This document shows positions 1 through 64,000 of a stretch of 64,000 nucleotides of DNA, piece after piece. The translations under genes were made by a program, and so were the position numbers. How positions within the stretch are numbered: the stretch's first letter is position 1; each line of letters begins with the position of its first letter. The stretch spans positions 34,507,737-34,571,736 of the forward strand of contig CP154954.1 in assembly GCA_039621445.1 (NCBI GenBank), read 5' to 3'. The DNA comes from Euglena gracilis. Its lineage: Eukaryota. The notes under the pieces were generated by a model. The model was not told the origin of the DNA. It did not search any database and worked only from the letters and a program-made list of their open reading frames with translations.

Positions 1-764
1 GAGGGGGTCCAACCACTAGGGGGGGGGGGATGGCTGCCGAACCTCCTTTGGTGAGACCCGAGATCACCAAGCCCGTCTCTCCGCTCGGGTAGGCACAGAG
101 TGTTGTCTGCTCGCAGACATTGAATATAAAGTGTTTAAAACAGAAACATTTGCACTTTTGATTAAAACACTGATATTTTTCGGGGCATAGTTTCCCTCCC
201 CTGCGTTAGTCAAGCGGACAGAGGGCCGGCTTCGATCGGCACCATCTGTCAGACGTGCGGGTTCGATCCCCTGATCGGACCAGCCACGGCATCGCGACGC
301 TGCCGGGCGTGGTTAGGAATGGCCGCTGTATGGCGGGAAATTCCGATGGTGGGCAAACAGATCGGTGGATCGTCCCACCGTGCCCAACGGGTGAGCGCCG
401 TAGCCATGTGTTACGGCGGTTGCCTGCCTTGCATCGTAGCATCAACCGGCTTCGGCCTTCAGCTCTACAAGGTAGACAACAGCACCCGTTGGATACAGTG
501 GTTCGAGACCCTGGTCGGGGATGGAGAACTTCAAGTGCCTCGTACCCCAGGGCTAATGCCCCCCGGCGGAGTGTAGCTCCACGGGCGAGAAAGAGAAATG
601 GAGATGTCCATTCTGGGCGAGGGCATAGTTTTAAACACATCGCGATTCGCGAAAATGGAGATGCCTAATATGTTGCTAAAAATTCATTTTGGTTGTCCCA
701 AAAAAAATTTTTGGCTCACCCTCCCCGGGAAAAAAATGTTCCTACACCTATGGCGCCCCCCCCC

Positions 765-1350
765 CCCGGAGGGGGCCGTAGGCCAACTAAGTTCACATAT
801 CGGGATTCCTTCGGGAGCGCGATTTGGCCCTCCTTTTTTTGCACACACAGGGTGATTTTGTTATTTTTGGCGGCGGGTCCGGGGGGGGGGGGGGCGGCAC
901 CCCCCGGACCCCCCCCTGTTCACTTCAGAACTGAATTGGACATGTTGACTTCCCGGAGGGGGGGGGGTCTAGTGTCGAAGGCGCCAATTTTTTTATTTGA
1001 AAAAGTGCCTTAATCGGTGTGCGCCCGTCGTTCCGGTTTTCGTTTTTTTCCCGAAGCGAACAAGTATGGCCAGGAACACAGAGGGGAGGAGGAGGCCCCC
1101 GGAGGAGGCCGTAGGCCGACTAAGTTCGCATATCGGGGTTCCTTCAGGAGCGCGATTTGGCCCTCCTTATTTTGCACTCACAAGGGGACTTTGTTATTTT
1201 GGGCGGGGGGGTCCGCTGAGGGGCTGCAGCCCCCCCCCCCCCCCCGGAGGAGGCCGTAGGCCGACTAAGTTCGCATATCGGGGTTCCTTCGGGGCCGCGA
1301 TTTTGCCCTCCTTATTTCGCACACACAAGGCGATTTTGTTATTTTGGGCA
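765..1350. repeat. Three copies of a ~100-145 bp repeat (CCCCGGAGGAGGCCGTAGGCCGACTAAGTTCGCATATCGGG...)
   Basis: Near-identical copies start at ~765, ~1097 and ~1243. Confidence 0.8.
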
Positions 1351-2004
1351 GGGGGGGTCCGCTGTGCGCACGGCGGCCGGAATTAGGATCAGGCAAAAAT
1401 TAATCTGGGTCGCGGAGTGAGTTTTTTCTGCCTCACAGCTGTGCGATCAGGCGTCTGGCAGGTTTTATAAAAGAGCGGTATTACCACCCCCCCCCCTTTA
1501 TTGTCCCCCCCCTTTATTGTCCCTGGGCCCCGGCCGATGGGGGGTTTTTTTGGCCCGGCCAATGAAATTCCTTTGGTACCCCTTTATTGTCCCCCCCCTT
1601 TATTGTCCGGTCGGGCCTCCCGGGGGCAGGTCGGTGGGACAATGAAGGGGGGGGGGGGGTGGTAATCCATTCGGTATTGCTACCGAGCGGTATTTTCATC
1701 CCCCCGGTATAATCGGTATTTTTTGCGCGAATCACGTGGACTTGAACACGGTTTTCACTACCGGTGTACATCATGGACTCTTAACACGGTTTCAACATTG
1801 TGTCGTGTTCTGATCCCGCTTTTGTACCAGGAAAACCGGGGGCGCCTTCGGCACCCCCGGTTTTCCTGGTAAAAAAAGCGGGATCAGAACACGAAACATC
1901 TTTTAGAACAACACAAGGGATTCCCCCCCCCCAAACAACTCGGAAACACAAGGCATTTGCCCCCCAAAACGACTTGGAAACACAAGGGCGTCCTCGAGTA
2001 ATGA

Positions 2005-2770
2005 CCGCACTGGCCGTTCGGCTGCATCGAGTTGTGCAAATTTTCGACCTCTGTGATCTCCGCCAACACGTCCAGCGGGGTTGGCTTTTTTGGTTTGCCT
2101 TCGCTTTCCTCGGCGTTGAGAGGGCAGCGCCTCTTCCAGGCCGGAAATGGACACGGGCTGCAAAGATGTCTTCGCGCTTCGACGAGAGTTCTTGTTTTGG
2201 CTCTGACGCATCTGTCTTTTCCGCGTAACTCTGCATCGATCCCTGTCTTGCTTGCGGAGAAGAGCAGGCGCTGCGATGTCCTGTGCTTTTTGCGTGCAAT
2301 GTTCTTGGGGCGTGCAGGGCCTCCGTTTTCCCCCTGCCCGGTGCCGTGGCGCAGCCACACCTACACCTCCGTGTCAATAAGGAGGAGCGGAGCAGGAAGG
2401 CAGACAGCGTGATTTTGAATGTCTTGGAGTCGGTGAGGACGCATTCTGGCCAGGGCAGTAGGTCCGGGGGGCGGAGGTACGGCCCCTCACGCCGGCGGCG
2501 CGGTCGCTCTCCGCCGGGTGCGCGTGCTTGGCTGAGGTAGGCACTGGCCGTCCGGCCGCATCGAGCTGTGCAGAATGTTGGCCTTGGGGACCCCGGCCGG
2601 AGATTGCCCGGTCGGAAATGGGCAAAGGCTGCCGAGATGTCTTGGCGCTTCGACCAGGCGTCTTGTTTTCGCCGTGACGCCGCTGTGGGGCAGAGTAGGC
2701 ACTGCGATGTCCCGGGCTTTTTGCTTGGAGTTTCTTCTGGCAGAACGGCAGCGCGTCCGTTTTTCCCCTG
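2005..2770. repeat. Diverged direct duplication (~2005-2340 vs ~2541-2770)
   Basis: Shared blocks in the same order: GCACTGGCCGT.CGG..GCATCGAG.TGTGCA, CGGAAATGG, GATGTCTT..CGCTTCGAC and CTGCGATGTCC. Confidence 0.6.
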
Positions 2771-2965
2771 ACTCTGCCCAGTGAGGTGGCAAGGCTAGCC
2801 CCAGGCTGCGGCAAACGTTTTTGGCAGAGGGGGTGGCAGGACTATGCAATCTGTGGACACTACTTTTGCTCCCAATGTCTTTGATGCAATCTCCAGGGCC
2901 CACTGTGATGGATTTTCCCCGGAGTTTCGTTGGAATTGACATCCTCAGCAGTTGGGGGAATTTTT

Positions 2966-4895
2966 TTCACGGTGGGTAGCACAGCTTCACCCAACCGTGC
3001 CCCGGGCCCAGGGAAACGTCTCTTTTGGCCCTCGCCACAAGAGGAACCCCCTTGTGACTCCCTGTGCCGCCACAGGTCGCGGGTTGCTTACGCTATGGGT
3101 GTTATGTACAGAAGAGAGAAGAGTGCCGAGTAACTGTTAAGAGTGTGGAGGTTAGTGGTAAGAGGAAGATGAGCAAAGGTCACCTTCAATATAGGGGGTG
3201 TTGGGGTCGCGGGGCGGGTCGCGGGGGGGTCGCGGGGGGGAAATGGATTTCGCGGCAGGTCATGTGTGACTTGTGTGACGTCGTCCTATCCTCTAATTTT
3301 AGATCCCAATTAGGAATTTGCGTGCCATTTGGGTCTGAAAATAGGTCCAATTAGGAATTTGCGACCAATTTTTCGCGGTTTTGATTCCTAATTGAGTGGC
3401 AAATTCCTAATTAATGAAAACGGGATGGCGTGTTTGTGTCGGGATTTTGCTCTTCGTTGGGGGAAAGCACACCATTGCTCCCAGCATTGAGGGATCCATT
3501 TTTCTTTTAGGGGCTATAGCCGGCTTGCTGGGTCGCGCGTGCACTCTCTTCTCACCTTGTGGAGTCCAGGGCGGGCGGGTTACCCTTTGCGTGTGTGTTG
3601 CTTTTGCCGGCTCCACTCCCCTTTGTCGCCTCGTTGGGCGGATACCTTTCGCCTGGCGTGTAGGCTCTGATTTTTTTTGGCGGCTTCTTTTTTTTGTGGG
3701 GGGGGCGCCTTTTTTGGGGGGGAGGTGTTTCCGTGGTGAACCTCCGCGCTTTGTGGGTTGTCTTGGCCTTGGTCTTGATCGCTTTTTGGTGTGGTCTGCG
3801 GTGGGGGTTGGGGACTTACCATGGGTGGAGGGCCTCCACCCCTCCACCCACTCCTCCACGCGGTCCCTGGCGGATAGCTGCCGCGCCACGTGGCGCATGA
3901 GTGTCACCGATAGTGCTTCCTGCATTTCTTGCAGGGCCCTTGTCTTTGGCCATCCCCGCATGTCTGCGGTGGCCCTTTTGGTGACCTCAAACAGCACCGC
4001 CTTGGCAGAGGTCCCCAGGCCTCCCCATGTGCTCAGGCCGAAGGGTGAGAAGCCCCACCCCTTCGCCTGACACGGGGGGCCATCCGTCTGCACTTTCCTG
4101 GTTTCCACCTGGTTGCAATGCCTGCGGGCATTGTCCACCACCGGTGGGTGCTCTCCCAGCCCCGCGGGGTGGCTGCAGACGAAAGCAACTGCCACGTGTT
4201 GCCCCCGTGACCAGTTGATGAGGAGAACATCGGCTGGTCTTTTGTTCGCCAAACACTCTGCCTCCTTCTCCACCGCAATGTTGTACCGGGCACACATCGC
4301 CGCAAAAGCATCTCGGAATGCATTGTGCCGTTGGGTGTTTCCATTCTGCTCGCAGCAGACGAAGTGATCCCCGAAGGGATCAATGGACCCTCGACACAGT
4401 GGGCACCCCGGCAGCGTGACCCCTGAAGGGAGGATGGGCAGGCCAAGCCACCACCGCAGTAGCAGCCGGTATTGGGTGTCCGAGAAAGCTGTGTGCTGTG
4501 CCTTGCTGGGCAAAGTCCGCAGCCATCCCGTTGCCACCGGTCCCTTTTGGCAAGCCCGTCTCACCCGGTCCCTGGAAGAGCCGACCGCCACCGTTGGGTG
4601 GCGTGTTCTGGTGCTGCGGAGGAGAGTGGGGTGGTGCCTGCGAGCCAGCTGGCCACGGGATCCATGTTGGGGCCAAGCTGTTGCTGCAACCGTTGTAGCG
4701 TGTCTTGCATGTCCGGGGATGGGGTTGCCAACACCGAGGCTGGCACCTCCACTGCTTGGCTGCCGTGCATCCCCAGATTCAGCAAGGCCGCCATCCGTGC
4801 CGCGGGTTGCAACACTTCGGGGTCCGAGATTCCGAGTCCTCCTTGGCGGATGGGCAGGGAGACTTGATGATCATGACTTGATGACATTGAGGAAG
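2966..4895 (-). mobile_element. E0: 5'-truncated CRE-like non-LTR retrotransposon (end of RT, CCHC, RLE, 3' UTR)
   Basis: ORFs 4561-5037 (LPIRQGGLGI) and 3407-4591 (CPLC..DPFGDHFVCC..RHN..RPADVLL..FSPFGLSTWGGLG). Ends in 3' module B at 2966-3088. Confidence 0.85.
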
Positions 4896-5658
4896 TCCAC
4901 CGACCAGTGGCACAGCCTACTGGATTTGAGTGTTCAGGAGGAGCAAGGCTATATACAGAGCTGAAGTGTGGTGAGGTAAGGGCAAGGGCAAAGCCCAAGC
5001 GAAAGGGGATGAGGAGTGGCGGGTGTTTGGTGTGCATGCGCCGGGCCCTTCGGGGCTGTGGTACCCGGAGGCTGGTGTAAGGGTCATAGTCACCTTACGG
5101 GGTCAGGATCATGCGATCCGTGGCTCTTTCGGCCACCTGTAGCTGCCGTGCTACTACGCGGGCCAGCGTGATGGCCAAGTTCTCAGTCAATTCTTGAAAC
5201 CTTCGTTGTTTGGATGTTCCAGAGTACGAGTTGGTTGCGAGGCGGAGAACATCACGGAGGAGTTTGGAGGCTGCTGGCCCCGTGCACCCCCAGGGGTTAA
5301 AGGCTGCTCCAATGTACTCCCATTGGTGGCGGGCGCACCGATCTTCCGCTTGGGATCGTTTGTGCATTTCAGCATCCGGTAAAGTACGTTGAACTCGGGT
5401 TAAGTTCAGAGGCCATCGTGAGGGTGCCAGCGGGTGTTCGATGGTGATATCCACAGTAGGGTTGTGCCAATTAATCGGTTTGGGAAGTCGAACGATTAAT
5501 TGCGATTAATCGGGGGGTCCCAGACGATTAACGATTAATTGGTCCATGTGTGATACTTCCGCAAACCAACCCCAAAAAAATCAAAATCCACAAAAATAAC
5601 AACAAAAAATCGTAAGGGTGAGAGCCCTCGTCAACTAAAATTTTTACTTTACTTAAAA

Positions 5659-6128
5659 TGGCGAATAGCTCAGTGGTAGAGCATAGGGCTTACAACCCTA
5701 CAGTCCCGGGTTCAATCCCCGGTCGTCCCCCTTTTGGACATTTTCCCTTTTTTGAGAAGAGTGTGTTATTGTGTTTAAAAAAAAGTGTGAGACTTTAGCC
5801 ACCCAGAAGGCGAATAGCTCAGTGGTAGAGCATAGGGCTAATAACCGTATGGTCCCGGGTTCAATCCCGGTTCGCCCCCTTTTGGACCTTTTCCTTTTTT
5901 TTCAGAAGAGTCTGGTATTGTGTCAAAAAGGAATGTGTGGTCAGAAGGCGAATACCTTAGTGGTAGAGCATAAGGGTAACAACTCTACGGTCCCGGGTTC
6001 AATCCCCGGTCGCCCCCTTTTTGGACATTTTTCCTTTTTCAGAAGAGTTTGTTTTAGTGTTTAAAAGAAAATGTGTCGGAAATGTGAAATCCACCAAAAA
6101 GCGAATAGCTCAGTGGTGGAGTATAGGC
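5659..6128 (+). repeat. Tandem array of tRNA-derived units (~140-150 bp period, 3 full and 1 partial; anticodon positions TAC, AAT, AAC)
   Basis: GGCGAATAGCTCAGTGGTAGAGC...CCGGGTTCAATCCC at 5659-5730, 5808-5879, 5946-6016 and partial at ~6100, each followed by a shared T-rich spacer. Stems are imperfect, so these are probably pseudo-tRNAs. Confidence 0.8.
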
Positions 6129-7474
6129 AAAGGCCGTTTTTCAAAGGCCGAGCAAAGTCGGTTTTTCAGTGCTGGGAGTTTTGAGGGCAAATGTGATTTG
6201 CCGACCCCCCGGGGGGGGTGGTGATTGACAGTTCTCCGCAAAAAAAAAAGCGACTGACTTTGTGTGGACTGGACCCAGACACAGGAGGCAAAGCACTTGC
6301 ATTGGACAGCCAAATTCCTTCTGTTTCTATTGTGCTCATTGCTTTTTAGCTTTTTTCCGCCGAGGCATACATGGAATATCGTACAGTCGCAAAATGTTCA
6401 TGCGAACTGACATGAGGGCACGAATACTCTCCTCGGAGGTCGGAGGTCAGAATGAAGCAAACTTTGTGCAGAAAAGCTCTTTTGCAGGGTGTCGCCCAGA
6501 CCACTTGGAGCTCAGACCACTTGGAATTAAATTGCAAGCGATGGGGAGGTCCCCAGATGCATTTCTGAGCCCCCTCCCAAAAATCCTTCATGGTCCATGG
6601 TGCATTTTTTTTGCTTCGAAAATGTGGGTTGCCAACTTTTCGCAGGAGTCATGGCTCCCCCCCCCAGGACCCCCCAGGACCCCCCAGGACCCCTCCCCCC
6701 CAAGACCTCCCAGGACCCCCCCAGGACCCCCACAGGGGGGCAATACCCACACGACCACTGATCGTGGAGTTCCGGGCGCCTCCGGACCCCCCATTTGTCA
6801 GGAATAAGCGATAAGCGACACACTACTCCTTTCCACACACGCCTCTGAAGGGGCCATACTGAAAATTGCAATTGCAACTTTTGAGAGGAGCGGTGGAGCA
6901 GGGTGTGAAACGGTCTGATGAGCAGGGGGGGGGGCAAAAATTGGTGAAATTTTGGTTGCAGTTGCACCTCACATCAGTGTCATACCCTGGATACTTGTAA
7001 GGCGATGGATCGCCAATACTGGACAGGGTGTGGGCATTCTGTCGGAGGGGACAGAGCGCCAAGTCGAGCCACCCATTGGCCCCATTGCGCTCTCAAGGAG
7101 GGCAAAAATTCTCCTGTGTGGCCCATTTTTTTGAGCAAAGGGATGCAGAAGGTTGTCAACAACGAGGAAATTTTGGTGAGATCACAGGTTCACTCATTGC
7201 AGGGGGGGGGGGGTGAATCTCAATTGGAACAACAACTGTTTTGAACAAAAATGGCGAGGTTGGCGTTTATTATGAAAAAGTGAATGTGTGGGGGAAAAGG
7301 CACGTTTTTTCCCCGAAAAATGCAATGCCTTCGGAATCACTGAAACAACCCCAAAAACCAAAATAGTACACTTCATACCAAACATTCATCGTGATGGGGC
7401 GAAAACCAGGATAACCACTGGAAAACCAGGATAAGAACCTCTTTACCTTGTTTATGGGTTGTAATTGTACAGCA

Positions 7475-7546
7475 AGACGAGTGGCCAAGTGGTAGAGCGT
7501 GTGTTCTATGACCGTGTGGTCGTGGGTTCGATTCCTGCCTCGTCTT
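7475..7546 (+). pseudogene. tRNA-like pseudogene
   Basis: Acceptor AGACGAG/CTCGTCT, A box TGGCCAAGTGG and B box GGTTCGATTCC are present; the anticodon stem is mispaired. Confidence 0.6.
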
Positions 7547-7610
7547 TTAAAGTTCAACTTTTGTTGACAAAACCACCAACAAAAGTTGGATAAAATGGGT
7601 TACAAAACTT

Positions 7611-7682
7611 CATACATGGTGGGGATCGAACCCACGACCTCACGGCTGTGAAGTATGCGTTGTACCACTGAACTACATGCAT
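7611..7682 (-). pseudogene. tRNA-like pseudogene (CAC at anticodon position)
   Basis: Minus strand ATGCATG-TAGTTCAGTGGTA...GTGGGTTCGATCCCCAC-CATGTAT; the anticodon stem is mispaired. Confidence 0.6.
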
Positions 7683-8258
7683 TGTTACTTAACAGGAACA
7701 TTTTCCATAATAACCTTTATCTTGAACATTGGGATGTATGACATGGTGAGATGTTGTCTTGTTTCCGTTGACCTGTTTTTGTGGACCGATTAATCTCCCC
7801 CCACCGAACGATTCGATTAATCGGCGGCCACGGACGATTAGTCGATTAATCGATTAATCGAATCTACTCTATCCACAGCAAGGTGCTTCCATTTGTTCCA
7901 CCCCAGCAGGAGGAGATCAGCGTCGCGGGTGCCAGCCTCACAGCCCTGTTCTTTGCGCAGGGTGATGCCTGAGCGTTGGCAGAGGTCGAAGATGGCGTCG
8001 CGGATGCAGTTGTGTCTTTCGGTTATGCCATTCCTTCTGCAAGTAAGGAGGTGGTCTCCGAAGGGGTCGACCGCCTCACCACACAAGGGGCACAAGAGCA
8101 TGTCTGTTGTTGGGATGAGGGGTAAACCGGTCCAGAAGCGCAATAGCAGTCTGTATTCATCCGGTGCTAGGACAGTGTTCACGGACCTGGACGGCAGGAC
8201 AGTCATCCAATTCTGAAGGAAGGCAGAGGACTGACAGCGAAGTCTGGCGATGTCCCGA

Positions 8259-8699
8259 TAAGGTTGTTTCGATTGATCGATTTTTTGATTAATCGTTCGC
8301 CACCCCTTGATTAATCGTTCATTCGGCCAGGGGGTGATTAATCGAGATAATCGGTCTTCCCAAGGAAACCATTGAAAAAGCAGTTTTGGTTGACCATCTG
8401 AGAAGACCCAAATTTGAGCTGAATAAATAAATAAAAGTACTCTTGAAATCCTCTTAAAATGCTGCCGTACCCAAGAGGTTGCCATAACAAAAGCAAAGCT
8501 GTGCAGGGAACAGATCCTGAAAGGAAAAAAGCATTTTTAGGGAAAAACATTATTTTTCAAGGGAAATGAAGTGTTTGTTGGTCATCATAATGCTAGGAAC
8601 CCAAAGGGGGCATTAATCGTTCGGTAATCGTTCGCCACCCCCCGATTAATCGGCATTAATCGTTCGGTGCCGTCGATTAAGATTAATCGTCCAACCTTA
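8259..8699. mobile_element. 441-bp MITE, TIR TAAGGTTG/CAACCTTA, 7-bp TSD GTCCCGA
   Basis: TSD at 8252-8258 and 8700-8706; removing the insert restores the E0b sequence. Has subterminal CGATTAAT repeats like the 5457-7871 element. Confidence 0.85.
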
Positions 8700-8726
8700 G
8701 TCCCGAAGAGGTGCACCCTCCTCCAG

Positions 8727-10275
8727 GGGGGCGTTTGGCAGGACCAACCTAGCCGGCTGGCCGGACCAACCTAGCCGGCTGGCAGACAAACCTAGCCAGC
8801 CAACATGTCGGCCGTCCAGCCGTCCGTCCAGATGAAAGCCACTGTCGCCAGCCGCCCGGCCATCCAGACCAAACAACACGCACGCCGTGCGCAGTGACGG
8901 CCGGCTCAGGAATGAATGTGCGCACCGGAGGGGGACTAAGTTCGTTCTGCCCAAAGTACGCCTGGGTGGATGTGGGTGGATGGTGGATGTTGGTGGGTGG
9001 ATGAAATACGGCCCGCCCGTTGGCTTTAACCCGTAGGGGCAGAAAAAAGAGATAACGGCCAGAGGCACCCCTCGCCCAAAAAAACTTGTGGCCATTTGTT
9101 CGCCTCGTTGGGAAAACATCGCCAGCAAAAGTGGCCAAAAACATGGCCGCCCATCGGTCCAAAACTGGCCACACAACCCCTCCAGAACTGACCCATTTGC
9201 CAGACTCAAAAACCCCCCAATTTTTTAGCTTTTTTGAGCAAGAGAACTTGTTGCACAGAAAAAAAAAGAATGCAAGAAACAAAAAAAACAAGTTTCAGGA
9301 GAAAACGAGCATCTCAGGACAAAACGTTTCTGGTCAAAATCTGGCACCATCTGGCCCAAAACAAAAAAAACCCATAAACAACTGCTGAAGAAAAAGTCCG
9401 TTTTTTGGCAAAAAAAATTCCAGAGCTGTAATTTTTTTCGGTGGTTCAAGCCTTTAAAAAGGGAGAATGGGGGTTTTTGAGGTCGAGGAACCCAAACTTC
9501 AAGAACTAAAAACAAACACACAAGAACATGGACAACAGAAAAATCAAGGCCGCACAAACCAATTAAGGTGGAACCGTTGCTTGCCAAGGAACCTTCAAGC
9601 ATCTTGAACTTACTTCTCAGATGAAAAAAAGGCACACCTTTGATTGACTTCAGTTTCAGGTGCTCAAAACACTTGGTCATTCTCAAAACTTCTTTCCATT
9701 CAAATCCAATCTCAATGTCCTGTGAAAAATGAACCAAATGAGCATCATTTACTCAAACATGAACTAAATCCCTGTGGCTCCCATTCATCATCCAAAAGAT
9801 GAACAGTGAAATGTGCCAGATGTAGCATGAAAGATGTCACAGAAACGTCCAGAAAACGTTCACAGGATTTGTTGGAACACTGTCTTAAAAAGACATTTTG
9901 AAGACATGCCACAGACAAATGAAATGATGCTAATTCTTCAAAAGAAAAAAAGAAAGAAAATCTTCAAAAGACACTTCAAGATGGGCGTACCTGCTTCAAT
10001 GTTCAAAAAATCCTGCATGACTGCATTCCTTATCCTTCAAATAGCTTGTACCCGAAGTCAGAATAAAGATAAACCAGGAATTCCAAGAGGGAGAAACACT
10101 TTTCTGACAGACAATTAGGAAATACCGGGCGTGGTCGCCTGCGCTAGACCTTTCGCGATTTTGAGACCAACCTAGCCGTCCGTCCGTCCAGCCAAAGTGC
10201 ACCATGTCCAGCCGTCCGTCCAGGTGAAAGGAATTCTCTCTAGCCGTCCGTCCGTCCGTCCGTCCGCACGCCTCC
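8727..10275. mobile_element. Non-autonomous DNA transposon, PIF/Harbinger-like (GG termini, CAG TSD)
   Basis: Imperfect TIR GGGGGCGTTTGG / GGAGGCGTGCGG, subterminal ACCAACCTAGCCG and CCGTCCG repeats, CAG on both flanks. E0b resumes exactly after it. Confidence 0.65.
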
Positions 10276-12349
10276 CAGGGTTGCCACGCGAACAACGTGG
10301 AAACGTTCGGCCCACCACGATTGAGTGGAATGATCTGGGGTGGAAGAGGCCAAGGAGGAAGGGTTGGCGATCCAGGAGGCCAGTGGTTCGCTGTGCGGGC
10401 CCAAAGTATCAAGTTGCAGGGCAAGGTGATTTGGTTCCAATGTAAGGCAGACAGGGTGCCCCCACGATGTCACAGGCCGCGTGCCGGATGGAATCTGAGA
10501 TGATTTGCACACTCTGAGTACCGGAGCAGATATTCGTTTGACGCAGGAGGTGTGTCACGCGACAGCCGTCCAAGCAGTTGCGTAGCAGATAGTGTTGCAG
10601 TTGGGGGTCCGGCAGTTGTTGGAGGCGCAAGATGGTATCCTGGAATTTTTCAGATGCCTTGGCCCAGGTAATGTCAGAGAAGGTGCTGTCGCCGGGGTAG
10701 TCACAGGGTACCCCAAGGCACAGGATGCCTGTTCCCGGTCCCCATGGAGTGACTGGGAAGTTTTGTGCGAGGTGTTCGGGAGGGAAGATCTGAAGGACCG
10801 GGGGTTTTGGGGTGGCACAGGGGATACCTGGTCCCCACAAGGCCCTTTCTAGGGGTTGAGTCGGAGCCCGATGGAGCCGAGTGCCGTGGCCAAAGAAGCC
10901 GCAAAGGGCAAAACATCGACGGCAGGGCCGATGACAGTTCCGTCGTCCAAATACCATGCCTGCCACACCGTGTTAGGCAGGGTGGCCGAAGCCTGTTGCA
11001 GCGCCTGATGCAGACCCAAGGCAAAGGCAATGGGCCCACAGGTGTCCCCCTGATGGACGCCGGTCCTGCTGTGACAGATCACTTCGCCCTGGCAAAGTAG
11101 CGGGACGTCTTCCCCGTACGAGAAGCGGAGCCAATTGTAGAGGGACGGGCACAGGATCGATCAATGGTGTTGAAGGCATTGGATACATCGGCCTGAAAAA
11201 TGACCCAGTCACCATCCGTTGGCAAGGAGGATATGGCGGCCTGTATCGCAAGCCCCACTGTCTCCGCACCGTACCGAACTCCCACTCCCAATTGCATCGG
11301 GAACAGCTGAGATGTTTCTGTTTTGCATTGCGGATGTCGCAAAAGCATTTTTCCAATGAAACGGCGGAGACAATCCCCACGGCGATCGGGCGCAGCCCAC
11401 CGTCCTTTTTTGTGAGTGGGATCAGGTTGGATGTCCCAAAGATGATCGACGCATTTGTTGGTAGAGAGCCCTCCCAGGCCATCTGAGCCAGGGATCCCAA
11501 GGCTGTGTGTTGGGGGCCTGCGCCTGCCTCGCGGTCCAACAGGTCCCGAAGGTGTTGAGGACGCAGACCAGATGGGCCGGGGGCGCTGCCGCGGGGGAAA
11601 GAGGCCGCGGCTTCCTGCACAATTGAAGTCCAGTTGAAGTCAGAGGCTTGTGGAATGTTGCCTACCCCAGGCAGCGGCAAACTGGCGCGGACAGGAGCCC
11701 CCGGTGGATGGAGCGAAAGAAGTTTCTCCAGAACTACTGGGTCCCCGGAGGATGCTAGGGGCAGAGAGGTGAGGGCGTCCACGGCCTTGCCGAGAGCTCC
11801 TTCTTCAACCAGACCGCGTACCCGGTCCATCAGACCACGCGTCACAGAGTCCGAGGTAGAGTTAGAGGGATTCGCACGAGTGGAGGGACGCTTCCGCCGT
11901 CCGTCAGAACGAATGGGATCAAACAGGGCTCCAACCTCCCCTGCATGCCATTGGGAGAGTCTCTTCTCCAGGAGGCAATGTAACGTGCGTCGATGGAAAG
12001 ACGAGTTTTTGGGAGGGGCACCAAGAACCAGTTTCGGAAAAATGAACAGGCGGTGTAAGGATTCCCAGGTTTGTGAGCGGAGAAAGGTCTGAATAGCAGA
12101 TGCCAAGGCATCAGAGATCGCGTGACGACATGACAAGGGAATACGTCGGAGAGTGGGGCAGTTGGTGGAGAGAACCACCTGCAGATTAGGCTGCAGTTCT
12201 GGACACGGGTGGGAAAGGGGAGTGCCGTCCCCAACGGGCTGGTTCGATGAGGTGGGAAGGGGGGAGGAGGGGTGGGAGGAAGCATGGGTGGTCGAGACAT
12301 TGAGGGATCCATAACTGGAGACGCGACATTTTTCACGATCCCAGCTCAG

Positions 12350-12374
12350 CTTTCTGAGTGTCTATTTTTTTTCG
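12350..12374 (+). other. Euglenid spliced-leader exon sequence at the 5' end of E1
   Basis: CTTTCTGAGTGTCTATTTTTTTTCG matches the Euglena SL as I recall it. It is not followed by a GT donor; ATG follows after 18 nt. Confidence 0.9.
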
Positions 12375-13089
12375 ATCTCCTCATAAACCGCCATGTCGGG
12401 GGCCGCGGCCCCAGAAGACCCGCCAGCCGTGCTGGAAGTGCCGCTGGACAACGTCATCCTCAACAAAAAATTGAATTCGGTGCTGGAGCAAGTGAGCCTG
12501 GTGGCTCAGAATATGGTGGTATTAGCAAGCAAAGTGGAAGAGCTGGCCGACAAGGTGGAGGAAGGACGACCGGGAAAAAGGAGACGACAAGAAGACGAAG
12601 CCTACGAGGAGTTCCTCAAAAAAAACACCAGAGCCGATACATCCCCCGCCACCTCCGACACCAGCCTGAGCAGCCCTTACCGCCCCCCTGGCTACAACAC
12701 ACACACACACACACACACACACCACACACTTTTAAATCCCCAGGGGAAGCATGGAAGGACTGCCCAGCAACAACAGCAGCCACAGCAGCAACAGCTGCAG
12801 CCCCAAATGGGGCAAATGGGCAGCCAAATGGGGGCCCAGATGGGCAGCCTCCTGGGGGGCCCTGTGGGGAACACCCCCACCATGACCGCCAGTGCAACAG
12901 CCAACCAAGGGCTGTAGCTCCCCACCGACCTGCTGCGACAGCTGCTGCTACAAATCATGTGGATGCTGCTTGGACATGTTCCAAATTTAAATTTAAATTC
13001 AAATGGCAGCCACATGTCCATTGCTACCGATGCCCCGCTCTTAATGGCAGCTGGACCCTCTGGACCCTCCCTCCCACCATCTCCTTCAT

Positions 13090-15437
13090 TTGTGCCCTGC
13101 CAAATCGAAGGGGGGGGGGGAGTGGAAGAGGGGGGGGGCAGAAGTTTTTGAAGTCACACCCAGGACTGGGCCAAGGCCCCCCCCCAAAAAATGCACCACA
13201 ACACCCCAAATCCAGAGGATTTTGGAAAAACTCAGGACAAGGTCCACTGAGGAAAAGAAAATGGTCACCGACCTGGTGGATCAAAAAAGGGCTGCACAAA
13301 AAAAGGAGCACACCTTAGCAGCCAGTTCCAAAGCCCCGGCCAACCTGCCGACAAACTCGATTTCAGCAGCAGACGATTGGTCTGTGATGTCTTCGACGGA
13401 CGCCTCCATCTGGGGGGAATGGACCGGGTCCAGAAAAAAATACAAAAAAGTCCTCGTGGACCACTGGCTGGAGGGAATCCATATCGCCGCTTCCCCCCTG
13501 CCCCCCCACCCCCCCGGTCGCACCTGGTCTGACCTAGCGGACGACGACGTCCAGCTGCTCCTGTATCCCCCCTGCGCGCAGCCCCAAGAAGGGGGGGGGA
13601 GGGCGGCCGGCTACCGCCCCTCGGGGGGGGCCGGCGCCACGGGCATACGACGGGGTGGCATCACGCCGACGGTCACAGTCGCCCCGGCCTCTCGAGGCAG
13701 CTCTGCCACAGGGATATCCTCTGCTGCGGCGATATCGAGGAGAACCCGGGGCCTCGCCCGGGGGGACCGGCGAGCCCATCCCCCCCCCCTGGCACCCGAC
13801 GACGTCTGGGAGGAGATCTACTGGACTGGCCAACACTGGCGGTGGCTACGTCTGCTCACCCCGGCAACCGCCGGCCCCTCGTCGTCGGGGACGGCAGCAC
13901 ACCTCGCGTCGGCATGGTCCGAATTTGCGAGATGCCTCTTGTGCTCTCAGCACGTCAACCTGTCGTCCCTCCAAGGCATGCAGTCCCATCAATGCCAGGC
14001 GGGTAGGCCCATGGGCAACATTTTCTCTCTCCCCTCCATAAGAGAAGACTCGTGGCGCTGGAGGCTACAGCACTTGGAGTCCCTCCCAAACGGCGAGTGG
14101 TGGCTGGTACACTGCCAAATGTGCGGATGGTCGACTGCGACCCTGTACCCAGCGCCCATAGTTGCCCACATGCAGATCTGCCAACCACCGTCTCTCTCTG
14201 ACGTCGATAGCGACCCGGAGGATGACGATGCCGACGACGATGACTCCACGCGTCCCAGACGGGGAGCGGCCGCTCTTGGGCCCAGCAGCCCGGCACCGGC
14301 ACCCCCCGGGGCCTCACCCCCACCCCACGTAGCTGCCTCCCCCAGAGACTCACAGGGAGCCCCGCGTGGGCGGCTCCTCACCTCCACACTTCGCCGGCAG
14401 GCCGCCGGCTGCCGCCGCCTGGGGGCTCCCCCGCGGGCTCGGAGCGGCAGGGGCGCAGACATCCTCACTGCGGGAGATGTGGAGAGCAACCCCGGCCCCA
14501 CGAGCTCCGGCCGGGCTTCATCCGTTCTCCCCCCCCTCGCACCAAGCGAAGACTTCATGCTGGACACCGAGTGGTTCCAGGCGGTGGTGCGGGCTCTGTC
14601 CCCCCATAACCCGCCCACCATCGACGCTTTCGCCGAGCAAAATAACACCCAACTGGACGCCTTCTGGTCATCAAGGGAGGATGCATTCCTCCAGAATTGG
14701 AACTTGCCAAACCCGCTGTGGTGCAACCCACCCTTCTCCCTGCTCCCCCGTGTTTTGGAACACGTCCTTCGATATGGGGGCAACATCATCCTCCTCGCAC
14801 CGGAGTGGTCCACCGCGCTGGCCGGCCTGCGGCGCCTCTCCTCGCATTCCGTGACCTTACCGCGATGCCCCATCTACCGGGCCCGGGGGACAGCGCTGCT
14901 GCCAGCCCCCACGTGGTCGACCACAGCCCTACGGATATGCCACACCGGCAGCGGCAGCCCATGCGGCGCCCGGCCCCCACCGGGTCCCCACCGGGGCGCT
15001 GACCACGGACGGCAGCTCTCGCACCACGCGCACTCCCCTTACCCCCTTGCGCCGCTCCTCTCCCCTGGCCAACAACGCCTCATCATAGAACGCCGCTCCA
15101 CTCATGGCGGCGAAGTCTTCCACCTAGGGGACTATGCAGGCTGGACATTCCTATTCCACCGGAACGCCCTGTGGGACATCCGCGGTCAGACCCCCTGCTG
15201 GTGCCCTCGCTGCGGCCTGTGGCAATGGCCTTGGGACTGCCCCACGTTGCTCCCTCTTCAGTTTGCCGCCCTTAGACCACCGCTCTTACGCCCGGCTTTT
15301 CGGCTGACCCCCACCCCCCACTCCCTCCTCGACGAGCCACGGGCCCCCCTGGATCTGGCAGCGGTAGCCAACTCACTGCCAAAAAACGGCCATCGTTGTC
15401 CGCGCGGGGCAGTCCTTTCATACGGGGGGCAAACCGC
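13090..15437 (+). CDS. E1 polyprotein N-terminal part: two C2HC-type Zn fingers, 2A peptide, DNA adenine methyltransferase
   Basis: CLLC..H.C and CQMC..H...C; GRGADILTAGDVESNPGP at 14446-14499; MTase motifs. A frameshift before ~15437 is needed to reach the second 2A. Confidence 0.75.
14548..14940 (+). CDS. N6-adenine DNA methyltransferase domain (phage Dam / DIRS-MT-like)
   Basis: PTIDAFAEQNN..F...EDAFLQNW...LWCNPPFSLL....IILLAPEW; catalytic NPPF at 14725-14736. Confidence 0.85.
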
Positions 15438-18400
15438 GGACGGGGTAGCCTCCTCACCTGTGGCGATGTGGAGGAGAACCCTGGGCCAGCCAAGCGCCCG
15501 GCCTCCGGGCCACCTCATGGCGCACCGGCTGCTGCGGATGCCCGGGACCACGACCACCTCTTTCTGGACCTGGCCCACCCGGAACTTGACGCCGCGGTAG
15601 TTATCGACAGCGCGGGGCAGGAGTCCAACCTCCGGGGACGGCCCGCGCACAACCTTGTCGTGGGCACTCCCCCATGCGACATCACCCACGTCCTCCAACA
15701 AAGAATCTCGACCCTTATTTACCTGCCCTCGGCCTGCCAGCAACCTGTCTTTGACACTTTGGCAGATGCCATCAACGCATACACGCACGCACCCTCGGAC
15801 GCTGCTCTATTCAGCGTCCTATCCTTCCCGAAACTCGTCCTCCGACCGGTGTCGACTACCAAACCACCGCCGGCAGCGGAGCTGGAGTCCATCCTGCTGA
15901 GGCGTACCAAACTGTTCCGCGAGGGGGACTACGGCACCCTTCTGACAGAGGCACTAAAGGACGCACAGGCTCGACACTCCGTCGTGGAAACCAGGGCGGA
16001 AAAACGCTCAAGAACGCAGCCGACCGCCCTCAGTGAGGCCATCACGAGACGTGTGCGCACCCTCACCTCGCAGAAGGGGCGTCCGCGAAGGCAGTCCAGC
16101 TACTGCTCTCTGAGGGCGCGCACCAACCGGATGATCCGGATGTCTGGGCTGCCCTGGAGAAGTTGCACCCCAGCGGCAGACAGGTGGACACCAACCGCCT
16201 CCCGCGACATGTTAAGCCCTTCCCTGAGAACCACATCCCGGAATGGGAGGACAGACTGAAGGAGGCCATCCGCCGTTTCCCACGGGGTTCCGCCGCAGGC
16301 CCGTCGGGCCTGCGGCCCAGCCACCTCCAAGACTGTCTTCGTAGGCCGGGCCGGGGAGCCAAGCTGATCACAGCCCTTGCGCGGCTGACCCAGTTCTGGA
16401 TTGACGGCCAGCTACCACCGCACCACGCCGCGGCCTGGTGCTGCGCGAATCTGACCCCACTCCGCAAGAAGGACAACGGGGTGCGGCCAGTGGCGGTTGG
16501 GGAGACCATCCGCCGCCTGGTAGGGAAAACGCTGCTCCGCTCGCCCCCACCCAGGTCGGGGTTGGGGTACGGAACGCCGCCGAGGCCGTTGCCCTGGGCA
16601 TGCAGCACCTCGTGCTTCAGCTGGGGGACACCTCACCCTGGGTTTCCCTCCAGGTGGACTACTCCAATGCTTTCAACACAGTTGACCGAGGGGCGATCCT
16701 CACAGAGGCCGAGACCCGTACACCCAGTCTGTTCAATTTCCTGAGGTTTGCATACAGCGGGCCCGTCCCCCTCTTCTGCGGGGGCCGCACCATCCTTTCC
16801 CAGAGGGGCACACACCAGGGCTGCCCTCTGGGCCCCATCGGGTTCACCCTGGCGCTGCAGCCGCTGCTGGACCAGATAACCAGGGACGGCCAGCTGCTAT
16901 GGAACAGCTGGTACCTGGACGACGGCCTCCTGGTCGGAACCCTCGACAGGATTGAACACTGCCTCCGTTTCCTGCTGCAAGAGTCCCACCGCATCGGCCT
17001 TGGCCTCAACCTACAGAAGTGCGTCATGTGGGGCCCGGGAGCGCGGAGTGCACCCAGTTGCGACAGATTGCAAGTGGTCCCTTGGTCACCAGGGGAAGGC
17101 ATTACCGTGCTCGGAATCCCAGTAGACCACCCCGCGTCCTCCGACACCACCAAGAAAGCGTGGGCGGATGCTGCCGCCAAGATCGAGAAGGCCTCATCTA
17201 CCATAACGTCCCTCACCGACGCCCAGGTGGCACATCACCTTCTGCGGAGCTGTCTAGACGGCTGCAAAGTGAACCACCTCCTACGCGCGTCCGACTCGTA
17301 TGGCAGCCAAGATAAGGTTACAGGTTGCTCGGAGGTCATCATGAACGCCTTCGAGGACATACTGGGCACGGCACTGAACCCACAACAGCGGACACAAGCG
17401 TCGCTGCCCCTATCCAGCGGGGGCTGCGGCCTGCGCGTCCCGTCCTGCACTCAGCCCGCAGCCAGGATCTCCTGCCTTGCAGACTTCTACTCAGACGGGG
17501 CCAGGCGCGTGGGTGTGCCCGACTACGCATCCGGCCTGCAGCTACCCCTGGTCGCGCCCGTCCTGGACGACCTCCGGGGCAGGCTAGGAGCCAACCATGC
17601 CACGGTCACCACCTTCCTCCACAACCCACAACGACTCGCCTCCGCGGACCAAGAACCCCGGAGGCAAAAGTGGTGGAACCACGAGCTGGGCAAAAAGGCG
17701 ATGGATGGCCTTGTGGACCAGGCCCGGCCCCGCGACCAGAACCGCCTCCTTGAACAAGCCACGGGGTTCGGACACGGGTGGATGGCGGCCACCCCTTCCA
17801 ACAACTCCCACACCACCTTCTCTAGCGAGGAGTACACCTTGGGACTGAAGTGGTGGTTAGGGCTTCCGGTGCTGGAGGACGTCAGCCAGCCGTGCACAGG
17901 GTGCGGCCAGCCTCTGGACCAGGAAGGCGACCACCTGCTTTGCTGCCGCAGGAACAACTTCTCAGCCCGGCACAACGCTGTTCAGGACGCTCTGTTTCTA
18001 ACCTTGTCCAACAGCGGTCACCGGGTGCAGAAGGAAGTTTCCCTGCCAACGGCCCGAGACAGTCACCTACGCCCGGCGGACCTCCTGCTGGACTGCTGGT
18101 CCGAGGGGAAGCCGACGGCGCTGGACGTTACCGTCTGCCACGGATGGCAAGCGGCAGAACACACAGCGACCCGCGAACGCTGGAGATCCTTCCTGAAGAG
18201 GAGGGAGGACGCCAAAAAGCAGAAATACAACGTGCCATGTCAGCAAGCAGGGTGGGGCTTCACACCTTTCGCCCTCGGGACATGGGGTGGCATGGGACCG
18301 GAAACGGCCAAGACACTGAGCAGAGTGGCCAAACGCGCATCGTCCTGGCAACAGGGCGCTGAGCGCGAAACCAAGCAAGCGGAAATCTACCAAAATGTGG

Positions 18401-18459
18401 CCATCGCCTTGCTCCGAGAAGTGTTCCACCTCTTACAACCCAAGCACGTCCTCCGTTAA
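15438..18459 (+). CDS. E1 2A + reverse transcriptase + CCHC + restriction-like endonuclease (two frameshifts, near 16070 and 16545)
   Basis: GRGSLLTCGDVEENPGP; GSAAGPSGLRP; RPVAVGETIRRL; DYSNAFN; QGCPLGP; WYLDD; CTGC..GDHLLCC..RHN; RPADLLL..LDVTV. Confidence 0.9.
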
Positions 18460-18842
18460 CCACGGGAGGAGCCACCCCAAAAAACAACAACACACACACA
18501 ACACAACCACACACCCACACCCACACACGCACACACACCCACACCCACACACACACACACGCACACCAACACACCACAACCATCCGCACGCCCTCCCGCC
18601 CGCGCCAAGCAGGCCGCCTCACCCCTACCGTCAGCCACCCCAGCCGTCAGCCACTCCAGCCGTCCCTCTGCGCCTTATATTGAAGATGGGCCTTGCCCGT
18701 TTTCCTCCTGCCCTGCCCTGCACCACCTGTATATACTTTTAACCTCCTCCGGACCTTCAAACCCAGTAGGCTGTGCCACTCGTCGGTGGATTCGGTTCGC
18801 CCCACCACCGCTATCCGGCTAAGTCGGCCCCTCCCAGCTCAA

Positions 18843-20726
18843 ACTACACGCCAGCTGGAGGAGGTTGTACATTTGGTCCTTGAAAAGGGACCACCCATTG
18901 GTGTTGACCTGAATACCAACAAATGCACCCTTTGGGGGCCAGCCTTCCAACCCGACCGTTTTCTCTTCCTGGAGGGGTTGCAACGCATCCCCGTAACTCC
19001 ATACATTCCTGGTTCCGGAATCAAGTCCCTCGGGGTTCCAATTTGCCATCCGGAGGACGGGACATTTGCCGAACGTGTGTGGTTTGGGCGGTGCGAAGAA
19101 GCTATGAAGGCGTGTTCAGCCTTGCAGAAGGTGCCTTCTGCGCACATCCACTTCACCATTCTAAGGCTGTGTCTGGACGCGTGCAAGGTTAACGACCTGT
19201 TGAGGACTACTCCAATTGGCCTTGCAACCATGCAGTGCACGCTGCTAAGCAAAACCCTGCGGAATACCGCCAGCATCATTGTCGGGCGGCCGCTGGAAGA
19301 GGACCAGTGGCGCCAGGCCACCTTGCCTGTCCGGTTGGGTGGGTTGGGCATCCGGGACCCTACCACGGAGCGCCCGATCGCCAGGTGGGCCGCCACACTT
19401 GACTTTCTTGTTCGCGGCGACCGCGTCCTCGACTTGCCACCCATCTGTGGGATGAACCCCCTACCTTCGGAATTTACCGCCCAGGTGGAGGCCATCAAGG
19501 GTCTATGTGAGCTCCCACCGATTGCAAAGGCCTTTGTTGAGGACCCAAAAAGTCCGGAGATGCTGCCTCAAGAAATGACGGCACGGAAATTCTGGGGACA
19601 ACAGTGTGCAAAAGCCCGACAGCAAGCTCTGTACAACTCACTCACGGGTAGCGATAAACTGAAAATGGCATGTCAGATGAAGCCACATGCTATGGCTTGG
19701 GCCTCCGTTACGCCGTCAGCCGCCACAAGGACGCTCATACCAACAAGGGAATTCCAGGCCCTGATGCAATGGTCCCTGGGTGCTCCGGTTGTTTCGCCTT
19801 CAGATGCCTGTCCCGGGTGCCCTCGGTGCCACAACCCCTTGGACGCAAGAGGCCATCACCTCGTTTGTTGCCACCGGAACAACATTGTTCGGCGACACGG
19901 GGCGGTGCAGTCCTACATCCTTGGGCTGGCCCAAAAGGCAGGTTTCCCGGCCAGAAGAGAGGAGAGTGCCCCTGATGGTTCCCGCCCGGGCGACGTATTT
20001 GTGATGCGATATGATGCAAACGGTCCGGCGGCAATCGATGTGACCGTTCGCCACCCCCTTGCACCTTCCCGCGTACGGCCAGGATTGGAAGACCTTGGTA
20101 AATGGCATGAGAGCCAGGAGGAAGACAAAATCAAAAAAGTATGGAGACGGTTGTAAGCGCAGAGGGTGGACGTTCATCCCCTTTGTCCTCGATTGCTACG
20201 GAGGAATGGGGGAGGCAGCGCTTGCCTTTGTTGGAAACTGTGTTCACTTGCTTGCGGGACAACATGACGCATGGGAGAGGCGAGCAGCGGAGGCAAACTG
20301 CTGGCAGGGCCTCAGCATGGCCCTTGCCAGAGAACTGGCGAAACAGCTCGTGTGGGGCCAATGCCCTGACGACCTCAACGAAGGAGGTGGCATGGACACT
20401 CACCACCCATACAGCACATGAGCTACCCCTTCGGGCTCCACTATCCCGAAGCAACCCCTCCGCCTCCGGCGGTGCTTCCTGAACTAGCGGAGGCCTGGAA
20501 ACGGCCCGCCACGCACAGCCAAGGGGGCAGCGAATCGGGACCATGCCATGATATATAAGGAATGCCCCCTGCAACAACCAAGAACCAATGCAGCACGTCG
20601 GAGCTGCAACGACGCCCCCGAGGAGCCGCAGGGCGTGAAAGACAGCTGAAGCCGGAATCACCGGCCCACCCGTCATCAACACCCAGACCTTAAACGGCAC
20701 CGAGCCCTGCCACCTCCCCATTGCCT
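18843..20726 (+). mobile_element. E2a: 5'-truncated near-identical copy of the 3' part of E2
   Basis: Matches 22875-24766 apart from a 9-bp deletion (ACAAGTGTA), one extra A near 20135 and a few substitutions. Confidence 0.9.
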
Positions 20727-23700
20727 CCGCCGGGCACCAGCCATTACAATTTCTTCGCAAAAATCACCCGGAACAGCCCACTCAGAGTCCCCTCAGGGGG
20801 GTTTTTGAGGTCGCCGAGTCCGAATATCCGCTCACACCGACGTGGTGGAGCCGCCAGAGCCGGCATTCGTCAAGACCGTCCTGGTAGAGAGCGAAGCCTC
20901 AAGCTCCTCGACCCCTGCGGAGAATGGGCATTGGCGGATTCTCCAAGCCACGCAAAGCGGTCAAGCACAGGGTTTTTGAGGTCGCTGAGTTCAATTATCC
21001 TCTCGGATGGACGTGGTGGAGCCGGCAGAACGGGCATTTGTCAAATCCTTGGACCTTTTGGGAAGCGGAACGGCCTTCCCCGCAAGCTCCATGCCTCCGC
21101 TCACCCTCGGACCGGCAGAGGGGACAGCCTGCTGACATCAGGGGATGTCGAATCAAACCCAGGCCCGGGTCCACCAACCTTCCCTGAAGCGAACAACACC
21201 TTGGTGCCAATGCTGTATGACTTTGAACAAAACGCAGAGGGTACAATTGGCTTCCTCATGGCGACAACCATGCCTCCGTTGCAGCCCCCGCCGCAAGTAT
21301 CCCCTTCCTCACAAGATGCCAGGGAGCTTCAAGACCTGCTGCAACGGCTCATCAGCCGGCCACCGCTGGAGGCCACCCTCCCCGCAACAAATAGCCCAGG
21401 GCCCACAAGAGGACCCAGTGCGTTGGATGGGGTGGACGACGTTGAAATGGGGGTTCAATATCTACCCGGCATGAAAACTGGCACTGCCCTTCAATCCCCG
21501 TGCCCGGATCTCTCCCCGTCGTGGATGGAAATATCCTCGGATCCAAGGGGCACTGTTTCCACCATACCAAAGTGAGCCCTTCCCGCGGTCTGTGACGTGT
21601 ACTCCTGCCTTCTCCGGGCGTTCAACGAGAGGCCCACCTGGGAAACATTACATGGCCTGTGGGCTTTCCCCAAGGCTGTGTTGGCACCTTTGGGAAAGGG
21701 TGGACGCGGCCATTGGGCCCGGTTGGGAAGGGTCATCCGCGGCAGAGCGGAAGCTTATCTAAAACGAACGGTGGCAGACAGTTGGAAGGACTCTGCCCGC
21801 TTACCCCAAATGGGTCAACCTGTTCGCACCAGGGGCCAAGCCCGACGTGAGCAAGAAGTGCAAGAAGAAGCATTCGTACGCCGCCTTGAACGTTTGGTGA
21901 GCAAGGGTGCCGTTGGCAAGGCATGCCAGGTCCTGACTTCGGACGGCGTGCAAGATGACAAACACCCCGTTGTGCGCCAACGGTTGAACGATCTTCACCC
22001 GGCTGAGGAACCACCTGGCCGGGGCCCCACGGATAAACGGGTTCTGTTTCCGCCACCTGGAGACGAGAACGAGAGGAGGGACAGGCTTTCCATGGTCCGC
22101 AAAGCAGTGTTCAGTTTCGGAAAAGAATCGGCAGCAGGGCCATCGGGCCTAAAGCCGGACCACATTAAGGACATGCTTAGCAGGGAAGCTGGGGGACAGG
22201 CCGAGACACTGCTTGAGGGCCTCACGACCTTCGTCTTCTGCTGCATCAACACGGGATGGCCCGCCGGTGTGGCTGAAATCCTCACATCGGCACGCCTCAC
22301 GGCGCTGCGAAAGGTCAAACCGGCCACGACAGTGGATGACGCTGGGAACCTCACACCCAATGGGCAGGATCCCGCACAAGAAGGGACTCGGCCCATTGCT
22401 TCCGGAGAATGCTTGCGCCGACTGGTGGGCAAGGTGCTGATGCGCCAACCTGCCGTGCAAAAGTTTACCCAAGATGGGATGCCCGGGCAGTTTGGGGTGG
22501 GTTGTCCTGACGCCTGTGGCCTGATCGGCATGGGCCTCCAACACCTCGTGACCAGCCTCCATCATGGAGGCTCTCGTGACTGGGGAGTCTTGCAATTGGA
22601 CTTCAGGAACGCATTCAACTGGATCCGGAGGGATAACCTTCTCGAAGCAGCACGAGAACGATGTCCAGAAATGGTGACGTGGCTGGAGACCTGTTATGCA
22701 GAACACTCGAGCCTCTTTTTGAGCGACACATCCCTCCGAAGCCAGTCGGGGGTTCAGCAAGGCGATCCTTGTGGACCGGCTGCCTTTGCCATGGCAATTC
22801 AGAGTCTGGTGGAGGAAATCCATGGCGTTTGCGGATGGCAGGCCTGGTACCTGGACGATGCCCACATCATGGGGACTACACGCCAGCTGGAGGAGGTTGT
22901 ACATTTGGTCCTTGAAAAGGGACCACCCATTGGTGTTGACCTGAATATCAACAAATGCACCCTTTGGGGGCCAGCCTTCCAACCCGACCGTTTTCTCTTC
23001 CTGGAGGGGACAAGTGTATTGCAACGCATCCCCGTAACTCCATACATTCCTGGTTCCGGAATAAAGTCCCTCGGGGTTCCAATTTGCCATCCGGAGGACG
23101 GGACATTTGCCGAACGTGTGTGGTTTGGGCGGTGCGAAGAAGCTATGAAGGCGTGTTCAGCCTTGCAGAAGGTGCCTTCTGCGCACATCCAGTTCACCAT
23201 TCTAAGGCTGTGTCTGGACGCGTGCAAGGTTAACGACCTGTTGAGGACTACTCCAATTGGCCTTGCAACCATGCAGTGCACGCTGCTGAGCAAAACCCTG
23301 CGGAATACCGCCAGCATCATTGTCGGGCGGCCGCTGGAAGAGGACCAGTGGCGCCAGGCCACCTTGCCTGTCCGGTTGGGTGGGTTGGGCATCCGGGACC
23401 CTACCACGGAGCGCCCGATCGCCAGGTGGGCCGCCACACTTGACTTTCTTGTTCGCGGCGACCGCGTCCTCGACTTGCCACCCATCTGTGGGATGAACCC
23501 CCTACCTTCGGAATTTACCGCCCAGGTGGAGGCCATCAAGGGTCTATGTGAGCTCCCACCGATTGCAAAGGCCTTTGTTGAGGACCCAAAAAGTCCGGAG
23601 ATGCTGCCTCAAGAAATGACGGCACAGAAATTCTGGGGACAACAGTGTGCAAAGGCCCGACAGCAAGCTCTGTACAACTCACTCACGGGTAGCGATAAAC

Positions 23701-25000
23701 TGAAAATGGCATGTCAGATGAAGCCACATGCTATGGCTTGGGCCTCCGTTACGCCGTCAGCCGCCACAAGGACGCTCATACCAACAAGGGAATTCCAGGC
23801 CCTGATGCAATGGTCCCTGGGTGCTCCGGTTGTTTCGCCTTCAGATGCCTGTCCCGGGTGCCCTCGGTGCCACAACCCCTTGGACGCAAGAGGCCATCAC
23901 CTCGTTTGTTGCCACCGGAACAACATTGTTCGGCGACACGGGGCGGTGCAGTCCTACATCCTTGGGCTGGCCCAAAAGGCAGGTTTCCCGGCCAGAAGAG
24001 AGGAGAGTGCCCCTGATGGTTCCCGCCCGGGCGACGTATTTGTGATGCGATATGATGCAAACGGTCCGGCGGCAATCGATGTGACCGTTCGCCACCCCCT
24101 TGCACCTTCCCGCGTACGGCCAGGATTGGAAGACCTTGGGAAATGGCATGAGAGCCAGGAGGAAGACAAAATCAAAAAGTATGGAGACGGTTGTAAGCGC
24201 AGAGGGTGGACGTTCATCCCCTTTGTCCTCGATTGCTACGGAGGAATGGGGGAGGCAGCGCTTGCCTTTGTTGGAAACTGTGTTCACTTGCTTGCGGGAC
24301 AACATGACGCATGGGAGAGGCGAGCAGCGGAGGCAAACTGCTGGCCAGGAAGAAGCATGGCCCTTGCCAGAGAACTGGCGAAACAGCTCGTGTGGGGCCA
24401 ATGCCCTGACGACCTCAACGAAGGAGGTGGCATGGACACTCACCACCCATACAGCACATGAGCTACCCCTTCGGGCTCCACTATCCCGAAGCAACCCCTC
24501 CGCCTCCGGCGGTGCTTCCTGAACTAGCGGAGGCCCGGAAACGGCCCGCCACGCACAGCCAAGGGGGCAGCGAATCGGGACCATGCCATGATATATAAGG
24601 AATGCCCCCTGCAACAACCAAGAACCAATGCAGCACGTCGGAGCTGCAACGACGCCCCCGAGGAGCCGCAGGGCGTGAAAGACAGCTGAAGCCGGAATCA
24701 CCGGCCCACCCGTCATCAACACCCAGACCTTAAACGGCACCGAGCCCTGCCACCTCCCCATTGCCTGCCCAACCACTCTGACTCACGTGGACGAAGAACT
24801 CCGGAAGCTGATCAACAGCGGCCTCACCTCGCGCCTTATACTGTTCTCTTTGCTCGCCCCTTTTACCTTCCCTCCCTTCACCAGCGTGCACAGACTGTTG
24901 CCTCTGTACATAGCCTTACTCCCCTGAACTCTTCAAATCCAGTAGGCTGTGCCACTGGTCGGTGGATTCGGTTCGCCCCACCACCGTTCGGCAGGTTGCA
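20727..25000 (+). mobile_element. E2: CRE-like retrotransposon lacking its 5' end; 2A - RT - CCHC - RLE - 3' module A
   Basis: 2A GRGDSLLTSGDVESNPGP at 21114-21167; ORFs 20721-21575 and 21597-24461 are in frame and separated by one TGA; module A at 24935-24986. Confidence 0.9.
21114..24461 (+). CDS. E2 2A-RT-RLE protein (in-frame TGA at 21573-21575)
   Basis: SAAGPSGLKP; RPIASGECLRRL; DFRNAFN; GVQQGDP; WYLDD; LPVRLGGLG; CPRC..HHLVCC..RRH; RPGDV..IDVTV. Confidence 0.9.
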
Positions 25001-26541
25001 TTTTGAGTGTCTATTCTGAGTGTCTATTTTTTTCGTCTGCATAATCACCATGGCTGCAAAGTGGCCGGATGGCCCTCCAGAAGACCCTAAGACTCAAGAC
25101 AATACACCCCTTGTCAATCAAGCTGCTACCACAACCAACCCTTCAAGTACACCTACTGTTGCAGTGGACACTGGACAGTTGGAGCTGCTGGCCAAGATGT
25201 TGTTGCCGCTGTTGGTGCCGGTGCTAACCACTGCTGTGGCCCAACGACTCACTGTTGACCGCCCTGTACATAGTGACAGAGAAAGTCAAGACAGCAGCTC
25301 ACAGAGAAGGAAGAGGACATGGCAAGAGAGGGAAGAGCATGAAGAGTACCTACAGAGAAGGTTTGGAAGAGATTACAAGCCCCCATGGCAGAGAGGTCGA
25401 CCCAGTTATCATATATCTCAACAGAGTTCTCCACAGCCCCAGCTCCATCAGCAAGTGAGTCTGGGGCCCCCCTGTACAGCAAGCCCATCAGTGGGCATTC
25501 CACAGTCAGGCCCATCAGTGAGCATTCCAATGAACAGCCCATCCCAATGCCCACCAGTGGGTAGAAGTCAAGTATGTCCATCTGTCACATCAATCATACA
25601 AATGTACATTCCATCACAGAGCAACCTTTGGGGTGAACCCCTGCAATCTCAGCAACCACTGCAATCAAACTGGAGCAGAGAAGATGACCAGAGGAAGAAT
25701 TGGACCAGAGAAGAAGAGCAGAGAAGGAGAGAGGCTGAACTCTTCAGAAGCCTCAGAGCCTTTCTCAGCACAGGCCAGAGTACACAAGTCCGCCCCTCCC
25801 AACACCATTACACAACCCTGGCCTGCCAGCACCCTTAATCCCAGATGTGGTACTGGCATCACCATCAGCCTTCCAATATGGTTTTCTGCCTGCAGCTTTC
25901 CCTTTTGTCTCACAAAGTCCCCCCCAAAGAGGGGACAACTCAACACAATACCTTCACCCAGTAAAACAAGTGGATCAAGAATTTCATCCCAAGGCAACTC
26001 CAAATCAAAAGGAGTCAGCAAAACAACCCCCCCCCACCCAAAATAGGAGGATCATCAACCCCAGCCAAATGCAACCCCAAAAAATCTCAGCACCAGCCCC
26101 CCAATATCAGCCCCCCCTGCAAGAGGGGGGGGGGGCCAGGCCCACCATTTCGCATTTTTAAAATTCCAACAAAACCCACCATGTTTGATGGCACACAGTG
26201 GGCCAAACTGGGCACAGTGATCCTGCAGGAGGAACCCAGCCCCTTTCAATGGCAAGACCCCCCCCAGGCAACTGATTTACCAGCCTCCCCACCCAACACC
26301 CCCCTGGAAGGGGTCCCAGTTTGGGAAACACCAGAGTTTCGGTCCCTCAGGGAAGAATTTTTTTGGAGAAGGCGCATGAGACAGCAAGCAGGAGGCATTT
26401 TATTTCACGAGAAGGTCGCCAGAAAACTGGCAAACATTCAGGAAAAGTGGGTCGACATTGGCAGAACAGTGGACATTCGGCAGTCACAAAAAATGGTGCA
26501 CACTGACATGAAACTCACGTTGCCACTGGCAGCGCCAAAAG

Positions 26542-28707
26542 TTGTGCAATCGCCCCCCCCCACCAAAAAAGAACCTCACCCTGGAACGGATCAGAATCGC
26601 CCAAATTCTTCATCAATACCGACCAGAGGAACAACGTGAGGAGGGACTGGACATGTCGCACATAAAAAACGTACGCCGAGCTATCGCACAAAAAATCAAA
26701 CAAAAAGTGCCAGCAGCAGAAGCAGTCCGCCCCCCGAGGACAAAGAAGAGGCTGACACCCTCCCGAGAACCAACCCTGCCCATTGCCTGGCGATACTGCC
26801 CAAGAATTTGGCTGATGGATGACATGCCCAGACCGTTACAGTTTGCGTGTGAGGTTGGATTGGCTGATCGTCTTTCCCCGTCTGTGTGGACCACCAGCGA
26901 TCTTGATGACTCAAATGACTCCCTGTCGGACTATTACTCTTGTGCTGCCACAAAAAATTTCCACATGGCAGAAACAGTTGGCACCATACACCTCTGCACT
27001 GCATGCCCACACGGGGGGAAGAAGCCGGAAGACGCATATCTGAAGACGGGGCGAGGTGATTCCCTGACAACAATGGGTGATGTGGAAACCAATCCAGGCT
27101 CGCTGACGGCATTTAATGGACCCTGTGGTGAAGTCATGGATCTATTGGACCAACTTGTTGCCATGAACATGACTGATTTCTTTCGGATCAAGGCTGAAAT
27201 ACCACTGCGGCAAGGCCCCGATGGCTCCTCCCGTTCACTTCTTCCCAAAGCTACATACTGGCTGAAATGCACTTTGTGTGACATTGAAACCATCACTGCC
27301 TCGGCAGGTTGGTGCCTGCACCACAGGGAAACCTGCCCTGTTTTTTCAGCCACAGTATATCCATCTACTGAGACAGCAAAAGTACACTCCGTAACAAGCC
27401 GAGGATACACCCAAGAACAAGCTCGGGAAAAGTTTTCAGAAGGACACCAGCCGACTGGAAGGGGGGAACGAATCACCACCCATGGTGACGTCCAAACACA
27501 ACCAGGGCCCATCTACTTCCGTCTGGCCACCATGGAAAGACCGACAATCCCTATCTCCAGGGGACTTCAAGAAAATTTCATTCGGCACAGACTGCTGGCG
27601 AGCCTTCAAGAGGTGGATGCAGAACTTCAAACTTTCCGAGACACCTTCCCTTCCGATGTCCTTGTTGAGGACGCTACCGTCTATGAGCTCACCGAATGTT
27701 GGGAAGTTTTGAGAGGAGTTCTGTTTGTGCTCATAGGGCTATGGCCACATCGACCACCACGTCACGACTCCCCATCGAGTGTGCATGCCATTATGTGGTT
27801 GCTGACCTGTTTATGGTCCGAAGTATGCAACATCGGCGAGGCCTTTCACTTCTACCTGCCCCCTATTCACCTAATGACACTACCCAACGTTCTCCGGCCG
27901 AGAGGCACTTTCCCCAGAGTACCTCCAACGGAGCCCTCCTCGTCCGACCTCTGCCCATTGAATGTACACACCGTTGATATCCTGGACATCATGGCCTTGT
28001 TACGTCCGACAAGATCAGTAGTTTCAGTTGACCGTCACATCCGGAGGGCACGACGGACAGCACAAAGACGACCAAACCACCAACGAGGTGACATAGGCCG
28101 TAACAACGCTGTCATATCCGAGAGGCCCACACACCAAGATGTCACACTTTGTGGTGACGTTCACCTCGAGCCAGGACCTATTTATCGGATAACCCCTCGT
28201 GAAGGACCCCTATCCATGCGACCTAGCACCCGGCCCCATTGCCGACGACCAACCAACCAACCAGGGCCTTCTAAGTTGTCAGATGTGGCCCCAGGGCACG
28301 CCAACCACGTACGGCAACCGATTGACCAGGAAAAAACGCGGTATGGGTACAGTCCTCCCCGATGTGGCAGGGGCAAAAGCCTTGCCAGTTGTGGCGACAT
28401 TGAAAGCAACCCAGGTCCCACAGAAACCCGCCCTCCCCAGCAGGAGGACGTCGAAATGGCCTCAGCCGCACAGACCTCTGCTGTGCCGCCGACGGAGGTA
28501 CCACTCCTTGGATCTTGGTTTCCAATGCACTCAACGCCGCTGCTCTCGCCTACTTTGTCCCAGGCTATAATGCCGTTTCCCAGTTTGAACGGGGGCCCCG
28601 GGGCACCTGCAGCTGAACAAATCATGGTCATTGACGAACTAGAGTCCCGGGTGCGCTCAGCGATTTCCGAAATTCACGGGTGTGCGCGCCACAGGGCCAG
28701 GGGTTGA
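26542..28707 (+). CDS. E3 polyprotein middle region with four 2A-like motifs and a C2HC Zn finger
   Basis: GDVETNPGS (27049-27102), GDVQTQPGP (27457-27510), GDVHLEPGP (28126-28179), GDIESNPGP (28366-28419); CTLC..H...C. Confidence 0.75.
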   Translation: MCNRPPPPKKNLTLERIRIAQILHQYRPEEQREEGLDMSHIKNVRRAIAQKIKQKVPAAEAVRPPRTKKRLTPSREPTLPIAWRYCPRIWLMDDMPRPLQFACEVGLADRLSPSVWTTSDLDDSNDSLSDYYSCAATKNFHMAETVGTIHLCTACPHGGKKPEDAYLKTGRGDSLTTMGDVETNPGSLTAFNGPCGEVMDLLDQLVAMNMTDFFRIKAEIPLRQGPDGSSRSLLPKATYWLKCTLCDIETITASAGWCLHHRETCPVFSATVYPSTETAKVHSVTSRGYTQEQAREKFSEGHQPTGRGERITTHGDVQTQPGPIYFRLATMERPTIPISRGLQENFIRHRLLASLQEVDAELQTFRDTFPSDVLVEDATVYELTECWEVLRGVLFVLIGLWPHRPPRHDSPSSVHAIMWLLTCLWSEVCNIGEAFHFYLPPIHLMTLPNVLRPRGTFPRVPPTEPSSSDLCPLNVHTVDILDIMALLRPTRSVVSVDRHIRRARRTAQRRPNHQRGDIGRNNAVISERPTHQDVTLCGDVHLEPGPIYRITPREGPLSMRPSTRPHCRRPTNQPGPSKLSDVAPGHANHVRQPIDQEKTRYGYSPPRCGRGKSLASCGDIESNPGPTETRPPQQEDVEMASAAQTSAVPPTEVPLLGSWFPMHSTPLLSPTLSQAIMPFPSLNGGPGAPAAEQIMVIDELESRVRSAISEIHGCARHRARG

Positions 28708-31700
28708 TTGAGAATTTTGTGCCGTCCTCACCACAAGGGCAAGAGCAAGAATGCCAAAATGGTCGAAGGCCGCAGCCCCCCGTGGTTCCAGCACCAGCGC
28801 AATCCTCGATGAACGCTGATACGCTGCAAGTCACTCCCTTCTCGCAACCTTGCCCACCAATGCAGCCATCTTGGGAAGAAATTTCCCAAGACACTCGGGG
28901 CACGTTGGTCCATATCCCACGGGGAGCGTTGCGAAACGTTGGGCTCGCCTTCTGCAGCACCCTCAGTCGCTTTGTGTCAAAGCCAGGATGGGAGACCCTA
29001 CACGCACTTTGGTGCTTCCCAAAAGCTGTGCTTGCTCCATTGAAGCGGAGCGGGAAAAGCCATTGGGCTGCAGTTGGACGGAAAATTACTGAGAGAGCCA
29101 ATGCCTACCTCAACCGGTCCACAGAAGATTCGTGGGATGAGACTCGCCAAATTCGCGATGCACAAAACCCAAAGAAGAGAACACGAAGTCAGACAAAAAA
29201 TTTCGATGCTGAAAGCCAAGAAAGATTGTGCAACCGTGTTCAAAGCCTTGTCAGCCATGGGGCGGTCAGTAAAGCCTGCCGCATGCTGACTTCTGATGGA
29301 ATCCAAGATGCAGACGACCCGCTAATCTTGGAACGGTTGGCTGCCTTGCACCCTCCTGAACCCCAACCTGGAAGGCAAAATCTGCCTCCGGACTTCCCTC
29401 GCCTCGAATTCGATCTCAGTGAAGATGCAACCAGGGAGCGCCTAATTGAAATACGGAAAGCAGTCATGTCTTTCCCGAAGGAGTCCTCACCAGGACCGTC
29501 TGGACTTCGTCCAGATCATCTTAAAGACATGCTCTCTGATCCCCTGGGGACACAATCAGAACAACTCCTCACAATTTTGGACCAATTCGTCCGAACATGT
29601 TTGACAAACGGAATCCACAACTCTGCGGCATGGATTTTCGCTGGTGCCCGTTTGACTCCTCTTCGAAAACCCTGCAATCCAAGCGAAAACCTTGATGAGC
29701 TTGGCAATACCAACCCCATTCCTGACCCAAAGAAGGATGGCACGCGACCAATTGCAGCTGGGGAATGCCTGCGCCGATTGGTGGGCAAATATTTGATGAG
29801 GCACCCCAAAATCAGGGACCGCCTTAAAGAACTGCAGCCACTACAATGCGGTGTAGGGGTCCAGGGGGCATGTGAACTCATTGCTATGGGACTGCAGCAA
29901 GAAGTAAATCACCTGCACATGCAACAGGACAGCACCTGGGCTTTGTTACAGGTAGATTTCAGCAATGCTTTTAATTGCGTAAAAAGAAAGACAGTCCTTG
30001 CTGAAGTGGCTAAACGCTGCCCGGAGGCGTACGTTTGGTTCGAGAGTTGCTACGCCGAACACAGCCCGCTCTTTTGTGGGTCATCACACCTTCGGAGTGC
30101 CTCTGGCGTACAACAAGGGGACCCTTGTGGCCCAGCCGGATTCGCCTTGGCGTTGCAATCTCTCGTCGAGTCCTTGCAAGACGTGGTGCCACTGCAATTG
30201 TGTTATTTGGATGATGGACACATCCTGGGAACCCTCCCACAATTACATGCAGCAATTACAGAAATTCAACGACAGGGGACGCTACTAGGCATACACCTCA
30301 ACGCAAAAAAATGCCGCATGTGGGGCCCTGCAGCAACAGAAGCCAATCGTGCTGAAATGCCGCCAAACAGCCCACTTCGTGCAGTCCCAATCGTGAACTA
30401 CTCCCCTAATTCTGGTATACGGGCCCTGGGAATCTCGGTATGCCATCCACAAAGCGGTGGCTTTGCGGGGGAAGTGTGGGCTGAACGTGCAACAGGTGTG
30501 CAGAAAGCTTGCCGGGCCCTTTTGAACCTGCCGCAAGCCCATATTCAGTTCTGTCTCTTACGAACCTGCCTAGATGCATGCAAAGTTAATGACCTCATGC
30601 GTGCAACAGAACTGGGGCAGGCAAATGACGCATGTGCTCTGTTGACCAAAGAAATCAGGAACACAATGAGCAACATTGTTGGATCCCCAATCGATGACAA
30701 CCAATGGGCTCAGGCCACCCTACCCGTGCGTCATGGCGGACTCGGAATTCGGGACCCATCACTGGAACGTCTCCCAGCACGTATATCCGGCATTGTGACG
30801 TTTGTCAGCAATGGCAGACGCACCCTGGGCCTGGCAGACCGAGGAGTACCGAAAGACACTGCGGAGTGCCTGTCCTCTGCCAACTCCATCCTCGAAGGAA
30901 CTCCCCCAACGCAAACATGGGCCGCGGATGTATCACTGCTGAACGAAGCCCAAAGCCCTCACATTCAACAGAAGTGGTGGGGTGAATGCTTTGCGAAACA
31001 ACGACAAAAAGTATTATCCTCTAACCTTCACGGTCAAGACGCCGTCCGGTTCGCAAGCCAACAGCAGCCCCACGCAATGGCCTGGGCTTCTGTCACACCA
31101 TCCTCTGGACTGAAAACATTGGTCGCTTCTGCCGAATTCAAAGGATTTCTAAAGTGGTCACTGGGAGCACCAGTTTGTCCACCAACGGGATCAACGTGCC
31201 CACGCTGCACCAAGCCAATGGACAACCTGGGTAATCACCTTGTATGCTGCAGCTCAAATGGCATCACGCGGCGACATGGTGCAATCCAGGACTTTGTGTT
31301 CCAACTGGCACATGATGCTGGATTTACTGCAAAAAAAGAACAAGGAGGTCCAGAGAGAACACGCCCGGGCGATGTCCTCATCAGCAGACTTGACGCCAAT
31401 GGTCCTGGAGCAGTGGATATCACAGTGAGACACACAGCAGCACCGTACAGACCGTTGCGTGACACAGCTGAACTAACTGAATGGTATGAACGCCAAGAGA
31501 AGGAAAAACATTCAAAATATGACGCCACCTGTGGGAGGATGGGATGGACCTGCATTCCATTTGTTGTTGACTGCTATGGCGGCCTAGGCCAAGAAGCGCT
31601 AACCTTAATGTCAACACTGATGAAACTTCTCCTCGGTCAACAAGATGCATGGTCAAAAGGCAAAACTGAAGCCGACACATGGCAACTTCTATCAATAACT

Positions 31701-31802
31701 ATTGCGCGAGAGATCGCGCGACAAGTAATCTGGGGACGGTATGCAGGCAACGACACAGATCCAGAAGTAACCAACACCATACACCAGCCGTATTGTCTGT
31801 AA
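28680..31802 (+). CDS. E3 reverse transcriptase + CCHC + RLE (uninterrupted 1040 codons)
   Basis: SSPGPSGLRP; DFSNAFN; GVQQGDP; YLDD; CPRC..NHLVCC..RRH; RPGDV..VDITV. Confidence 0.93.
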   Translation: MCAPQGQGLIENFVPSSPQGQEQECQNGRRPQPPVVPAPAQSSMNADTLQVTPFSQPCPPMQPSWEEISQDTRGTLVHIPRGALRNVGLAFCSTLSRFVSKPGWETLHALWCFPKAVLAPLKRSGKSHWAAVGRKITERANAYLNRSTEDSWDETRQIRDAQNPKKRTRSQTKNFDAESQERLCNRVQSLVSHGAVSKACRMLTSDGIQDADDPLILERLAALHPPEPQPGRQNLPPDFPRLEFDLSEDATRERLIEIRKAVMSFPKESSPGPSGLRPDHLKDMLSDPLGTQSEQLLTILDQFVRTCLTNGIHNSAAWIFAGARLTPLRKPCNPSENLDELGNTNPIPDPKKDGTRPIAAGECLRRLVGKYLMRHPKIRDRLKELQPLQCGVGVQGACELIAMGLQQEVNHLHMQQDSTWALLQVDFSNAFNCVKRKTVLAEVAKRCPEAYVWFESCYAEHSPLFCGSSHLRSASGVQQGDPCGPAGFALALQSLVESLQDVVPLQLCYLDDGHILGTLPQLHAAITEIQRQGTLLGIHLNAKKCRMWGPAATEANRAEMPPNSPLRAVPIVNYSPNSGIRALGISVCHPQSGGFAGEVWAERATGVQKACRALLNLPQAHIQFCLLRTCLDACKVNDLMRATELGQANDACALLTKEIRNTMSNIVGSPIDDNQWAQATLPVRHGGLGIRDPSLERLPARISGIVTFVSNGRRTLGLADRGVPKDTAECLSSANSILEGTPPTQTWAADVSLLNEAQSPHIQQKWWGECFAKQRQKVLSSNLHGQDAVRFASQQQPHAMAWASVTPSSGLKTLVASAEFKGFLKWSLGAPVCPPTGSTCPRCTKPMDNLGNHLVCCSSNGITRRHGAIQDFVFQLAHDAGFTAKKEQGGPERTRPGDVLISRLDANGPGAVDITVRHTAAPYRPLRDTAELTEWYERQEKEKHSKYDATCGRMGWTCIPFVVDCYGGLGQEALTLMSTLMKLLLGQQDAWSKGKTEADTWQLLSITIAREIARQVIWGRYAGNDTDPEVTNTIHQPYCL

Positions 31803-32401
31803 AGAAGACCACGACGACCCCTAGACACAGAACAAACAATTGTCCTTAAACCATCCACAACTCGTCAAAAAAGTAAACAACAGTACCCAACCATCAGCAA
31901 CCTGTGTCTCACATTGGCAAGAGAAGTGGCCCGCCAGCTGACTTGAGGAACAGTGGCGGAGCCATCTGGAACGGTGGATCCCACCACCCATTGCCCATAT
32001 GAAACGGAGTGAGCAATTTGACCACAGGGCCGAAGACGCCATGACACACCAACCGTACGCATAACCAACCACGAGACTAATTTAACCAAAAAACAAGCAA
32101 ATCACACCTTGCAACGAATGGACCAAGTCTACAAAGACGTCCAAACCCTTACCTCACCGAAAACAGAGCCTTCCCTGCGCCAACTCCCCAAAACCAAAAC
32201 TTGTCGCAGCCACAACCTCAACACCCAACAGTCCCCATGGCCGTTCCATTGAACCTTCCCTGCCGCTGTACACTTTCCTCTCACACTCGCTATCCCCCCT
32301 CCGAACTGTGCCCTTCACCGCCGTTCTACTTCACCCTCGCCTCTCCCCCCTCCCACCTTGAGAACTTGCTATGTGCATTACTCTCACCCGCACAGGACTT
32401 C

Positions 32402-35400
32402 GGATTTTGAGTGTTCGAGGGTGCGAGGCTATACACAACGAAGGAGTGTGGGTCGAGCGGTGAGAGCAAGGGCAAAGCCCAAGCAGAGAGTGATGGGTGG
32501 AGAGGTGTGAAGTGTGCATGCGCGGTGTTCTCCGGCTTTGTGGCTCCGGAAGGCTGGTGCAACGGGGAGCATTTTCACCTTACGAGTTCAGGATCATACG
32601 ATCTGTGGCTCTTTCGGCCAACCGCAGCTGCCGTGCAACTGCACGGGCCAGTGTGATGGCCAAGTTTTCGGTCAATTCCTGAAATTTTCGTTGTTTGGCT
32701 GTTCCAGAACATGAATTGGTCGCGAGGCGTAGGACATCGCGTAGGAGTTTGGAGGCTGCCGGTCCTGTGCACCCCCAGGGGTTAAATGCAGCCCCAATGT
32801 ACTCCCACTGGTGGCGGGCGCACCGTTCTTCAGCTTGTGTTCTCTTGTGCATTTCAGCGTCTGGTAGAGTACGCTGAACTCGGGTCAAGTTCAGAGGCCA
32901 CCGTGATGGGGCCAGCGGGTGTTCAATGGTGACATCAACAGCGAGATGCTTCCCTTTGTTCCACCCCAGGAGGAGGAGATCAGCGTCACGGGTGCCACCC
33001 TCGCATCCCTGTTCTTTGCGAAGAGTGATGCCTGCGCGTTGGCACAGGTCAAAAATGGCGTAACGAACACAGTTGTGCCTTTCTGTTATGCCATTCCTTC
33101 TGCAAGCCAGGAGGTGATCGCCAAATGGATCGACTGCCTCAGCACACAGGGGGCACAGAAGCATGTCCGTTGTTGGGATCAGGGGTAAGCCAGTCCAGAA
33201 GCGTAGAAGCAGTCTGTATTCGTCCGGAGCTAGGACGGTATTCACCGACCTGGATGGTAAGACGGTCATCCAATTTTGAAGGAAGGCAGAGGACTGGCAA
33301 CGAAGCCTGGCAATGTCCCGAAGAGGTGCACCGTCCTCCAAAGTTGCCACGCGAACGGCGTGGAAACGTTCGGCCCACCACGATTGAGTGGAGTGATCTG
33401 GGGTGGAACAGGCCAAGGAAGAAGGGTTGGCGATCCAGGAAGCCAATGGTTCGCTGTGCGGGCCCAAGGTGTCACGAGCCAGTTGGGCGACGGGGATGGT
33501 ATCTGGTAGCGGGAGCATGCGCCAGGGCGGAGGGATATTGAAGCCGGGCGCTCGTTGGGAAAAACCCACGCAAGCAGCCAAACGGGCAGCTGGTCTTTCC
33601 AACTGGGGGTCTGTGATGCCCCACCCTGTCTTATTGCACGGCAAGGTGATTTGTTTCCAATGCAAGGTAGACTGGGGTGCCCCCACAATGTCACAGGCAG
33701 CACTCCGGATGGAGTCGGAGATCACTTGCACACTGTGCGTCCCGGAGGAAATGTTTGTCTGACGCAGAAGGTGCGTGACGCGGCAGCCATCCAGAAAGTT
33801 GCGCAGCAAACAATGTTGGAGTTGGGGATCCGGCAGTTGTTGGAGGCGCGAGATGGTAGCTTGAAATTTTTCGGATGCCTTGGCCCACGTGGTGTCAGAA
33901 AAGGTGCAGTCACCAGGATAGTCGCAAGGTACCCCTAGGCACAGGATGCCACTGCCCGGTCCCCATGGGGTGACCGGGAAGTTTTGTGCAAGGTGGTCGG
34001 GAGGCAGGATCTGAAGAGCCGGGGGTTTCGGAGTGGCACAGGGTACACCTGGTCCCCATAAGGCACACTTGGAGGGGTTGAGGTGGAGCCCAACGCTGCC
34101 AAGTGCCGTGGCCAGAGAAGCCGTGAAAGGCAGAACATCAACGGCAGGGCCGATGACAGTACCGTCGTCCAAGTACCACGCCTGCCACACCGTGTTGGGC
34201 AAATTGGCCGAAGCCTGTTGCAGCGCCTGATGGAGACCCAAGGCAAAGGCAATGGGCCCACATGTGTCCCCTTGATGGACACCGGTCCTGCTGTGACACA
34301 GCACGTCACCCTGGCAAAGAAGTGGGACGTCTTCTCCGTAGGAGAATCGGAGCCAGTTGTAAAGGGACGGGCAGAGGTCCAGGGATGCCTGCAGGAACGC
34401 GGATCGATCAATGGTGTTGAAGGCGTTGGAAACGTCGGCCTGGAAAACCACCCAATCGCCATCCACTGGCAGAGACGCCAGTGCGGCCTGTACCGCCAAC
34501 CCGACTGTCTCCGCACCGTAGCGCACCCCCACTCCCAATTGCTGCGGGAACAGCTGAGACGTTTCCGCTTTGCACTGCGGGTGTCGCAACAGCATTTTCC
34601 CAATGAAGCGCCGCAGGCAATCCCCCACGGCGATCGGCCGTAGACCGCCACCCTTTTTGGTAAGTGGGATCAGGTTTGACGTACCAAAAAAGATCGAGGC
34701 TTTTGCTGGCAAAGAGCCCTCCCAGGCCTTCTGAGCCAGGGACCCCAAGGCTATGTGTAGCGGGCCTGTCCCGGCCTCACGGTCCAACAAGTCCCGAAGG
34801 TCTTGTGGACGGAGACCAGATGGGCCGGGGGCGCTGCCACGGGGGAAAGAGGCTGCAGCTTCTTGCACAATTGAAGACCAGTTGAAGTCAGTAGTTTGTG
34901 GAGAATTGCCTGCCCCAGGCAGCGGCAAACTGGCTCGTAATGGAGACCCCTGTGGATGGAGCGACAGGAGCTTCTGCATCACTGCTGGATCCCCGGGCGA
35001 TGCCAGGGGCAAAGAGGTGAGAGCGTCCACGGCCTTGCCGAGGGCCCCTTCTTCAACGAGTCCGCGCACCCGGTCCATAAGACCACGTGCCACAGAGTCA
35101 GAAGTAGAGCCAGAGGGGTTGGCGCGGGTGGTGGGCCGCTTTCGCCGTCTGTCAGAGCGAAGCGGATCAAACAGAGCGGCAAACTCTCCTGCGTGCCACT
35201 GTGCCAGTCTCTTTTCCAGGAGGCAATGCAATGTGTGTTGATGGGAAGACGAGGTTTTGGGAGGGGCACCAAGAACGAGTTTCGGAAAAATGAACAGGCG
35301 GTGTAGAGCTTCCCAGGTTTGGGCTTGGAGAAAGGTCTGAATGGAGGATGCAAGGGCGTCACAAATTGCGTGACGACTTGGCAGTGGGATACGGCGAAGA

Positions 35401-35585
35401 GTGGGGCAGTTGGTGGAGAGAACCACCTGCAGATCGGGCTGCATATCTGGGCACGGGAGAGACACAGGAGTGCCATTCCCGAGGGGTTGGTGCGGTGAAG
35501 AGGGGAGTGGGACGGAGGGGTGTGAAGAAGCGTGGACGGCCGAGGCACCCTGGTGGGGGCATTGGCAACGGGTTTGTGTTTGAGC
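32402..35585 (-). mobile_element. E4: 5'-truncated CRE-like retrotransposon with uninterrupted RT-RLE, tail-to-tail with E3
   Basis: ORF 32580-~35580. The 3' UTR stops at ..CACTCAAAATCC, just where module A would begin. Confidence 0.9.
32580..35580 (-). CDS. E4 reverse transcriptase + CCHC + RLE
   Basis: GSAPGPSGLRP; RPIAVGDCLRR; DVSNAFN; GVHQGD; WYLDD; CPLC..GDHLLAC..RHN; RDADLLL..VDVTI. Confidence 0.93.
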
Positions 35586-36685
35586 TTTTTTTTTTGATTG
35601 GGAATGCAACCTGCCGAACGGTGGTGGGGCGAACCGAATCCACCGACCAGTGGCACAGCCTACTGGATTTGAAGAGTTCAGGGGAGTAAGGCTATGTACA
35701 GAGGCAACAGTCTGTGCACGCTGGTGAAGGGAGGGAAGGTAAAAGGGGCGAGCAAAGAGAACAGTATAAGGCGCGAGGTGAGGCCGCTGTTGATCAGCTT
35801 CCGGAGTCCTTCGTCCACGTGAGTCAGAGTGGTTGGGCAAATGGTTCCCATACTCCCCGGTACGGGAAAATTCCGCATGGCCGTTTCTGGCCTCCCGCCG
35901 CATTTCGGCGGGACGAGGACCGCTTTTTCGGGTCCGCCGCCCTCGAAAACCCCCCTTGTGGACATCTGAGCGGGCTCCACCGGGTCTTCTGAATGAAGCA
36001 ACTGTGATGGCCGATACCGGAGGGCAGTAGTTCCCGTGTACCACGGACTCCAACAAAGTACTCAACAAGGGTCGAAACCTCCAAAGAGCATTTTGAGTGC
36101 AACAGCAATTTTTGCAGTCTTTTCGCAAGTGGATATGGCGGACTTCTGATCATAATGGCGGGCCCTTCGCCCAACACCCTTCCGACCGGGAGGGAATGAC
36201 ATGGCACTAATCCGGGAATCGTCGTGGGAGTCTTTGGGGCAAAAAGTCCACATGTTATGTTTTGTTCGCTTCTCATGCCTTCGGTGATGATGATGATGTC
36301 GATGGCTGGTCCGGGGCTGACCTCCCGGGCTGCTGCTCCAGGGCTGATCTCCTGGGCTCGTTGGGGGTTGGGGGGCTCACCCCTTTGGTTGGCATGCTGG
36401 GGGTTGCAAGGCTTGTTCTCTTGCCCCCGGTGCCGTCGAACGCTGCGGGGCTGTGTCTCCCGCTGCTCTGGAGCTGTGGGGCTTGGCATCCCACAGGAAT
36501 CAAGCTGGTTTGTCAAGTAGAGAACTGGTCACGATCAACAGTTGCAAAGGAGTGGAAGTAGTCGATGACTTCAGAAAGCAATATCTTGAAACTTCAGATA
36601 CCCAAGGTAAATAATAATGCTTGACCCCGACCCCGGGGCTTTCAAGACAAGTTATGCGGAAGACGAAAAAAAAATAGACACTCAA
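35586..36685 (-). mobile_element. ~1.1-kb non-autonomous retroelement: SL 5' end, no RT, E2-type 3' UTR, module A, A10 tract
   Basis: SL at 36664-36685; 35604-35838 is nearly the reverse complement of 24767-25002; T10 at 35586-35595. Confidence 0.75.
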
Positions 36686-37851
36686 GTATGTTTTGGTGGT
36701 ACCCCGCGGTGGTGGGGCGAACCGAATCCACCGACCAGTGGCACAGCCTACTGGATTTGAGTGTTCGAGGGTGCGAGGCTATATACAACGAAGGAGCGTG
36801 GGTCGAGCGGTGAGAGCAAGGGCAAAGCCCAAGCAGAGAGTGATGATGGGTGGAGAGGTGTGAAGTGTGCATGCGCGGTGGTGTTCTCCGGCTTTGTGGC
36901 TCCGGAAAGCTGGTGCAACGGGGAGCATTTTCACCTTACGAGTTCAGGATCATACGATCTGTGGCTCTTTCGGCCAACCGCAGCTGCCGTGCAACTGCAC
37001 GGGCCAGGGTGATGGCCAGGTTTTCGGTCAATTCCTGAAGTTTTCGTTGTTTGGCTGTTCCAGAATATGAATTGGTCGCGAGGCGTAAGACATCGCGTAG
37101 CAGTTTGGAGGCTGCCGGTCCTGTGCAACCCCAGGGGTTAAATGCAGCCCCGATGTACTCCCACTGGTGGCGGGCGCACCGTTCTTCAGCTTGTGTTCTC
37201 TTGTGCATTTCAGCGTCTGGTAAAGTGCGCTGAACTCGGGTCAAGTTCAGAGGCCACCGTGATGGGGCCAGCGGGTGTTCAATGGTGACATCCACAGCGA
37301 GATGCTTCCCTTTGTTCCACCCCAGGAGAAGGAGATCAGCGTCACGGGTGCCACCCTCGCATCCCTGTTCTTTGCGAAGAGTGATGCCGGAGCGCTGGCA
37401 CAGGTCAAAAATGGCGTCACGAACACAGTTGTGCCTTTCTGTTATGCCATTCCTTCTGCAAGCCAGGAGGTGATCGCCAAATGGATCGACTGCCTCAGCA
37501 CACAGGGGGCACAGGAGCATGTCCGTTGTTGGGATCAGGGGTAAGCCAGTCCAGAAGCGTAGAAGCAGTCTGTATTCGTCCGGAGCCAGGACGGTATTCA
37601 CCGACCTGGATGGTAAGACGGTCATCCAATTTTGAAGGAAGGCAGAGGGTTGGCAACGAAGCCTGGCAATGTCCCGAAGAGGTGCACCCTCCTCCAAAGT
37701 TGCCACGCGCACGGCGTGGAAACTTTCGGCCCACCACGATTGAGTGGAGTGATCTGGGGTGGAACAGGCCAAGGAAGAAGGGTTGGCGATCCAGGAAGCC
37801 AATGGTTCGCTGTGTGGGCCCAAAGTGTCACGAGCCAGTTTGGCGACGGGG
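36686..37851 (-). mobile_element. E4b: 5'-truncated E4-family copy (RLE + 3' UTR) inserted in an SL exon, 12-bp TSD TTGAGTGTCTAT
   Basis: ORF 36936-37859 is nearly identical to the E4 C-terminus; ATAGACACTCAA at 36674-36685 and 37852-37863. Confidence 0.88.
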
Positions 37852-38433
37852 ATAGACACTCAAAATTTTTTTTTTGGAATAAAATTATATAATTCGAGTT
37901 CACGGTGGGTAGCACAGCTTCACCCTGACCGTGCCCCGGGCCCAGGGAAACGTCTCTTTTGGCCCTCGCCACAAGGAGAACCTCCTCATGACTCCCTGTG
38001 CCGCCACAGGTCGCGGGTTGCTATACTGAGGAGTTTTACAAAGAGGTGTTCGGTGACTGGGTGAGAGGTAAGTGGAAAATGAGCGAGGCTCATCTTCAAT
38101 ATATAAAGTGCATGGGAGGGGCGTGTGTGTTCTGGTGTTGCCTTCTTTGGCGTGTTAGTGTCGGTACTGCTGCGTGTGGAAAATGAGCGAGGCTCACCTT
38201 CAATATATAGTGCTCGGGGTAAGGGGTGTGTGGCATTTGTTGCCTTCGTTGGCGTGTTTGTGTCGGTCTGCCTTCTTTGGTGTGTATGTCTCGCGTGGAA
38301 GTGGTTGTGTGGCGAAAGGTGGTTGTGTGGCGCATGTACAGACTGCCGGTCTGTTTGCCCTTTTGTTCAGTGGATTGGATTGTATCATGTTGGGACAACG
38401 GTCTTGTTTGCACAGTCTGCGGTGGAATGGGGT

Positions 38434-41400
38434 TTATTTAGTTTGAGTAGGGAGAGTGAGAGCCTCGGGAGGAGTTGTCGCCATTCGTGGATGGTTCAGT
38501 GTAGAAGCACCACACGAGTTGTTTGATATCTCTTTGGCCAGTGTCAGGGAGAGGCCTTGCCAGACCTCTGCTTCGGCTTGGCGTTGCTGCCAACCTTCCC
38601 GCTGCCCTAGCAGGGCTTTCAGGAGGGTGGACATCAGTGTGCGGCCTTCCTGCCCCAGTCCCCCGAAACAGTCAAGCACAAAGGCATTAAGCCGCCATCC
38701 CCGCCTTGCACAGGCAGCATCATATTTCCGGTGTTTTTCGGCTTCTTGCCTCTCCTGCCAAGCTTGCAGTTGGGTGGAACGACCTAGAGGGTTGCTTGGA
38801 ATTTGGGTGTGGCGAATGGTGACGTCGATTGCCACGGGTCCGTCACTGTCCAGTCGAGGAATAAAAACATCACCGGGGCGGGTGTTGTCATCAGCCCGTT
38901 GCTCTTTCTTGGCTTGGAATCCACATCGTTGCGCAAGGGAAGTGAGAAAGTCTTGGACAGCCGTGTGCCGCTTGTAAAGGTTGTTGAATTTGCAGCACAA
39001 TAGGTGATGACCCGTAACATCCACATTCCCTTGGCATTTGGGAAAGAGCAAGCCAGTGGTGGAGGCAACGTCGCTCAATGGCATACCAATGTTCCACCGA
39101 AGGAGACAGCGGAATTCGGCTGAAGGCAAGAGGGTGCGTGTGGCAGTGCTCGGTGTGGCTGCAGCCCACGCCATCGCATGGGGCTGGCATTGGCTCGCGA
39201 ACCGGACTTGATCCTGTGGCGGCAATTGTCGGGTAAGTAGCGCTTGTCGTGCAGTGGAAAATTGGCCGTTCCACCATTTCTGAGATGTGTGGGGGCTCTG
39301 AGCGTTTTGGATTAGAGACAAGTCCTCCAGCCATTGTGGAAGGGGAGCTGTGGTTCCGAGGGTGGTGGAAGCGTCTCGCAAACAATCTAGGGTGTCTGCA
39401 GGATCACGGGGGAACACTGATGGGATTCCCAGTGTCTCCGGCCCCCAGCGAAAGTAATCAATGATGCCGGCAATTCGAGCGGGCAAGCGGATGTGGCTGG
39501 GGTCTGAAAGGCCAAGTCCTCCCAAGCGAATTGGTAGGCAGATTTGCTCCCATTGTTGTGGTGTGCACGGGCCGCCAAGCAATCCTTCAAAACAGTTCCG
39601 CAGGATTGTGCTGAAAGCTGCACACTCCGGGCGCCCCTGGGTGTATGAGGTTGCTCGTAGAAGGTCGTTTACCTTACCAGAGGTGAGGCAATAACGTAAA
39701 ATAGTGAATTGGAGGTGCGCCTGGGGTAGCTTGGAAAGAGATTGGCACGCCTCCATAACACCGTTCACACGTTTCCTCCAAATCTGACGGGCAAATGCAT
39801 CGCCTTCTGGATGGCACAGTGGGACCCCGAGAACTTTGAGGCCTGAGTCCTTCAGAAACGGCACAATGGGTACTTGGCGAAGTGGGCTGTCGCCCGGGAT
39901 TCCATCTGGCAGTGTGCCTCCGCAACTGGAGGTGAAGGCCGGGCCCCACAGATTGCACTTCGCAAGGTTCACCACCAATCCCCGTTTGCCTGCTTCATGG
40001 ATCAGTGTGGAGAGTGCTGTGTGAAGCTGCATCGGCGAACCCAAGAGATGGCCATCGTCCAAGTACCACCCCTGCCATTCGACTTTGGTGGACAGCTCCT
40101 CCAGGACATCCTGCAGTCCCCAAGCAAATAGCGCTGGGCCACACGGGTCTCCTTGTTGGGCGCCTCTGGCGGAAGTGAGCATTTGCTTCCCACAAAAAAG
40201 TGTGGAATGTTGGCTGTAGCAGCTCTCGAGCCAGGGCATCGCAGGGGGACATCGGCGACGGACACTGTCCAAAGCGGACCCGCGGAGGAGGCTGTTGAAC
40301 GCGTTGCTCAAGTCTATTTGCAGAAGGCCCCACCGATCCTCCTTCTTGCGGAAGAGGTCATCGGTCATCTGTTGCTGGCCAATTGCGGTGAGGCTACAAG
40401 CATTGCGGACCCCTACACCGCTTTGCAAGGGACAGAGGTCTTTGAGGGTCTGTGTGATGGCTTGGTGGTGCATGAGTACCTTGGCCACAAGGCGTCTGAG
40501 GCACTCCCCTGCGGCGATTGGTCGGGTTCCCTCTCCAGCTGCAGCTGCGCCATTACCGTTGTTTGGGGAGGGGGCGGCCTTTCGGAGCGGTGTGAGTGTG
40601 GCAGATGCAAGAATTGGTGCCATGTGAGGATGGACACCCTTTGAAATGCAGTCGCAAATGAAGAGATCCAAGGTTTCCAACAGGTCTTCCGCCCGGGAGC
40701 CTGGCAGGTCAGCGAGCATGCTCCGCAGATGGTCTGGCCGCAGGCCGGAGGGGCCTGCGGCGGAGTCCTTCGGGAAAGAGCAGATAGCCTTGCGGAGGGC
40801 CACCGTCCTTTCGCGGAGAGATTCCGCATCCCGGGGGAACTGCAATTTGTGGGAGGGATCCCAAGGACCAAAGCCGGGAGGTTCCTCATGAGGATGGAGG
40901 GCCTGAAGTTGCGCCATCACATTTGGGTCAGAAGAATCACGAACCCCATCAGAGGTCAGCACGCGGCAGGCTTTCGAGATTGCCCCATGTCCCACGAGAG
41001 TGCTCACACGATTCACCATTCGCTCCGTATCCAAAGCTTCTTCCCTTGCAGAAGCGGACCTAGTTCGCGGGGCTGGAGGCGGTAAGTCAGGCAACACAGA
41101 CTCCTCCCAACTATCAACGACCGGCCGTTGGAGGTACAACTTGGCGCGCTCAGCGACCTTGCGGCCGACCTGTGCCCAATGGGCCTTTCCACCGCGCTTC
41201 AGTGGGCAAAGCACTGCTTTTGGAAATGCCCAAAGATGGTGCAGGGTCCGCCATCAAGGATTTGCGTTAAAATTCCGGAGGAGGGTGATGAAGGTGCACG
41301 TGACCTGCACAACGGCACCACGAGGGATGTGGACCAGCGTCGGCCGGGTGTCCAAACCAATTTCTTCAAAAGAAGGCGACAGGGCTGCCCCGTCATCTGG

Positions 41401-41895
41401 GAATGCACTCGGGGAAACAGAGCAAGATACTCGGCGTTGTGTGCTGTCCTGTGAATTAGGCAACATGGCCACGTCCCCTTGGGACTGCGAGACAGGTTGG
41501 CCAGGGTTCCTTACTCCGGAACCGGCAGAAGGTATGGTACATGCTTGTTGAGGTTGTTGAGCGGCCGTCGATGAAGAGACAGCAGCTGGCTGAATGGACG
41601 GTTGCAATGGGGTTGGTGGTTGTGGTGACAGTAAAGTGGCGGGGTGGACTGTCCCCAGCAAGGGCAGGAAGGAATCAGCCTGGTGGCCGAGCAGCCATTG
41701 ACCACCGGCATCAAGGCCGGAGGCAGTCGGTGGGAAAGGGAGTTGGGGGAAAACCGGAAATGCGTTCATCGGAAACCAGGAGCCAGGGGCCGCGCCTGTT
41801 TGCGAGCATTGGGAGGCTGCCGACATTTCTACATCGTCGTTTGGGCCTGGGTTGGCCTCCACATCCCCGCATGTCAGGGCTTCTTCTCCCCTCCC
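38434..41895 (-). CDS. E5 2A + reverse transcriptase + RLE (frameshifted near 41214-41260)
   Basis: SAAGPSGLRP; DLSNAFN; GAQQGDP; WYLDD; LPIRLGGLG; RPGDV..IDVTI. The first Cys of the CCHC knuckle appears mutated (FPKC). Confidence 0.88.
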
Positions 41896-42564
41896 CGAAG
41901 GGACGTGTTCCACAACGAACGAGCCTGGAAGGGTGAGGTTTTCTGGCGCGACTTTTGCAGGCCAAGAAATTGGTGGAATACCTTGGCGTTGGGTGACTGG
42001 GACGTGAGGGCGTGGGCACAGAGTGTTTGGGGTTTGCCTTTTCAAGCCTTGGCTGACTGTTTGTGGGGGACTTTTCAGGCCAAAGTGGTGCAAAATGGTG
42101 TGAGGGTGGGGCCTTTGCAGGCCCAGGGAATTTACACACTGGGGGAAAATGGTGTCAATGGCAGGTTGGGGTGGCAAAGTGTTTTTGGTTGTCCAAACAA
42201 AACTGTTGCAAACATTGGAGCGGAAAGTAACACTCAATGGTTGGCAGATGGGGGGCCCTTGCAGGCCCAGGGCTTTTGCAAGCCACTGGGACAAAATGCT
42301 GCAGGTTGAAATGGTGTCACAGGGGGGCCATTGCTGTCCCAAGGAATTTGCACACATGGGAAAAAAGGTGTAAATGGGAGGTTGGGGTGGCAAAATGTTT
42401 TTGGATGTCCAGTCAAAACTGCTGCAGAATGTGTCACAGCTTTTGGTGTAACATGTGCTGTGAAAACTCAGGGTTTGCCATTGCAGTTGGACAGAAGATT
42501 GGGATGCAATGCAGAAAACAGAAGTGAACACAATGGAGCTGAAAGTAGCACTTAATGGTTGGCA

Positions 42565-42682
42565 GATGGGGGGCCTTTGCAGGCCCAATGGGGGGGGCCT
42601 TTGCAGGCCCAATGGGGGCCTTTGCAGGCCCAATGGGGGGGGCCTTTGCAGGCCCAATGGGGGGGGCCTTTGCAGGTCCAAT
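42565..42682 (-). repeat. Coding minisatellite, ~24-bp unit x5, in the E5 N-terminal region
   Basis: GGGGGCCTTTGCAGGCCCAATGGG repeats (GLQRPPPL in one frame). Confidence 0.85.
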
Positions 42683-43097
42683 AGGGACCAGCAGGGCTGA
42701 GAAGCCCAGAGAGTCAGCAGCATGTCGAACTTCGGGAGCTGTTGCTGTTGTTGGAGCTGCTGCTGTCGAACTTCTGGAGTTGCAGCTAAGGGCTGAAAAG
42801 CCCACTTCACCGGGTTCGTGTTCCGGAACTTTTCTCCGCCTTGGTCTGGTCTCTGAGCTTGCACTTGTCCTTGGACTTGACACCAGAACTTCTTGAACAG
42901 TACTTGTTGGAACTTGGAACTGCACCAGGGACTTGGACTTCACAAGTACTTGCAGCTTGAACCCCTCCAGGGGCTTTCACTTCTCGGCCATGTGATATGT
43001 CGAAAAAAAATAGACACTCAGAAACACTCAAAATCCAGTAGGCTGTGCCACTGGTCGGTGGATTCGGTTCGCCCCACCAAACCCGCGCCCAAGTGAA

Positions 43098-43132
43098 ACA
43101 AGCCAAGGCCCGGCCCGTGCTCACGCACGGGC
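43098..43132 (-). mobile_element. Possible Helitron-like 3' terminus (GC hairpin then CTTGT)
   Basis: GCCCGTGCGTGAGCACGGGC followed ~10 nt later by CTTGT; the same hairpin and end recur at 57168-57200. Confidence 0.45.
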
Positions 43133-45374
43133 AAAGGAATTTGTTTCCAGCCAAGCCAACGCGCAAGTTCTCGCGCCATGTTCGTCGCCGAAACACGCTT
43201 TGGCAGTTCCTAATTCTTTTTCCAGCTACTTCCAACAGTGTGTATGGTAGCATCACCAACTTTGAAGACGTTGACGGAGCGTTTCTATCACACGTGGATA
43301 TGCGAATTTGATTGCAAAGGCATCCTTGTTTCTTTTTTGCGTTGCATTGGAATCAAATGTAGATGTAGGTTACTTTATCTATTTAACTTCTGCAGGTTTC
43401 CAGCAAGAATTCAAAGTTTGCGTTACCGCTGAAGCTCGTGTTTTAGAAGACATAGAGAATGCCGATGTCAACGTTGCTGCTGGTTTTTGAAGATGACGAC
43501 ACTACTCTAAATTGCTTTCATCACTCCAAGTTGATTACGTTAATTGTTGATCGATGCATCCGCTGCCAGTGACTGGCAATGTTTTTTCCAGTGCCACGTT
43601 TGGGAAAACTGTTGGAAAAATGTTGGGAAAACTCTTCTGCATTGTGGTGTTTTAAATGTGGTTTGGTTGCTGTTTGTGACGGCGTGACTTTTCAAGAGCA
43701 ATGCCGATCTCAGTTGGAATCGATTATGTTTAAGGTTTTGACATTTGGCTGAAAAGGACTTGCACTTTTGTTTTCCAAAAGTAAAAAGCGTCCGTGATCG
43801 CAGAACATGCTTGGGTATCATGCAGTTTCTCGTCAACGTGATCCGGTTGCGCCGACAGGGGTCGCACGTGGCCGTGATTGAACTGAAGCAGTCCAGAATC
43901 TTGCCGACTGGTCATGGGGGTTTGAATTTTTTCGTCGGTCATGATTCACCCGTATCCCGTATCCGTACACTACGACGGCGACGGCACCCCGCAATTTTTT
44001 TTTTGTAGAAAGTCGTCGGTTAAAATTAGGCCGACCCGTGCGTCGGGGGTTTCAATAACCCGCATTTTTGGTCCCTGACAGGGCCAAAGTTGCCTGAAAT
44101 CGGCCCGGCTCTGAGTCTGAGTGCTGTGAATTTGTCCGGGTGGGTGACTCCGGCTCTTGGAAAAACTCAACCCAAAAACATTTGTCTTCCTCGCCCCCGA
44201 AAATTGCCCACCCCCTTCTTGCGCTTCGCCCTCGTGAACATTTCCTCCCGGGCCATCCTTCCGTGATCATTTGAAATCATTTCACGAAATATGGTCTAGT
44301 GAGTCTTTACGATTATATAAGTAACATCCTTTCTCTAATAAATGCCGCATATAACGTCCTTTCTCTAATACATGCCGCGTGCGTGCCCAACGTGGTCCCT
44401 GTCACAGTGAAAAAAAATTCAGTACCACTCAACCATTTTTTTCCCCGGAAAACCCCAAAAAATGGCCACGTTGGGTGCTTTGAGTCCAATCTTTTGGGGG
44501 TTGTTTTTGGATGCTGATGGGGTTTTGACTATTTTCAGGAAGGGGAGATTTTGAAGAATCTCCCTGGCGGTGTAACAAAAATTTGTCTGATCTTTGCGTA
44601 TCATAAACCCAAACGGTGTGAAAACGTTCGCTCCTATTTTCTTGCTCCTGTTTCCTGTGTTTTTTGGCACATTTGCTCCCATTTCTTCTGTTTTTTCTTT
44701 GGCACAAAGCAAAAAAAAGCAAAAAAAAACAACAATGAAATGCAACAATTATTTTGACACAATCGCCGCATGTGTTGTATCCCATCAAAAACTGCTCAAT
44801 TGAACCTGCGGAATCAAAAAAAATACGAAAAAGGCAACCAAAGAATAATCTGCGGGGGGGGGGGGGGGGGCCAAAATTTCCAACCGGGGGCAGCCAAAAT
44901 TTCCAACCGTAATTTTAAGAAAACCCAGGGTGGGTCACAAAAACCGGGGGGGGGGGGGGGCAGCCAAAATTTCCAACCGTCATTCTGAAAAAAGACCGGG
45001 GGGGAGGCAGCCAAAAATTACAACCGTAATTCCGAAAAAAATCCCAGGGGGGTGGCAAAATTTCCAACCATAACTCTAAAAAAAAAAAAACCCAGGGTGG
45101 GTTAAAAAAAAAGCCAAGGGGGGGCAGCCAAAATTTCCAACCGTAATTCTTAAAAAAACCCAACGGATCTGAAAAAACCCAGGGCAGGGGGGGGGGGTGG
45201 CAATTGAAAGTTGCAAGCATGCATTTCCAGACTAATTTCACATTAACAGTAGTTGCATAATGAATGCAGGAACCAACCATGTCACCCTGCAAGTTTGCAT
45301 GGGTGGATGGGGAACAGCACGCAAGGCCGGTTTGGGCCCGGCGCCGCGGAAGGCAGCCAAAAACCCAGGGGGGG

Positions 45375-47615
45375 GGCTCATTGCGGGAAATTGGTGATGG
45401 ACTTTTTGGTGGTCGGTACCGACTAGTCGGTAGCGACTAGTCGGTACCGACTGTTGGTGATGGCCTACCGACCATTGGTGGTCGGGCCGACTAGTCGGCC
45501 CGACCACCAATTTTAAGTCCACCCCCCCCCTCTAAAAAAGTTTTTAAGCCCCCCCCCCCTCCAGAATTTTTTTCATTCAAATATGAAGGAAAATGACTCG
45601 AAACCCACGTAAATGCCTTCAGAAACCCCCATTCGGGGGTCCATTTGCAAAAATTTTTGGGTAATATGTTCTTTTTGCGCCATTTCTGTGAAAGTTGTCT
45701 TTGTCCAGGAGTTCAGTTGGACCACTGGGCCCCACCAACACTACCACAACACCAAAACAAAAACCAAAAAAAAAAAAAAAAAAAATTAATGCCACGCGCA
45801 CCGTAAACAAAACCGTCCCAAGGCCCCTTCGGCCCCCCACGTCGTCCAGCGGGGGGGGGCCGCCCCCCCCCCCCCCCGCACCCCCCCGCCCTCCAATAAC
45901 AAAATCCCCTCCGGGGGGTAACCGACCCAGGGCCAGGCGCGCATGTAATGCCACGCGCACCGTAAACAAAACAGTCCTAGGGCGCCTTCGGCGCCCTTGG
46001 TCGTCTAGCGGGGGGGGGGGGCTGCCGCCCCCCCCCGCACCCCCCCCGCCCTCCAATAACAAAATCCCCTCCGGGGGGTAACCGACCCAAGGGCCAGGCG
46101 CGCATGTAATGCCACGCGCACCGTAAACAAAACAGTCCTAGGGCGCCTCAGGAGCCCGTGGTCGTCTAGGGGGGTGGGCTGCCGCCCCCCCCCGCCCCCC
46201 CCCGCCCTCCAATAACAAAATCCCCTCCGGGGGGTAACCGACCCAAGGGCCAGGCGCGCATGTAATGCAACGCGCACCGTAAACAAAACAGTCCTAAGGC
46301 GCCTTCGGCGCACTTGGTCGTCTAGCGGGGGGGGGGCTGCCGCCCCCCCCCGCACCCCCCCCCCCCGCCCTCCAATAACAAAATCCCCTCCGGGGGGTAA
46401 CCGACCCAAGGGCCAGGCGCGCATGTAATGCCACGCGCACCGTAAACAAAACAGTCCTAAGGCGCCTTCGGCGCCCTTGGTCGTCTAGCGGGGGGGGGGC
46501 TGCCGCCCCCCCCCCGCACCCCCCCCCCCGCCCTCCAATAACAAAATCCCCTCCGGGGGGTAACCGACCCAAGGGCCAGGCGCGCATGTAATGCCACGCG
46601 CACCGTAAACAAAACAGTCCTAAGGCGCCTTCGGCGCCCTTGGTCGTCTAGCGGGGGGGGGGCTGCCGCCCCCCCCCCGCACCCCCCCCCCCGCCCTCCA
46701 ATAACAAAATCCCCTCCGGGGGGTAACCGACCCAAGGGCCAGGCGCGCATGTAATGCCACGCGCACCGTAAACAAAACAGTCCTAAGGCGCCTTCGGCGC
46801 CCTTGGTCGTCTAGCGGGGGGGGGGGCTGCCGCCCCCCCCCCCCCCGCACCCCCCCCCCGCCCTCCAATAACAAAATCCCCTCCGGGGGGTAACCGACCC
46901 AAGGGCCAGGCGCGCATGTAATGCCACGCGCACCGTAAACAAAACAGTCCTAAGGCGCCTTCGGCGCCCTTGGTCGTCTAGCGGGGGGGGGCTGCCGCCC
47001 CCCCCCCCCGCACCCCCCCCCCCGCCCTCCAATAACAAAATCCCCTCCGGGGGGGTAACCGACCCAAGGGCCAGGCGCATGTAATGCCACGCGCACCGTA
47101 AACAAAACAGTCCTAAGGCGCCTTCGGCGCCCTTGGTCGTCTAGCGGGGGGGGGGGGGGGGGCTGCTGCCCCCCCCCGCACCCCCCCCGCCCTCCAGTAA
47201 CAAAATCCCCTTGTGTGTGCAAGGCAAGGAAGGCCGAATCGTGCTCCTTATCTCCTGGACAAAGACAACTTTCACAGAACTGGTTCAAAAAGAAGATATT
47301 ACCCGAATTTTTTGGCAAATGGACCCCCGAATGGGGGTTTCTGAAGGCATTTGGGTAGGTTTCGAGTCATTTTCCTTCATATTTGAATGAATTTTTTTTG
47401 GAGGGGGGGGGCTTAAAAACTTTTTTAGAGGGGGGGGGTGGAATTAAAATTGGTTGTCGGTAGCGACTAGTCGCTACCGACTAGTCGCTAGCGACCTTAT
47501 CACCAATGGTCGGTACCGACTAGTCGCTAGAAAATGGTCGGTAGCGACCATGGTCGGTACCGACTAGTCGGTACCGACCACCAAAAAGTCCATCACCAAT
47601 TTCTCGCTCGGGGCC
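45375..47615. mobile_element. Mutator-like non-autonomous element with ~300-bp TIRs and a probable 9-bp TSD (CAGGGGGGG), carrying a satellite array
   Basis: 45375-45690 is an inverted repeat of 47270-47615; TSD at 45366-45374 and 47616-47624. Confidence 0.7.
45787..47210. repeat. Tandem repeat, ~160-167 bp unit, ~9 copies
   Basis: TAATGCCACGCGCACCGTAAACAAAAC recurs at ~45787, 45946, 46107, 46263, 46426, 46589, 46752, 46919, 47082. Confidence 0.95.
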
Positions 47616-48123
47616 CAGGGGGGGGACAAAATTTCCAACCGTAATTCCAAAAAAAAACTCAGGGGGGGGGGCAGCCAAAATTTCCAGCTGTAATTCCAAA
47701 GAAACCCAGGGGCAGCCAAAATTTCCAAACGTTATCTAAAAAAAACCCGGGGGGGGGGTGGCAGTCAAAATTTCCAACCGGGGGGAGGGGGGGGGGGGGC
47801 GGGAAAATAAAATTTCCAACCGTAATCTAAAAAAACCCGAGGGGGGGGGCAGCCAAAATTTCCAAACGTTATCTAAAAAAAACCCGGGGGGGGGGGGGTG
47901 GGAGTCAAAATTTCCAACCGGGGGGTGGGGGGGGGGTGGTGGGCAACTAAAATTTCCAACCGTAATCTAAAAAAACCCGAGGGGGGGGGGCAGCCAAAAT
48001 TTCCAGCCGTAATCTGATTTTTGGAATTAAGATTGGAAATTTTGTCCCCCCCCCCCGGGTTTTTGTAGATTACGGCTGGAAATTTTGGCTGCCACCCCCT
48101 GGGTTTTTGCAGATAACGGTTGG

Positions 48124-49741
48124 GGCTCCGTGCGGATTCCTGTGGGTGCTCATCCTGGGGGTGATGCCGACCTGGTCGGCCCGACCTGTGGTCGGCCCGA
48201 CCCCTGTTGGTGGGATACCGACCTCTGGGGGTGATGCCGACCTGGTCGGCCCGACCCCCAGAAATCCGCATTACCCCCCCCCTTTTGGAAATTTAAGCCC
48301 CCCCCCCCTTCGTTTGAATAGGTCAATTGTTAAGTAAAGTAAAAATTTAACAAAAAAAATTTAGTAACGTGACCCCCCACCCTATATGGCACCCCCTCGG
48401 GAGCGTATTGACCCCCCTGGGGTCAAAACGCTTAGGGGAGGGGGTGACAACTAGGGGGGGGGGGGTTACTCAATTTACCCTACATGTCCATGGGTCCATT
48501 GGGTGCAAGTCGACCTAACCCTATCCCTTTCATTAACAAAATCAACCCCTTTTATCCGCCAACCCCTTTTCGGGTGCAAGTCGACCTAACCCTATTTCTT
48601 TCATTAACAAAATAACCCCCTTTTATCTGCCAACCCCTTCTCAAGTCGACCTAACCCTATCCCTTTCATTAACAAAATAACCCCCTTTTATCTGCCAACC
48701 CCTTTTCGGGTGCAAGTCAACCTAACCCTATCCCTTTCATTAACAAAATAAACCCCACTTTATCTGCCAACCCCTTCTCGGGTGCAAGTCGACCTAACCC
48801 TATCCCTTTCATGAACAAAATAAACCCCTTTTATCCGCCAACCCCTTTTATCTGCCAACCCCTTTTCGGGTGCAAGTCGACCTAACCCTATCCCTTTCAT
48901 TAACAAAATAAACCCCTTTTATCTGCCAACCCCTTCTCAAGTCGACCTAACCCTATCCCTTTCATTAACAAAATAAACCCCTTTAATCTGCCAACCCCTT
49001 TTCGGGTGCAAGTCGACCTAGCCCTATCCCTTTCATTAACAAAATAAACCCCTTTTATCTGCCAACCCCTTTTCGGGTGCAAGTCGACCTAACCCTATCC
49101 CTTTCATTAACAAAATTAACCCCTTTTATCTGCCAACCCCTTCTCAAGTCGACCTAACCCTATCCCTTTCATTAACAAAATAAACCCCTTTAATCTGCCA
49201 ACCCCTTTTCGGGTGCAAGTCGACCTAACCCTATCCCTTTCATTAACAAAATAAACCCCTTTAATCTGCCAACCCCTTTTCGGGTGCAAGTCGACCTAAC
49301 CCTATCCCTTTCATTAACAAAATCAACCCCTTTTATCTGCCAACCCCTTTTCGGGTGCAAGTCGACCTAACCCTATCCCTTTCATTAACAAAATAAACCC
49401 CATTTTTCTGCCAACCCCCTTTATCTGCCAACCCCTTTTCGGGTGCAAGTCGACCTAACCCTATCCCTTTCATTAACAAAATGAACCCCCTTTATCCGCC
49501 AACCCCTTTTCGGGTGCATGTTGATCTCGTCTTTTGGAAACCCGGGTGGGGGGGGGGCTTAAATTTCCAAAAGGGGGGGGGTAATGCAGATTCCTGGGGG
49601 TGATACCGACCTGGTCGGTATCACCCCCAGGGGTAGTTATCGACCTGGTCGGCCCGACCCTGGTCGGGCCGACCAGGTGGTCGGGCCGACCAGGTCGGCA
49701 TCACCCCCAGGGTGAGCACCCACAGGAATCCGCCCGGGGCC
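48124..49741. mobile_element. Mutator-like non-autonomous element with ~190-bp TIRs and 9-bp TSD AACGGTTGG, carrying a 71-bp satellite
   Basis: GGCTCCGTGCGGATTCC.. / ..GGAATCCGCCCGGGGCC; TSD at 48115-48123 and 49742-49750. Confidence 0.8.
48500..49518. repeat. Tandem repeat, ~71 bp unit, ~14 copies, containing CCTAACCCTA
   Basis: GGGTGCAAGTCGACCTAACCCTATCCCTTTCATTAACAAAA... repeated. Confidence 0.95.
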
Positions 49742-52700
49742 AACGGTTGGAAATTCTGGTTGTCCCCCCCCGGGGGGGGGTGGGCAGCCAAAATATCCAG
49801 CCGTAATTCCAAAAAAACCCAGGGGCAGCCAAAATTTCCAACCGTTATCTAAAAAACCCAGGGGTGGTTGCAGCCAAAGTTTCCAATAACAATTGTAATT
49901 TAAAATTTTCACACGTAATTCTGAAAAAACGTGGGGGGGGGGCAGCCGAAATTTCCAACTGTAATCCTAAAAAAACGGGGGGGGGGCGAAATTTCCAACT
50001 GTAATTCTGAAAAAAACCAGGGGGGGGGGGCAGCCAATATTTTAAACCGCAATTCTAAAAAAAAACCCAGGGGGGGCCAAAATTTACATCCGTAACTCTA
50101 AAAAAAAAATGGGGGGCAGCCAAAAATTTTCAACAGTAATTCTAAAAAAAACGTGGGGGGCAGCCAAAATTTCCAACCGTGATTCTGAAAAAACCCAACG
50201 GGGGGGCAGCTAAAATTTCCAACTGTGATTCAGAAAAATACGAGGGGGGGGTGGCAGCCAAAAAATTTCATACTCTAATTCTAAAAAAAAACCGGGGGGG
50301 CAGCCAAATTTTGCAACCTTGATTCTGAAAAAACCCATCGGGGGGGGGCAGCCAAAAATTTCCAACCGTAATCCTAAAAAAAAAAAAACCGGGGGGGGCA
50401 GCCAAAATTTCCAACCGTGATTCTTAAAAGAATCAGGGGGGGGAGGTGTGGCAACCAAAAATTCCAACCGTAAAAAAAAGCCCTGGGGGGGCAGCGAAAT
50501 TTTCCAACCATAATTCCAAAAAAAACCCAGGGGTAGGTAAAAAAAAACCCCGGTGGGGGGGGTCAAAATTTCCAACCGTGATCCCGGTGGGGGGGGTCAA
50601 AATTTCCAACCGTGATTCTGAAAAAATACGGGGGGGGGGGGGAAGCCAAAACTTTCCAACCGTGATTCTGAAAAAACCCGACGGGGGGGGGCAGCCAAAA
50701 TTTCCAACCGTGATTCTAAAAAAAAACCAGGGGGGGGGGCAGCCAAAATTTCCAACCCAAATTCTAAAGAAACAAACCGGAGGGGGGGGCAGCCAAAATT
50801 TTCCAACCGTAATACTGAAAAAAAGCAGGGGGTGGCAGCCAACATTTCCAACCGTTATTCTAAAAAAAAAAAAAACGGGGGGGTGGCAGCCAAAATTTCC
50901 AACTGTAATTCCGAAAAAAATCCCAGGGGGTGGCAGCCAAAGTTTCCAACCGTAATTCTAAAAAAAAACGCAGGGTGGGTAAAAAATTGCCCGGGGGGGG
51001 GGAGGCAAAATTTCCAACCGTAATCTGAAAAAACCCGGGGGGGGGGGCAGCCAAAATTTCCAACCGTAATTCTAAAAAAAAACCGGGGGGAAAAATTTTA
51101 AAAAAACCCAGGGGGCACAATTTCCAACCGTGATTCTGAAGGAAAAAAACCCGGGGGGGGCAGCCAAAATTTCCAACCACAATCTTTAAAAATACCCAGC
51201 TTATTTCCTGGGGGGGGGGGCACTGAAATTTCCAACCGTAACTCTGAAAAAAACTCCGGGGGGCAGCCAAAATTTCCAACCGTAATTCTGAAAAAAACCC
51301 AACGGGGGGGGGGGCAGCTAAAATTTCCAACTGTGATTCAGAAAAATACGAGGGGGGGGAGGAAGCCAAAAAATTTCATACTCTAATTCTAAAAAAAAAA
51401 CCCGGGGGGGGGGGGCAGCCAAATTTTGCAACCTTGATTCTGAAAAAACCCATCGGGGGGGGGCAGCCAAAATTTCCAACCGTAATCCTAAAAAAAAAAA
51501 ACCGGGGGGGGGGGGGCAGCCAAAATTTCCAACCCTAATTCTGAAAAAAAAACCGGGGGGGGTAGCCAAAATTTCCAACCGTAATTTTTAAAAAACCCAG
51601 GGGGGCAGCCAAAATTTCCAACTGTGATTCAGAAAAATCCAGGGGAGGGGTGGCAGCCAAAATTTCCAACCCTAATTCTAAAAAAAACCGGGGGGGGCAG
51701 CCAAAATTTCCAACCGTAATTTTAAAAAATCCCAGGGGGGCAGCCAAATTTTCCAACCGTGATTCTGCAAAAATCCGGGGGGGGGGTCAGCCAAAATTTC
51801 CAACCCTAATTCTAAAAAAAACTGGGGGGGGCAGCCAAAATTTCCAACCGTAATTTTAAAAAAACCCAGGGGGGCAGCCAAAATTTCCAACCGTGATTCT
51901 GCAAAAATCCGGGGGGGGGGCGGTCAGCCAAAATTTCCAACCGTGATTCTGAAAAAACCCAACGGGGGGGGGGGGCAGCCAAAATTTCCAACCGTGATTC
52001 AGAAAAATCCAGGGGTGGGGTGGCAGCCAAAATTTCCAACCCTAATTCTAAAAAAAAACCGGGGGGGGGGGGCAGCCAAAATTTCCAACCGTAATTTTAA
52101 AAAAACCCAGGGGGGCAGCCAAATTTTCCAACCGTAATTCTGAAAAAAACCGGGGGGGGGGGGGGGCAGCCAAAATTTCCAACCGTAATTCTGAAAAAAA
52201 ACGGGGGGGGCAGCCAAAATTTCCAACCGTAATTCTAAAAAAAAGGGTGGCAGCCAAAATTTCCAACCGTGATTCTCAAAAAAATCGGGGGGGGGGGGGG
52301 CAACCAAAAATTCCAACCGTAAAAAAAAGCCCAGGGGGGGGAGCGAAATTTTCCAACCATAAGACCAAAAAAAACCCAGGGGTAGGTAAAAAAAAAACCT
52401 AGGTGGGGGGGGTCAAAATTTCCAACCGTGATCCCGGTGGGGGGGGGGTCAAAATTTCCAACCGTGATTCTGAAAAAAACCGGGGGGGGTCAGCCAAAAC
52501 TTTCCAACCGTGATTCTGAAAAAACCCGACGGGGGGGGGGGGGCAGCCAAAATTTCCAACCGTGATTCTAAAAAAAAACCAGGGGGGGGCAGCCAAAATT
52601 TCCAACCCTAATTCTAAAGAAACAAACCGGAGGGGGGGGGCAGCCAAAATTTTCCAACCGTAATACTGAAAAAAAGCAGGGGGTGGCAGCCAACATTTCC

Positions 52701-55059
52701 AACCGTTATTCTAAAAAAAAAACGGGGGGGTGGCAGCCAAAATTTCCAACTGTAATTCCGAAAAAAATCCCAGGGGGTGGCAGCCAAAGTTTCCAACCGT
52801 AATTCTAAAAAAAAACGCAGGGTGGGTAAAAAATTGCACGGGGGGGGGGCAGTCAAAATTTCCAACCGTAATCTGAAAAAACCCGGGGGGGGCAGCCAAA
52901 ATTTCCAACCGTAATTCTAAAAAAAACCGGGGGGAAAATTTTTAAAAAAAACCCAGGGGGCACAATTTCCAACCGTGATTCTGAAAGAAAAAAACCCGGG
53001 GGGGGGGGCGGGGCAGCCAAAATTTCCAACCACAATCTTTAAAATACCCAGCTTATTTCCTGGGGGGGGGGCACTGAAATTTCCAACCGTAACTCTGAAA
53101 AAAAATCCGGGGGGCAGCCAAAATTTCCAACCGTAATTCTGAAAAAAACCCAACGGGGGGGCAGCTAAAATTTCCAACTGTGATTCAGAAAAATACGAGG
53201 GGGGGTTGGCAGCCAAAAAATTTCATACTCTAATTCTAAAAAAAAAAAACCGGGGGGGGGGGCAGCCAAATTTTGCAACCTTGATTCTGAAAAAACCCAT
53301 CGGGGGGGGGGGTGGGGGGCCAGCCAAAATTTCCAACCGTAATCCTAAAAAAAAAAACCGGGGGGGGGGGGGGGGGGGCAGCCAAAATTTCCAACCCTAA
53401 TTCTGAAAAAAAACCGGGGGGGGGGGGAAACCAAAATTTCCAACCGTAACTTTAAAAAAACCCAGGGGTGGCAGCCAAAATTTCCAACCCTAATTCTAAA
53501 AAAAAACGGGGGGGGGGCAGCCAAAATTTCCAACCGTAATTTTAAAAAAACCCAGGGGGGCAGCCAAATTTTCCAACCGTGATTCTGCAAAAATCCGGGG
53601 GGGGGGTCAGCCAAAATTTCCAACCCTAATTCTAAAAAAAACCAGGGGGGCAGCCAAAATTTCCAACCGTAATTTTAAAAAAACCCAGGGGGGCAGCCAA
53701 AATTTCCAACCGTAATTCTGAAAAAAAACGGGGGGGGGGGGGCAGCCAAAATTTCCAACCGGAATTTAAAAAAAAAACCGGGGGGGGCAGCCAAAATTTC
53801 CAACCGTAATTTTAAAAAAACCCAGGGGGGCAGCCAAAATTTCCAACCGTAATTCTGAAAAAAAACGGGGGGGGCAGCCAAAATTTCCAACCGTAATTCT
53901 AAAAAAAAGGGTGGCAGCCAAAATTTCCAACCGTGATTCTCAAAAAAATCGGGGGGAGGGGTGGCAACCAAAAATTCCAACCGTAAAAAAAAGCCCTGGG
54001 GGGGCAGCGAAATTTTCCAACCATAATTCCAAAAAAAACCCAGGGGTAGGTAAAAAAAAACCCCGGTGGGGGGGGTCAAAATTTCCAACCGTGATCCCGG
54101 CGGGGGGGGGGTCAAAATTTCCAACCGTGATTCTGAAAAAATCCGGGGGGGGCCAGCCAAAACTTTCCAACCGTGATTCTGAAAAAACCCGACGGGGGGG
54201 GGGGGGTGGGGGGGGGGCAGCCAAAATTTCCAACCGTGATTCTAAAAAAAAAACCGGAGGGGGGGGCAGCCAAAATTTTCCAACCGTAATACTGAAAAAA
54301 AGCAGGGGGTGGCAGCCAACATTTCCAACCGTTATTCTAAAAAAAAAAAAAACGGGGGGGTGGCAGCCAAAATTTCCAACTGTAATTCCGAAAAAAATCC
54401 CAGGGGGTGGCAGCCAAAGTTTCCAACCGTAATTCTAAAAAAAAACGCAGGGTGGGTAAAAAATTGCCCGGGGGGGGGGGCAGTCAAAATTTCCAACCGT
54501 AATCTGAAAAAACCCGGGGGGGGGCAGCCAAAATTTCCAACCGTAATTCTAAAAAAAACCGGGGGGGAAAAATTTAAAAAAAACCCAGGGGGCACAATTT
54601 CCAACCGTGATTCTGAAGGAAAAAAACCCGGGGGGGGGGGGGCAGCCAAAATTTCCAACCACAATCTTTAAAAATACCCAGCTTATTTCCTGGGGGGGGG
54701 CACTGAAATTTCCAACCGTAACTCTGAAAAAAAATCCGGGGGGCAGCCAAAATTTCCAACCGTAATTCTGAAAAAAACCCAGGGGTGGTGAAAAAAAAAA
54801 CCAGGGTGCGTAAAAAAAAAACGGGGGGGGCAGCCAATATTTCCAGCCGTAATTGTTAAAAAAAATACCGGGGGGGGTCAGCCAAAACTTCCAACCGTAA
54901 TTTAATTCAACCCACAACCGTGATTCTGAAAAAACCCAGGGGGACCAGCCAAAATTTCCAACCATAATTCTAAAAAAAACCCAGGGTGGGTAAAAAAATC
55001 CCTGGGGGGGGCAGCCAAAATTTCCTTTATAACCCCTAATTCCCCTGGGTGTTTAAGGA

Positions 55060-55685
55060 AAAAGGATGCCCCCCCAAAAAAGTGGCCCAGATATTTCGGT
55101 GGGGGGGGGCTGCCCATAAAAAGTGCGGATCGTGGCCAAAATATTTCGGGGGGACTGCCCAAAAAAGTGCAGATTGTGGTTCAGCTGGGCAAAAAACACG
55201 GCCCAGAGATTTCTCGGGGGGGGGGGGGGGGCTGCCCGGAAAAAAGTACGGATTGTGGCCCTAAATTTTCAGCTGGGCTGCCAAGAAAAAGTATGGCCCA
55301 GATATTGGTGGGGGGGTGGCTGCCCAGAAAAAAGTACAGATTGTGGCAAAATATTTCGGGGGGGGGGGGGCTGCCCAAAAAAGTGCGGATTGTGGCCCAA
55401 ATTTTCAGCTGGGGGGGGGGGGGGGCTGCCCCCCAAAAAAATACGGCCCAGATATTTGGGGGGGGGGGGGCTGCCCAAAAAAAAGTGCGGCCCAGATATT
55501 TCGGTGTGGCTGCCCAAAAAAAGTACAGGTTGTGGCCTGTAATTCTCAGCTGGGCTGCCCCCCCAGACATTTCGGGGGGGGGGGGCTGCCCGAAAAAGCA
55601 CGACCCAGATATTTCGGTGGGAGGGGAGGGGTGGCTGCCCAAAAGATGTACGGATCGTGGCCTGAAATTTTCAGCTGGGCTATCC
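55060..55685. repeat. Second satellite variant (GGCTGCCC-An-GT.CGG..TGGCCCAGATATTTCGG-Gn)
   Basis: About 14 degenerate tandem units. Confidence 0.8.
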
Positions 55686-57167
55686 CAGGGTGGTGGCAGC
55701 CAAAATTTCCAACCTAAAAAAAACCAGGGGGAGCAGCCCAAATTCCTAACCGTAATTCTAAAAAAAAACTCAGGGTGGGTAAAAAAAAACCCGGGTCCAA
55801 ACAAAATTTCCATCCGTGATTCTGAAGGGGGGGTCCCACCTTTTGAATCATGATCCGTACTTTTTTCTAAAAAAGTACGGAACAAAAGTTTTGTGGCCCC
55901 TAATTCCCTAGATGATTAGTGAAAAAGAAAACATATTCAGGGGGGCGTGCACGCGCTCTCCGCTCTCCGCTCTCCTCTCTGGGCTCCTTGATGTCGTCGT
56001 TCTGGAGTGCCAAACCCGGTTCCCTGAACCCCTCCCCCCAAGTGGGAACCCCCAGGGGTTTCCTGGAGGCTCTCCCCCAAACCTGTCCTGGGCTGAAACT
56101 CACAATTTCACGATACATCTCAAGATGGCCAAAAGGTTGCAAACCTGAAACAAAAAACAAACAAACCTGGGTTCAATGGCTTCTTTGCTTCTTTGAATGA
56201 TCAGCACCCTACAGAACATGAACATAATTGCAACCTGAATTGCAACCTGAAAGCAAACCTGAATTCAATGGCTTCTTTGCTTCTTTGAAAGATCAGCACA
56301 GCCTGGAAAAAAATGCAGGTGGGATTCACGCCAATGCACAAATGCTGCACAAATGCAACACAAAAAAAGGCGCAGATGCAATCCTTGCACATTCCAGACA
56401 CACTTCCTTCTAATTCTTCACAACCGGGCGTCTTCCCCCCTGCAGGTCACTCAACACCATCGTCTGATCGTGCCAAATTGGCCCAAAATCTGGCACCTGC
56501 CTGTGCATGGATGACCAAATGACCAAATGAGCCAACATTCTGGAATTTCCTGTGCATGCAATCTCTCAGCCACTTTGACCTCACGAAGCTGGAAGACCAA
56601 ACTGGCCTGGTTTACTGGGTTGCAGGGGGTTGCAGAAAGCCAAGCACGTGGTCTCCAAAGGCCTAGTTCACAGCCAGTGCATGCAAACGGTCGCAAATGC
56701 TAACTTTCGCTACACGCACTCCCAGCACGCCAAACCAGCCGGAATGCATACCCATCGCTCCCGGGCACCTATTGGCTGTCGAAACTCACGTGCAACGCTC
56801 GGGCACGCAGCAACCACCCACGCATTCAGCAGCATCGAACAACGGGTGCCAGCACACCTGGTGGGCTTCGACGCTGGGCATTCCGGGACACCAACCCCGC
56901 TTGTTGCCGTCGCTCGGTTCGTGCGCTGGATTTGACTGCTGGAGCTCGTTCACCTGCGAAATAAGGAATCACCCCGTAGGTTCCAGGCACCCACCTCCCG
57001 ATCCGGGCCCTCCCACCCATTTCAGGCGCCCCGATCCGGATGCAGGGTCTCACGGCGCATCCAACCGACCCGGTCCCGGGGCCCAACCCTCAAAGGTTGA
57101 CGCCAGTCCTACGGTTTCCGGATGCGAATCGCTCGACGGGGCTGTTTTTACGGGCGTAATAAGTTAG

Positions 57168-57200
57168 ACAAGCACGTAAGGCCCGTGCTCACGCACGGGC
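57168..57200 (-). mobile_element. Possible Helitron-like 3' terminus (second copy)
   Basis: Same 20-nt hairpin as 43113-43132, followed by CTTGT. Confidence 0.45.
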
Positions 57201-58772
57201 GGTTTCGCGAATGCGGTGCAGACGCGGGCGGGACCGAAACCCGATCTCGGCCCAGGAGCGAAAGTACGATTTTACCGACACCAGAACCATGCACGGGACG
57301 AAGCCGGATCCAACCGTTCCATTCGCAGCGTCTGGCGTTGCGGATTGCGCGCCGAATCCACCCCTACGCAGCGAAATCGCGTGCACATTGGCGGCATTCG
57401 CAGAGCGTAGGCGGGACAACGCTCCGGTAGTAAGGTGGGTAGATAAGTTAGATTGGGCACCCCGTTTCCCCCTCAGGAGTGTTTTAAACACTTCTTTCAA
57501 CCAGGCTGTAACGGCGCGCTGCACGCTTGTGCATGGCTGACCACGCTGGACAAAAACCTGAAATTTTGGCATCACGATGGTTTTTTGGCATATCACTGAA
57601 TTTGTCAGAATTTTTTTTGTTGGCCAGGTGCACGAATGATAGGAGGATCCCACCGAGCCAAAGTCCTTGGGGTGAGAACATTGTGCGGTGAATGTTCGCC
57701 GATCCAATCAACCGCATCAACGAGCCCCCCCCCTCCAAATTCAGTTCTCTTGGTTGGGCTGAAAATGCATGCAGACACATTGGACCTCAAAAACTGTCAA
57801 AAAAGTCCCATTTTTAAAAAAAAATTGAAACTGTGCTGGGTGGAGGCCGAGGACACATCCATCATGCAAATCATTGGATAAGTGAATAGGGATATGGATA
57901 CGGTCAGGGTGAGGGTTAGGGGGTTCTTGTTCGCTGCACGAACCACCAAAAGTTTTACAAGTCGGATCACCCAGCCGCACCAAGAAAATTTTTAATGGAT
58001 TTTAGCTTGGGCAGAATCCAGGATTGGCCCTGCCGTACCTCGGGCAGGGCAGTGTTCCCAAAGGCAGACGGCAGGCAGGAGAAAGGAAGATAAAGTCCAC
58101 CGACATTTCGCCCCCACAAAGGGAATGGCCCGCCGTTGGCTGGAGGAAAAGGTGCCAGCGGCCCTTTTTTCTTTTTCCCACTTTCCCTCCCCCACAGCCT
58201 CCTTGGGGTCAAAGCCAGGTCACAAGGCTGCACGCCACCCAAAAAGCAAAACCTCAGACCCCGACCCTTCAAAATACCTCATACAACCACTATTCAGGCC
58301 TCAGAGCAACTGACTTGTAAAACTTTTGGTGGTGGTCGTGCAGTGAACAAGCAACGGTTGGGGTTAGGGTCAGGGTCAGGGATAGGGATACGGCCAGGGT
58401 TAGGGATAGGGATAGCTAGATACCACCCCCCCCCCTTTATTTGAGCACACCCACGGGCCAACGGACCCCCCAAATGCTCAAATAAGGGGGGGGTCAAATA
58501 AGGGGGGGGGTCAAAAATTCCTTTAGAAAGCGGGTAAAAAAAATTTTCGGCGCCTTTGGCGCATGAAAAAAAATTTTCCCCGGACCCAAATGCTCAATTA
58601 AGGGGGGGGGGTCAAATAAAGGGGGGGGGGGTAACCCTCGGGGTCTGACTACCGCCCCCCGGTTTCGGGCCGAAGGCCCGGATTCTAACCTGAAAATGTA
58701 ATTGGTAAAAATCACAATCTCTGACAACAAATTACAAACAAAATCAATTTTTCCGGTTACCAAACTCTTTTC

Positions 58773-59414
58773 GGTACTTGTCTGTTATCGTACGACCGAC
58801 CCCCCCCTTTCGGTTATGGTGCGACGCCCGGTAATTATGGGGTTATTTGAAGGAGTAGGGTTAGGCGCTAATGGCCATGTTGCGCTACACGGCCGTGCTA
58901 TGCGGTCACGTAGCGCTACATGGGAGGTTCGGCAGCCATCCCCCCCCTGGTGGTTGGACCCCCTCGGCACAGCAAAATGGGGACCCCCCCCCCCTGGTCA
59001 GCCAACCCCCTCGGCACGGCATGCCGAACCATACCAATGAATTTTCCTTTGGGAAATTCCGGCTGTCCGCCACGGTGGACCCCCCCCCCCCTGGGGGACT
59101 GACCCCCTCGGCACGGCAAAATGGGCCCCCCCTGGTGGCCGAGGGTCCTCGTCAGACGTGCCGAACCTCCATGGCCGTGTTGCGCAACATGGCCATGTAG
59201 CGCAACATGGCCGTGTTGCGCTGCATGGCCATGTAGCGCTACGTGGCCGCGTAGCACAACACGGCCATGTTGCGCAACATGGCCGTGTTGCGCAACATGG
59301 CCATTCGCACCTAACCCAACTCCTTCAAATAACCCCATAATAACCCAAAAATAGGGCGTCGTACCATACCGAAAGGGGGGGGGGGCATCGGTTGTACGAT
59401 AACAGACAAGTACC
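58773..59414. mobile_element. MITE with long TIRs starting GGTAC and 8-bp TSD CTCTTTTC (Merlin-like); internal 18-bp tandem repeats
   Basis: TSD at 58765-58772 and 59415-59422; repeats ATGGCCGTGTTGCGCAAC. An internal segment also matches window positions 1-46 in reverse. Confidence 0.8.
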
Positions 59415-60249
59415 CTCTTTTCAACAGACGGCCCATTTTTGGGCCTCAAACCTCGCAATTTTTTCGCGAATTTTTTTTCTTGGGGAAGCCAGGCACAGAG
59501 GGTTCCAAGTCCAAGACACAGTTCTCAAAATAAAATCCCCTTGTGTGTGCAAGGCATGGATGGCCACGGGTAAACATAAAATGTGCAATGATGGAAGACA
59601 GCTGATGACACTCATATGACACCTTGCATGGCTGGCGTTTTGTGGGGAAAAAATGGGGGGCAAAAAAAACATCAAAAAAAAGGGGGGAAGTGAGACAAAA
59701 TTTCCCTCTGTCGCAAGGGTACTCAATGGTCCAAAATGCTGGAATGGAATTTTTGTTTGGAAAAAATCGGCACAATTGTTTTTGCCATTTTCAAGGGGGG
59801 TCAAAAATCTGTTTATGACCCTTGAGGCAGAGGGAGGGGGGTCCGAGGAGGGGGGGGGGGCGCCGCGAGGGGAGGGGTCTTCTCTCATCGTTCATCCATG
59901 TTATGTTTATTTATTCATTTTTTCAATGGCTTCTTAGATTATTTAAACATTTTTCTATCTAGAACAACATGACTGGCAGCAAGCACCCAAGGGACAGCCC
60001 AAACCCCAGCCCCTCCAAAAGAAGGAGAGAGGTGTGCCAAGGACATGACAGGCAACCCTTTTCAACAGCTTGCAAAACAAATTCACAAAAAAAGTGTTTT
60101 TGCAGACCACGGATCCCGACCCTGAATTTTGTTTTTGGCCACAAATATCAGGGCAGGCGTTTGGCGGGTTGAACACAGTTTTTTCAAAGGGAAAATTTTG
60201 ATAAGTTTCAATTTTCTTTTGGTGGTGAAATCGTGGAGGGATGACAGCG

Positions 60250-60260
60250 TGCGCGCACAC

Positions 60261-60341
<81 letters not shown>

Positions 60342-60420
60342 TGCACGCACGCACGCACACGCACGCACACCCACACACACACACGCGCGCGCGCGCACGC
60401 ACACACACAAACAAACACAA
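60250..60420. repeat. Compound (CA)n/(GCAC)n microsatellite
   Basis: Directly visible in the sequence. Confidence 0.95.
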
Positions 60421-60582
60421 ATACACTGACTGATTGTTGAAAATTGGTGATTGATTTTTTTTGGCGAGTGCTGGAGACCAGTCGCCAGCGACCATTGGTG
60501 GCACCTCTGGCGACCCCACTGGTGGTCGGGCCGACAAGTCGACCGACCACCAACAATATGACAGTGATTTTTGGACCCCCCA

Positions 60583-61645
60583 ATTGTAACCGTGAATTGA
60601 GGCCCGGCGCCTGCCCTGTATTTCGTGGGTGTGAACACGAAATACAGGGCGTTATTTTGGATTCACGAATACAGGCTGTATTCGTGAATAGGGAATTCAC
60701 GAAATACAGGCTGTATTTCGTGAATCGGATTTTTTTTTTGTGTTTTAACCAGCTTCTGAAACCAGAAACCTCCTTGCATCACATCGTCCGAAGTGATTCA
60801 GAAAAAAAACCAAATGCACAAAGCAAAAGAAAATTGAATGGCATATCCAGGGTGAGAAAAGAAGGCGGTGCACAACTAGTGCAACGTCAGACAGCAAAGT
60901 GTGTGGATTAACGCGGGGAAAGCTAACGTGGTTTGCATGAATGACACACCCATGACCCATGTTTGGGCTCATGGCATAAATTCACACAACGCCAGTGGTA
61001 TGAAAGGGAACAAACATCACACTGCACTCGGTTCATATCACGACACGGGGTGAACGACCACGCCACATCTGGCACATGTGGGGGCGGCTGACACAAGGCG
61101 GCGTTTCTCCCAACCCTGCTTAACTGTGGCCAAAAATTCAGCAACTTTTGGGGGTTGTGGCAACATTCTTTCCATGGTGTTTGCCGCTTTCTTCGCCATT
61201 TTTCGGAGAACAGACTGAGGAGAAACACAGTGTGAAGGTGGGAAAATAGCACTTTTTGCTCTAAAACCGAAAAGCATTGTGGGGGCCTTTGCGGGGGGAC
61301 CGGCCGCCTTCGGCGCCCCCCCCCCCAAAGTGCCCCCCAATAACTTGGCCTTACACCCATATCTCGTTTTCCAGGAGCAAGGGTGTGTTATCAATGTGTT
61401 CCAGGTCATCTCGACAATGTTTTCACATTTTGGTTTCTATTCACGGAATACAGGGCGTTATTTTCAATTCACGAATACAGGCTGTATTTGTGAATAGGGT
61501 ATTCACGAAATACAGGCTGTATTTCGTGAATAGGATTTTTAGGAAATTTTGGGCAAAAAAACGGTCCAAAAGTGCCCTAAACCATGGCGTGAAGCACATC
61601 AACGAAATACGGGGCAGGCGCCGGGCCTCTTGATTAACGGTTACA
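60583..61645. mobile_element. Inverted-repeat-bounded element containing a PHD-finger fragment
   Basis: GAGGCCCGGCGCCTGCCC.GTATTTCGT (60599) is inverted at 61602-61628; an internal ~90-bp repeat occurs at ~60638 and ~61445. Confidence 0.55.
60923..61095 (-). pseudogene. PHD finger fragment
   Basis: VQCDVCSLSYHWRCVNL.....GSWVCHSC matches the C-terminal PHD consensus (CxxC, HxxC, WxCxxC). Confidence 0.65.
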
Positions 61646-63034
61646 GAAAAATCGTGGGCTATAACCCGTATACAGGCCGTATAACGGGTCAAGGGCGCCG
61701 TAGGCACCCTTGACCCGTTATACGGCCTGTATACGGGCTCCGGGCGGGAAATTGGCCATGGAACTTTTGGTGGTCGCTAGCGACCGAATTCTGGCGACCG
61801 GTCGCTAGCGACCGTTGGTGGTCGGAGCGACCGGTCGCTAGCGACCATAGGTGTCACAAGGGGGGGTCGGGGAGGGCGCCCGCCCCCCCCGGGATTTTGG
61901 AAAGAAAAAAATTTTTGTAGCATGAATGTGATGTTTTTCTTTGTAATGCCATGTTCAATGGTTCAAAGGGCGTTACCGTCTCGGCTGCCTTCGGCAGCCA
62001 CCTTGCCAGTTAAAAGCACATTTTTGGAGAATGAAATTGCAAAATCCATTACCGTCTCGGCCGCCTTTGGCGGCCGAAATAAAAATCCTTGAAAAAACCC
62101 TACGGCACTTCTTGATGTTTAAACCGGCGTTTGAGACGCCGGGTCCAGGACAGAACCGGCGTCCCCCCCGCACGGGTTTTCCGGACGCCCGTTCTGTCCT
62201 AAAACCCGGCGTCAGGAACGCCGGTTCTGTCCAAAACCCGGCGTCCGGTTTGGATTTTGGCCACAAACCGCCTTTTTTTCCCCTCCTTTGGTGCTAATTG
62301 TTTCTTGGGACCCCACAAACCACTTTCACCTTGGCTGTTTGAATACAAACTGATATCCTCATATGTCCCCCTGCCTCCATTTTCTTGACCAGCCGAGTTT
62401 GGGGGAAACTCTTCGGGTCAACGAAAAAAAAATGATTTTGCGCAAAGTGAAAAAAAATGGCTTCACACCCCCCCCCCCAGTTTGCGAAGTCGACACAGTT
62501 GGTTTGAGTTGGGGGGTTTCCAAAGGGGTTCTACCCAGGGAGGCTAGGCACAATGGGGGGGGGGGGTGGGGGGGGGGGGGCGAGCGGCCGCGCGGGGGGG
62601 GAGGGGGAGGGGGGTCCGAGGGCGGCCGCCGCGGCGCGCGGCCCATTTTCGGGTCCAAAAGTGGCCATTTTTGGCCATTTTTGGGCCATTTTTGCAAAAA
62701 AAAATGCCTTTTTCTTGGGCACAGTGGGGGGCGGGGGGGGTTGAGGGTGGGGGGAGAGTTGCGTCACAGGGGCCGCGGGGGGGGGGGGAGGGGGGGGGTC
62801 CCGGACCCCCCTGAGCGGCGCGCCTAGCCTCCCCTCTTTCGCTTTCTAGCGTTTTTGGAGCATTGGACTTCAAAAAAGGCGTTAGCGTCTCGGCCCCTTT
62901 GGGTAAAAAAAAAATGGATTCTCTGTGTGCCATGAAAAAATTTTGTGTCGTTGGCCGGGAAAAAAAGATGCTCCCCCCCCGGGTTCGCCCCCCCCCCCCC
63001 CCCGAAAAAATTTCCTCCGCTTCGCGCCAAAAAA

Positions 63035-63076
<42 letters not shown>

Positions 63077-63164
63077 AGAAAACCATCCCCCCTCCTTTCC
63101 CCCCCCTCCCCTGGAAAATTTATAGAAATTTTGCTAAGTGTCATAGGATGGGGGGTGGACGTTG

Positions 63165-63200
<36 letters not shown>

Positions 63201-63594
63201 CTTGGGATAACCCTCACCCCCCCTCAGAGTAACGTTTTTTTTTTGCTTACCCCCCCCGCAAAGTGTGGAAGGAAAAATTTCCCCCAAAAGCCAAAATTTC
63301 ATATGGTTCCCGCTTTTAGGATCTTGCACTATGTCACACAATGTACGTTACTTGTCATTGGAAGGCGGGGGGGGGGTACGGGGGGAGGGGGGCGCAGCGG
63401 GGGGGGGGGGGGGGGGCGTGGCATAACCCTCCCCCCCCCCTCAGAGTGGCTAACGTTTTTTGTCAAATTTGCTTTACCCCCCCCTCAAAGTGGCCACTTT
63501 CGTTTGGCGCCAAAGCCCAAAAATTTACCCCCCAAAGTGTCCGCTTCCCCAGAGTGGCCGTTTTGGGGCCCCATGGTGCCTGGAGGGGGGGTGA

Positions 63595-64000
63595 GGGTAC
63601 ATGCGCACCTGGCCCTGGGTCGGTTACCCCCCCCCCCAGCGGGGATTTTGTTATTGGAGGGCGGGGGGGGGGGGGCGGCAGCCCCCCCCCCCCCGCTAGA
63701 CGACCAAGGGCGCCGAAGGCGCCTTGGGACGGTTTTGTTTACGGTGCGCGTGGCATTACATTGGGGGCCCTGGTATCATGCATCGTTTTTTGCCGTACCG
63801 CTAGACGACCAAGGGCGCCGAAGGCGCCTTGGGACGGTTTTGTTTACGGTGCCCGTGGCATTACATGCGCGCCTGGCCCTGCCGTACAACGGGGGGGGGG
63901 TTTTGTATAACATCCCAATGGGGGGAGGGCTTAAAAAATCTTTGGAGGGGGGGGGTGGTCGAAATTTTGGTGGTCGCTGGCGACCGGTCACTCCGACCAC
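63595..64000. repeat. Reverse-orientation copies of the ~163-bp repeat plus TIR-like sequence of the 45375-47615 family
   Basis: GCTAGACGACCAAGGGCGCCGAAGGCGCCTT..GGTTTTGTTTACGGTGC; GGGCTTAAAAA..TT.GAGGGGGGG..TTGGTGGTCG. Confidence 0.8.

What the first reader, a model, noticed from the sequence alone, without database searches (positions are those of the whole stretch)
12350..43024. Every element with an intact 5' end begins with the spliced-leader exon
Seen: (T)GAGTGTCTATTTTTTT(T)CG at 12350-12374 (+), ~25014-25035 (+), 36664-36685 (-) and 43001-43024 (-). None is followed by the GT of an SL-RNA intron, and three have an ATG within 9-18 nt. Known: this is the euglenid SL; trypanosomatid CRE1/SLACS/CZAR insert in SL-RNA genes. 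Inference: the copies were reverse-transcribed from trans-spliced RNA, or have permanently captured the SL exon, and sit outside an SL gene array.
Basis: partly seen in the sequence, partly recalled or inferred. Interest (0 to 1): 0.8.

Follow-up and report, generated by a model that had tools for sequence, protein, structure and literature searches.

The report
Retrotransposons that start with the spliced leader
A 40-kb nest of R2-like jumping genes in a euglenid genome whose full-length copies all begin with the host's spliced-leader sequence, showing that they were copied back into DNA from leader-capped RNA and often landed in leader-like sites.

Summary
The 16-nt leader core occurs exactly 4 times (0.06 expected). 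None is followed by the GT of an SL-RNA intron. An ATG follows at 18, 14 and 9 nt in three of them. The sequence is the published Euglena gracilis SL.

The elements are non-LTR retrotransposons of the R2/CRE/NeSL type. They carry a reverse transcriptase plus a C-terminal CCHC/restriction-like endonuclease, and their best solved relatives are R2 proteins (E 2e-23). At least three divergent families are present, sharing 31-50% RT identity. They encode polyproteins cut by 2A-like peptides, and one family has a Dam-like module.

In A1 and D the leader lies inside 10-11-bp target-site duplications. So it was on the RNA template and does not come from an SL gene. Trans-splicing is the likeliest source, but that step is inferred.

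New point: 4 of 6 readable 3' junctions abut TTGAGTGT. This motif is either the leader of a resident copy or a leader-like antisense stretch of one family's 3' UTR. That points to leader-directed insertion and would explain the head-to-tail arrays.

How leader-bearing copies are transcribed again is open. I rate it a new variant of a known kind.

The parts
12350..12374 (+). DNA-encoded SL (nt 2-26) at the 5' end of element A1
   Evidence: followed by ATCT, not GT; ATG at 12393
12339..12348 (+). left copy of A1's 10-bp target-site duplication TCCCAGCTCA
   Evidence: 10-bp match with 18832-18841; 11 of 5000 random window pairs reach 10
12350..18831 (+). Element A1: SL, ORF1 (12393-12914), three 2A-like sites, Dam-like NPPF module (in 13045-15597), RT/RLE (16037-18456, frameshifted), conserved 3' motif 18763-18803 and a 21-nt tail
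18832..18841 (+). right copy of A1's target-site duplication
18843..20726 (+). A2: 5'-truncated partial copy, 98.7% identical to 22875-24766 of A3; no SL
20727..25002 (+). A3: 5'-truncated element (RT/RLE 21597-24461; 3' motif 24939-24979; tail ending GCATT); no SL
25000..25010 (+). ATTTTGAGTGT, left copy of the 11-bp direct repeat flanking B
   Evidence: 11-bp match with 32404-32414; 9 of 5000 random pairs reach 11
25014..25035 (+). DNA-encoded SL (nt 4-26, T7) at the 5' end of element B, preceded by filler CTA
   Evidence: 10 DNA contigs over 25026 carry one more T, the canonical T8
25014..32403 (+). Element B: SL, ORF1 from ATG 25050, middle ORFs with four 2A-like sites (26512-28704), RT/RLE 28680-31802, 3' UTR without the shared motif
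32404..32414 (+). right copy of B's flanking repeat; it is the antisense of C2's 3' UTR (GGATTTTGAGTGTTCGAGG)
32402..35560 (-). C2: 5'-truncated C-family element (RT/RLE), 3' UTR cut just before the 41-nt motif by B
35586..36685 (-). C1: short non-autonomous element. It has a hybrid SL (36685-36664), a 5' part related to D's 5' region, a 3' end 99.6% identical to A3's (35839-35603), and A10 at 35595-35586
36686..37851 (-). C3: 5'-truncated C-family copy (96.8% to C2) with 3' motif 36754-36714, flanked by the 12-bp duplication TTGAGTGTCTAT (37863-37852 and 36685-36674); it inserted into C1's leader
   Evidence: 8 of 5000 random pairs reach 12
37867..43023 (-). Element D: SL nt 4-26 (43023-43001), ATG 42991 (frame stopped after 4 codons), one 2A-like site, RT/RLE 38434-41214 (in-frame stop at 41254-41256), own 3' UTR ending in A10 (37875-37866)
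43024..43034 (-). left copy of D's 11-bp duplication ATTTTGAGTGT (right copy 37866-37856)
   Evidence: 5 of 5000 random pairs reach 11
43024..43082 (+). about 59-nt C-family 3'-end fragment on the opposite strand, head-to-head with D; its antisense supplied D's target
4896..12313 (-). X: older C-family copy (about 83% to C2), 5'-truncated at about the same point as C2, interrupted (tRNA cluster 5658-7682 lies between its pieces), 3' motif cut at 4893
3875..4866 (-). W: further 5'-truncated RT/RLE fragment directly downstream of X
   Evidence: tblastn, 24-30% to B's RT, E 8e-27

Best explanation
Positions 3.9-43.1 kb of the window are a nest of at least nine copies of non-LTR retrotransposons of the restriction-like-endonuclease class (R2/CRE/NeSL type). 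They fall into three or more divergent families. In its intact form each element encodes one long polyprotein. 2A-like ribosome-skipping sites cut it into an N-terminal protein, one or two middle modules (a Dam-like methyltransferase module in one family) and an RT-endonuclease.

The RNA that is copied into DNA carries the host's 26-nt spliced leader at its 5' end, joined directly to a 9-18-nt 5' UTR and the first ATG. Reverse transcription at the nicked target runs to within 1-3 nt of the capped end. A full-length copy therefore starts with SL nt 2-4 through 26 inside its target-site duplication (shown). The leader was most likely added by ordinary SL trans-splicing of an element transcript, as for most Euglena mRNAs (inferred).

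The B, D, A3 and C families nick the target just upstream of (T)TTGAGTGT. This sequence occurs in the leader itself and, in antisense, in the C family's 3' UTR. New copies therefore land in the leaders or 3' UTRs of resident copies and build head-to-tail and inverted arrays (inferred from junctions). The hybrid leader of C1 suggests that the antisense-SL end of the cDNA can pair with this target to seal the 5' junction (inferred).
For: CLASS
- Pfam RVT_1 is found in 6 of 15 long ORFs.
- Alignment A2 shows nearly invariant C..C..H..C, RH, E, RP(G/A)D, D(V)T and K behind the RT.
- A profile of A2 hits R2 proteins best among solved structures: 9nl3_A at 2e-23 and 9dou_A at 3.5e-23. LINE-1 ORF2p reaches only 4e-7. 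The endonuclease part aligns weakly, at 10.5 bits.
- The self-comparison shows no LTRs.
- RT identities are 43-50% among B, D and A3, and 30-35% for A1 and C2 against the others.

LEADER ON THE RNA
- A1's leader lies between the two copies of the 10-bp duplication TCCCAGCTCA, a site unrelated to the SL. Only 11 of 5000 random window pairs match as well.
- D's leader follows a complete left copy of its 11-bp duplication (5 of 5000).
- The leader's 3' end is complete in 4 of 4 copies, while its 5' end starts at nt 2, 4, 4 and about 7.
- 17 leader columns are invariant among the four 5' ends, while both flanks diverge at once.
- The distance from the leader to the shared CATAA/CATAT motif of the 5' UTR differs between copies, at 1, 4, 7 and 8 nt.
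- In a DNA run, 10 contigs over the T-run of B's leader carry the canonical 8 T. Other B-family copies therefore also have the leader (table 4).

NOT IN AN SL GENE
- No GT follows in 4 of 4 leaders here. In metagenome contigs, 8 of 13 SL matches are followed by GTAT and an intron.
- Rfam finds only 4 tRNAs in the window.

TARGET
- TTGAGTGT occurs 8 times against 1.59 expected, and 0 of 100 shuffles reach 8.
- Four of these eight sites sit directly behind an element's 3' end (A3, B, D, C3). That is 4 of the 6 3' junctions that can be read.
- C3 and D have clean duplications of 12 and 11 bp.
- In the DNA run, two further contigs join a shared 3' end plus a private tail to position 32408, the same antisense-UTR site. 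At least four contigs join a 3' end to position 25014 in the leader (tables 5 and 5c).

EXPRESSION HINT
- Contigs of a metatranscriptome run give 37 pieces, 27 of them at 95% identity or more, covering 23 of 30 bins of B.

INTACT FORM
- P0122 is a 2000-aa open frame on a 6591-nt public contig with three 2A-like sites, a Dam-like NPPF module, RT and endonuclease.
Against: - No unspliced precursor or master copy with a polypyrimidine-AG acceptor in place of the leader was seen, and no genome is held to look for one.
- No AG lies between the leader and the ATG in A1, B or D. A leader-bearing copy therefore could not regain the same 5' end by trans-splicing of a read-through transcript.
- No tandem relic leaders of the dinoflagellate kind are present (0 of 4).
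- The copies are young: duplicates are 97-99.6% alike. A perfect leader in each is therefore weak evidence on its own.
- B's left flank is A3's tail rather than the rest of the antisense UTR, so B's 11-bp repeat needs a second event to explain.
- A1 and C1 do not sit at TTGAGTGT sites, and C1 has no duplication (best match 5 bp, reached by 1404 of 5000 random pairs).
- X and C2 end at about the same internal point without a leader. This could be a genuine leaderless 5' end rather than truncation.
- All runs laid were contigs, which cannot show RNA starts, and DNA may be present in RNA libraries.
- All RT copies in the window carry stops or frameshifts.
Confidence: 0.7

Rival explanations
1. 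The leader is a captured exon that is inherited with the element and not renewed by trans-splicing. Leader-bearing RNA would come from master copies that integrated into genuine SL-RNA genes through leader homology, so that the SL-RNA promoter transcribes 'SL + element' as one RNA, as reported for SLACS. Alternatively the leader plus 5' UTR acts as an internal promoter, as Pr77 does in trypanosomatid L1Tc.
For: - No AG acceptor lies between the leader and the ATG in A1, B or D, and there are no relic leaders.
- The insertion preference for leader-like DNA and the hybrid leader of C1 show that homology-guided joining at a leader can rebuild an intact 'SL + body'.
- T-run lengths of 7, 8, 8 and 9 could be inherited variants.
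- The Pr77 internal promoter is described in the abstract of PMC1874656 (listing).
Against: - The leader core is identical in families with only 31-50% RT identity, whose 5' UTRs differ from the first base after it.
- The leader starts at nt 2-7. Transcription from the copy's own first base would erode it further in each cycle.
- The window holds no SL gene or SL intron.
- 8 of 8 true SL genes seen in metagenome contigs are uninterrupted. These come from other samples, so they are not a real test.
Confidence: 0.22
2. The head-to-tail chains and the short leader pieces between elements are chimeric cDNAs. They would be made in single integration events by the RT jumping from the 5' end of one RNA to another RNA (including leader-bearing ends), and would not be nested insertions into leader-like targets. 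On this view the direct repeats are not target-site duplications.
For: - The A1|A2 and A2|A3 junctions have no leader piece and join internal positions.
- B carries a 3-nt filler and its left flank does not fit a simple target model.
- R2-type enzymes are known to jump between templates (recalled, not from a call).
Against: - The pieces read TTTTGAGTGT and not the canonical TTTCTGAGTGT. This fits the antisense C-family UTR and cannot be copied from a leader RNA.
- B's 3' end abuts an antisense UTR, which is DNA of the opposite strand and not an RNA 5' end.
- Nested 11- and 12-bp duplications reconstruct one consistent pre-insertion site for C1, D and C3.
- Other genomic contigs join 3' ends to the same antisense site.
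Confidence: 0.12
3. The leaders are remnants of SL-RNA genes into which the elements inserted, a pure target-site origin as for CRE1/SLACS/CZAR.
For: The elements belong to the endonuclease class whose members often target SL exons (PMC4640811, introduction passages). One copy (C3) did insert into a leader.
Against: - 0 of 4 leaders are followed by an intron.
- The four upstream flanks are unrelated to each other and to the ACAC/ACAT-TTTC context of true SL genes.
- In A1 and D the leader lies inside the duplication.
- The leader that C3 hit belonged to element C1 and not to an SL gene.
Confidence: 0.04
4. Assembly artefact: leader-rich reads were mis-joined to repeats.
For: The region is highly repetitive. 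The bin holding the 3' motif and the leader is about 10 times deeper than the element body.
Against: - Four junctions in three families have a leader-to-body boundary that is exact at the last leader base.
- The duplications are coherent.
- 10 independent contigs of a DNA run cover B's leader.
Confidence: 0.02

Closest known systems
R2 and other restriction-like-endonuclease non-LTR retrotransposons (R2, R4, NeSL/Utopia, CRE, HERO clades)
   Same: RT followed by a CCHC finger and a PD-(D/E)xK-type endonuclease; no LTRs; short target-site duplications; 5' truncation; a tendency to sequence-specific targets (PMC4640811 passages). R2 RNA can carry host rRNA sequence at its 5' end that helps the 5' junction (recalled). 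Here the leader could play that part.
   Different: The 5' host sequence is the trans-spliced leader and not a co-transcribed target. The polyprotein has several 2A-like sites and, in one family, a Dam-like module. About 100 nt of the 3' domain is shared across families with about 30% RT identity. The clade was not resolved, because no reference sequences were at hand.
CRE1/CRE2, SLACS, CZAR (trypanosomatids) and NeSL-1 (nematodes): retrotransposons specific for SL-RNA genes
   Same: Same endonuclease class, and a link to the spliced leader. One insertion (C3) is inside a leader, and four 3' junctions abut a leader-like octamer.
   Different: Those elements sit at a fixed position inside SL-RNA genes and are flanked by both gene halves. 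The position itself is recalled; 'spliced leader exons' as targets is from PMC4640811. Here no SL gene, promoter or intron is present, the leader is part of the element, and the leaders that were hit belong to other elements.
SL-tagged retrogenes of dinoflagellates (relic spliced leaders)
   Same: A DNA-encoded leader at the 5' end shows retroposition of trans-spliced mRNA (PMC3942190, retroelement section passages; PMC12014239, abstract only).
   Different: Those are host genes mobilised in trans and often carry tandem relic leaders. Here the retrotransposons themselves carry the tag, there is only one leader per copy (0 of 4 with relics), and the leader also resembles the insertion site.
Euglena DAM-encoding retrotransposons (bioRxiv 10.64898/2026.05.21.726589)
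   Same: That preprint reports Euglena gracilis retroelements with Dam-like domains, some with LINE-like RTs (passages read). A1 and P0122 fit that description.
   Different: The preprint calls them DAM-LTR/DIRS-like and possibly chimeric, and 'spliced leader' does not occur in its text (0 occurrences). Here the copies have no LTR or tyrosine recombinase. Its supplements are closed and were not seen.
2A-like peptides in trypanosome Ingi/L1Tc and APE-type non-LTR elements
   Same: D(V/I)ExNPGP motifs inside retrotransposon polyproteins (abstract of PMC3708506).
   Different: Here there are up to four sites per element, in an endonuclease class for which I found no report. Only abstracts in one listing were seen.

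Membership tests
Non-LTR retrotransposon with restriction-like endonuclease (R2/CRE/NeSL class) | Reverse transcriptase domain of the non-LTR type | tested here: met
   RVT_1 in 6 of 15 ORFs (E 1e-10 to 5e-14). The profile hits R2 proteins at 2e-23, ahead of LINE-1 ORF2p at 4e-7.
Non-LTR retrotransposon with restriction-like endonuclease (R2/CRE/NeSL class) | C-terminal CCHC finger followed by a PD-(D/E)xK-like endonuclease motif | tested here: met
   Nearly invariant C840, C843, H853, C857, R865-H866, E887, R895-P896-D898, D913 and K943 in alignment A2. This stretch aligns to the R2 endonuclease region, but weakly (10.5 bits).
Non-LTR retrotransposon with restriction-like endonuclease (R2/CRE/NeSL class) | No long terminal repeats; 5'-truncated copies; target-site duplications | tested here: met
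   The self-BLAST shows no terminal direct repeats of an element. At least 6 truncated copies are present. Duplications are 10-12 bp for A1, D and C3.
CRE/SLACS/CZAR/NeSL-1 (SL-RNA-gene-specific elements) | Insertion at a fixed site inside SL-RNA genes, flanked by the gene's halves | tested here: not met
   0 of 4 leaders are followed by an intron, the upstream flanks are unrelated, and there is no SL gene in the window.
CRE/SLACS/CZAR/NeSL-1 (SL-RNA-gene-specific elements) | RT phylogeny places the element in the CRE or NeSL clade | not tested
SL-tagged retrocopies (retroposition of trans-spliced RNA) | DNA-encoded leader joined directly to the transcript body, inside the insertion's duplication | tested here: met
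   A1 and D; the leader's 3' end is complete in 4 of 4 copies.
SL-tagged retrocopies (retroposition of trans-spliced RNA) | The source locus has an AG acceptor where the copy has the leader | not testable with these tools
   No genome is held. Contigs laid are too short, and the loose-end table was cut (261 rows not shown).
DIRS-like / DAM-LTR elements | Tyrosine recombinase or integrase, terminal repeats | tested here: not met
   Pfam finds neither in 15 + 9 frames, and there are no LTRs. The Dam-like hit is below Pfam's cut-off: 26.9 bits in A1 and 22.6 in P0122, against 28.1.
2A ribosome-skipping peptides | C-terminal D(V/I)ExNPGP motif in frame within a polyprotein | tested here: met
   A1 has 3, B has 4 (2 canonical, 2 variant: NPGS and QTQPGP), D has 1 and P0122 has 3. 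Skipping activity was not tested.

The most novel reading that the evidence does not exclude
The host's spliced leader serves these retrotransposons twice. As a trans-spliced cap it makes a promoterless element RNA translatable. As a homology arm it guides integration: the endonuclease nicks leader-like DNA, and the antisense-leader end of the cDNA pairs with it. Every full-length insertion then plants a new target, its own leader, so the family homes into itself and builds arrays. It could also home into SL-RNA genes, where the SL promoter would transcribe a ready-made 'SL + element' RNA. This would be a free-living intermediate between SL-gene-bound elements such as SLACS or CRE and dispersed LINEs.
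Probability: 0.35. Interest if true: 0.85.

Novelty: new variant of a known kind. Interest (0 to 1): 0.66.

Why it matters
These families are extremely abundant in this genome: one DNA run gave 9002 contig pieces on a single 7.9-kb copy. Their life cycle therefore bears on why euglenid genomes are so large and repetitive.

A DNA-encoded leader is a built-in mark of full-length retrotransposition. It lets insertions, their ages and their source RNAs be traced across the genome.

If the leader also guides integration, this links two known strategies, targeting of SL genes and tagging of retrocopies by trans-splicing. It would also show how a mobile element can do without a promoter of its own in an organism that trans-splices most mRNAs.

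The multi-2A polyprotein with a Dam-like module offers a compact natural example of 2A use outside viruses.

Tried and rejected
- Whole-genome search: no genome is held for this window. A census of copies, master copies and SL-gene arrays was therefore impossible.
- Earlier notes of this scan: three look-ups, nothing found.
- Rfam: at gathering thresholds on the window, only 4 tRNAs. At E up to 10 on 24840-25060, nothing. The shared 3' motif is thus no known RNA family.
- Fold of the 3' domain: -27 kcal/mol, z -1.96, with 10 of 200 shuffles as good. This gives no strong structure claim, and the five copies are too alike for covariation.
- I first suspected a Penelope-like or DIRS-like nature, from the tandem and inverted arrangement and the Dam hit. 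I rejected it: there is no GIY-YIG domain or tyrosine recombinase in Pfam, and the endonuclease motif is of the R2 type.
- I first read the A-run after C1 as possibly a degenerate antisense leader shared with the X locus. I rejected this after A1's duplication showed that the X locus had no leader before A1 arrived.
- phmmer of one RT against solved structures: 0 hits. Only the profile worked.
- IMG/VR scans for the leader and for RT relatives: nothing.
- ESM Atlas: only unnamed RVT_1 clusters.
- Cluster look-up: no names or organisms for the closest proteins.
- Reads: all four runs were contigs. No RNA starts, strand or levels can be read from them, and parts without cover mean nothing.
- Literature: six searches found no paper describing leader-bearing retrotransposons in Euglena. 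The library lacks most subscription journals, and the bioRxiv supplements are closed.

Full report
OBSERVATION

The 16-nt core GAGTGTCTATTTTTTT occurs four times, all exact. The sites are 12356 (+), 25018 (+), 36668 (-) and 43004 (-). Chance expectation is 0.06, and 0 of 100 shuffles reach four.

Read in context, the leader stretches are:
- 12350-12374: SL nt 2-26.
- 25014-25035: SL nt 4-26 with 7 T.
- 36685-36664: TTGAGTGTCTAT + 9 T + CG.
- 43023-43001: SL nt 4-26.

The 26-nt sequence is the one given for Euglena gracilis in the introduction of PMC6242988 (passage). A primer with the same core is listed in PMC5654406 (passage).

The bases after ...TCG are ATCT, TCTG, TCTT and ACAT, never GT. 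As a control I scanned metagenome contigs for the 20-nt leader core and found 13 matches in 12 loci. Eight are followed by GTAT and an intron with an Sm-like AATTTTTGG, so they are true SL-RNA genes. Two lie at a contig's first base, like mRNAs. Three are other cases.

WHAT THE ELEMENTS ARE

Each leader heads a stretch with long ORFs. Pfam finds RVT_1 in 6 of 15 ORFs tested.

In an alignment of the five window RTs with seven database relatives, the region behind the RT has nearly invariant C-x2-C...H-x3-C, RH, E, RP(G/A)D, D(V)T and K. This is the signature of the restriction-like endonuclease of early-branching non-LTR retrotransposons.

A profile of this alignment finds R2 proteins as the best solved relatives (9nl3_A 2e-23, 9dou_A 3.5e-23). 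The endonuclease part also aligns, but weakly (10.5 bits). LINE-1 ORF2p comes far behind at 4e-7. There are no LTRs, and Pfam finds no integrase or tyrosine recombinase.

Pairwise RT identities define at least three families:
- B, D and A3 share 43-50%.
- C2, C3 and X share 85-97% among themselves and about 31% with the first group.
- A1 shares 31-35% with all the others.

tblastn finds RT-related DNA at nine places between 3.9 and 41.4 kb.

The coding part is a polyprotein with 2A-like sites of the type D(V/I)ExNPGP. A1 has three, B has four and D has one. A1 also has a Dam-like module with an NPPF motif. Its Pfam Dam score is 26.9 bits, under the 28.1 cut-off.

All RT copies in the window carry stops or frameshifts. 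A public protein, P0122, shows the intact plan. It is 2000 aa on a 6591-nt contig and shares about 51% identity with B's RT. It is one open frame with three 2A-like sites, a Dam-like module, RT and endonuclease.

A recent preprint reports Dam-encoding Euglena retroelements with LINE-like RTs and treats them as possibly chimeric LTR/DIRS forms. 'Spliced leader' does not occur in its text (passages; supplements closed).

MAP

On the + strand:
- A1, 12350-18831.
- A2, 18843-20726, a 98.7% copy of part of A3.
- A3, 20727-25002.
- B, 25014-32403.

On the - strand:
- D, 43023-37867.
- C3, 37851-36686.
- C1, 36685-35586. It is about 1.1 kb, has no RT, and its last 237 nt are 99.6% identical to A3's end.
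- C2, about 35560-32402.
- X, about 12313-4896, followed by W, 4866-3875.

A1, A3, C1, C3 and a 59-nt inverted fragment at 43024-43082 share a 41-nt 3' motif. It has 5 matches with at most 1 mismatch, against 0 expected. The motif lies inside a conserved 3' domain of about 100 nt, even though the RTs share only about 30% identity. In a DNA run, 49 contigs diverge right behind ...CCACCG (place 24988). This marks the end of the shared 3' domain, and private tails of 16-21 nt follow it. D ends differently, in A10. B has neither the motif nor an A-run.

IS THE LEADER PART OF THE ELEMENT OR OF THE TARGET?

A1 is flanked by the 10-bp direct repeat TCCCAGCTCA (12339-12348 and 18832-18841). Only 11 of 5000 random pairs of 26-nt windows match as well. 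The repeat has nothing to do with the leader, and the leader lies inside it.

D is flanked by ATTTTGAGTGT (43034-43024 and 37866-37856; 5 of 5000). D's own leader begins after the complete left copy.

So the leader was on the RNA that was reverse-transcribed. Three further observations fit run-off a few bases short of a capped 5' end, and do not fit insertion into an SL gene:
- The leader's 3' end is complete in 4 of 4 copies, while its 5' end starts at nt 2, 4, 4 and about 7.
- The four 5' ends share 17 invariant leader columns and diverge at once on both sides.
- The leader sits 1, 4, 7 and 8 nt from a shared CATAA/CATAT motif of the 5' UTR.

Other genomic copies of B also carry the leader. 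Ten contigs of a DNA run that cover B's T-run have the canonical 8 T where this copy has 7 (table 4).

WHERE THEY INSERT

C3 is a 5'-truncated copy flanked by TTGAGTGTCTAT (37863-37852 and 36685-36674; 8 of 5000). It therefore inserted into the leader of C1. Removing C3 and then D restores one site. In that site an antisense C-family 3' UTR (...CCTACTGGATTTTGAGTGT) runs straight into CTATTTTTTTTTCG plus C1's body. C1's leader is thus a hybrid joined within the 7 nt (TGAGTGT) that the leader shares with that antisense UTR.

B's 3' end abuts the same antisense sequence in C2 (GGATTTTGAGTGTTCGAGG), and B is flanked by the same 11-mer as D (9 of 5000).

In all, TTGAGTGT occurs 8 times against 1.59 expected, and 0 of 100 shuffles reach 8. 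Four of the eight sites lie directly behind an element's 3' end: A3, B, D and C3. That is four of the six 3' junctions that can be read. A1 and C1 are the exceptions.

The DNA run adds independent cases. Two contigs join a shared 3' end plus a private tail to place 32408, the same antisense site. At least four join a 3' end to place 25014, and in one case the letters between complete a full leader start (tables 5 and 5c).

I read this as nicking specificity for a leader-like sequence. It would explain the head-to-tail chains (new copies in the leaders of old ones) and the tail-to-tail and head-to-head pairs (new copies in antisense 3' UTRs).

Not everything fits:
- B's left flank is A3's tail, so a later insertion or a deletion must be assumed.
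- The A1|A2 and A2|A3 junctions join internal positions without any leader piece.
- C1 has no duplication.

HOW IT MOST LIKELY WORKS

Shown:
- The elements are R2-class retrotransposons.
- The leader was on the template RNA.
- The elements lie outside SL genes.
- Several insertions lie in leader-like DNA, with 10-12-bp duplications.

Inferred:
- The leader is added by ordinary trans-splicing of an element transcript.
- The endonuclease prefers (T)TTGAGTGT.
- The antisense-leader end of the cDNA can pair with that target, as C1's hybrid leader suggests.

Open: what transcribes a leader-bearing copy. No AG lies between the leader and the ATG in A1, B or D, and there are no tandem relic leaders. 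A read-through transcript of such a copy therefore could not regain the same end by trans-splicing.

Two possibilities remain. A few source copies may keep an acceptor. Alternatively the leader is inherited, with transcription from SL-RNA promoters after homing into SL genes, or from an internal promoter. I give the first about 0.5-0.6 and the second about 0.2-0.25.

Expression evidence is weak. Contigs of one metatranscriptome run (37 pieces, 27 at 95% identity or more, 23 of 30 bins) and of a run guessed to be RNA (85 pieces) cover B. Contigs show no ends, and DNA may be present in such libraries.

COMPARISON AND NOVELTY

- R2 class: all three class features were tested and met.
- SLACS/CRE/CZAR/NeSL-1: the defining insertion inside SL genes was tested and not met. 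The clade was not tested.
- Dinoflagellate SL-tagged retrogenes: the same logic of a DNA-encoded leader applies, but here the mobile element itself carries it, without relics.

Six literature searches found no description of leader-bearing retrotransposons in Euglena in the held library. Subscription journals and closed supplements were not seen.

I rate it a new variant of a known kind, interest 0.66. The bolder reading, that the leader serves as both cap and homing arm, is not excluded. I give it 0.35.

Noticed in passing
window 13533-16256 (A1), 26512-28704 (B), 41257-42939 (D); protein P0122: Multiple 2A-like ribosome-skipping motifs (GDVEENPGP, GDIEENPGP, GDVESNPGP, GDIESNPGP, GDVEANPGP and variants) divide the retrotransposon polyproteins. 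There are up to four per element, in an endonuclease class for which I saw no report.
   Followed up: partly
window 13045-15597 (A1, residues about 523-566 of the frame); P0122 residues 634-676: A Dam-like adenine-methyltransferase module with an NPPF motif sits between two 2A sites, upstream of the RT. The Pfam Dam score is just under the cut-off (26.9 and 22.6 bits against 28.1).
   Followed up: partly
window 18727-18810, 24904-24986, 35701-35619, 36787-36707, 43024-43082: A 3' domain of about 100 nt (TGTATATAGCC...41-nt motif...CCCCACCACCG) is almost identical in families whose RTs share only about 30% identity. It has no Rfam match, folds only modestly (z -1.96), and is about 10 times more abundant in DNA contigs than the element body. 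Possible explanations are a shared RT-binding site, a shared promoter for the downstream copy, or recent exchange.
   Followed up: partly
window 5658-7682: A cluster of four tRNA genes (Val-TAC, Ile-AAT, Ile-TAT on +, Val-CAC on -) lies between pieces of the old element X, with local duplications (5660-6127).
   Followed up: no
window 12299-12313 and 35547-35560: Two C-family copies that are about 83% alike (X and C2) end at about the same internal point, just downstream of where relatives have their last 2A site, and carry no leader. Possible explanations are a truncation hot spot, a segmental duplication, or a leaderless RT-only sub-element.
   Followed up: partly
window 45787-47211, 48501-49422, 49902-54037: Three satellite arrays with units of 163 bp (8.8 copies, 93% matches), 71 bp (13 copies) and about 46 bp (about 88 copies, G-run-rich) lie next to the nest. 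Related units occur at 44840-45200, 47610-48120 and 63598-63881.
   Followed up: no
locus L004 (metagenome contig), leader at 424-443 of the reverse strand: A leader (ACACCTTCTGAG...) with more than 400 nt of upstream sequence is followed by ATCAAGC...ATG instead of an intron. This may be another DNA-level leader-tagged retrocopy in an environmental euglenid.
   Followed up: no
window 18838-20726 and 20727-25002: The A2/A3 pair has the order b-a-b-c: 22875-24766 is repeated upstream of 20727, joined at internal positions. This is a rearrangement or template switch that target-site insertion does not explain.
   Followed up: partly

Follow-up and report, generated by a model that had tools for sequence, protein, structure and literature searches.

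A Dam-like methyltransferase domain between 2A sites in an R2-like non-LTR retrotransposon of Euglena gracilis

The window is a 64,000-nucleotide stretch of Euglena gracilis DNA (contig CP154954.1, positions 34,507,737 to 34,571,736), and it holds a single copy of an element, here called E1, within a dense pile of nested elements. E1 extends on the + strand from about 12351 to 18580, beginning with a spliced leader and ending in an A-rich or (CA)n-like tail. Computation confirms the observation made earlier from the letters alone: a Dam-like methyltransferase domain, 2A sites, a reverse transcriptase (RT) and a restriction-like endonuclease (RLE) are all present in the window.

The 24 nt at 12351..12374, which precede the first ATG (12393) by 18 nt, are part of the E. 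gracilis spliced leader (PMC6242988), and exact matches to them occur twice in the window and never in 100 shuffles. In E1 the whole leader is found only at the 5' end, where it runs directly into a short 5' UTR and the ATG. Full-length copies begin with the host spliced leader, and because E1 starts in this way we infer that such copies derive from trans-spliced mRNA; the template for insertion would be the mature trans-spliced message.

The first reading frame (12393..12917; this and all following E1 features lie on the + strand) encodes 174 aa that match no Pfam family. It is the probable N-terminal product, is closed by a stop codon in the window copy, and is, by contig depth, as multi-copy as the rest of E1. 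By eye it has a coiled-coil look, with a TH repeat encoded by (CA)n and a Q-rich tail.

Searched with a degenerate DNA pattern that encodes D(V/I)ExNPGP, the window yields six hits (13731, 14476, 15465, 21144 and 28396 on the + strand, 41843 on the - strand), against zero matches in each of 100 shuffles. Three 2A sites lie in E1. The most upstream, 2A no. 0 (DIEENPGP, 13731..13754), is out of frame in this copy, in frame 3 between frame changes near 13590 and 13780; in the related protein P0200 a 2A stands at the corresponding position. Two zinc-finger motifs of C2HC type, at 13933-13995 and 14113-14181, lie in the product bounded by 2A no. 0 and 2A no. 1; residues 9-71 of P0002 align at 13987-14181, and a C2HC motif precedes the methyltransferase also in P0002, P0200 and P0202. 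2A no. 1 (14446..14499; ILTAGDVESNPG followed by the proline, with DVESNPGP at 14476-14499) is followed after 16 codons by the methyltransferase domain (14545..14952; 149 bits with the family HMM), with DAFA at 14623-14634 and NPPF at 14725-14736. A Cys-rich knuckle, CxCxxC...WPWxC (15196..15240), shares the 2A-delimited product with the methyltransferase. 2A no. 2 (15438..15488, frame 3; GSLLTCGDVEENPG followed by the proline, with DVEENPGP at 15465-15488) precedes an N-terminal extension and the RT (15489..17100; Pfam RVT_1), broken at about 16067 and 16538. Both 2A sites around the methyltransferase are thus where the sequence-only reading had placed them. The C-terminal region holds a CCHC knuckle and the endonuclease (17734..18456, core about 17900-18220). 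The stop codon occupies 18457-18459; the 3' UTR after it is very short, and the tail reaches 18580. Contigs of the DNA runs end loosely at 18471 and are joined at 18459/18460, which indicates that other copies diverge there.

The window copy is dead, disrupted by five frame changes and the stop after the first frame. A single frameshift had been reported, placed after the methyltransferase and ahead of the second 2A. That one is real: frame 1 gives way to frame 3 between 15324 and 15438, and the change at about 15402 severs 2A no. 2 from the methyltransferase frame; the count, however, was too low, with two more changes upstream (about 13590 and 13780) and two downstream (about 16067 and 16538). 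At 13780, 15402, 16067 and 16538 the length of high-depth contigs departs from that of the window in all three DNA runs, and at 13590 in two of the three. These contigs carry +1 at 13590 (X1, X7), -1 at 13780 (X1, X7, X13), one extra base at 15402 in 3/3 runs and 2 nt fewer at 16067; near 16538, where the window has 5 nt against 12 codons in P0005, they are about 31 nt longer. These differences coincide exactly with the frame changes of the window copy, which marks it as a decayed member of its family. Contigs at 90-100% identity to E1 number 745, 812 and 127 in the three runs, with a summed depth, not to be equated with copy number, that climbs from 5' to 3'. In one RNA run, 8 of about 12.9 million reads touch the stretch, each of them only in part, which gives no sign of expression.

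The RT profile has R2 proteins as its best solved relatives (E 3e-14 and 5.5e-14), with LINE-1 ORF2p next. In the endonuclease region, C57, H67, C71, R79, H80, E101, R113, D116, D131, T133, H136, E158 and K161 are invariant across 19 sequences, and the conserved columns (Cys/His, R-H, RPxD, D-x-T, E..K) correspond to a CCHC knuckle and a PD-(D/E)XK fold C-terminal to the RT. In Foldseek, R2 proteins take the first seven places for the endonuclease model (pLDDT 85.8), with E 1.1e-6 to 5.6e-4. Neither the E1 frames nor intact P0005, P0016 and P0025 gave a Pfam match to an APE endonuclease, RNase H or integrase, and the window contains no long direct repeat of E1 that would mark LTRs. By profile and modelled fold, E1 is therefore an RLE-type (R2-like) non-LTR retrotransposon, in agreement with the initial assignment of an RT with a C-terminal RLE.

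The accompanying label of CRE-type is not supported. E1 does not show the insertion into a spliced-leader RNA gene that typifies the CRE clade: the leader abuts the 5' UTR and ATG and stands at the 5' end only, and an Rfam search returns neither an SL-RNA nor a 5S gene, a picture expected of a trans-spliced mRNA rather than of a split target gene. The sole CRE lead is a Diplonema protein, P0205, that NCBI calls 'SLACS'; it is 29% identical and is placed apart from the E1 group in the RT tree.

Intact metagenome polyproteins of 1273-2111 aa keep the module order of E1. In open frames, P0005 (1294 aa) has methyltransferase, knuckle, 2A, RT and endonuclease; P0016 (1273 aa) has methyltransferase, 2A, 2A, RT and endonuclease; and P0200 (2111 aa) and P0202 (1601 aa) have 2A, zinc finger, 2A, methyltransferase, 2A, RT and endonuclease. 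P0005 is collinear with window positions 14557-18453, its residues 265-650+ covering the extension/RT part. These relatives are diverged from E1 (40-52% identity in the methyltransferase, 47-52% in the RT-endonuclease). The Cys knuckle accompanies the methyltransferase in the closest relatives of E1: a pattern search finds it in P0005 and P0200, and not in P0016 or P0202, and it is seen by eye in P0001, P0003 and P0006. An NPGP lies within 60 aa upstream of the domain in 13 of the 18 proteins that extend 40 aa or more to that side, and a downstream 2A lies within 220 aa in all 15 proteins with at least 200 aa downstream.

Intact relatives thus consist of one long frame with in-frame 2A sites, which split it into N-terminal, C2HC zinc-finger, methyltransferase and RT-endonuclease proteins. 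Since the bracketing by two 2A sites, first noticed in the window copy, is a family-level feature, a separate methyltransferase polypeptide is the natural reading. Judged by these motifs, ribosome skipping would very probably free a methyltransferase protein (about 330 aa) that shares its mRNA with the RT.

Profile and model confirm that 14545-14952 is a Dam-family domain with intact NPPF and a class-I SAM methyltransferase fold, as the sequence-only reading had proposed. Pfam PF05869 (Dam, phage-type DNA N6-adenine methyltransferase) matches the 168 aa after 2A no. 1 with 30.3 bits (E 4e-7), above the curated cut-off of 28.1; scored inside the full 851-aa frame, the domain gets 26.9 bits, slightly under it. 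The match spans only profile positions 27-71 of 169, short of the full-length profile, and PF05869 is matched also by 128 of 150 relatives. A search returned 722 methyltransferase relatives at E <= 1e-3, with RT-RNaseH-methyltransferase and methyltransferase-integrase proteins among the lower-ranked matches. DIRS1-type methyltransferase domains are earlier-known relatives. In an alignment of 99 sequences, D43, F45, W68, W75, N77, P78 and P79 are near-invariant. The AlphaFold model (pLDDT 90.4) contains every strand of the class-I core at high confidence. Its top match is PCIF1, an RNA cap adenosine methyltransferase (Foldseek E 3.8e-4; Z 9.2), and rRNA adenine methyltransferases follow; T4 Dam reaches Z 7.5 (rmsd 3.0 over 107 residues) and E. 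coli Dam Z 7.4, so the gap between PCIF1 and T4 Dam is small, and according to the structure-comparison tool a Z of 7-8 is common. From sequence and model, the domain appears somewhat more probably than otherwise to be an active adenine methyltransferase.

A methyltransferase joined to an E1-type RT occurs in 8 distinct protein clusters. In the methyltransferase tree, a split with SH-aLRT 96 places all eight of these rows, with 22 2A-bearing and 13 other rows, opposite 81 rows; every one of the eight rows whose link is to another RT type or to an integrase falls on the 81-row side. Because the tree is unrooted and was built by a quick method, a single acquisition of the methyltransferase falls short of proof. 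The RT tree has a fully supported clade of 23 rows with E1 and four methyltransferase-bearing relatives. P0201, a near-copy of P0005, is without the methyltransferase domain; of 46 E1-type RT proteins from a near-length search, none extends far enough upstream to cover the methyltransferase position.

Taken as a whole, the data are best explained by E1 being a decayed copy of a multi-copy R2-like non-LTR retrotransposon family of Euglena (probability about 0.8), and we consider the architecture and the retention of the methyltransferase module at family level highly probable. That a DIRS-like or LTR Dam fragment was nested by chance in this one copy, or that the assembly was misjoined, is very improbable. 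E1 is single in the window and surrounded by nested elements, and a six-frame HMM search of the window finds one methyltransferase domain only, so that, as had been remarked, the sister families lack it; moreover, accessible passages of a 2026 bioRxiv preprint on Dam-bearing elements leave Euglena Dam proteins with LINE-like RTs unresolved, as 'DAM-LTRs ... nested insertions ... or assembly artifacts' (10.64898/2026.05.21.726589). Yet diverged P0005, P0016, P0200 and P0202 carry the methyltransferase at the same place, in identical order and in open frames; methyltransferases linked to E1-type RTs cluster apart from those with other RT types; each of three independent DNA runs shows the methyltransferase region as multi-copy; and the domain is flanked in frame by 2A sites. 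The module is an old, retained part of the lineage rather than a nested insertion. The refuting outcomes named with the original observation did not come about: the fold agrees, diverged relatives have the domain at an equivalent position, and NPPF is conserved.

As to function, by analogy with the model offered for Dam-carrying LTR elements (10.64898/2026.05.21.726589, in its accessible portion), the methyltransferase might, tentatively, serve to mark the element's own new DNA copies. It would enter the RNA-protein particle of the element and N6-methylate adenines of the fresh cDNA, of the RNA:DNA hybrid or of the insertion site, so that new copies would bear 6mA, a mark linked to active chromatin in Euglena. 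The same portion reports E. gracilis Dam-bearing elements to be enriched in 6mA, which also speaks against the less likely alternative that the domain acts on the element's own SL-capped RNA (internal m6A or cap-adjacent m6Am) and thereby affects stability, translation or packaging. An RNA substrate would fit the PCIF1 and rRNA methyltransferase fold matches, a spliced leader whose published form begins with A (PMC6242988), and the RNA role also proposed, in the available text, for the cytosine methyltransferase of SymbioLINE (PMC5890265); against this, the sequence family is Dam, and the Z gap between PCIF1 and T4 Dam is small. The accessible study further describes dam-deficient E. coli in which DIRS, LTR and adintovirus Dam domains gave no gain of 6mA, and states that eukaryotic element domains lack two N-terminal parts of bacterial Dam, the catalytic CD-1 and the target-recognition part TR-1 (10.64898/2026.05.21.726589). 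The negative DNA assays would suit an RNA substrate; with the absent N-terminal parts and a conserved stretch of only about 130 aa, they would also suit a retained, non-catalytic module that binds nucleic acid or SAM or forms a structural part of the particle. We regard the latter as unlikely, if a little less so than an RNA substrate: NPPF is kept in 37 of 41 clade members and N77, P78 and P79 are each at least 90% conserved in the 99 sequences, which is hard to explain without catalysis, and the core strands are all confidently modelled. The restriction-modification logic suggested initially, with the methyltransferase shielding endonuclease sites or marking used targets, has a very slim chance. 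Its sole support is the co-occurrence of methyltransferase and restriction-like endonuclease in one element, and nothing favours their pairing: DIRS and LTR elements carry the same methyltransferase family without such an endonuclease, sister RLE families in the window manage without a methyltransferase, and no target-site motif is definable from this copy.

As far as the accessible literature goes, a Dam-like methyltransferase between 2A sites in an RLE-type LINE has not been clearly described for LINEs before, and here the layout is kept across the whole clade. The domain had been considered known among retroelements from DIRS elements only, which needs correction: Ty3-like LTR elements carry Dam domains too, and the available part of that work names only the DIRS and LTR classes as 'DAM-TEs' (10.64898/2026.05.21.726589). 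These share with E1 a homologous compact Dam-like domain with an NPP motif, and the same part lists E. gracilis among the hosts and proposes a 6mA link. In contrast, E1 is a non-LTR element with R2-like RT and RLE, without RNase H, integrase or tyrosine recombinase; its domain is 2A-delimited, and its methyltransferases occupy their own side of the tree.

SymbioLINE-Dnmt of Symbiodinium is likewise a LINE with a DNA-methyltransferase-type enzyme upstream of the RT, described in the accessible text as under purifying selection and of unproven activity in heterologous tests (PMC5890265). There, however, ORF1 is separate and encodes a C5-cytosine methyltransferase, the endonuclease belongs to the APE (Exo_endo_phos) type, and no 2A is reported in that text. 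In E1 the domain is of N6-adenine type and combined with an RLE, and the 2A sites lie in one frame. D(V/I)ExNPGP inside LINE polyproteins is known, in the parts of the sources at hand, from L1Tc/ingi, from APE-type clades (PMC3708506) and from ORF2p with N-terminal deubiquitinase modules (PMC13405545), and there too 2A parts N-terminal modules from the RT. Those parts name APE-type or Dualen/RandI clades, the word 'methyltransferase' occurs 0 times in PMC3708506 and in PMC13405545, and E1 differs in having three 2A sites that would yield four products. With R2 and SLACS/CRE, E1 shares a single long frame with N-terminal zinc fingers, and with R2 also the RT profile relationship and the C-terminal CCHC knuckle with its PD-(D/E)XK endonuclease fold. 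Unlike them, E1 lies outside rDNA and spliced-leader RNA genes, has its zinc fingers split off by 2A, encodes an extra methyltransferase product, and bears a trans-spliced leader at its 5' end.

We find that the domain following 2A site no. 1 of E1, the R2-like element at ~12351-18580 (+), is a Dam-like adenine methyltransferase. When the 168 residues past this 2A site are used as query, the Pfam family PF05869 (Dam) is matched with an E-value of 4e-7 (30.3 bits, with a cut-off of 28.1); the whole 851-aa frame scores 26.9 bits, slightly under the cut-off. The alignment spans profile positions 27-71 of 169 only, and this partial coverage agrees with the statement in section 9 of a recent preprint that the Dam domains of eukaryotic elements are without those N-terminal parts of bacterial Dam that serve catalysis and recognition (10.64898/2026.05.21.726589). 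A family HMM sets the bounds at 14545-14952 and finds no second methyltransferase domain in any of the window's six frames, so that the absence of the domain from the sister families, as the sequence-only reading had it, holds. The same reading had also placed the domain correctly, 16 codons after a 2A motif, and had correctly read its DAFA and NPPF motifs. A HMMER search of 1.84 billion representatives, searched in full, returned 722 relatives at E <= 1e-3, 87 at E <= 1e-10 and 5 at E <= 1e-30, and D43, F45, W68, W75, N77, P78 and P79 are conserved in at least 90% of a 99-sequence alignment.

With this alignment as input, AlphaFold yields a confident model (pLDDT 90.4, pTM 0.85) whose top Foldseek match is the cap-specific adenosine N6-methyltransferase PCIF1 (E 3.8e-4, TM 0.52), followed by KsgA-type enzymes. 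A Foldseek-independent fold search again returns class-I methyltransferases throughout, with PCIF1 at Z 9.2, T4 Dam at 7.5 (rmsd 3.0 over 107 residues), E. coli Dam at 7.4 and DpnM at 6.6. Since Z-scores of 7-8 are, by the tool's own warning, common, the assignment leans on sequence family, motif and fold jointly. Used as a single sequence, the domain had no match in a search of solved structures, and ESM Atlas returned only unnamed eukaryotic clusters, in one of which 14% of the members carry PF05869, a lead only. The three substitutions listed in and directly before the domain are too few for a selection test.

Structural features of the remaining coding region place E1 among the LINEs with a restriction-like endonuclease (RLE). 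The best solved relatives of a profile built from eight RT-endonuclease sequences are R2 proteins (E 3e-14 and 5.5e-14), and the next is LINE-1 ORF2p (E ~3e-4); these matches needed the profile, as the RT-endonuclease frame used as a single sequence matched no solved structure. The last 241 residues of E1 contain invariant CCHC, R-H, RPxD, D-x-T and E..K columns across 19 sequences, and their model (pLDDT 85.8) folds like the R2 endonuclease region: R2 proteins occupy the first seven Foldseek ranks (E 1.1e-6 to 5.6e-4), followed by Prp8 and PD-(D/E)XK nucleases. Pfam detects no APE, RNase H, integrase or recombinase family in the E1 frames or in the intact relatives P0005, P0016 and P0025. Together, the R2-like RT, the R2-like endonuclease and the lack of these families identify E1 as an RLE-type non-LTR element. 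This bears out one half of the earlier label "CRE/RLE-type"; for the CRE half the sole pointer is that NCBI names a Diplonema protein of 29% identity "SLACS", and this protein falls outside the E1 group in the RT tree. The flanks of the window copy contain no readable target-site duplication or target motif.

The 2A sites around the methyltransferase are unlikely to be fortuitous matches, since the DNA pattern for D(V/I)ExNPGP occurs six times in the window and in none of 100 shuffles; three of the six lie inside E1 (13731, 14476 and 15465). Their arrangement recurs in intact relatives. Among eight longer relatives of the E1 RT frame, five are 47-52% identical to it, and four of these five (P0200, P0016, P0202 and P0005) contain the methyltransferase. 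In both P0200 (2111 aa) and P0202 (1601 aa) the order is 2A, C2HC zinc finger, 2A, methyltransferase, 2A, RT and endonuclease, and the three 2A sites of each correspond to those of E1. The bracketing of the methyltransferase by 2A peptides, initially read from a disrupted copy, is thus found in frame at matching places.

Similarly, P0005 (1294 aa) is an open frame of methyltransferase, Cys knuckle, 2A, RT and endonuclease, and P0016 (1273 aa) one of methyltransferase, two successive 2A sites, RT and endonuclease. Residues 1-245, 265-489, 487-650 and 646-1293 of P0005 align collinearly with window positions 14557-15324 (frame 1), 15438-16073 (frame 3), 16067-16558 (frame 2) and 16513-18453 (frame 1), respectively. 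Both belong to the best 150 of the 722 methyltransferase relatives, which are without exception unnamed metagenome entries of ENA or JGI. In eight distinct protein clusters the domain is joined to an E1-type RT. Other relatives show parts of the same order, with zinc finger, 2A and methyltransferase in P0002, and methyltransferase, knuckle, 2A and the beginning of the RT protein in P0003 and P0006. P0201, a near-copy of P0005, has a repeat-rich stretch in place of the domain. On these protein sequences, we take the methyltransferase to be an integral part of the element. The 46 near-length RT-endonuclease homologues, none of which extends upstream into the methyltransferase region, bear neither way on the generality of the domain. 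A metagenome locus scan run with a narrowed alignment gave 15 loci at 29-41% identity, with no 2A motif, E1-type RT or spliced leader in them and no close DNA copies among them.

A maximum-likelihood tree built by a quick method from 124 methyltransferase domains (127 pieces that span 95 HMM positions or more, less three cluster duplicates) contains a split with SH-aLRT 96 that separates 43 rows from 81. The 43-row side holds every row with a link to an E1-type RT (eight, one of them from the window), together with 22 from 2A-bearing proteins and 13 others, whereas the 81-row side holds all eight with links to other element types (RT-RNaseH-methyltransferase, methyltransferase-integrase and methyltransferase-RT), 14 2A-bearing rows and 59 others. 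Because the tree is unrooted, it is compatible with, but no proof of, a single origin. Proteins of the E1/2A side retain NPPF in 37 of 41 cases; where at least 40 aa precede the domain (18 proteins), NPGP lies within the 60 aa before it in 13, and where at least 200 aa follow (15 proteins), NPGP lies within 220 aa after it in all. In the RT tree (34 rows), E1 falls with P0200, P0005, P0016 and P0202 in a fully supported clade of 23 rows, the window's methyltransferase-less sisters (21.6-24.5, 28.6-31.8 and 38.4-41.3 kb) form a second fully supported clade, and the methyltransferase-bearing P0025 sits on a long branch of its own.

The window (55% G+C) contains at least ten diverged RT-endonuclease copies or fragments on both strands, as detected by tblastn with the E1 RT frame, and a single copy of E1. 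Sampled words of the stretch are present at a share of 0.59-0.67 in 14 DNA runs from at least ten studies. Contigs or reads of three DNA runs and one RNA run (X24) were aligned to 12300-18700, and the DNA runs yielded 745, 812 and 127 contigs at 90-100% identity. Summed contig depth, which does not equal copy number, climbs from 5' to 3', in DNA run X1 from ~120-660 (13.4-15.1 kb) to ~720-1840 (16.6-18.5 kb). LINEs are typically 5'-truncated, and the rise looks like such truncation. Compared with the window, high-depth contigs have one additional base at 13590 (two of the three runs) and at 15402 (all three), one base fewer at 13780 and two fewer at 16067 (all three in each case), and are ~31 bases longer at 16538, where the joint is seen in two runs and matching loose ends in the third. 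All five differences coincide exactly with frame changes of the window copy. At 16538, 5 nt separate two conserved peptide blocks that are 12 codons apart in P0005, which fits a 31-nt loss in the window copy. The contigs and P0005 therefore mark the frameshift previously noted between the methyltransferase and the second 2A as a defect of this copy and not of the family. It is real, but a single frameshift is an undercount, as the copy has five frame changes and a stop (12915-12917). RNA run X24 gave eight partial reads of ~12.9 million, uninformative either way on expression. Metagenome data contain the E1 lineage widely, and in Euglena it is present in multiple copies; the published E. gracilis genome reports repeats only in bulk classes (LINEs 1.485%, unclassified 32.7%; PMC11252322).

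The 5' end points to the kind of RNA that is copied. Over 24 nt, the E. gracilis spliced leader (sequence from PMC6242988) is matched exactly at 12351-12374 (+), 18 nt ahead of the first ATG of E1, and again at 43024-43001 (-), 9 nt ahead of the ATG of another family's first frame. The leader is complete, is confined to the 5' side and continues into a short 5' UTR, an arrangement that is the signature of a reverse-transcribed trans-spliced mRNA rather than of an insertion into a leader-RNA gene. The leader marks the host as a Euglena, and full-length copies of both leader-bearing families are predicted to descend from mature, capped, trans-spliced mRNA. We note that no AG lies between leader and ATG, which bears on how trans-splicing in the next round regenerates a single leader. 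Directly ahead of the leader, the minus-strand element (43025-43040, -) and other E1 copies, the latter visible as loose contig ends at 12350, carry short leader-like partial repeats (of the kind ...TTTTGAGTG...). Repeated formation of the 5' end, or template jumps at its junction, may have left these repeats behind as relics.

Dam-like domains were known from DIRS elements, as the sequence-only reading stated, but are not limited to them since Ty3-like LTR carriers were added in May 2026 (10.64898/2026.05.21.726589). The main text of that preprint has "non-LTR" once, in its introduction, and its puzzling Euglena Dam proteins with LINE-like RTs are more simply read as a true LINE class bearing the domain than as artefacts. 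SymbioLINE-Dnmt, a LINE with another type of DNA methyltransferase, differs from E1 in encoding a C5 enzyme in its ORF1, together with an APE endonuclease, where E1 has a Dam-like domain and an RLE (PMC5890265). 2A sites are known in L1Tc/ingi and APE-type LINE clades (PMC3708506) and in ORF2 proteins with other N-terminal modules (PMC13405545), and the word "methyltransferase" has 0 occurrences in either paper. As far as the literature searched shows, with the preprint judged by its main text, E1 is the first clear case of a Dam-like methyltransferase as a predicted 2A-released product of an R2-like LINE lineage.

A LINE carrier alters the mechanistic question for element-borne Dam domains. 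DIRS and LTR elements make their cDNA prior to integration, whereas in target-primed reverse transcription it is synthesised on the chromosome; consequently, the enzyme would work directly at the site of insertion, or with an RNA:DNA hybrid as its substrate. The function that we infer is as follows. The trans-spliced E1 mRNA would be translated into four products through ribosome skipping at the three 2A sites, the third being a ~330-aa protein with the methyltransferase and the Cys knuckle. This product would act in or near the element particle during target-primed reverse transcription, where its substrate for adenine N6-methylation would be the cDNA, the hybrid or the target. The hybrid present at LINE insertion is the very substrate suggested by the preprint authors following negative E. 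coli assays (section 9), and, according to section 10, the genes marked by 6mA in E. gracilis are a subset without CpG methylation, and elements with a Dam domain carry 6mA more often (10.64898/2026.05.21.726589). Retrotransposon Dam domains have newly been proposed as a means to exploit host 6mA. A more far-reaching and tentative reading, to which we give a probability of roughly one in four, is that E1 represents an unrecognised clade of R2-like LINEs in euglenids and uncultured metagenome eukaryotes, in which 2A skipping frees a Dam-like methyltransferase, copying proceeds from spliced-leader-capped mRNA, and the enzyme writes 6mA on the cDNA or RNA:DNA hybrid, so that new insertions begin with an active-chromatin mark in a genome of default cytosine methylation.

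Rival readings concern the substrate, the activity and the partner of the enzyme. RNA could be the substrate, as the closest fold, that of PCIF1, belongs to an RNA cap enzyme, or the role of the domain could be non-catalytic. A restriction-modification pairing of methyltransferase and endonuclease, the logic originally proposed for E1, finds nothing to support it: this methyltransferase family is also present in elements that have no endonuclease of this kind, and the sister RLE families of the window manage without a methyltransferase. The initial observation is confirmed and its interpretation borne out in part only. Returning to 6mA deposition during insertion, the neighbouring methyltransferase-less families form a natural in-genome control, making the hypothesis directly testable with the preprint's E. 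gracilis Nanopore 6mA data. Two more host-dependent steps enter the E1 life cycle: translation recoding, through the 2A bracketing, and trans-splicing, through the spliced-leader 5' end.

Several minor observations concern the relatives and the rest of the window. P0001 has two tandem methyltransferase domains, and proteins of less than 700 aa contain five (P0055) or three (P0040 and P0020) 2A sites; the number of modules set between 2A sites is freely variable. Two distant RLE relatives give weak Pfam hints below the cut-off, P0203 of an OTU protease (E 0.0053), recalling the deubiquitinase modules ahead of LINE RTs described in PMC13405545, and P0026 of an HNH domain (E 0.0063). (CA)n-like tracts occur at the 3' end of E1 (18460-18580) and within its first frame (12697-12730), and a 5'-truncated element (18684-20153) follows E1 head-to-tail; one another's tails, or CA-rich repeats, may serve the families as insertion sites. 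Sister RLE families lie at 20694-24458 (+), 25020-31799 (+), 32583-36149 (-) and 38437-43024 (-), with 2A sites at 21144, 28396 and 41843. Their long upstream frames (e.g., 26512-28704, 731 aa; 41257-42939, 561 aa) match no Pfam family and are predicted to encode 2A-released accessory proteins. Four tRNA genes (Val-TAC, Ile-AAT, Ile-TAT and Val-CAC) cluster at 5658-7682 among retroelement fragments. Finally, ~44400-55900 contains long stretches on both strands with frames of repeated peptide-like units (of the kind ...NYGWKFWLPPP...), probably a tandem or satellite repeat.

Follow-up and report, generated by a model that had tools for sequence, protein, structure and literature searches.

The 2A-type motifs of the window, i.e., the whole 64,000-nucleotide stretch of Euglena gracilis DNA analysed here (CP154954.1, positions 34,507,737 to 34,571,736), belong to R2-like retrotransposons, a clade in this euglenid with a reverse transcriptase (RT) and a C-terminal restriction-like endonuclease (RLE), where they probably serve as StopGo (2A) sites and would divide a polyprotein of ~2,000 codons into separate proteins. 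A full-length element would be a single reading frame of ~2,000 codons that starts 9–18 nt downstream of a spliced-leader sequence; the ribosome would free the nascent chain after each ...NPG and resume at the next Pro, so that several separate proteins would come from one mRNA. For the E1 family and the relative P0272, the predicted products begin with a coiled-coil/basic protein of possible ORF1-like role; a small zinc-finger protein of the C2HC type and a Dam-like adenine-N6 methyltransferase follow, and the last is the RT-RLE enzyme, which would perform target-primed reverse transcription. The other families would keep the 2A punctuation with different or fewer cargoes (one 2A in E2 and E5; four in E3, three of them decayed), and upstream products would be expected in excess over the RT. 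Both the skipping and the product stoichiometry are inferred, as are the functions of the first two slots, what the methyltransferase acts on and the trans-splicing of the template RNA. As all 2A-bearing copies in the window are broken (frame changes in E1 and E3; 5' truncation and a stop in E2; stops and a frame change in E5), the mechanism concerns the families and not the window copies.

A regular-expression search identified nine 2A or 2A-like motifs in the window, three in E1, one in E2, four in E3 and one in E5. The first-pass annotation had listed eight of them, and six-frame and GRG-anchored searches reproduced all eight positions exactly; the GRG start of seven was likewise found, the exception being the motif at 28126. 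Its list was not complete, as a canonical non-GRG motif at 13701–13754 had been overlooked. This motif lies just beyond the range of 14446–41895 that the annotation gave. Five of the eight listed motifs were canonical D[VI]ExNPGP and three were degenerate, all three in E3. The window contained six instances of the canonical D.E.NPGP pattern, whereas 200 dinucleotide-preserving shuffles gave 0.005 on average and never more than 1, which excludes chance, and the D.E. context was absent from the window's three remaining NPGP strings in the six-frame search (5850, 5988 and 55788). As had been proposed, at least one canonical motif preceded the RT in each of E1, E2, E3 and E5. The slots of E1 are arranged as follows:

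12351–12374, + strand: 5' end, exact match to the last 24 nt (3' end) of the Euglena gracilis spliced-leader primer
12393, + strand: polyprotein ATG, 18 nt past the spliced-leader match
12393–13700, + strand: slot 1, first product, read in frames 3, 1, 3 in the window copy
13701–13754, + strand: 2A number 1, canonical, non-GRG, ..CCGDIEENPGP
13755–14445, + strand: slot 2, two zinc-finger-like C-x2-C-x14-H-x3-C motifs in the translation
14446–14499, + strand: 2A number 2, GRGADILTAGDVESNPGP, GRG type, canonical
14500–15437, + strand: slot 3, putative Dam-like N6-adenine methyltransferase with NPPF, DAF and a Cys/Trp-rich conserved C-terminal part
15438–15488, + strand: 2A number 3, GRGSLLTCGDVEENPGP, GRG type, canonical
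15489–18459, + strand: RT-RLE product (RVT_1, tblastn), frames 3, 2, 1 in the window copy
18460–18810, + strand: 3' UTR, contains a CA-rich run; its end is an invariant 46-nt "core" at 18764–18809

The spliced-leader primer sequence is printed in PMC5654406. Slot 1 of E1, which contains an (AC)n run at 12697–12729, has a basic, coiled-coil-like N-terminus similar in translation to those of E3 and E5, and matched no Pfam family. Slot 2 matched P0001 (aa 229–286) and P0010 (aa 205–323), with just a weak zf-C2H2_12 match in Pfam (E 0.021). The window copy of E1 carries at least five frame changes. Contigs from two DNA runs differed from it by 1–2-nt indels in slot 1 at 12617, 13110, 13129 and 13590, and by frame-relevant indels at 13590, 13780, 15402, 16067 and 16538. 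After the indels at 13590 and 13780, 2A number 1 shares its frame with its neighbours, and when all those from 13590 to 16538 are applied, the three 2As, the zinc-finger slot, the Dam slot and the RT fall into one frame; this arithmetic rests on the indels listed, beside which there are four more. For two of the five frame-restoring indels, which lie within homopolymers of 9 nt, an assembly error is possible in place of a true copy difference.

Slot 3 of E1 matched the Pfam Dam family (PF05869) with an E value of 4.4e-6 and 26.9 bits, under the cut-off of 28.1, and E1 14428–15312 was 39% identical to aa 306–592 of P0001 (E 4e-50). The slot is predicted to adopt a Dam-like fold: its AF2 model reached a pLDDT >95 at residues 20–150 and resembled PCIF1 (Z 9.6), T4 Dam (8.1) and EcoDam (8.0) in structure comparison. 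A total of 628 relatives of this slot were found. Among the best 150 of the 628, taken as 50%-identity cluster representatives, a 2A-type motif occurred in 48, with up to five per protein; within the same 150, a downstream 2A was present in 21 of the 27 relatives with >200 aa downstream, a 2A stood at the start of the domain in 26 of the 96 with at least 25 aa upstream, and seven of the 20 long relatives carried an RT 31–35% identical to that of E3.

The remaining elements differ in how much of the region before the RT they retain. E2 and its neighbours, together with E4 and the E4 relative E0, were assigned as follows:

10276–12355: E0, relative of E4, entire pre-RT region missing
18843–20726, + strand: E2', a 5'-truncated E2 copy lacking the 2A region, 98.7% identical to 22875–24766
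20727–24990, + strand: E2, 5'-truncated, no ATG ahead of the 2A
21114–21167, + strand: E2 2A, GRGDSLLTSGDVESNPGP, GRG type, canonical
To stop at 24461, + strand: E2 RT-RLE, in-frame TGA at 21573–21575
32406–35600, - strand: E4, RT-RLE alone, without pre-RT region or 2A; first in-frame Met in ..CPDMQPDL...

Contigs of X1, X4 and X15 have a sense codon where E2 has its TGA, the E2 3' UTR probably extends to the core at 24940–24985, and contig loose ends at 20726 continue into sequence starting at 24767. E3 and E5 retain their 5' ends:

25005–25040, + strand: E3 5' end, two partial spliced-leader copies; ATG at 25050
25050–27048, + strand: E3 slot 1, ~665 codons, several frame changes in the window copy
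27049–27102, + strand: E3 2A-like a, GRGDSLTTMGDVETNPGS, GRG type, degenerate, ...NPGS
27103–27456, + strand: E3 slot 2, zinc-finger-like, with homology to the slot in P0001
27457–27510, + strand: E3 2A-like b, GRGERITTHGDVQTQPGP, GRG type, degenerate, GDVQTQPGP
27511–28125, + strand: E3 slot 3, 205-aa cargo without NPPF
28126–28179, + strand: E3 2A-like c, non-GRG, degenerate, ..LCGDVHLEPGP
28366–28419, + strand: E3 2A d, GRGKSLASCGDIESNPGP, GRG type, canonical
28420–31802, + strand: E3 RT-RLE product, switch from frame 1 to 3 within 28545–28860
43001–43024, - strand: E5 5' end, exact 24-nt spliced-leader match, 9 nt ahead of the ATG
41896–42991, - strand: E5 slot 1, ATG at 42991–42989, codon 5 a stop, frame change in the window copy
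41895–41842, - strand: E5 2A, GRGEEALTCGDVEANPGP, GRG type, canonical
38434–41841, - strand: E5 RT-RLE product, one in-frame stop near 41251–41253

Neither slot 1 nor slot 3 of E3 matched a family in the Pfam search, whereas E3 27046–27540 was 32% identical to aa 190–339 of P0001 (E 2e-10). No slippery heptamer was found in the overlap (28635–28707) at the E3 frame switch.

The RT-RLE proteins of E1, E2, E3 and E5 were ~30–50% identical to one another, and a profile of 20 members matched R2 proteins (9nl3_A, E 5e-31; 9dou_A, E 8e-31) over positions 227–957, including the CCHC and nuclease parts; L1 ORF2p was matched at about 1e-8 and in the RT only. A Pfam search found no Exo_endo_phos domain in the elements. 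By their predicted proteins, the elements are non-LTR retrotransposons with an RT and a C-terminal RLE, and thus of the RLE type, not the APE type. A quick, midpoint-rooted FastTree phylogeny covered 83 RT-RLE rows. The 11 with a 2A, among them E1, E2, E3 and E5, all fell within one 20-row clade (support 95). No 2A was present in the 60 rows of the sister group, 12 of which have long N-termini; on the 2A side, the N-termini of nine of the 23 rows were too short for scoring.

Outside the window, the proteins P0001 (1736 aa) and P0272 (2000 aa), uninterrupted ORFs from other public data sets, both have the order slot 1, 2A, zinc finger, 2A, Dam-like domain, 2A, RT-RLE. P0006, P0010 and P0013 contain three, two and four 2As, respectively, and one slot of P0006 holds an SLBP RNA-binding domain (E 2.6e-20). 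The suggestion of modular cargo slots was thus borne out, in that 2As bound exchangeable slots and intact relatives repeat the slot order. These proteins also bear on whether the polyproteins are chimeras, in which nested insertions or assembly joins placed cargo upstream of the RT and the 2As came with the inserted pieces. The window is indeed a dense pile of tandem and nested elements, and the available text of 10.64898/2026.05.21.726589 raises domain transfer, nested insertions or assembly artefacts for Euglena gracilis Dam sequences branching with LINE-like RTs. We regard such an origin as very improbable, however, since the identical order recurs in the two uninterrupted ORFs, P0123, P0136 and P0145 have the order Dam, 2A, RT, in the RT tree E1 and the Dam-bearing P0123 group together (support 98), and the leader and start codon lie at the 5' end of the cargo and not of the RT.

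The pre-RT regions of E1, E2, E3 and E5 matched one another in tblastn just at the 2A peptides (21–29 aa, 62–73% identity), with an extra match of ~60–80 aa between E3 and E5 across the last 2A and its downstream flank. The slot cargo did not align between families, whereas the 2A peptides were kept, and among the six canonical motifs the residues G, D, V/I, E, P, G and P are encoded by differing synonymous codons. That the peptide is kept through synonymous codon changes next to unalignable cargo points to selection acting on the 2A peptide. The recurrence proposed across four families holds, with motifs conserved at ~30–50% RT-RLE identity. It would be surprising, in view of these comparisons, if the motifs were inert relics, left by a viral or retroelement capture long ago and conserved merely because the copies are young: the families are old (30–50% protein identity; branch lengths of 0.5–1 changes per site in the RT tree), the motifs persist although the cargo has diverged past alignment, and the 48 motif-bearing cluster representatives among the best 150 of 628 also speak against it. 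In favor of such relics, all window copies are dead, and E3 demonstrates that the motifs can decay.

The third 2A of E1 shares 17 of 18 residues with the laboratory "2A sequence" EGRGSLLTCGDVEENPGP, which is employed for separating proteins in the part of the literature available to us. Departures from NPGP, E to Q excepted, are described as ablating 2A activity in the accessible sections of PMC5733566 and Odon 2013 (PMC3708506). Three of the four E3 motifs deviate from NPGP (NPGS, QTQPGP and HLEPGP). The motifs might instead be chiefly translational attenuators, at which stalling or drop-off keeps RT-RLE low and no discrete functional upstream proteins are made. Published excerpts are compatible with this: a high-throughput screen places the 2A-like peptides of retrotransposons in a "reduced abundance" class in 59% of ORF2p-type and 70% of ORF1p-type cases (PMC13405545), highly active 2A peptides occur in only 43 of 580 RTE contigs (bioRxiv 10.64898/2026.09.24.754024), and Odon 2013 (PMC3708506) suggests down-regulation of the downstream product. 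We nevertheless consider attenuation as the chief role unlikely, because the slots hold folded conserved domains (Dam-like, zinc fingers, SLBP in P0006), because domains flanked by 2As on both sides are hard to explain were separation unimportant, and because the 2A peptides here are canonical and T2A-like. Attenuation and the preferred role, product separation, are not mutually exclusive.

Trypanosomes and euglenids are both Euglenozoa, so the host group overlaps with that of the L1Tc/ingi elements. In the available text of Odon 2013 (PMC3708506), 2As are described from APE-type LINEs, namely L1Tc/ingi in trypanosomes and CR1, L2, Crack and Rex1 in animals, and are already proposed to yield upstream functions as separate products of a single ORF. 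Those 2As and the ones in the window are both D(V/I)ExNPGP in the N-terminal part of a long LINE ORF; APE-type elements usually have one near the N-terminus, while the RLE elements here have one to four (up to five in relatives) that bound whole domains. The first-pass annotation's statement that 2As typically occur singly is consistent with the literature, PMC12338488 giving, in its accessible part, at most three per eukaryotic gene. The annotation had also proposed that 2A replaces the ORF1/ORF2 split; the analogy to ORF1/ORF2 stands, but replacement does not, since RLE-type LINEs have one ORF and no ORF1 in the account of Odon 2013 (PMC3708506), which, as far as its available text goes, gives RLE clades as plain single-ORF elements. 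In the literature covered, the terms "restriction enzyme-like endonuclease" and "2A-like" occurred together in two papers, Odon 2013 and its companion commentary. As the 2A-less relatives (E4 and the 60-row sister group) have bare or fused RT-RLE proteins, and RLE LINEs one ORF, the 2As look like a means of appending upstream proteins to a one-ORF element, not a replacement of ORF1/ORF2. Whole domains bounded by 2As in an RLE LINE are an unusual variant of a known 2A trick.

The R2 proteins (9nl3, 9dou R2Tg, 8gh6/8ibw R2Bm) likewise have an RT, then a CCHC, then a PD-(D/E)xK-type nuclease, aligned over ~730 positions, a similarity seen via the profile; no R2 protein gave a direct single-sequence match. 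Unlike R2, the elements here have no 28S target, carry upstream cargo, and have their zinc fingers in a separate 2A-delimited protein instead of the N-terminus of the RT protein.

CRE/SLACS/CZAR are RLE LINEs of trypanosomatids situated in spliced-leader RNA genes. The elements here resemble this clade in their RLE type, euglenozoan host and physical association with spliced-leader sequence. The CRE-like placement that the first-pass annotation proposed agrees in general terms with the RLE type, and CRE membership in particular is a candidate assignment. In contrast to CRE, a complete leader (24/24 nt) precedes the element's own 5' UTR and ATG, the flank upstream of the leader varies by copy, and the 3' flank consists of other sequence. 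This looks like a copied trans-spliced mRNA and not like insertion within the leader exon; the element junctions in the window do not show integration at one fixed place within spliced-leader RNA genes. The CRE/SLACS/CZAR clade is named in the introduction of Odon 2013 (PMC3708506), as far as available.

Recent 2A surveys, as accessible (PMC12338488; PMC13405545; 10.64898/2026.09.24.754024), describe 2A-like peptides in ORF2p-like proteins as well as non-LTR-like contigs, among them elements of the Dualen type whose N-terminal cargo is a deubiquitinase and an ORF2p of Symbiodinium that has an OTU domain, and mention 2As "distributed" along ORFs; the two 2026 preprints (PMC13405545; bioRxiv 10.64898/2026.09.24.754024) report many 2A-bearing non-LTR-like contigs. 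The available main texts of these surveys contain no description of an RLE clade, Dam or zinc-finger slots, a euglenid host or a spliced leader, although their supplements may list such elements. Dam-carrying DIRS and Ty3-like LTR retrotransposons are reported in 10.64898/2026.05.21.726589, whose accessible text on Dam in DIRS/LTR elements does not mention 2A-like, NPGP or skipping, and SymbioLINE-DNMT (PMC5890265), an APE-type LINE with two ORFs, carries a cytosine methyltransferase. These elements share with ours a retroelement-borne DNA-methyltransferase-like domain with an Asn-Pro-Pro pocket, and the common idea of an element carrying its own epigenetic tool aboard; in our elements, by contrast, the Dam-like domain occupies a slot bounded by 2As within an RLE LINE.

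The 2A motifs in the window are best read, from their sequences, as StopGo sites of a clade of RLE-type LINEs, through which up to four or more proteins would be made from one frame, with a Dam-like methyltransferase as one of the predicted 2A-released proteins of the E1 family. The six-frame scan of the window yielded six canonical motifs of the form D[VI]ExNPGP, on the plus strand at 13731-13754, 14476-14499, 15465-15488, 21144-21167, and 28396-28419 and on the minus strand at 41865-41842. These six carry the C-terminal signature of 2A peptides, D(V/I)ExNPG followed by P, while three degenerate look-alikes in one ORF of the E3 element (GDVETNPGS at 27079, GDVQTQPGP at 27487, and GDVHLEPGP at 28156) depart from it with the endings NPGS, QTQPGP, and HLEPGP. 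All eight sites listed in the first-pass annotation, seven of them beginning with GRG, were recovered exactly, as peptides of 17-18 residues, and a ninth 2A, canonical and of the non-GRG type, was found at 13701-13754, just upstream of the range that the annotation had covered. The pattern D.E.NPGP occurred 6 times in the window, compared with a mean of 0.005 and a largest count of 1 in 200 dinucleotide-preserving shuffles. Conservation of the motifs across families, as the annotation had proposed, was borne out by tblastn: the regions upstream of the reverse transcriptase (RT) aligned between families only at the 2A peptides, over 21-29 aa with 62-73% identity, except that E3 and E5 also align over ~60-80 aa that take in the last 2A together with the flank downstream of it, and the rest of these regions was unalignable. 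At the DNA level, synonymous codons differ among the six canonical motifs at nearly every conserved residue. The third 2A of E1 (15438-15488) is identical at 17 of 18 residues to the 2A sequence EGRGSLLTCGDVEENPGP, which we take to be the 'T2A' of an insect virus. The same sequence is in published use, where, as far as the available source text goes, it serves to separate proteins.

The retrotransposon copies that carry the motifs, together with their neighbors, are as follows.

Non-LTR elements of the window, from self-comparison and tblastn
10276-12355, minus strand, E0: E4-like fragment
12351-18810, plus strand, E1: three 2As; several frame changes
18843-20726, plus strand, E2': copy of E2, 5'-truncated
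20727 to about 24990, plus strand, E2: 5'-truncated; one 2A; one in-frame stop
25005 to about 32395, plus strand, E3: four 2A-type motifs, three of them decayed
35600-32406, minus strand, E4: RT-RLE alone
36686-35620, minus strand, mini-element: ~1 kb, internally deleted
37853-36756, minus strand, E4': copy of E4, 5'-truncated
43024 to about 38000, minus strand, E5: one 2A; stops and a frame change

The Pfam domain RVT_1 was present in five long ORFs, those of E1-E5 (E 4e-11 to 5e-14), all of which terminate in a C..C...H...C / RH / (R/K)P.D...D.T module. A 20-member profile matched R2 proteins from the RT through the nuclease (9nl3_A, E 5e-31; 9dou_A, E 8e-31), whereas its match to L1 ORF2p was confined to the RT part (about 1e-8); the invariant columns of the profile include C858, H868, C872, R880, H881, D913, D928, and K958. 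A regular expression for the nuclease motif also matched the database relatives P0001, P0006, P0013, P0123, and P0136. No match to the APE endonuclease domain (Exo_endo_phos) was obtained in any scanned ORF at E up to 0.01. Because the R2 profile match extends through the nuclease and the APE domain was not found, the elements were assigned to the RLE-type (R2-superfamily) LINEs. The RT-RLE proteins of E1-E5 share about 30-50% identity with each other, indicating that they represent distinct, old families. A single-sequence search of the PDB with the E3 RT gave no match, and the Protein Atlas search with the same query returned RVT_1 clusters only.

The elements are laid out in two convergent head-to-tail arrays, E1, E2', E2, and E3 on the plus strand (12351-32395) and E4, the mini-element, E4', and E5 on the minus strand (43024-32406). 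Truncated copies sit immediately before fuller copies of the same family (E2'/E2; E4'/mini-element/E4), which suggests insertion beside existing copies. The mini-element (36686-35620, minus strand) has a leader-like 5' end and no RT, and its 3' UTR is 99.6% identical to 24766-25002, an E2-type 3' end; it has the appearance of a derivative shaped by internal deletion, which may be non-autonomous. Additional RT/RLE fragments from this superfamily were located at 3851-5454, 7871-8302, and 10276-12355, all on the minus strand, and the E4-like ones among them have 79-92% protein identity to E4.

The E1 ORF starts at ATG 12393, and its predicted polyprotein is divided by the three 2As into slots, that is, protein segments between 2A peptides upstream of the RT-RLE.

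Predicted polyprotein of E1
12393-13700, plus strand, slot 1: N-terminus coiled-coil-like and basic; no Pfam family
13701-13754, plus strand, 2A number 1: canonical, non-GRG
13755-14445, plus strand, slot 2: two C-x2-C-x14-H-x3-C zinc-finger-like motifs
14446-14499, plus strand, 2A number 2: canonical, GRG type
14500-15437, plus strand, slot 3: Dam-like methyltransferase
15438-15488, plus strand, 2A number 3: canonical, GRG type
15489-18459, plus strand, RT-RLE: reverse transcriptase and nuclease

The Pfam search of slots 1 and 2, of E3 slot 3, and of E5 slot 1 gave nothing above chance. Slot 3 of E1 scored 26.9 bits against Pfam Dam (PF05869), for which the gathering cut-off is 28.1, and this cut-off was reached by four of the nine slot relatives scanned (P0145, 31.5; P0147, 31.3; P0168, 28.7; P0123, 28.3). 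The slot retains NPPF and DAF, and among 48 slot-3 sequences N76 is invariant, with P77, P78, F79, D42, and F44 nearly so. An AlphaFold model of the slot had a pLDDT above 95 for residues 20-150, and the solved folds nearest to it are adenine-N6 methyltransferases, with PCIF1 at a Foldseek E of 3e-4 and a Z of 9.6, KsgA/Erm/DIMT1 at Z of about 8.1-8.4, T4 Dam at 8.1, and EcoDam at 8.0. Searches of the PDB with the slot, as a single sequence and as a profile alike, gave chance-level matches only. Judged from the model, slot 3 is a putative Dam-like adenine-N6 methyltransferase, for which DNA, RNA, or a hybrid are all possible substrates.

None of the copies in the window is intact. The reading frame of E1 is interrupted by at least five shifts; E2 is missing its 5' part and contains a TGA at 21573; in E3 the frame shifts several times and three of the four motifs have decayed; E5 carries stops at codon 5 and near 41251 as well as a frame change. 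In E2 and E5, the 2A and the RT lie in one frame, with one stop each. Logan contigs of the DNA sequencing runs X1 and X4, from organisms coded A and B, were compared with window positions 12300-22870. Relative to the window, they showed single-letter indels at 13590, 13780, and 15402, an indel of two letters at 16067, and, at 16538, an insertion (30 letters between joint sides that share one position, counted as 31). With these five indels applied, frame arithmetic brought the E1 RT, its zinc-finger and Dam slots, and each of its three 2As into a single frame; the five are among the differences listed, and since 4 more indels, along with 175 more substitutions, stand besides them, the statement stops short of the frame of the whole E1 family. 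Positions 13590 and 13780 are 9-nt homopolymers, and the indels there could be assembly errors; 15402, 16067, and 16538 are not homopolymers. The E2 stop at 21573 is a sense codon in the X1/X4 contigs, and decoding of TGA as an amino acid was ruled out on this ground together with the non-homologous positions of the E2 and E5 stops. In E3, the frame moves from 1 to 3 in the stretch that separates the last 2A from the RT (28545-28860, plus strand). A programmed frameshift was set aside here, as no slippery heptamer was seen in the 72-nt overlap at 28635-28707; because E2 and E5 hold 2A and RT in one frame, the change is probably a copy-specific indel. The window sequence, whole or in part, was present in 20 of the 24 sequencing runs listed, from 17 studies, with at least half of its words in 14. 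No RNA run with window sequence was found among the matches listed, and the contigs of X15 and X16, two runs guessed to be RNA, are short, low-depth parts of E1, of which the listed pieces never span a 2A site and have no bearing on expression.

The same architecture was found in uninterrupted ORFs of database relatives. P0001 (1736 aa), which ranks first among the relatives of the E3 RT, and P0272 (2000 aa, from the same cluster and encoded on a 6.6-kb contig) both read slot 1, 2A, zinc finger, 2A, Dam-like domain (NPPF), 2A, and RT-RLE. Residues 306-592 of P0001 match E1 14428-15312 with 39% identity (E 4e-50), and its zinc-finger slot matches E1 14011-14181 and E3 27046-27540. P0006, P0010, and P0013 have 3, 2, and 4 2As, respectively, and one slot of P0006 holds an SLBP-type RNA-binding domain (E 2.6e-20); in these three proteins, as in P0001 and P0272, the 2A lies within one ORF with coding sequence on both sides. 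Among the matches listed, D.E.NPGP was found in 7 of 120 relatives of the E3 RT, and in 6 of the 24 listed that have >150 residues upstream of the RT protein start. A search with the zinc-finger slot (residues 486-607 of P0272) among candidates of 1,100-3,500 aa gave P0001, from its own cluster, as the sole match. A full HMMER pass with the E1 Dam slot over 1.84 billion cluster representatives (E up to 0.001) gave 628 matches. Within the best 150 of these 628, a 2A-type motif was present in 48, with up to five per protein; it ended at the start of the Dam domain in 26 of the 96 with at least 25 residues upstream, and lay downstream of the domain in 21 of the 27 with >200 residues there. The other 102 of the best 150 had no 2A; many are short fragments, and part of them may be DIRS/LTR Dam elements. 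Seven of the 20 long proteins among these best 150 have an RT 31-35% identical to that of E3, two of these with the full RLE motif.

A quick, midpoint-rooted FastTree of 83 rows was built from the RTs of the five window elements, 75 relatives aligned over most of the protein, and three that bear Dam, with 45 listed relatives of partial coverage left out. All 11 2A-bearing rows fell in one 20-row clade (support 95), whose other rows are E4, two more 2A-less rows with long N-termini, and 6 too short to be scored; 12 of the other 60 rows have a long N-terminus and lack a 2A. The Dam-bearing P0123 was placed as sister of E1 (support 98). A single origin of the 2A with later losses would fit these sequences; because the tree is quick and midpoint-rooted, we offer it as a reading and not as a result.

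The 5' ends of the elements point to the form in which they may be transcribed. The 24 nt at 12351-12374 (plus strand) and at 43024-43001 (minus strand) match exactly the 3'-terminal 24 nt of the spliced-leader primer given for Euglena gracilis in PMC5654406, and the distance from the end of the match to the ATG is 18 nt in E1 and 9 nt in E5. Partial leader copies occur twice ahead of the E3 ATG (25005-25040, plus strand) and once at the start of the mini-element (36683-36674, minus strand), and a truncated piece lies at the 5' junction of the truncated E4' (37861-37852, minus strand). These matches make a euglenid host very probable. They are most simply explained if the copies in the genome arose by reverse transcription of trans-spliced mRNAs, in which case translation of the polyprotein would begin at the first AUG of a leader-capped mRNA. 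Leader sequence at an element's 5' end could also reflect CRE/SLACS-like insertion inside leader genes. This fits poorly, because the leader is complete and lies upstream of the element's own UTR and ATG, the sequence flanking it on the 5' side varies between copies (E0 in the case of E1, an inverted core, that is, the 46-nt sequence found at element 3' ends, for E5, and 3' UTR plus core for E3), and no leader remainder was found after the element 3' ends; the window junctions do not show the CRE-type insertion at a fixed site inside spliced-leader RNA genes. Reverse transcription from trans-spliced mRNAs remains the reading that we prefer.

What is new here is this clade, the number of sites, the cargo, and the host; 2A in LINEs as such is already ordinary through recent surveys. 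Release of functions upstream of a 2A as separate products was already proposed in the available text of Odon 2013 (PMC3708506). The consulted parts of PMC12338488 describe dinoflagellate 2As of class B and a maximum of three 2As in any eukaryotic gene, and those of PMC13405545 describe ORF2p-like proteins with 2As and N-terminal deubiquitinase cargo, including Dualen-type and a Symbiodinium case, and a 'reduction' class that took most retrotransposon 2As. In the accessible text of bioRxiv 10.64898/2026.09.24.754024, 580 RT-containing contigs with 2As are reported, about 79% of them non-LTR-like and 43 highly active. SymbioLINE-DNMT, according to the sections available of PMC5890265, has two ORFs and is of the APE type. 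Dam in DIRS and LTR elements is described in bioRxiv 10.64898/2026.05.21.726589, as far as its available text goes; in contrast, the Dam-like domain here is a 2A-bounded slot of a non-LTR element (14500-15437, plus strand). That text treats Euglena Dam proteins branching with LINE-like RTs as possible chimeras, and its main text, in the part available, does not use the words 2A-like, NPGP, or skipping. Among the papers listed on 2A in RLE LINEs, on 2A with an adenine methyltransferase in non-LTR elements, and on 2A in Euglena, we found no account of the present architecture, and supplements of the 2A surveys may list related sequences.

Hitherto, the 2A of LINEs has passed for an oddity of APE-type elements, single and N-terminal; here, an entire cassette of several proteins is divided up by 2As, and this in the RLE (R2-like) branch, which has been described as one-ORF and free of accessory proteins. 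If the sites work, a one-ORF retrotransposon would gain and exchange accessory proteins with no second initiation site, which would be useful in a host that makes its mRNAs by spliced-leader trans-splicing. The arrangement also offers a concrete explanation for the puzzling Euglena gracilis Dam proteins that branch with LINE-like RTs in the available text of 10.64898/2026.05.21.726589, extends the range of retroelements with an adenine methyltransferase to non-LTR elements, and provides a natural set of diverged 2A peptides, canonical and decayed, for the sequence rules of StopGo. A wider joint reading is tentative, and we would put its chances at somewhat under even. An old R2-like LINE clade of euglenids, and probably of other protists to judge by the database relatives, would use picornavirus-style expression, in which one spliced-leader-capped mRNA with a frame of roughly 2,000 codons and up to five StopGo sites frees, before the RT-RLE is reached, an ORF1-like product, a zinc-finger product, and an adenine-N6 methyltransferase of the element itself. 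By adding 6mA to the new copy, or to its RNA/DNA intermediate, this enzyme would cause the copy to land in 'active' chromatin; the slots would allow plug-in swapping of cargo (Dam, SLBP, and others); and the near-identity of one slot boundary to the insect-virus T2A would reflect exchange of 2A modules between retroelements and RNA viruses.

The invariant 46-nt core was observed at 18764-18809, 24940-24985, and 43036-43081 on the plus strand and at 35665-35620 and 36753-36708 on the minus strand, placed after the 3' UTRs of E1, E2, E4', and the mini-element; the following element, with its leader-led 5' end, starts 10-35 nt further on, an arrangement also present in at least 10-14 contigs of two DNA runs. 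The depth of its bin was 25,000-35,000, compared with 100-2,000 for the LINE bodies. Either all these families share it as their 3' terminus, or it represents one half of a target site that is repeated; a role as 5' leader or promoter was dropped on the 3' UTR alignments. The core had no Rfam match at E up to 10, and its folding was nothing unusual (z -0.34).

Other repeats in the window include a degenerate long satellite at 49902-54037 and 44840-48123, with about 88 copies of a unit of about 43-47 bp (G-run, CAGCCAAAATTTCCAACCGTAATTCT, A-run), tandem arrays of 163 bp at 45787-47211 and of 71 bp at 48501-49422, and an interstitial telomere-like repeat, GGTTAG x10, at 58356-58415. Four matches to tRNA models at 5665-5878 and 7475-7682, two of them inside a 138-bp tandem duplication, may be tRNA-derived repeats.

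Follow-up and report, generated by a model that had tools for sequence, protein, structure and literature searches.

Why four 2A-like motifs should stand in series ahead of one reverse transcriptase (RT), and whether the stretches between them are separate proteins, is the question raised by the element E3 of Euglena gracilis. An open frame at 27049-28419 of the window (the whole 64,000-nt stretch of genomic DNA analysed) encodes GDVETNPGS, GDVQTQPGP, GDVHLEPGP and GDIESNPGP, in that order (Table 1). A sequence-only reading of the locus had described four serial 2A-like motifs, three of them non-canonical, that delimit three unknown cargo peptides in a variable accessory cassette region. The motifs are borne out: all four lie in frame at 27040-28419 as GD(V/I)xxxPGx, and a search for GD[VI]xxxPGx in six frames of the window returns 9 occurrences, where 0.29 are expected (mean of 100 first-order shuffles, maximum 2). 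All 9 are located in the sense frame upstream of an RT ORF, and most have the GRG-x-(S/A)-L-L-x-C context common to the relatives. These counts refute the reading of the motifs as chance matches or as sequences unrelated to 2A, which has only the short motif length in its favor and which we regard as extremely improbable. The proposed segment lengths and the CxxC..H..C finger were also found, the latter as CTLCDIETITASAGWCLHHRETC.

E3 belongs to an R2-like family of non-LTR retrotransposons with very many copies, of which it is a degenerate one; an intact copy would read as one long ORF, cut up by four 2A motifs. The window copy has two frame breaks and the P0004 copy a frameshift inside segment B; both sequenced copies are thus broken, and neither is intact from end to end. 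Near the first break, at 26553, one base is left out in part of the contig depth of the pile-up, and tblastn places residues 1-65 of P0004 at 26376-26570 in frame 3 and residues 55-423 at 26539-27645 in frame 1. At the second, at about 28684-28687, two bases fewer are seen in part of the depth and in all depth of run X14, and this deficit joins 26512-28707 and 28635-31802 in one frame. The 2A and RT of E2 and E5 in the same window share one frame. A protein word search with E3 ORF1 finds P0004 as its sole match, a scan of metagenome contigs gives 41 pattern matches with 0 confirmed, and a longer-protein search with residues 197-731 finds none among 4748 candidates, so that a full-length E3 polyprotein is not on record there. 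Nine further large ORFs in the window have no Pfam match. Run X15, which is RNA by guess only, holds 10 contigs with 90-99% identity to E3, and metatranscriptome run X20 contains 0.11 of the E3 words; neither is evidence for expression or habitat.

Table 1. Features of the E3 locus in window coordinates. A slash marks the G/P junction, from which segment lengths are counted; minus the 18-aa 2A tails, segments A, B and C come to about 118, 205 and 62 aa.
Feature	Position	Strand	Remarks
Leader region upstream of first 2A	26376..27099	+	P0004 ORF Met matches 26376; window changes frame near 26553
2A-like motif 1, LKTGRGDSLTTMGDVETNPG/S	27040..27102	+	last codon TCG in window
Segment A, predicted zinc-finger module, 136 aa incl. 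motif-2 tail	27100..27507	+	relatives P0005-P0009 (HMMER)
Predicted zinc-finger core of segment A, C-x2-C-x14-H-x3-C	27268-27336	+	
2A-like motif 2, QPTGRGERITTHGDVQTQPG/P, p14 = Q, p16 = Q	27448..27510	+	identical in P0004
Segment B, 223 aa incl. motif-3 tail; helical N-terminal half, then Pro/Arg-rich basic tail	27508..28176	+	
2A-like motif 3, SERPTHQDVTLCGDVHLEPG/P, p14 = H in window, Q in most other copies, p16 = E	28117..28179	+	
Segment C, Pro/Arg-rich spacer, 80 aa incl. motif-4 tail	28177..28416	+	
2A-like motif 4, PRCGRGKSLASCGDIESNPG/P, canonical	28357..28419	+	
RT polyprotein start in ORF1 frame, until frame break at about 28684-28687	28417..28707	+	39% identity over 80 aa to E5 post-2A region
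RT ORF, 1055 aa, C-terminal CCHC plus R-P-G-D ... D-I-T-V ... E-x-x-K domain	28635..31802	+	RVT_1

The RT ORF matches RVT_1 at 5.5e-14. Against solved proteins, profile A2 scores best with R2 proteins (7e-15 to 3.6e-10) and less well with L1 ORF2p (3.7e-7), and the E3 RT is of the non-LTR type and R2-like. An APE (Exo_endo_phos) is detected in none of the seven members among E3 and its relatives at E <= 0.1. In the C-terminal domain C59, H69, C73, R111, D114, D129, T131, E156 and K159 are invariant in alignment A3, and the domain looks CCHC/PD-D-K-like; its R-P-x-D ... D-x-T ... E-x-x-K pattern we take to be RLE-like, while a search of solved structures with the domain profile found no R2 nuclease.

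The four motifs differ in how far they hold across copies. Position 27100 of motif 1 is C in all depth of 4/4 runs (X1 with 16 contigs, X8 with 10, X14 and X15 with 2 each), which gives a Pro codon in the piled-up copies and makes the NPGS of the window a private T-for-C change; in P0004 the last residue of the motif is Leu. The sequence-only reading had taken a canonical consensus as the mark of simple decay of this copy, and this is the case at motif 1, which drops out of the three motifs it had called non-canonical. The other two stand, as QPGP and EPGP are common to other copies: P0004, a 94% identical copy, has the same GDVQTQPGP at motif 2, and at motif 3 the change 28164 C>G (His to Gln) makes up 0.60, 0.95 and 0.94 of the depth in X1, X8 and X14, so that GDVQLEPGP is the majority form. 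Among the 40 variants listed of 139 pile-up variant places, none falls in motif 2 or at p16 of motif 3, and a synonymous one at 28362 is the sole variant in motif 4; the lack of variants in motif 2 or 4 is a weak signal, since 40 of 139 places are listed and the expected density is in any case about one listed variant per 63 nt. The non-canonical residues are shared with the other copies seen, in P0004 at motif 2 and in the pile-up at motifs 2 and 3, and are not fixed at motif 1.

Motif 4, and motif 1 in the pile-up copies, match the class A 2A core octapeptide (D/G)(V/I)ExNPG/P. Motifs 2 and 3 do not: they deviate at p14 as well as at p16, in other copies as in that of the window. Judged by these residues, motifs 1 and 4 appear to be canonical D(V/I)ExNPGP in the family (the window NPGS and the Leu of P0004 aside), and motifs 2 and 3 are 2A-derived by context and lie outside the class A definition. 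Ahead of the core, where a class A 2A has a hydrophobic/Leu-rich stretch within about 12 residues, the sequence reads DSLTTM, ERITTH, QDVTLC and KSLASC in the four E3 motifs, weaker than the GRGxxLL(T/S)CGD of the relatives, and most so at motifs 2 and 3. Across 20 motifs of 7 relatives, NPGP is found in 20/20, a fully canonical core in 16/20 and a canonical last motif in 7/7, and Q or E never occurs at p16. In the intact relative P0010 (1481 aa), p14 is A, P and Q in the three internal motifs, and the last one is canonical. In E3, motifs 2 and 3 agree at 12/24 positions (E = 0.008), both reading GDVQxxPGPI-Y/H; no DNA-level direct repeat joining them was found. Motif 3 may be a diverged duplicate of motif 2, and the resemblance suggests that segment B was probably gained next to a 2A that had changed before.

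Scans of F2A and P2A found no substitution of D12, E14 or N16 that reached 0.6, bar E14H in P2A, in the available part of the report (10.64898/2026.09.24.754024). Since the changes in motifs 2 and 3 fall on p14 and p16, positions intolerant in published mutational scans, we judge StopGo at both to be dead or weak by analogy with these data. Our preferred reading, to which we assign a probability of about 0.55, is that StopGo at motifs 1 and 4 frees a single protein of ~440 aa, with zinc-finger, helical and basic parts, before the RT protein, motifs 2 and 3 being mostly or wholly inactive. The products would be a leader, the middle protein and an RT-endonuclease. With most or all skipping activity lost at motifs 2 and 3, the middle product would be a single fusion of zinc finger, helical segment, arginine-rich tail and spacer, and it may act as an ORF1p-like nucleic-acid-binding or chaperone protein. 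"ORF1p-like" denotes a functional analogy only, given a pLDDT of 45 for segment B and a best Z of 3.8 for segment A. A counterpoint to the fused product comes from natural variants with p14 = H, p16 = H or p19 = M/W, which were once held dead and are at least 90% active in context (PMC12846837), so that motifs 2 and 3 could still work.

Activity at motifs 2 and 3 could also be attenuated by evolution: as weak sites they would yield fused and separate proteins in a set ratio, or would serve as stalling or "reduction" elements that lower RT yield. Both motifs keep G-D-V and P-G-P exactly, with p14 and p16 alone altered; they diverge from each other at synonymous sites yet retain GDV..PGPI; the altered states are common to the other copies seen; and intact P0010 likewise combines non-E p14 in internal motifs with a canonical last one. 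Such a role would also agree with the available portions of two reports, one in which most retrotransposon 2A-like peptides tested lower protein abundance instead of skipping (10.64898/2026.06.17.732966) and one that discusses down-regulation of downstream products (Odon 2013, PMC3708506). We nevertheless consider it rather unlikely, because published p16 substitutions are inactive or sub-threshold (N16A abolishes activity, and none reached 0.6 in the two scans), each motif has two hits in its core along with a weakened Leu-rich stretch (ERITTH and QDVTLC versus SLLTC in relatives), and the p16 states have no parallel in the 20 motifs of the relatives. A more far-reaching proposal, which we hold to be doubtful, is that GDVQxQPGP/GDVQxEPGP represents an unrecorded StopGo variant class (p16 Gln/Glu, p14 Gln) with partial or host-ribosome-only skipping that sets the ratio of fused to separate products; R2-like elements would then have assembled polycistronic ORFs in the manner of picornaviruses, with as many as four sites and swappable modules (zinc finger, Dam methyltransferase, orphans).

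The description of the three segments as unknown cargo peptides applies to segment B, and has to be revised for the other two. Segment A finds P0005, P0007 and P0008 with HMMER at E = 5.8e-9 to 5.6e-5, and the putative ligands C57, C60, H75 and C79 of its C-x2-C-x14-H-x3-C core are invariant in 7/7 sequences of alignment A1, one relative having C-x1-C. We interpret segment A as a conserved C2HC zinc-finger module, set between canonical 2As in distant relatives; the module forms a protein family, so far uncharacterised, that is readily recognised by its genomic signature. The structural comparison proposed in the sequence-only reading gave a model but no known fold: AF2 models residues 12-88 at pLDDT 70-85, placing strands at 52-57 and 63-66 and a helix at 70-78 around the ligands, so that the finger core is predicted with confidence, and Foldseek against the PDB returned no match at E <= 0.001. 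A wide VIA-align comparison to solved structures peaks at Z 3.8, below the tool's noise guide, and the best ESM Atlas score of 0.83 is at chance level. Several top VIA-align rows are spliceosomal, TUT1 or TUT4 entries, which presumably contain U1/matrin-type RNA-binding fingers; we note them as a lead only.

Segment C matches relatives weakly outside its 2A part, and in relatives the last two 2As are separated by spacers of 20-61 aa; the segment appears to match this recurrent short spacer between terminal tandem 2As. Segment B, by contrast with A and C, is restricted to the E3 family. It has no relative in 1.84 billion representatives save its first 46 aa in P0004, and blastp against all relatives and the other window elements finds P0004 only. 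Its own frame has no Pfam match, and the other five frames give one sub-threshold GPHH row at chance level (16.5 bits versus a cut-off of 26.8). The best ESM Atlas score is 0.80 with a recognition of 1343, again at chance level, and the AF2 model (pLDDT 45) contains low-confidence helices at 18-46, 55-77 and 89-112. As regards an RRM/CTD or coiled coil of the L1 ORF1p type, Pfam gives the leader and the three segments only chance-level rows at E <= 10, and the helices of segment B are the low-confidence ones given above.

An orphan with a low-confidence fold might be a relic: segment B and motifs 2 and 3 would be functionless remains, a decayed module or captured junk, kept by their in-frame place upstream of RT. 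Beyond the missing relatives and family, this would suit the low-complexity, Pro/Arg-rich character of the C-terminal half of segment B and of segment C, the in-frame indels that segment C tolerates, and the pseudogene state of both sequenced copies. The variants, however, speak for coding constraint. The 38 listed in ORF1 divide into 18 synonymous and 20 nonsynonymous, against 0.287 expected synonymous (p = 0.011), and those in segment B into 9 and 7, against 29% expected; the tests rest on 40 tool-selected variants of 139 places, and the segment B signal is modest, at p = 0.02. In segment B, an X14 contig (organism-B run, 95% identical) adds 5 synonymous changes and 2 conservative ones. An excess of synonymous changes is not what frame-keeping would predict by itself. 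P0004 is 100% identical over the first 46 aa of segment B and 90% identical over the leader; between window and P0004 the leader differs at 18/187 residues, and segment A with the start of B at 3/181 (Fisher p = 0.0011). We therefore think it unlikely that the segment is a mere filler. Indels within 27100-28416 are solely in frame, segment C carrying insertions of 6 nt (X14) and 18 nt (X15); these would also be expected if selection only preserved an uninterrupted frame into the RT.

The E3 segments lie in a region whose content changes between elements, in line with the proposed accessory cassette: upstream of RT the relatives are modular and 2A-delimited, with one to four 2As and differing content (Dam methyltransferase, zinc-finger module, short spacers). 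In P0010 and P0012 this region contains a Dam-like domain (PF05869), and in P0005, P0007 and P0011 the last 2A is followed by C2H2-like fingers. The slot was also said to be the one that holds the methyltransferase of E1, and the E1 match agrees, at 26.9 bits and thus below the cut-off of 28.1: a Dam-like Pfam match covers aa 523-566 of ORF 13045-15600 (14611-14742), between 2A motifs at 14437-14499 and 15426-15488.

Retrotransposon 2A sites have been known since 2006-2013, and surveys of 2025-2026 list hundreds. The cases named in the available parts of these sources, namely APE-type elements, ORF1p/ORF2p-like proteins and a Ty3-like RT, have one site each for the most part, and the accessible text of Rao et al. 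2025 (PMC12338488) puts the maximum for a eukaryotic gene at three 2A instances. The APE-type elements (L1Tc/Ingi of trypanosomes; Rex1, Crack, L2, CR1 and others of metazoans) resemble E3 in a class-A GD(V/I)ExNPGP in the N-terminal part of a single-ORF RT protein, proposed to release an N-terminal product and/or to limit downstream RT. One 2A is described for them in the available part of PMC3708506, whereas E3 and its relatives are APE-less, have an RT nearest R2 and carry a series of as many as four motifs with separate modules between them. Picornaviruses in which 2A(NPGP) occurs several times, as far as PMC11512398 is accessible, share serial StopGo sites and small accessory proteins upstream of the replicase; they are RNA virus genomes, whereas E3 is a cellular retrotransposon, and the intervening modules are unrelated.

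LINE ORF2p-like proteins with Josephin/OTU deubiquitinases (Haematococcus lacustris, Symbiodinium necroappetens) share with E3 an accessory domain N-terminal to RT, a 2A-like separator and lineage-varying cargo, in the consulted sections of 10.64898/2026.06.17.732966. The predicted cargo of E3 differs, being a C2HC module and an orphan helical segment (with a Dam-like methyltransferase in relatives and E1), and its motifs are serial, two of them altered at p14/p16. DAM-carrying retrotransposons are comparable to P0010, P0012 and E1 with their Dam-like PF05869 domain, E3 itself being without a methyltransferase; the available text of 10.64898/2026.05.21.726589 assigns DAM domains to DIRS and LTR elements, and "2A peptide", "skipping", "self-cleaving" and "NPGP" are absent from its main text. 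R2/RLE retrotransposons share with E3 the single ORF, the R2-nearest RT (7e-15) and a C-terminal Cys/His motif followed by R-P-x-D ... D-x-T ... E-x-x-K, and the C2H2-like fingers of P0005, P0007 and P0011 are a further resemblance, but no 2A sites are described in the available accounts of that group.

E3 and its relatives differ from these cases as an R2-like lineage without APE in which a recurrent small zinc-finger protein and optional modules (Dam methyltransferase, orphan protein) are set among three to four sites in series. The E3 lineage is a natural system for the gain and loss of accessory genes by a retroelement, and the Q/E states at p14/p16, common to the copies seen, are a natural test of the strictness of the StopGo core outside viral contexts. 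Should motifs 2 and 3 turn out to be plainly dead, the locus would show instead how loss of a 2A fuses neighboring modules into a new multidomain protein.

Positions 27049–28419 lie in an open frame within the 731-aa ORF at 26512–28707 (ORF1, translation table 1) of the retrotransposon copy E3, one of at least five RT elements nested in the window. As the sequence-only reading had claimed, this ORF carries four in-frame GD(V/I)xxxPGx motifs, and the pieces between their G|P junctions (136, 223 and 80 aa; segments A, B and C), minus the 2A tails, match the sizes of ~118, ~205 and ~62 aa given there. The whole window holds nine such motifs, every one in the sense frame and upstream of an RT ORF, against 0.29 on average and 2 at most in 100 shuffles; the four-motif array in E3 is real and far above chance. 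The 80 aa downstream of motif 4 show 39% identity to the region that follows the 2A of element E5, and motif 4 is thus the homologue of the terminal 2A preceding the RT protein.

RT elements of the window and 2A-like motifs of E3
Feature	Description or motif	Position	Strand
E1	RT element	about 12.2–20.2 kb	+
E2	RT element	20.7–24.5 kb	+
E3	RT element	about 25.0–31.8 kb	+
E4	RT element	32.6–36.1 kb	-
E5	RT element	38.4–43.0 kb	-
E3 2A-like motif 1	GDVETNPGS	27040–27102	+
E3 2A-like motif 2	GDVQTQPGP	27448–27510	+
E3 2A-like motif 3	GDVHLEPGP	28117–28179	+
E3 2A-like motif 4	GDIESNPGP	28357–28419	+

Of 24 listed public sequencing runs, 20 contain the E3 stretch, and 14 contain half or more of its words. 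We aligned the contigs of four runs (X1, X8, X14 and X15) to 26400–28800. Matching contigs number 973 in X1 and 1353 in X8, with summed depths of 10^4–10^5; E3 belongs to a very abundant repeat family, summed depth not being equal to copy number. Position 27100 is C in every contig of all four runs (16, 10, 2 and 2 contigs) and T in the window, so the last codon of motif 1 encodes Pro in other copies and Ser in the window copy. Motif 1, one of three described earlier as non-canonical, is therefore canonical in the consensus. P0004, a second protein copy of the family that is 94% identical to E3 over 369 aa, has Leu at this position. One base at 26553 is absent from part of the contig depth, and P0004 passes this point in a single frame that starts at a Met mapping to 26376. 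Two bases at 28684–28687 are absent in part of the X1 and X8 depth and in all of that of X14, a loss that unites 26512–28707 and 28635–31802 in one frame. P0004 has a frameshift of its own within segment B. The E3 family encodes one long ORF, and the window copy carries two frame breaks and a private change in motif 1.

The altered state of motifs 2 and 3 recurs in the other copies seen. P0004 has the same motif 2 as the window, and a C>G change at 28164 (0.60, 0.95 and 0.94 of depth in X1, X8 and X14) makes Gln the majority residue at p14 of motif 3, where the window has His. No variant within motif 2 or at p16 (Glu) of motif 3 occurs among the 40 listed of 139 variant places, an absence that is weak evidence. 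The two motifs are alike beyond the core (GDVQxxPGPI-Y/H; 12 of 24 residues identical, E = 0.008), their synonymous positions differ and no DNA repeat between them is detectable, which fits an old duplication of a motif already altered. Seven relatives keep NPGP in 20 of 20 motifs; 16 of these are fully canonical, as is the last motif in all seven proteins. Of the four exceptions, one has A at p13 (P0009); the other three are internal motifs of P0010, in which p14 is A, P or Q. Since Q/E at p16 is found in none of the 20, it is peculiar to E3. The internal motifs of P0010 read GDIAQNPGP, GDVPPNPGP and GDIQQNPGP; its last, canonical one lies 20 aa past the third and looks like a back-up tandem site, and the set suggests that p14 is relaxed in this clade.

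Published mutational data bear on the expected activity. N16 contacts PTC nucleotides, F2A loses its activity with either N16A or D12A, >40% activity remains with more than half of the substitutions at P19, and rare natural variants (H at p14, H at p16, M/W at p19) show roughly 90% activity or higher in their native context (Li et al. 2026, PMC12846837). Mutational scans of F2A and P2A put all D12, E14 and N16 substitutions below 0.6 except E14H in P2A, and the same source, for 580 contigs of RT elements that carry putative 2As, reports highly active ones in only 43 (10.64898/2026.09.24.754024). Most retrotransposon 2A-like peptides tested elsewhere reduce protein abundance instead of skipping (10.64898/2026.06.17.732966). 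Judged from these data, the NPGS of the window might retain partial activity, and motifs 2 and 3, with two core changes each, should be dead or weak. Those core changes also speak against the idea that motifs 2 and 3 are attenuated yet working, setting the product ratio or throttling the RT; the recurrence of their altered residues in other copies speaks for it, and we consider it rather unlikely. The headline of three non-canonical, possibly tuned motifs reduces to two, of putative activity.

The three segments were described earlier as cargo of no recognised kind, a description that holds for segment B. A HMMER search of the E3 cassette against 1.84 billion representatives returned six proteins, one of them P0004. 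P0005, P0007 and P0008 match segment A (E = 5.8e-9 to 5.6e-5); P0006 and P0009 match best on the 2A motifs and contain the same segment A module. Complete relatives have two to four serial 2A motifs, and the pieces between them (105–145 aa) contain C-x(1-2)-C-x(12-19)-H-x(3-4)-C. Segment A is thus a conserved zinc-finger module: all 7 of the 7 aligned sequences share the four ligands, one Pro, one Leu and the GRG belonging to the next 2A. Two intact polyproteins with a PF05869 Dam-like domain and an RT, P0010 (1481 aa) and P0012 (1273 aa), came from a profile search; P0010 has the order 2A, methyltransferase, 2A, zinc-finger module, 2A, 2A, RT and C-terminal domain. An AlphaFold2 model of segment A from a small alignment reaches pLDDT 70–85 at residues 12–88, with both Cys on a hairpin (strands 52–57 and 63–66) and the His and Cys on a helix (70–78). 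Comparison with solved structures gave no convincing match: Foldseek returned none at E ≤ 0.001, and VIA-align reached a Z of 3.8 at best. Among the 40 listed of 139 variant places, those in segment A cluster in the low-confidence linker and spare the finger core except for the non-ligand H270 and two synonymous sites. Pro and Arg are abundant in segment C, whose non-2A part matches relatives weakly; the relatives' last two 2As are separated by spacers of 20–61 aa (P0005 61, P0010 20, P0011 46, P0012 47), and we read segment C as such a spacer rather than cargo.

Pfam assigns segment B to no family in its own frame and gives a single sub-threshold row in the other five. Apart from the first 46 aa, which P0004 shares, the representative library contains no relative of it, and there was no Atlas match and no long polyprotein by word search. 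Its model is of low confidence (pLDDT 45) and shows three long helices and then a Pro/Arg-rich tail containing RHIRRARRTAQRR. Listed variant places in segment B are synonymous in 9 of 16 cases against 29% expected (p = 0.02; 40 listed of 139), and those of all ORF1 in 18 of 38 (p = 0.011). A 309-nt X14 contig (organism B label) is 95% identical with 15 differences, 4 of them not listed; the seven listed in segment B are five synonymous changes, I>V and T>S. The only indels within 27100–28416, of 6 nt and 18 nt, are in frame and lie in segment C. E3 and P0004 differ at 18 of 187 residues in the leader upstream of motif 1 and at 3 of 181 in segment A and the start of B (p = 0.0011). Together these signals modestly suggest coding constraint, although part of the signal could reflect selection for keeping the frame open for the RT. 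Such frame-keeping would also suit segment B and motifs 2 and 3 as functionless filler, retained merely in frame; with the synonymous excess on the other side, this seems improbable, slightly more so than working motifs.

The RT ORF of E3 (1055 aa, 28635–31802) matches RVT_1 at 5.5e-14. A profile of seven such RT proteins has R2 retrotransposon proteins as best solved matches (7e-15 to 3.6e-10), with LINE-1 ORF2p behind (3.7e-7), and an APE-type domain is absent from all seven (Pfam, E ≤ 0.1). Their C-terminal 250 aa contain invariant Cys/His residues, then R..D, D.T and E..K, a pattern that resembles the R2 restriction-like endonuclease and makes the domain a candidate of that type; a profile of this domain, however, matched no nuclease among solved structures. 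E2 (20694–24461) and E5 (38434–42939, minus) carry one 2A each, in frame with the RT, and each reading is interrupted by one in-frame stop; the stops lie at different aligned positions and are hence independent nonsense hits, both copies being pseudogenes.

Other repeats accompany these elements. The 3' part of E1 (19809–19874) and E2 (23850–23915) share an identical peptide of 55 aa around the C-terminal Cys/His motif, and E1 and E2 appear to have near-duplicate 3' ends. The sequence upstream of E3 is a mosaic: 24462–24766 is 99.7% identical to 20422–20726 upstream of E2, and 24766–25002 is 99.6% identical to 35839–35603 on the opposite strand inside E4. Matches this close between elements that have otherwise diverged point to a recent segmental duplication, to nested insertion or to an artefact of assembly. 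A stretch beside E4 shares 96% identity with the 3' flank of E3, and the comparison also pairs 32406–32700 with 36756–37056 and 4925–5213. A sequence of ~80 nt recurs near the ends of several elements at 85–95% identity (24902–24987, 4896–4960, 18727–18810, 36707–36787, 43023–43079) and may represent either a conserved UTR end or an insertion target common to the elements, of the kind known from site-specific R2-like elements. Unrelated to the retroelements, a Cys/His-rich peptide at 60941–61021 (minus), CDVCSLSYHWRCVNLCHEPKHGSWVCHSC, resembles a PHD-type finger by eye (zinc-finger regex).

The reading we favour, at a probability of roughly 0.55, is that StopGo (ribosome skipping at 2A) at motifs 1 and 4 would give three products: a leader (about 240 aa), a middle protein (about 440 aa) and the RT-endonuclease. 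The second of these would remain fused because motifs 2 and 3 presumably skip no longer; with its finger, helices and arginine-rich tail it could act as a nucleic-acid-binding partner, the role of ORF1p in LINEs. The observations beneath this reading are the long family ORF, canonical motifs 1 and 4, altered motifs 2 and 3, the zinc-finger module and the orphan segment.

2A sites are already known in non-LTR elements of APE-type clades (Odon 2013, PMC3708506). A 2026 study describes ORF2p-like proteins whose N-terminal accessory domains adjoin 2A-like peptides (10.64898/2026.06.17.732966), picornaviruses can have multiple 2As (PMC11512398), and eukaryotic genes have up to three instances (Rao et al. 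2025, PMC12338488). In the accessible text of the literature searched we found no description of the combinations seen here, and paper supplements may list such elements. What appears new is the R2-like, APE-less carrier, the three to four serial sites, the C2HC module and Dam domain as 2A-delimited units, and the p14/p16 Q/E states common to other copies seen. E1 has a sub-threshold Dam-like PF05869 match at 14611–14742, between two 2A motifs. P0010 and P0012 combine PF05869 and RVT_1 within one ORF with 2A sites. As the accessible text of a 2026 DAM-retrotransposon preprint places DAM domains in DIRS and LTR elements, an R2-like non-LTR carrier of a Dam domain with 2A sites may represent an additional class.
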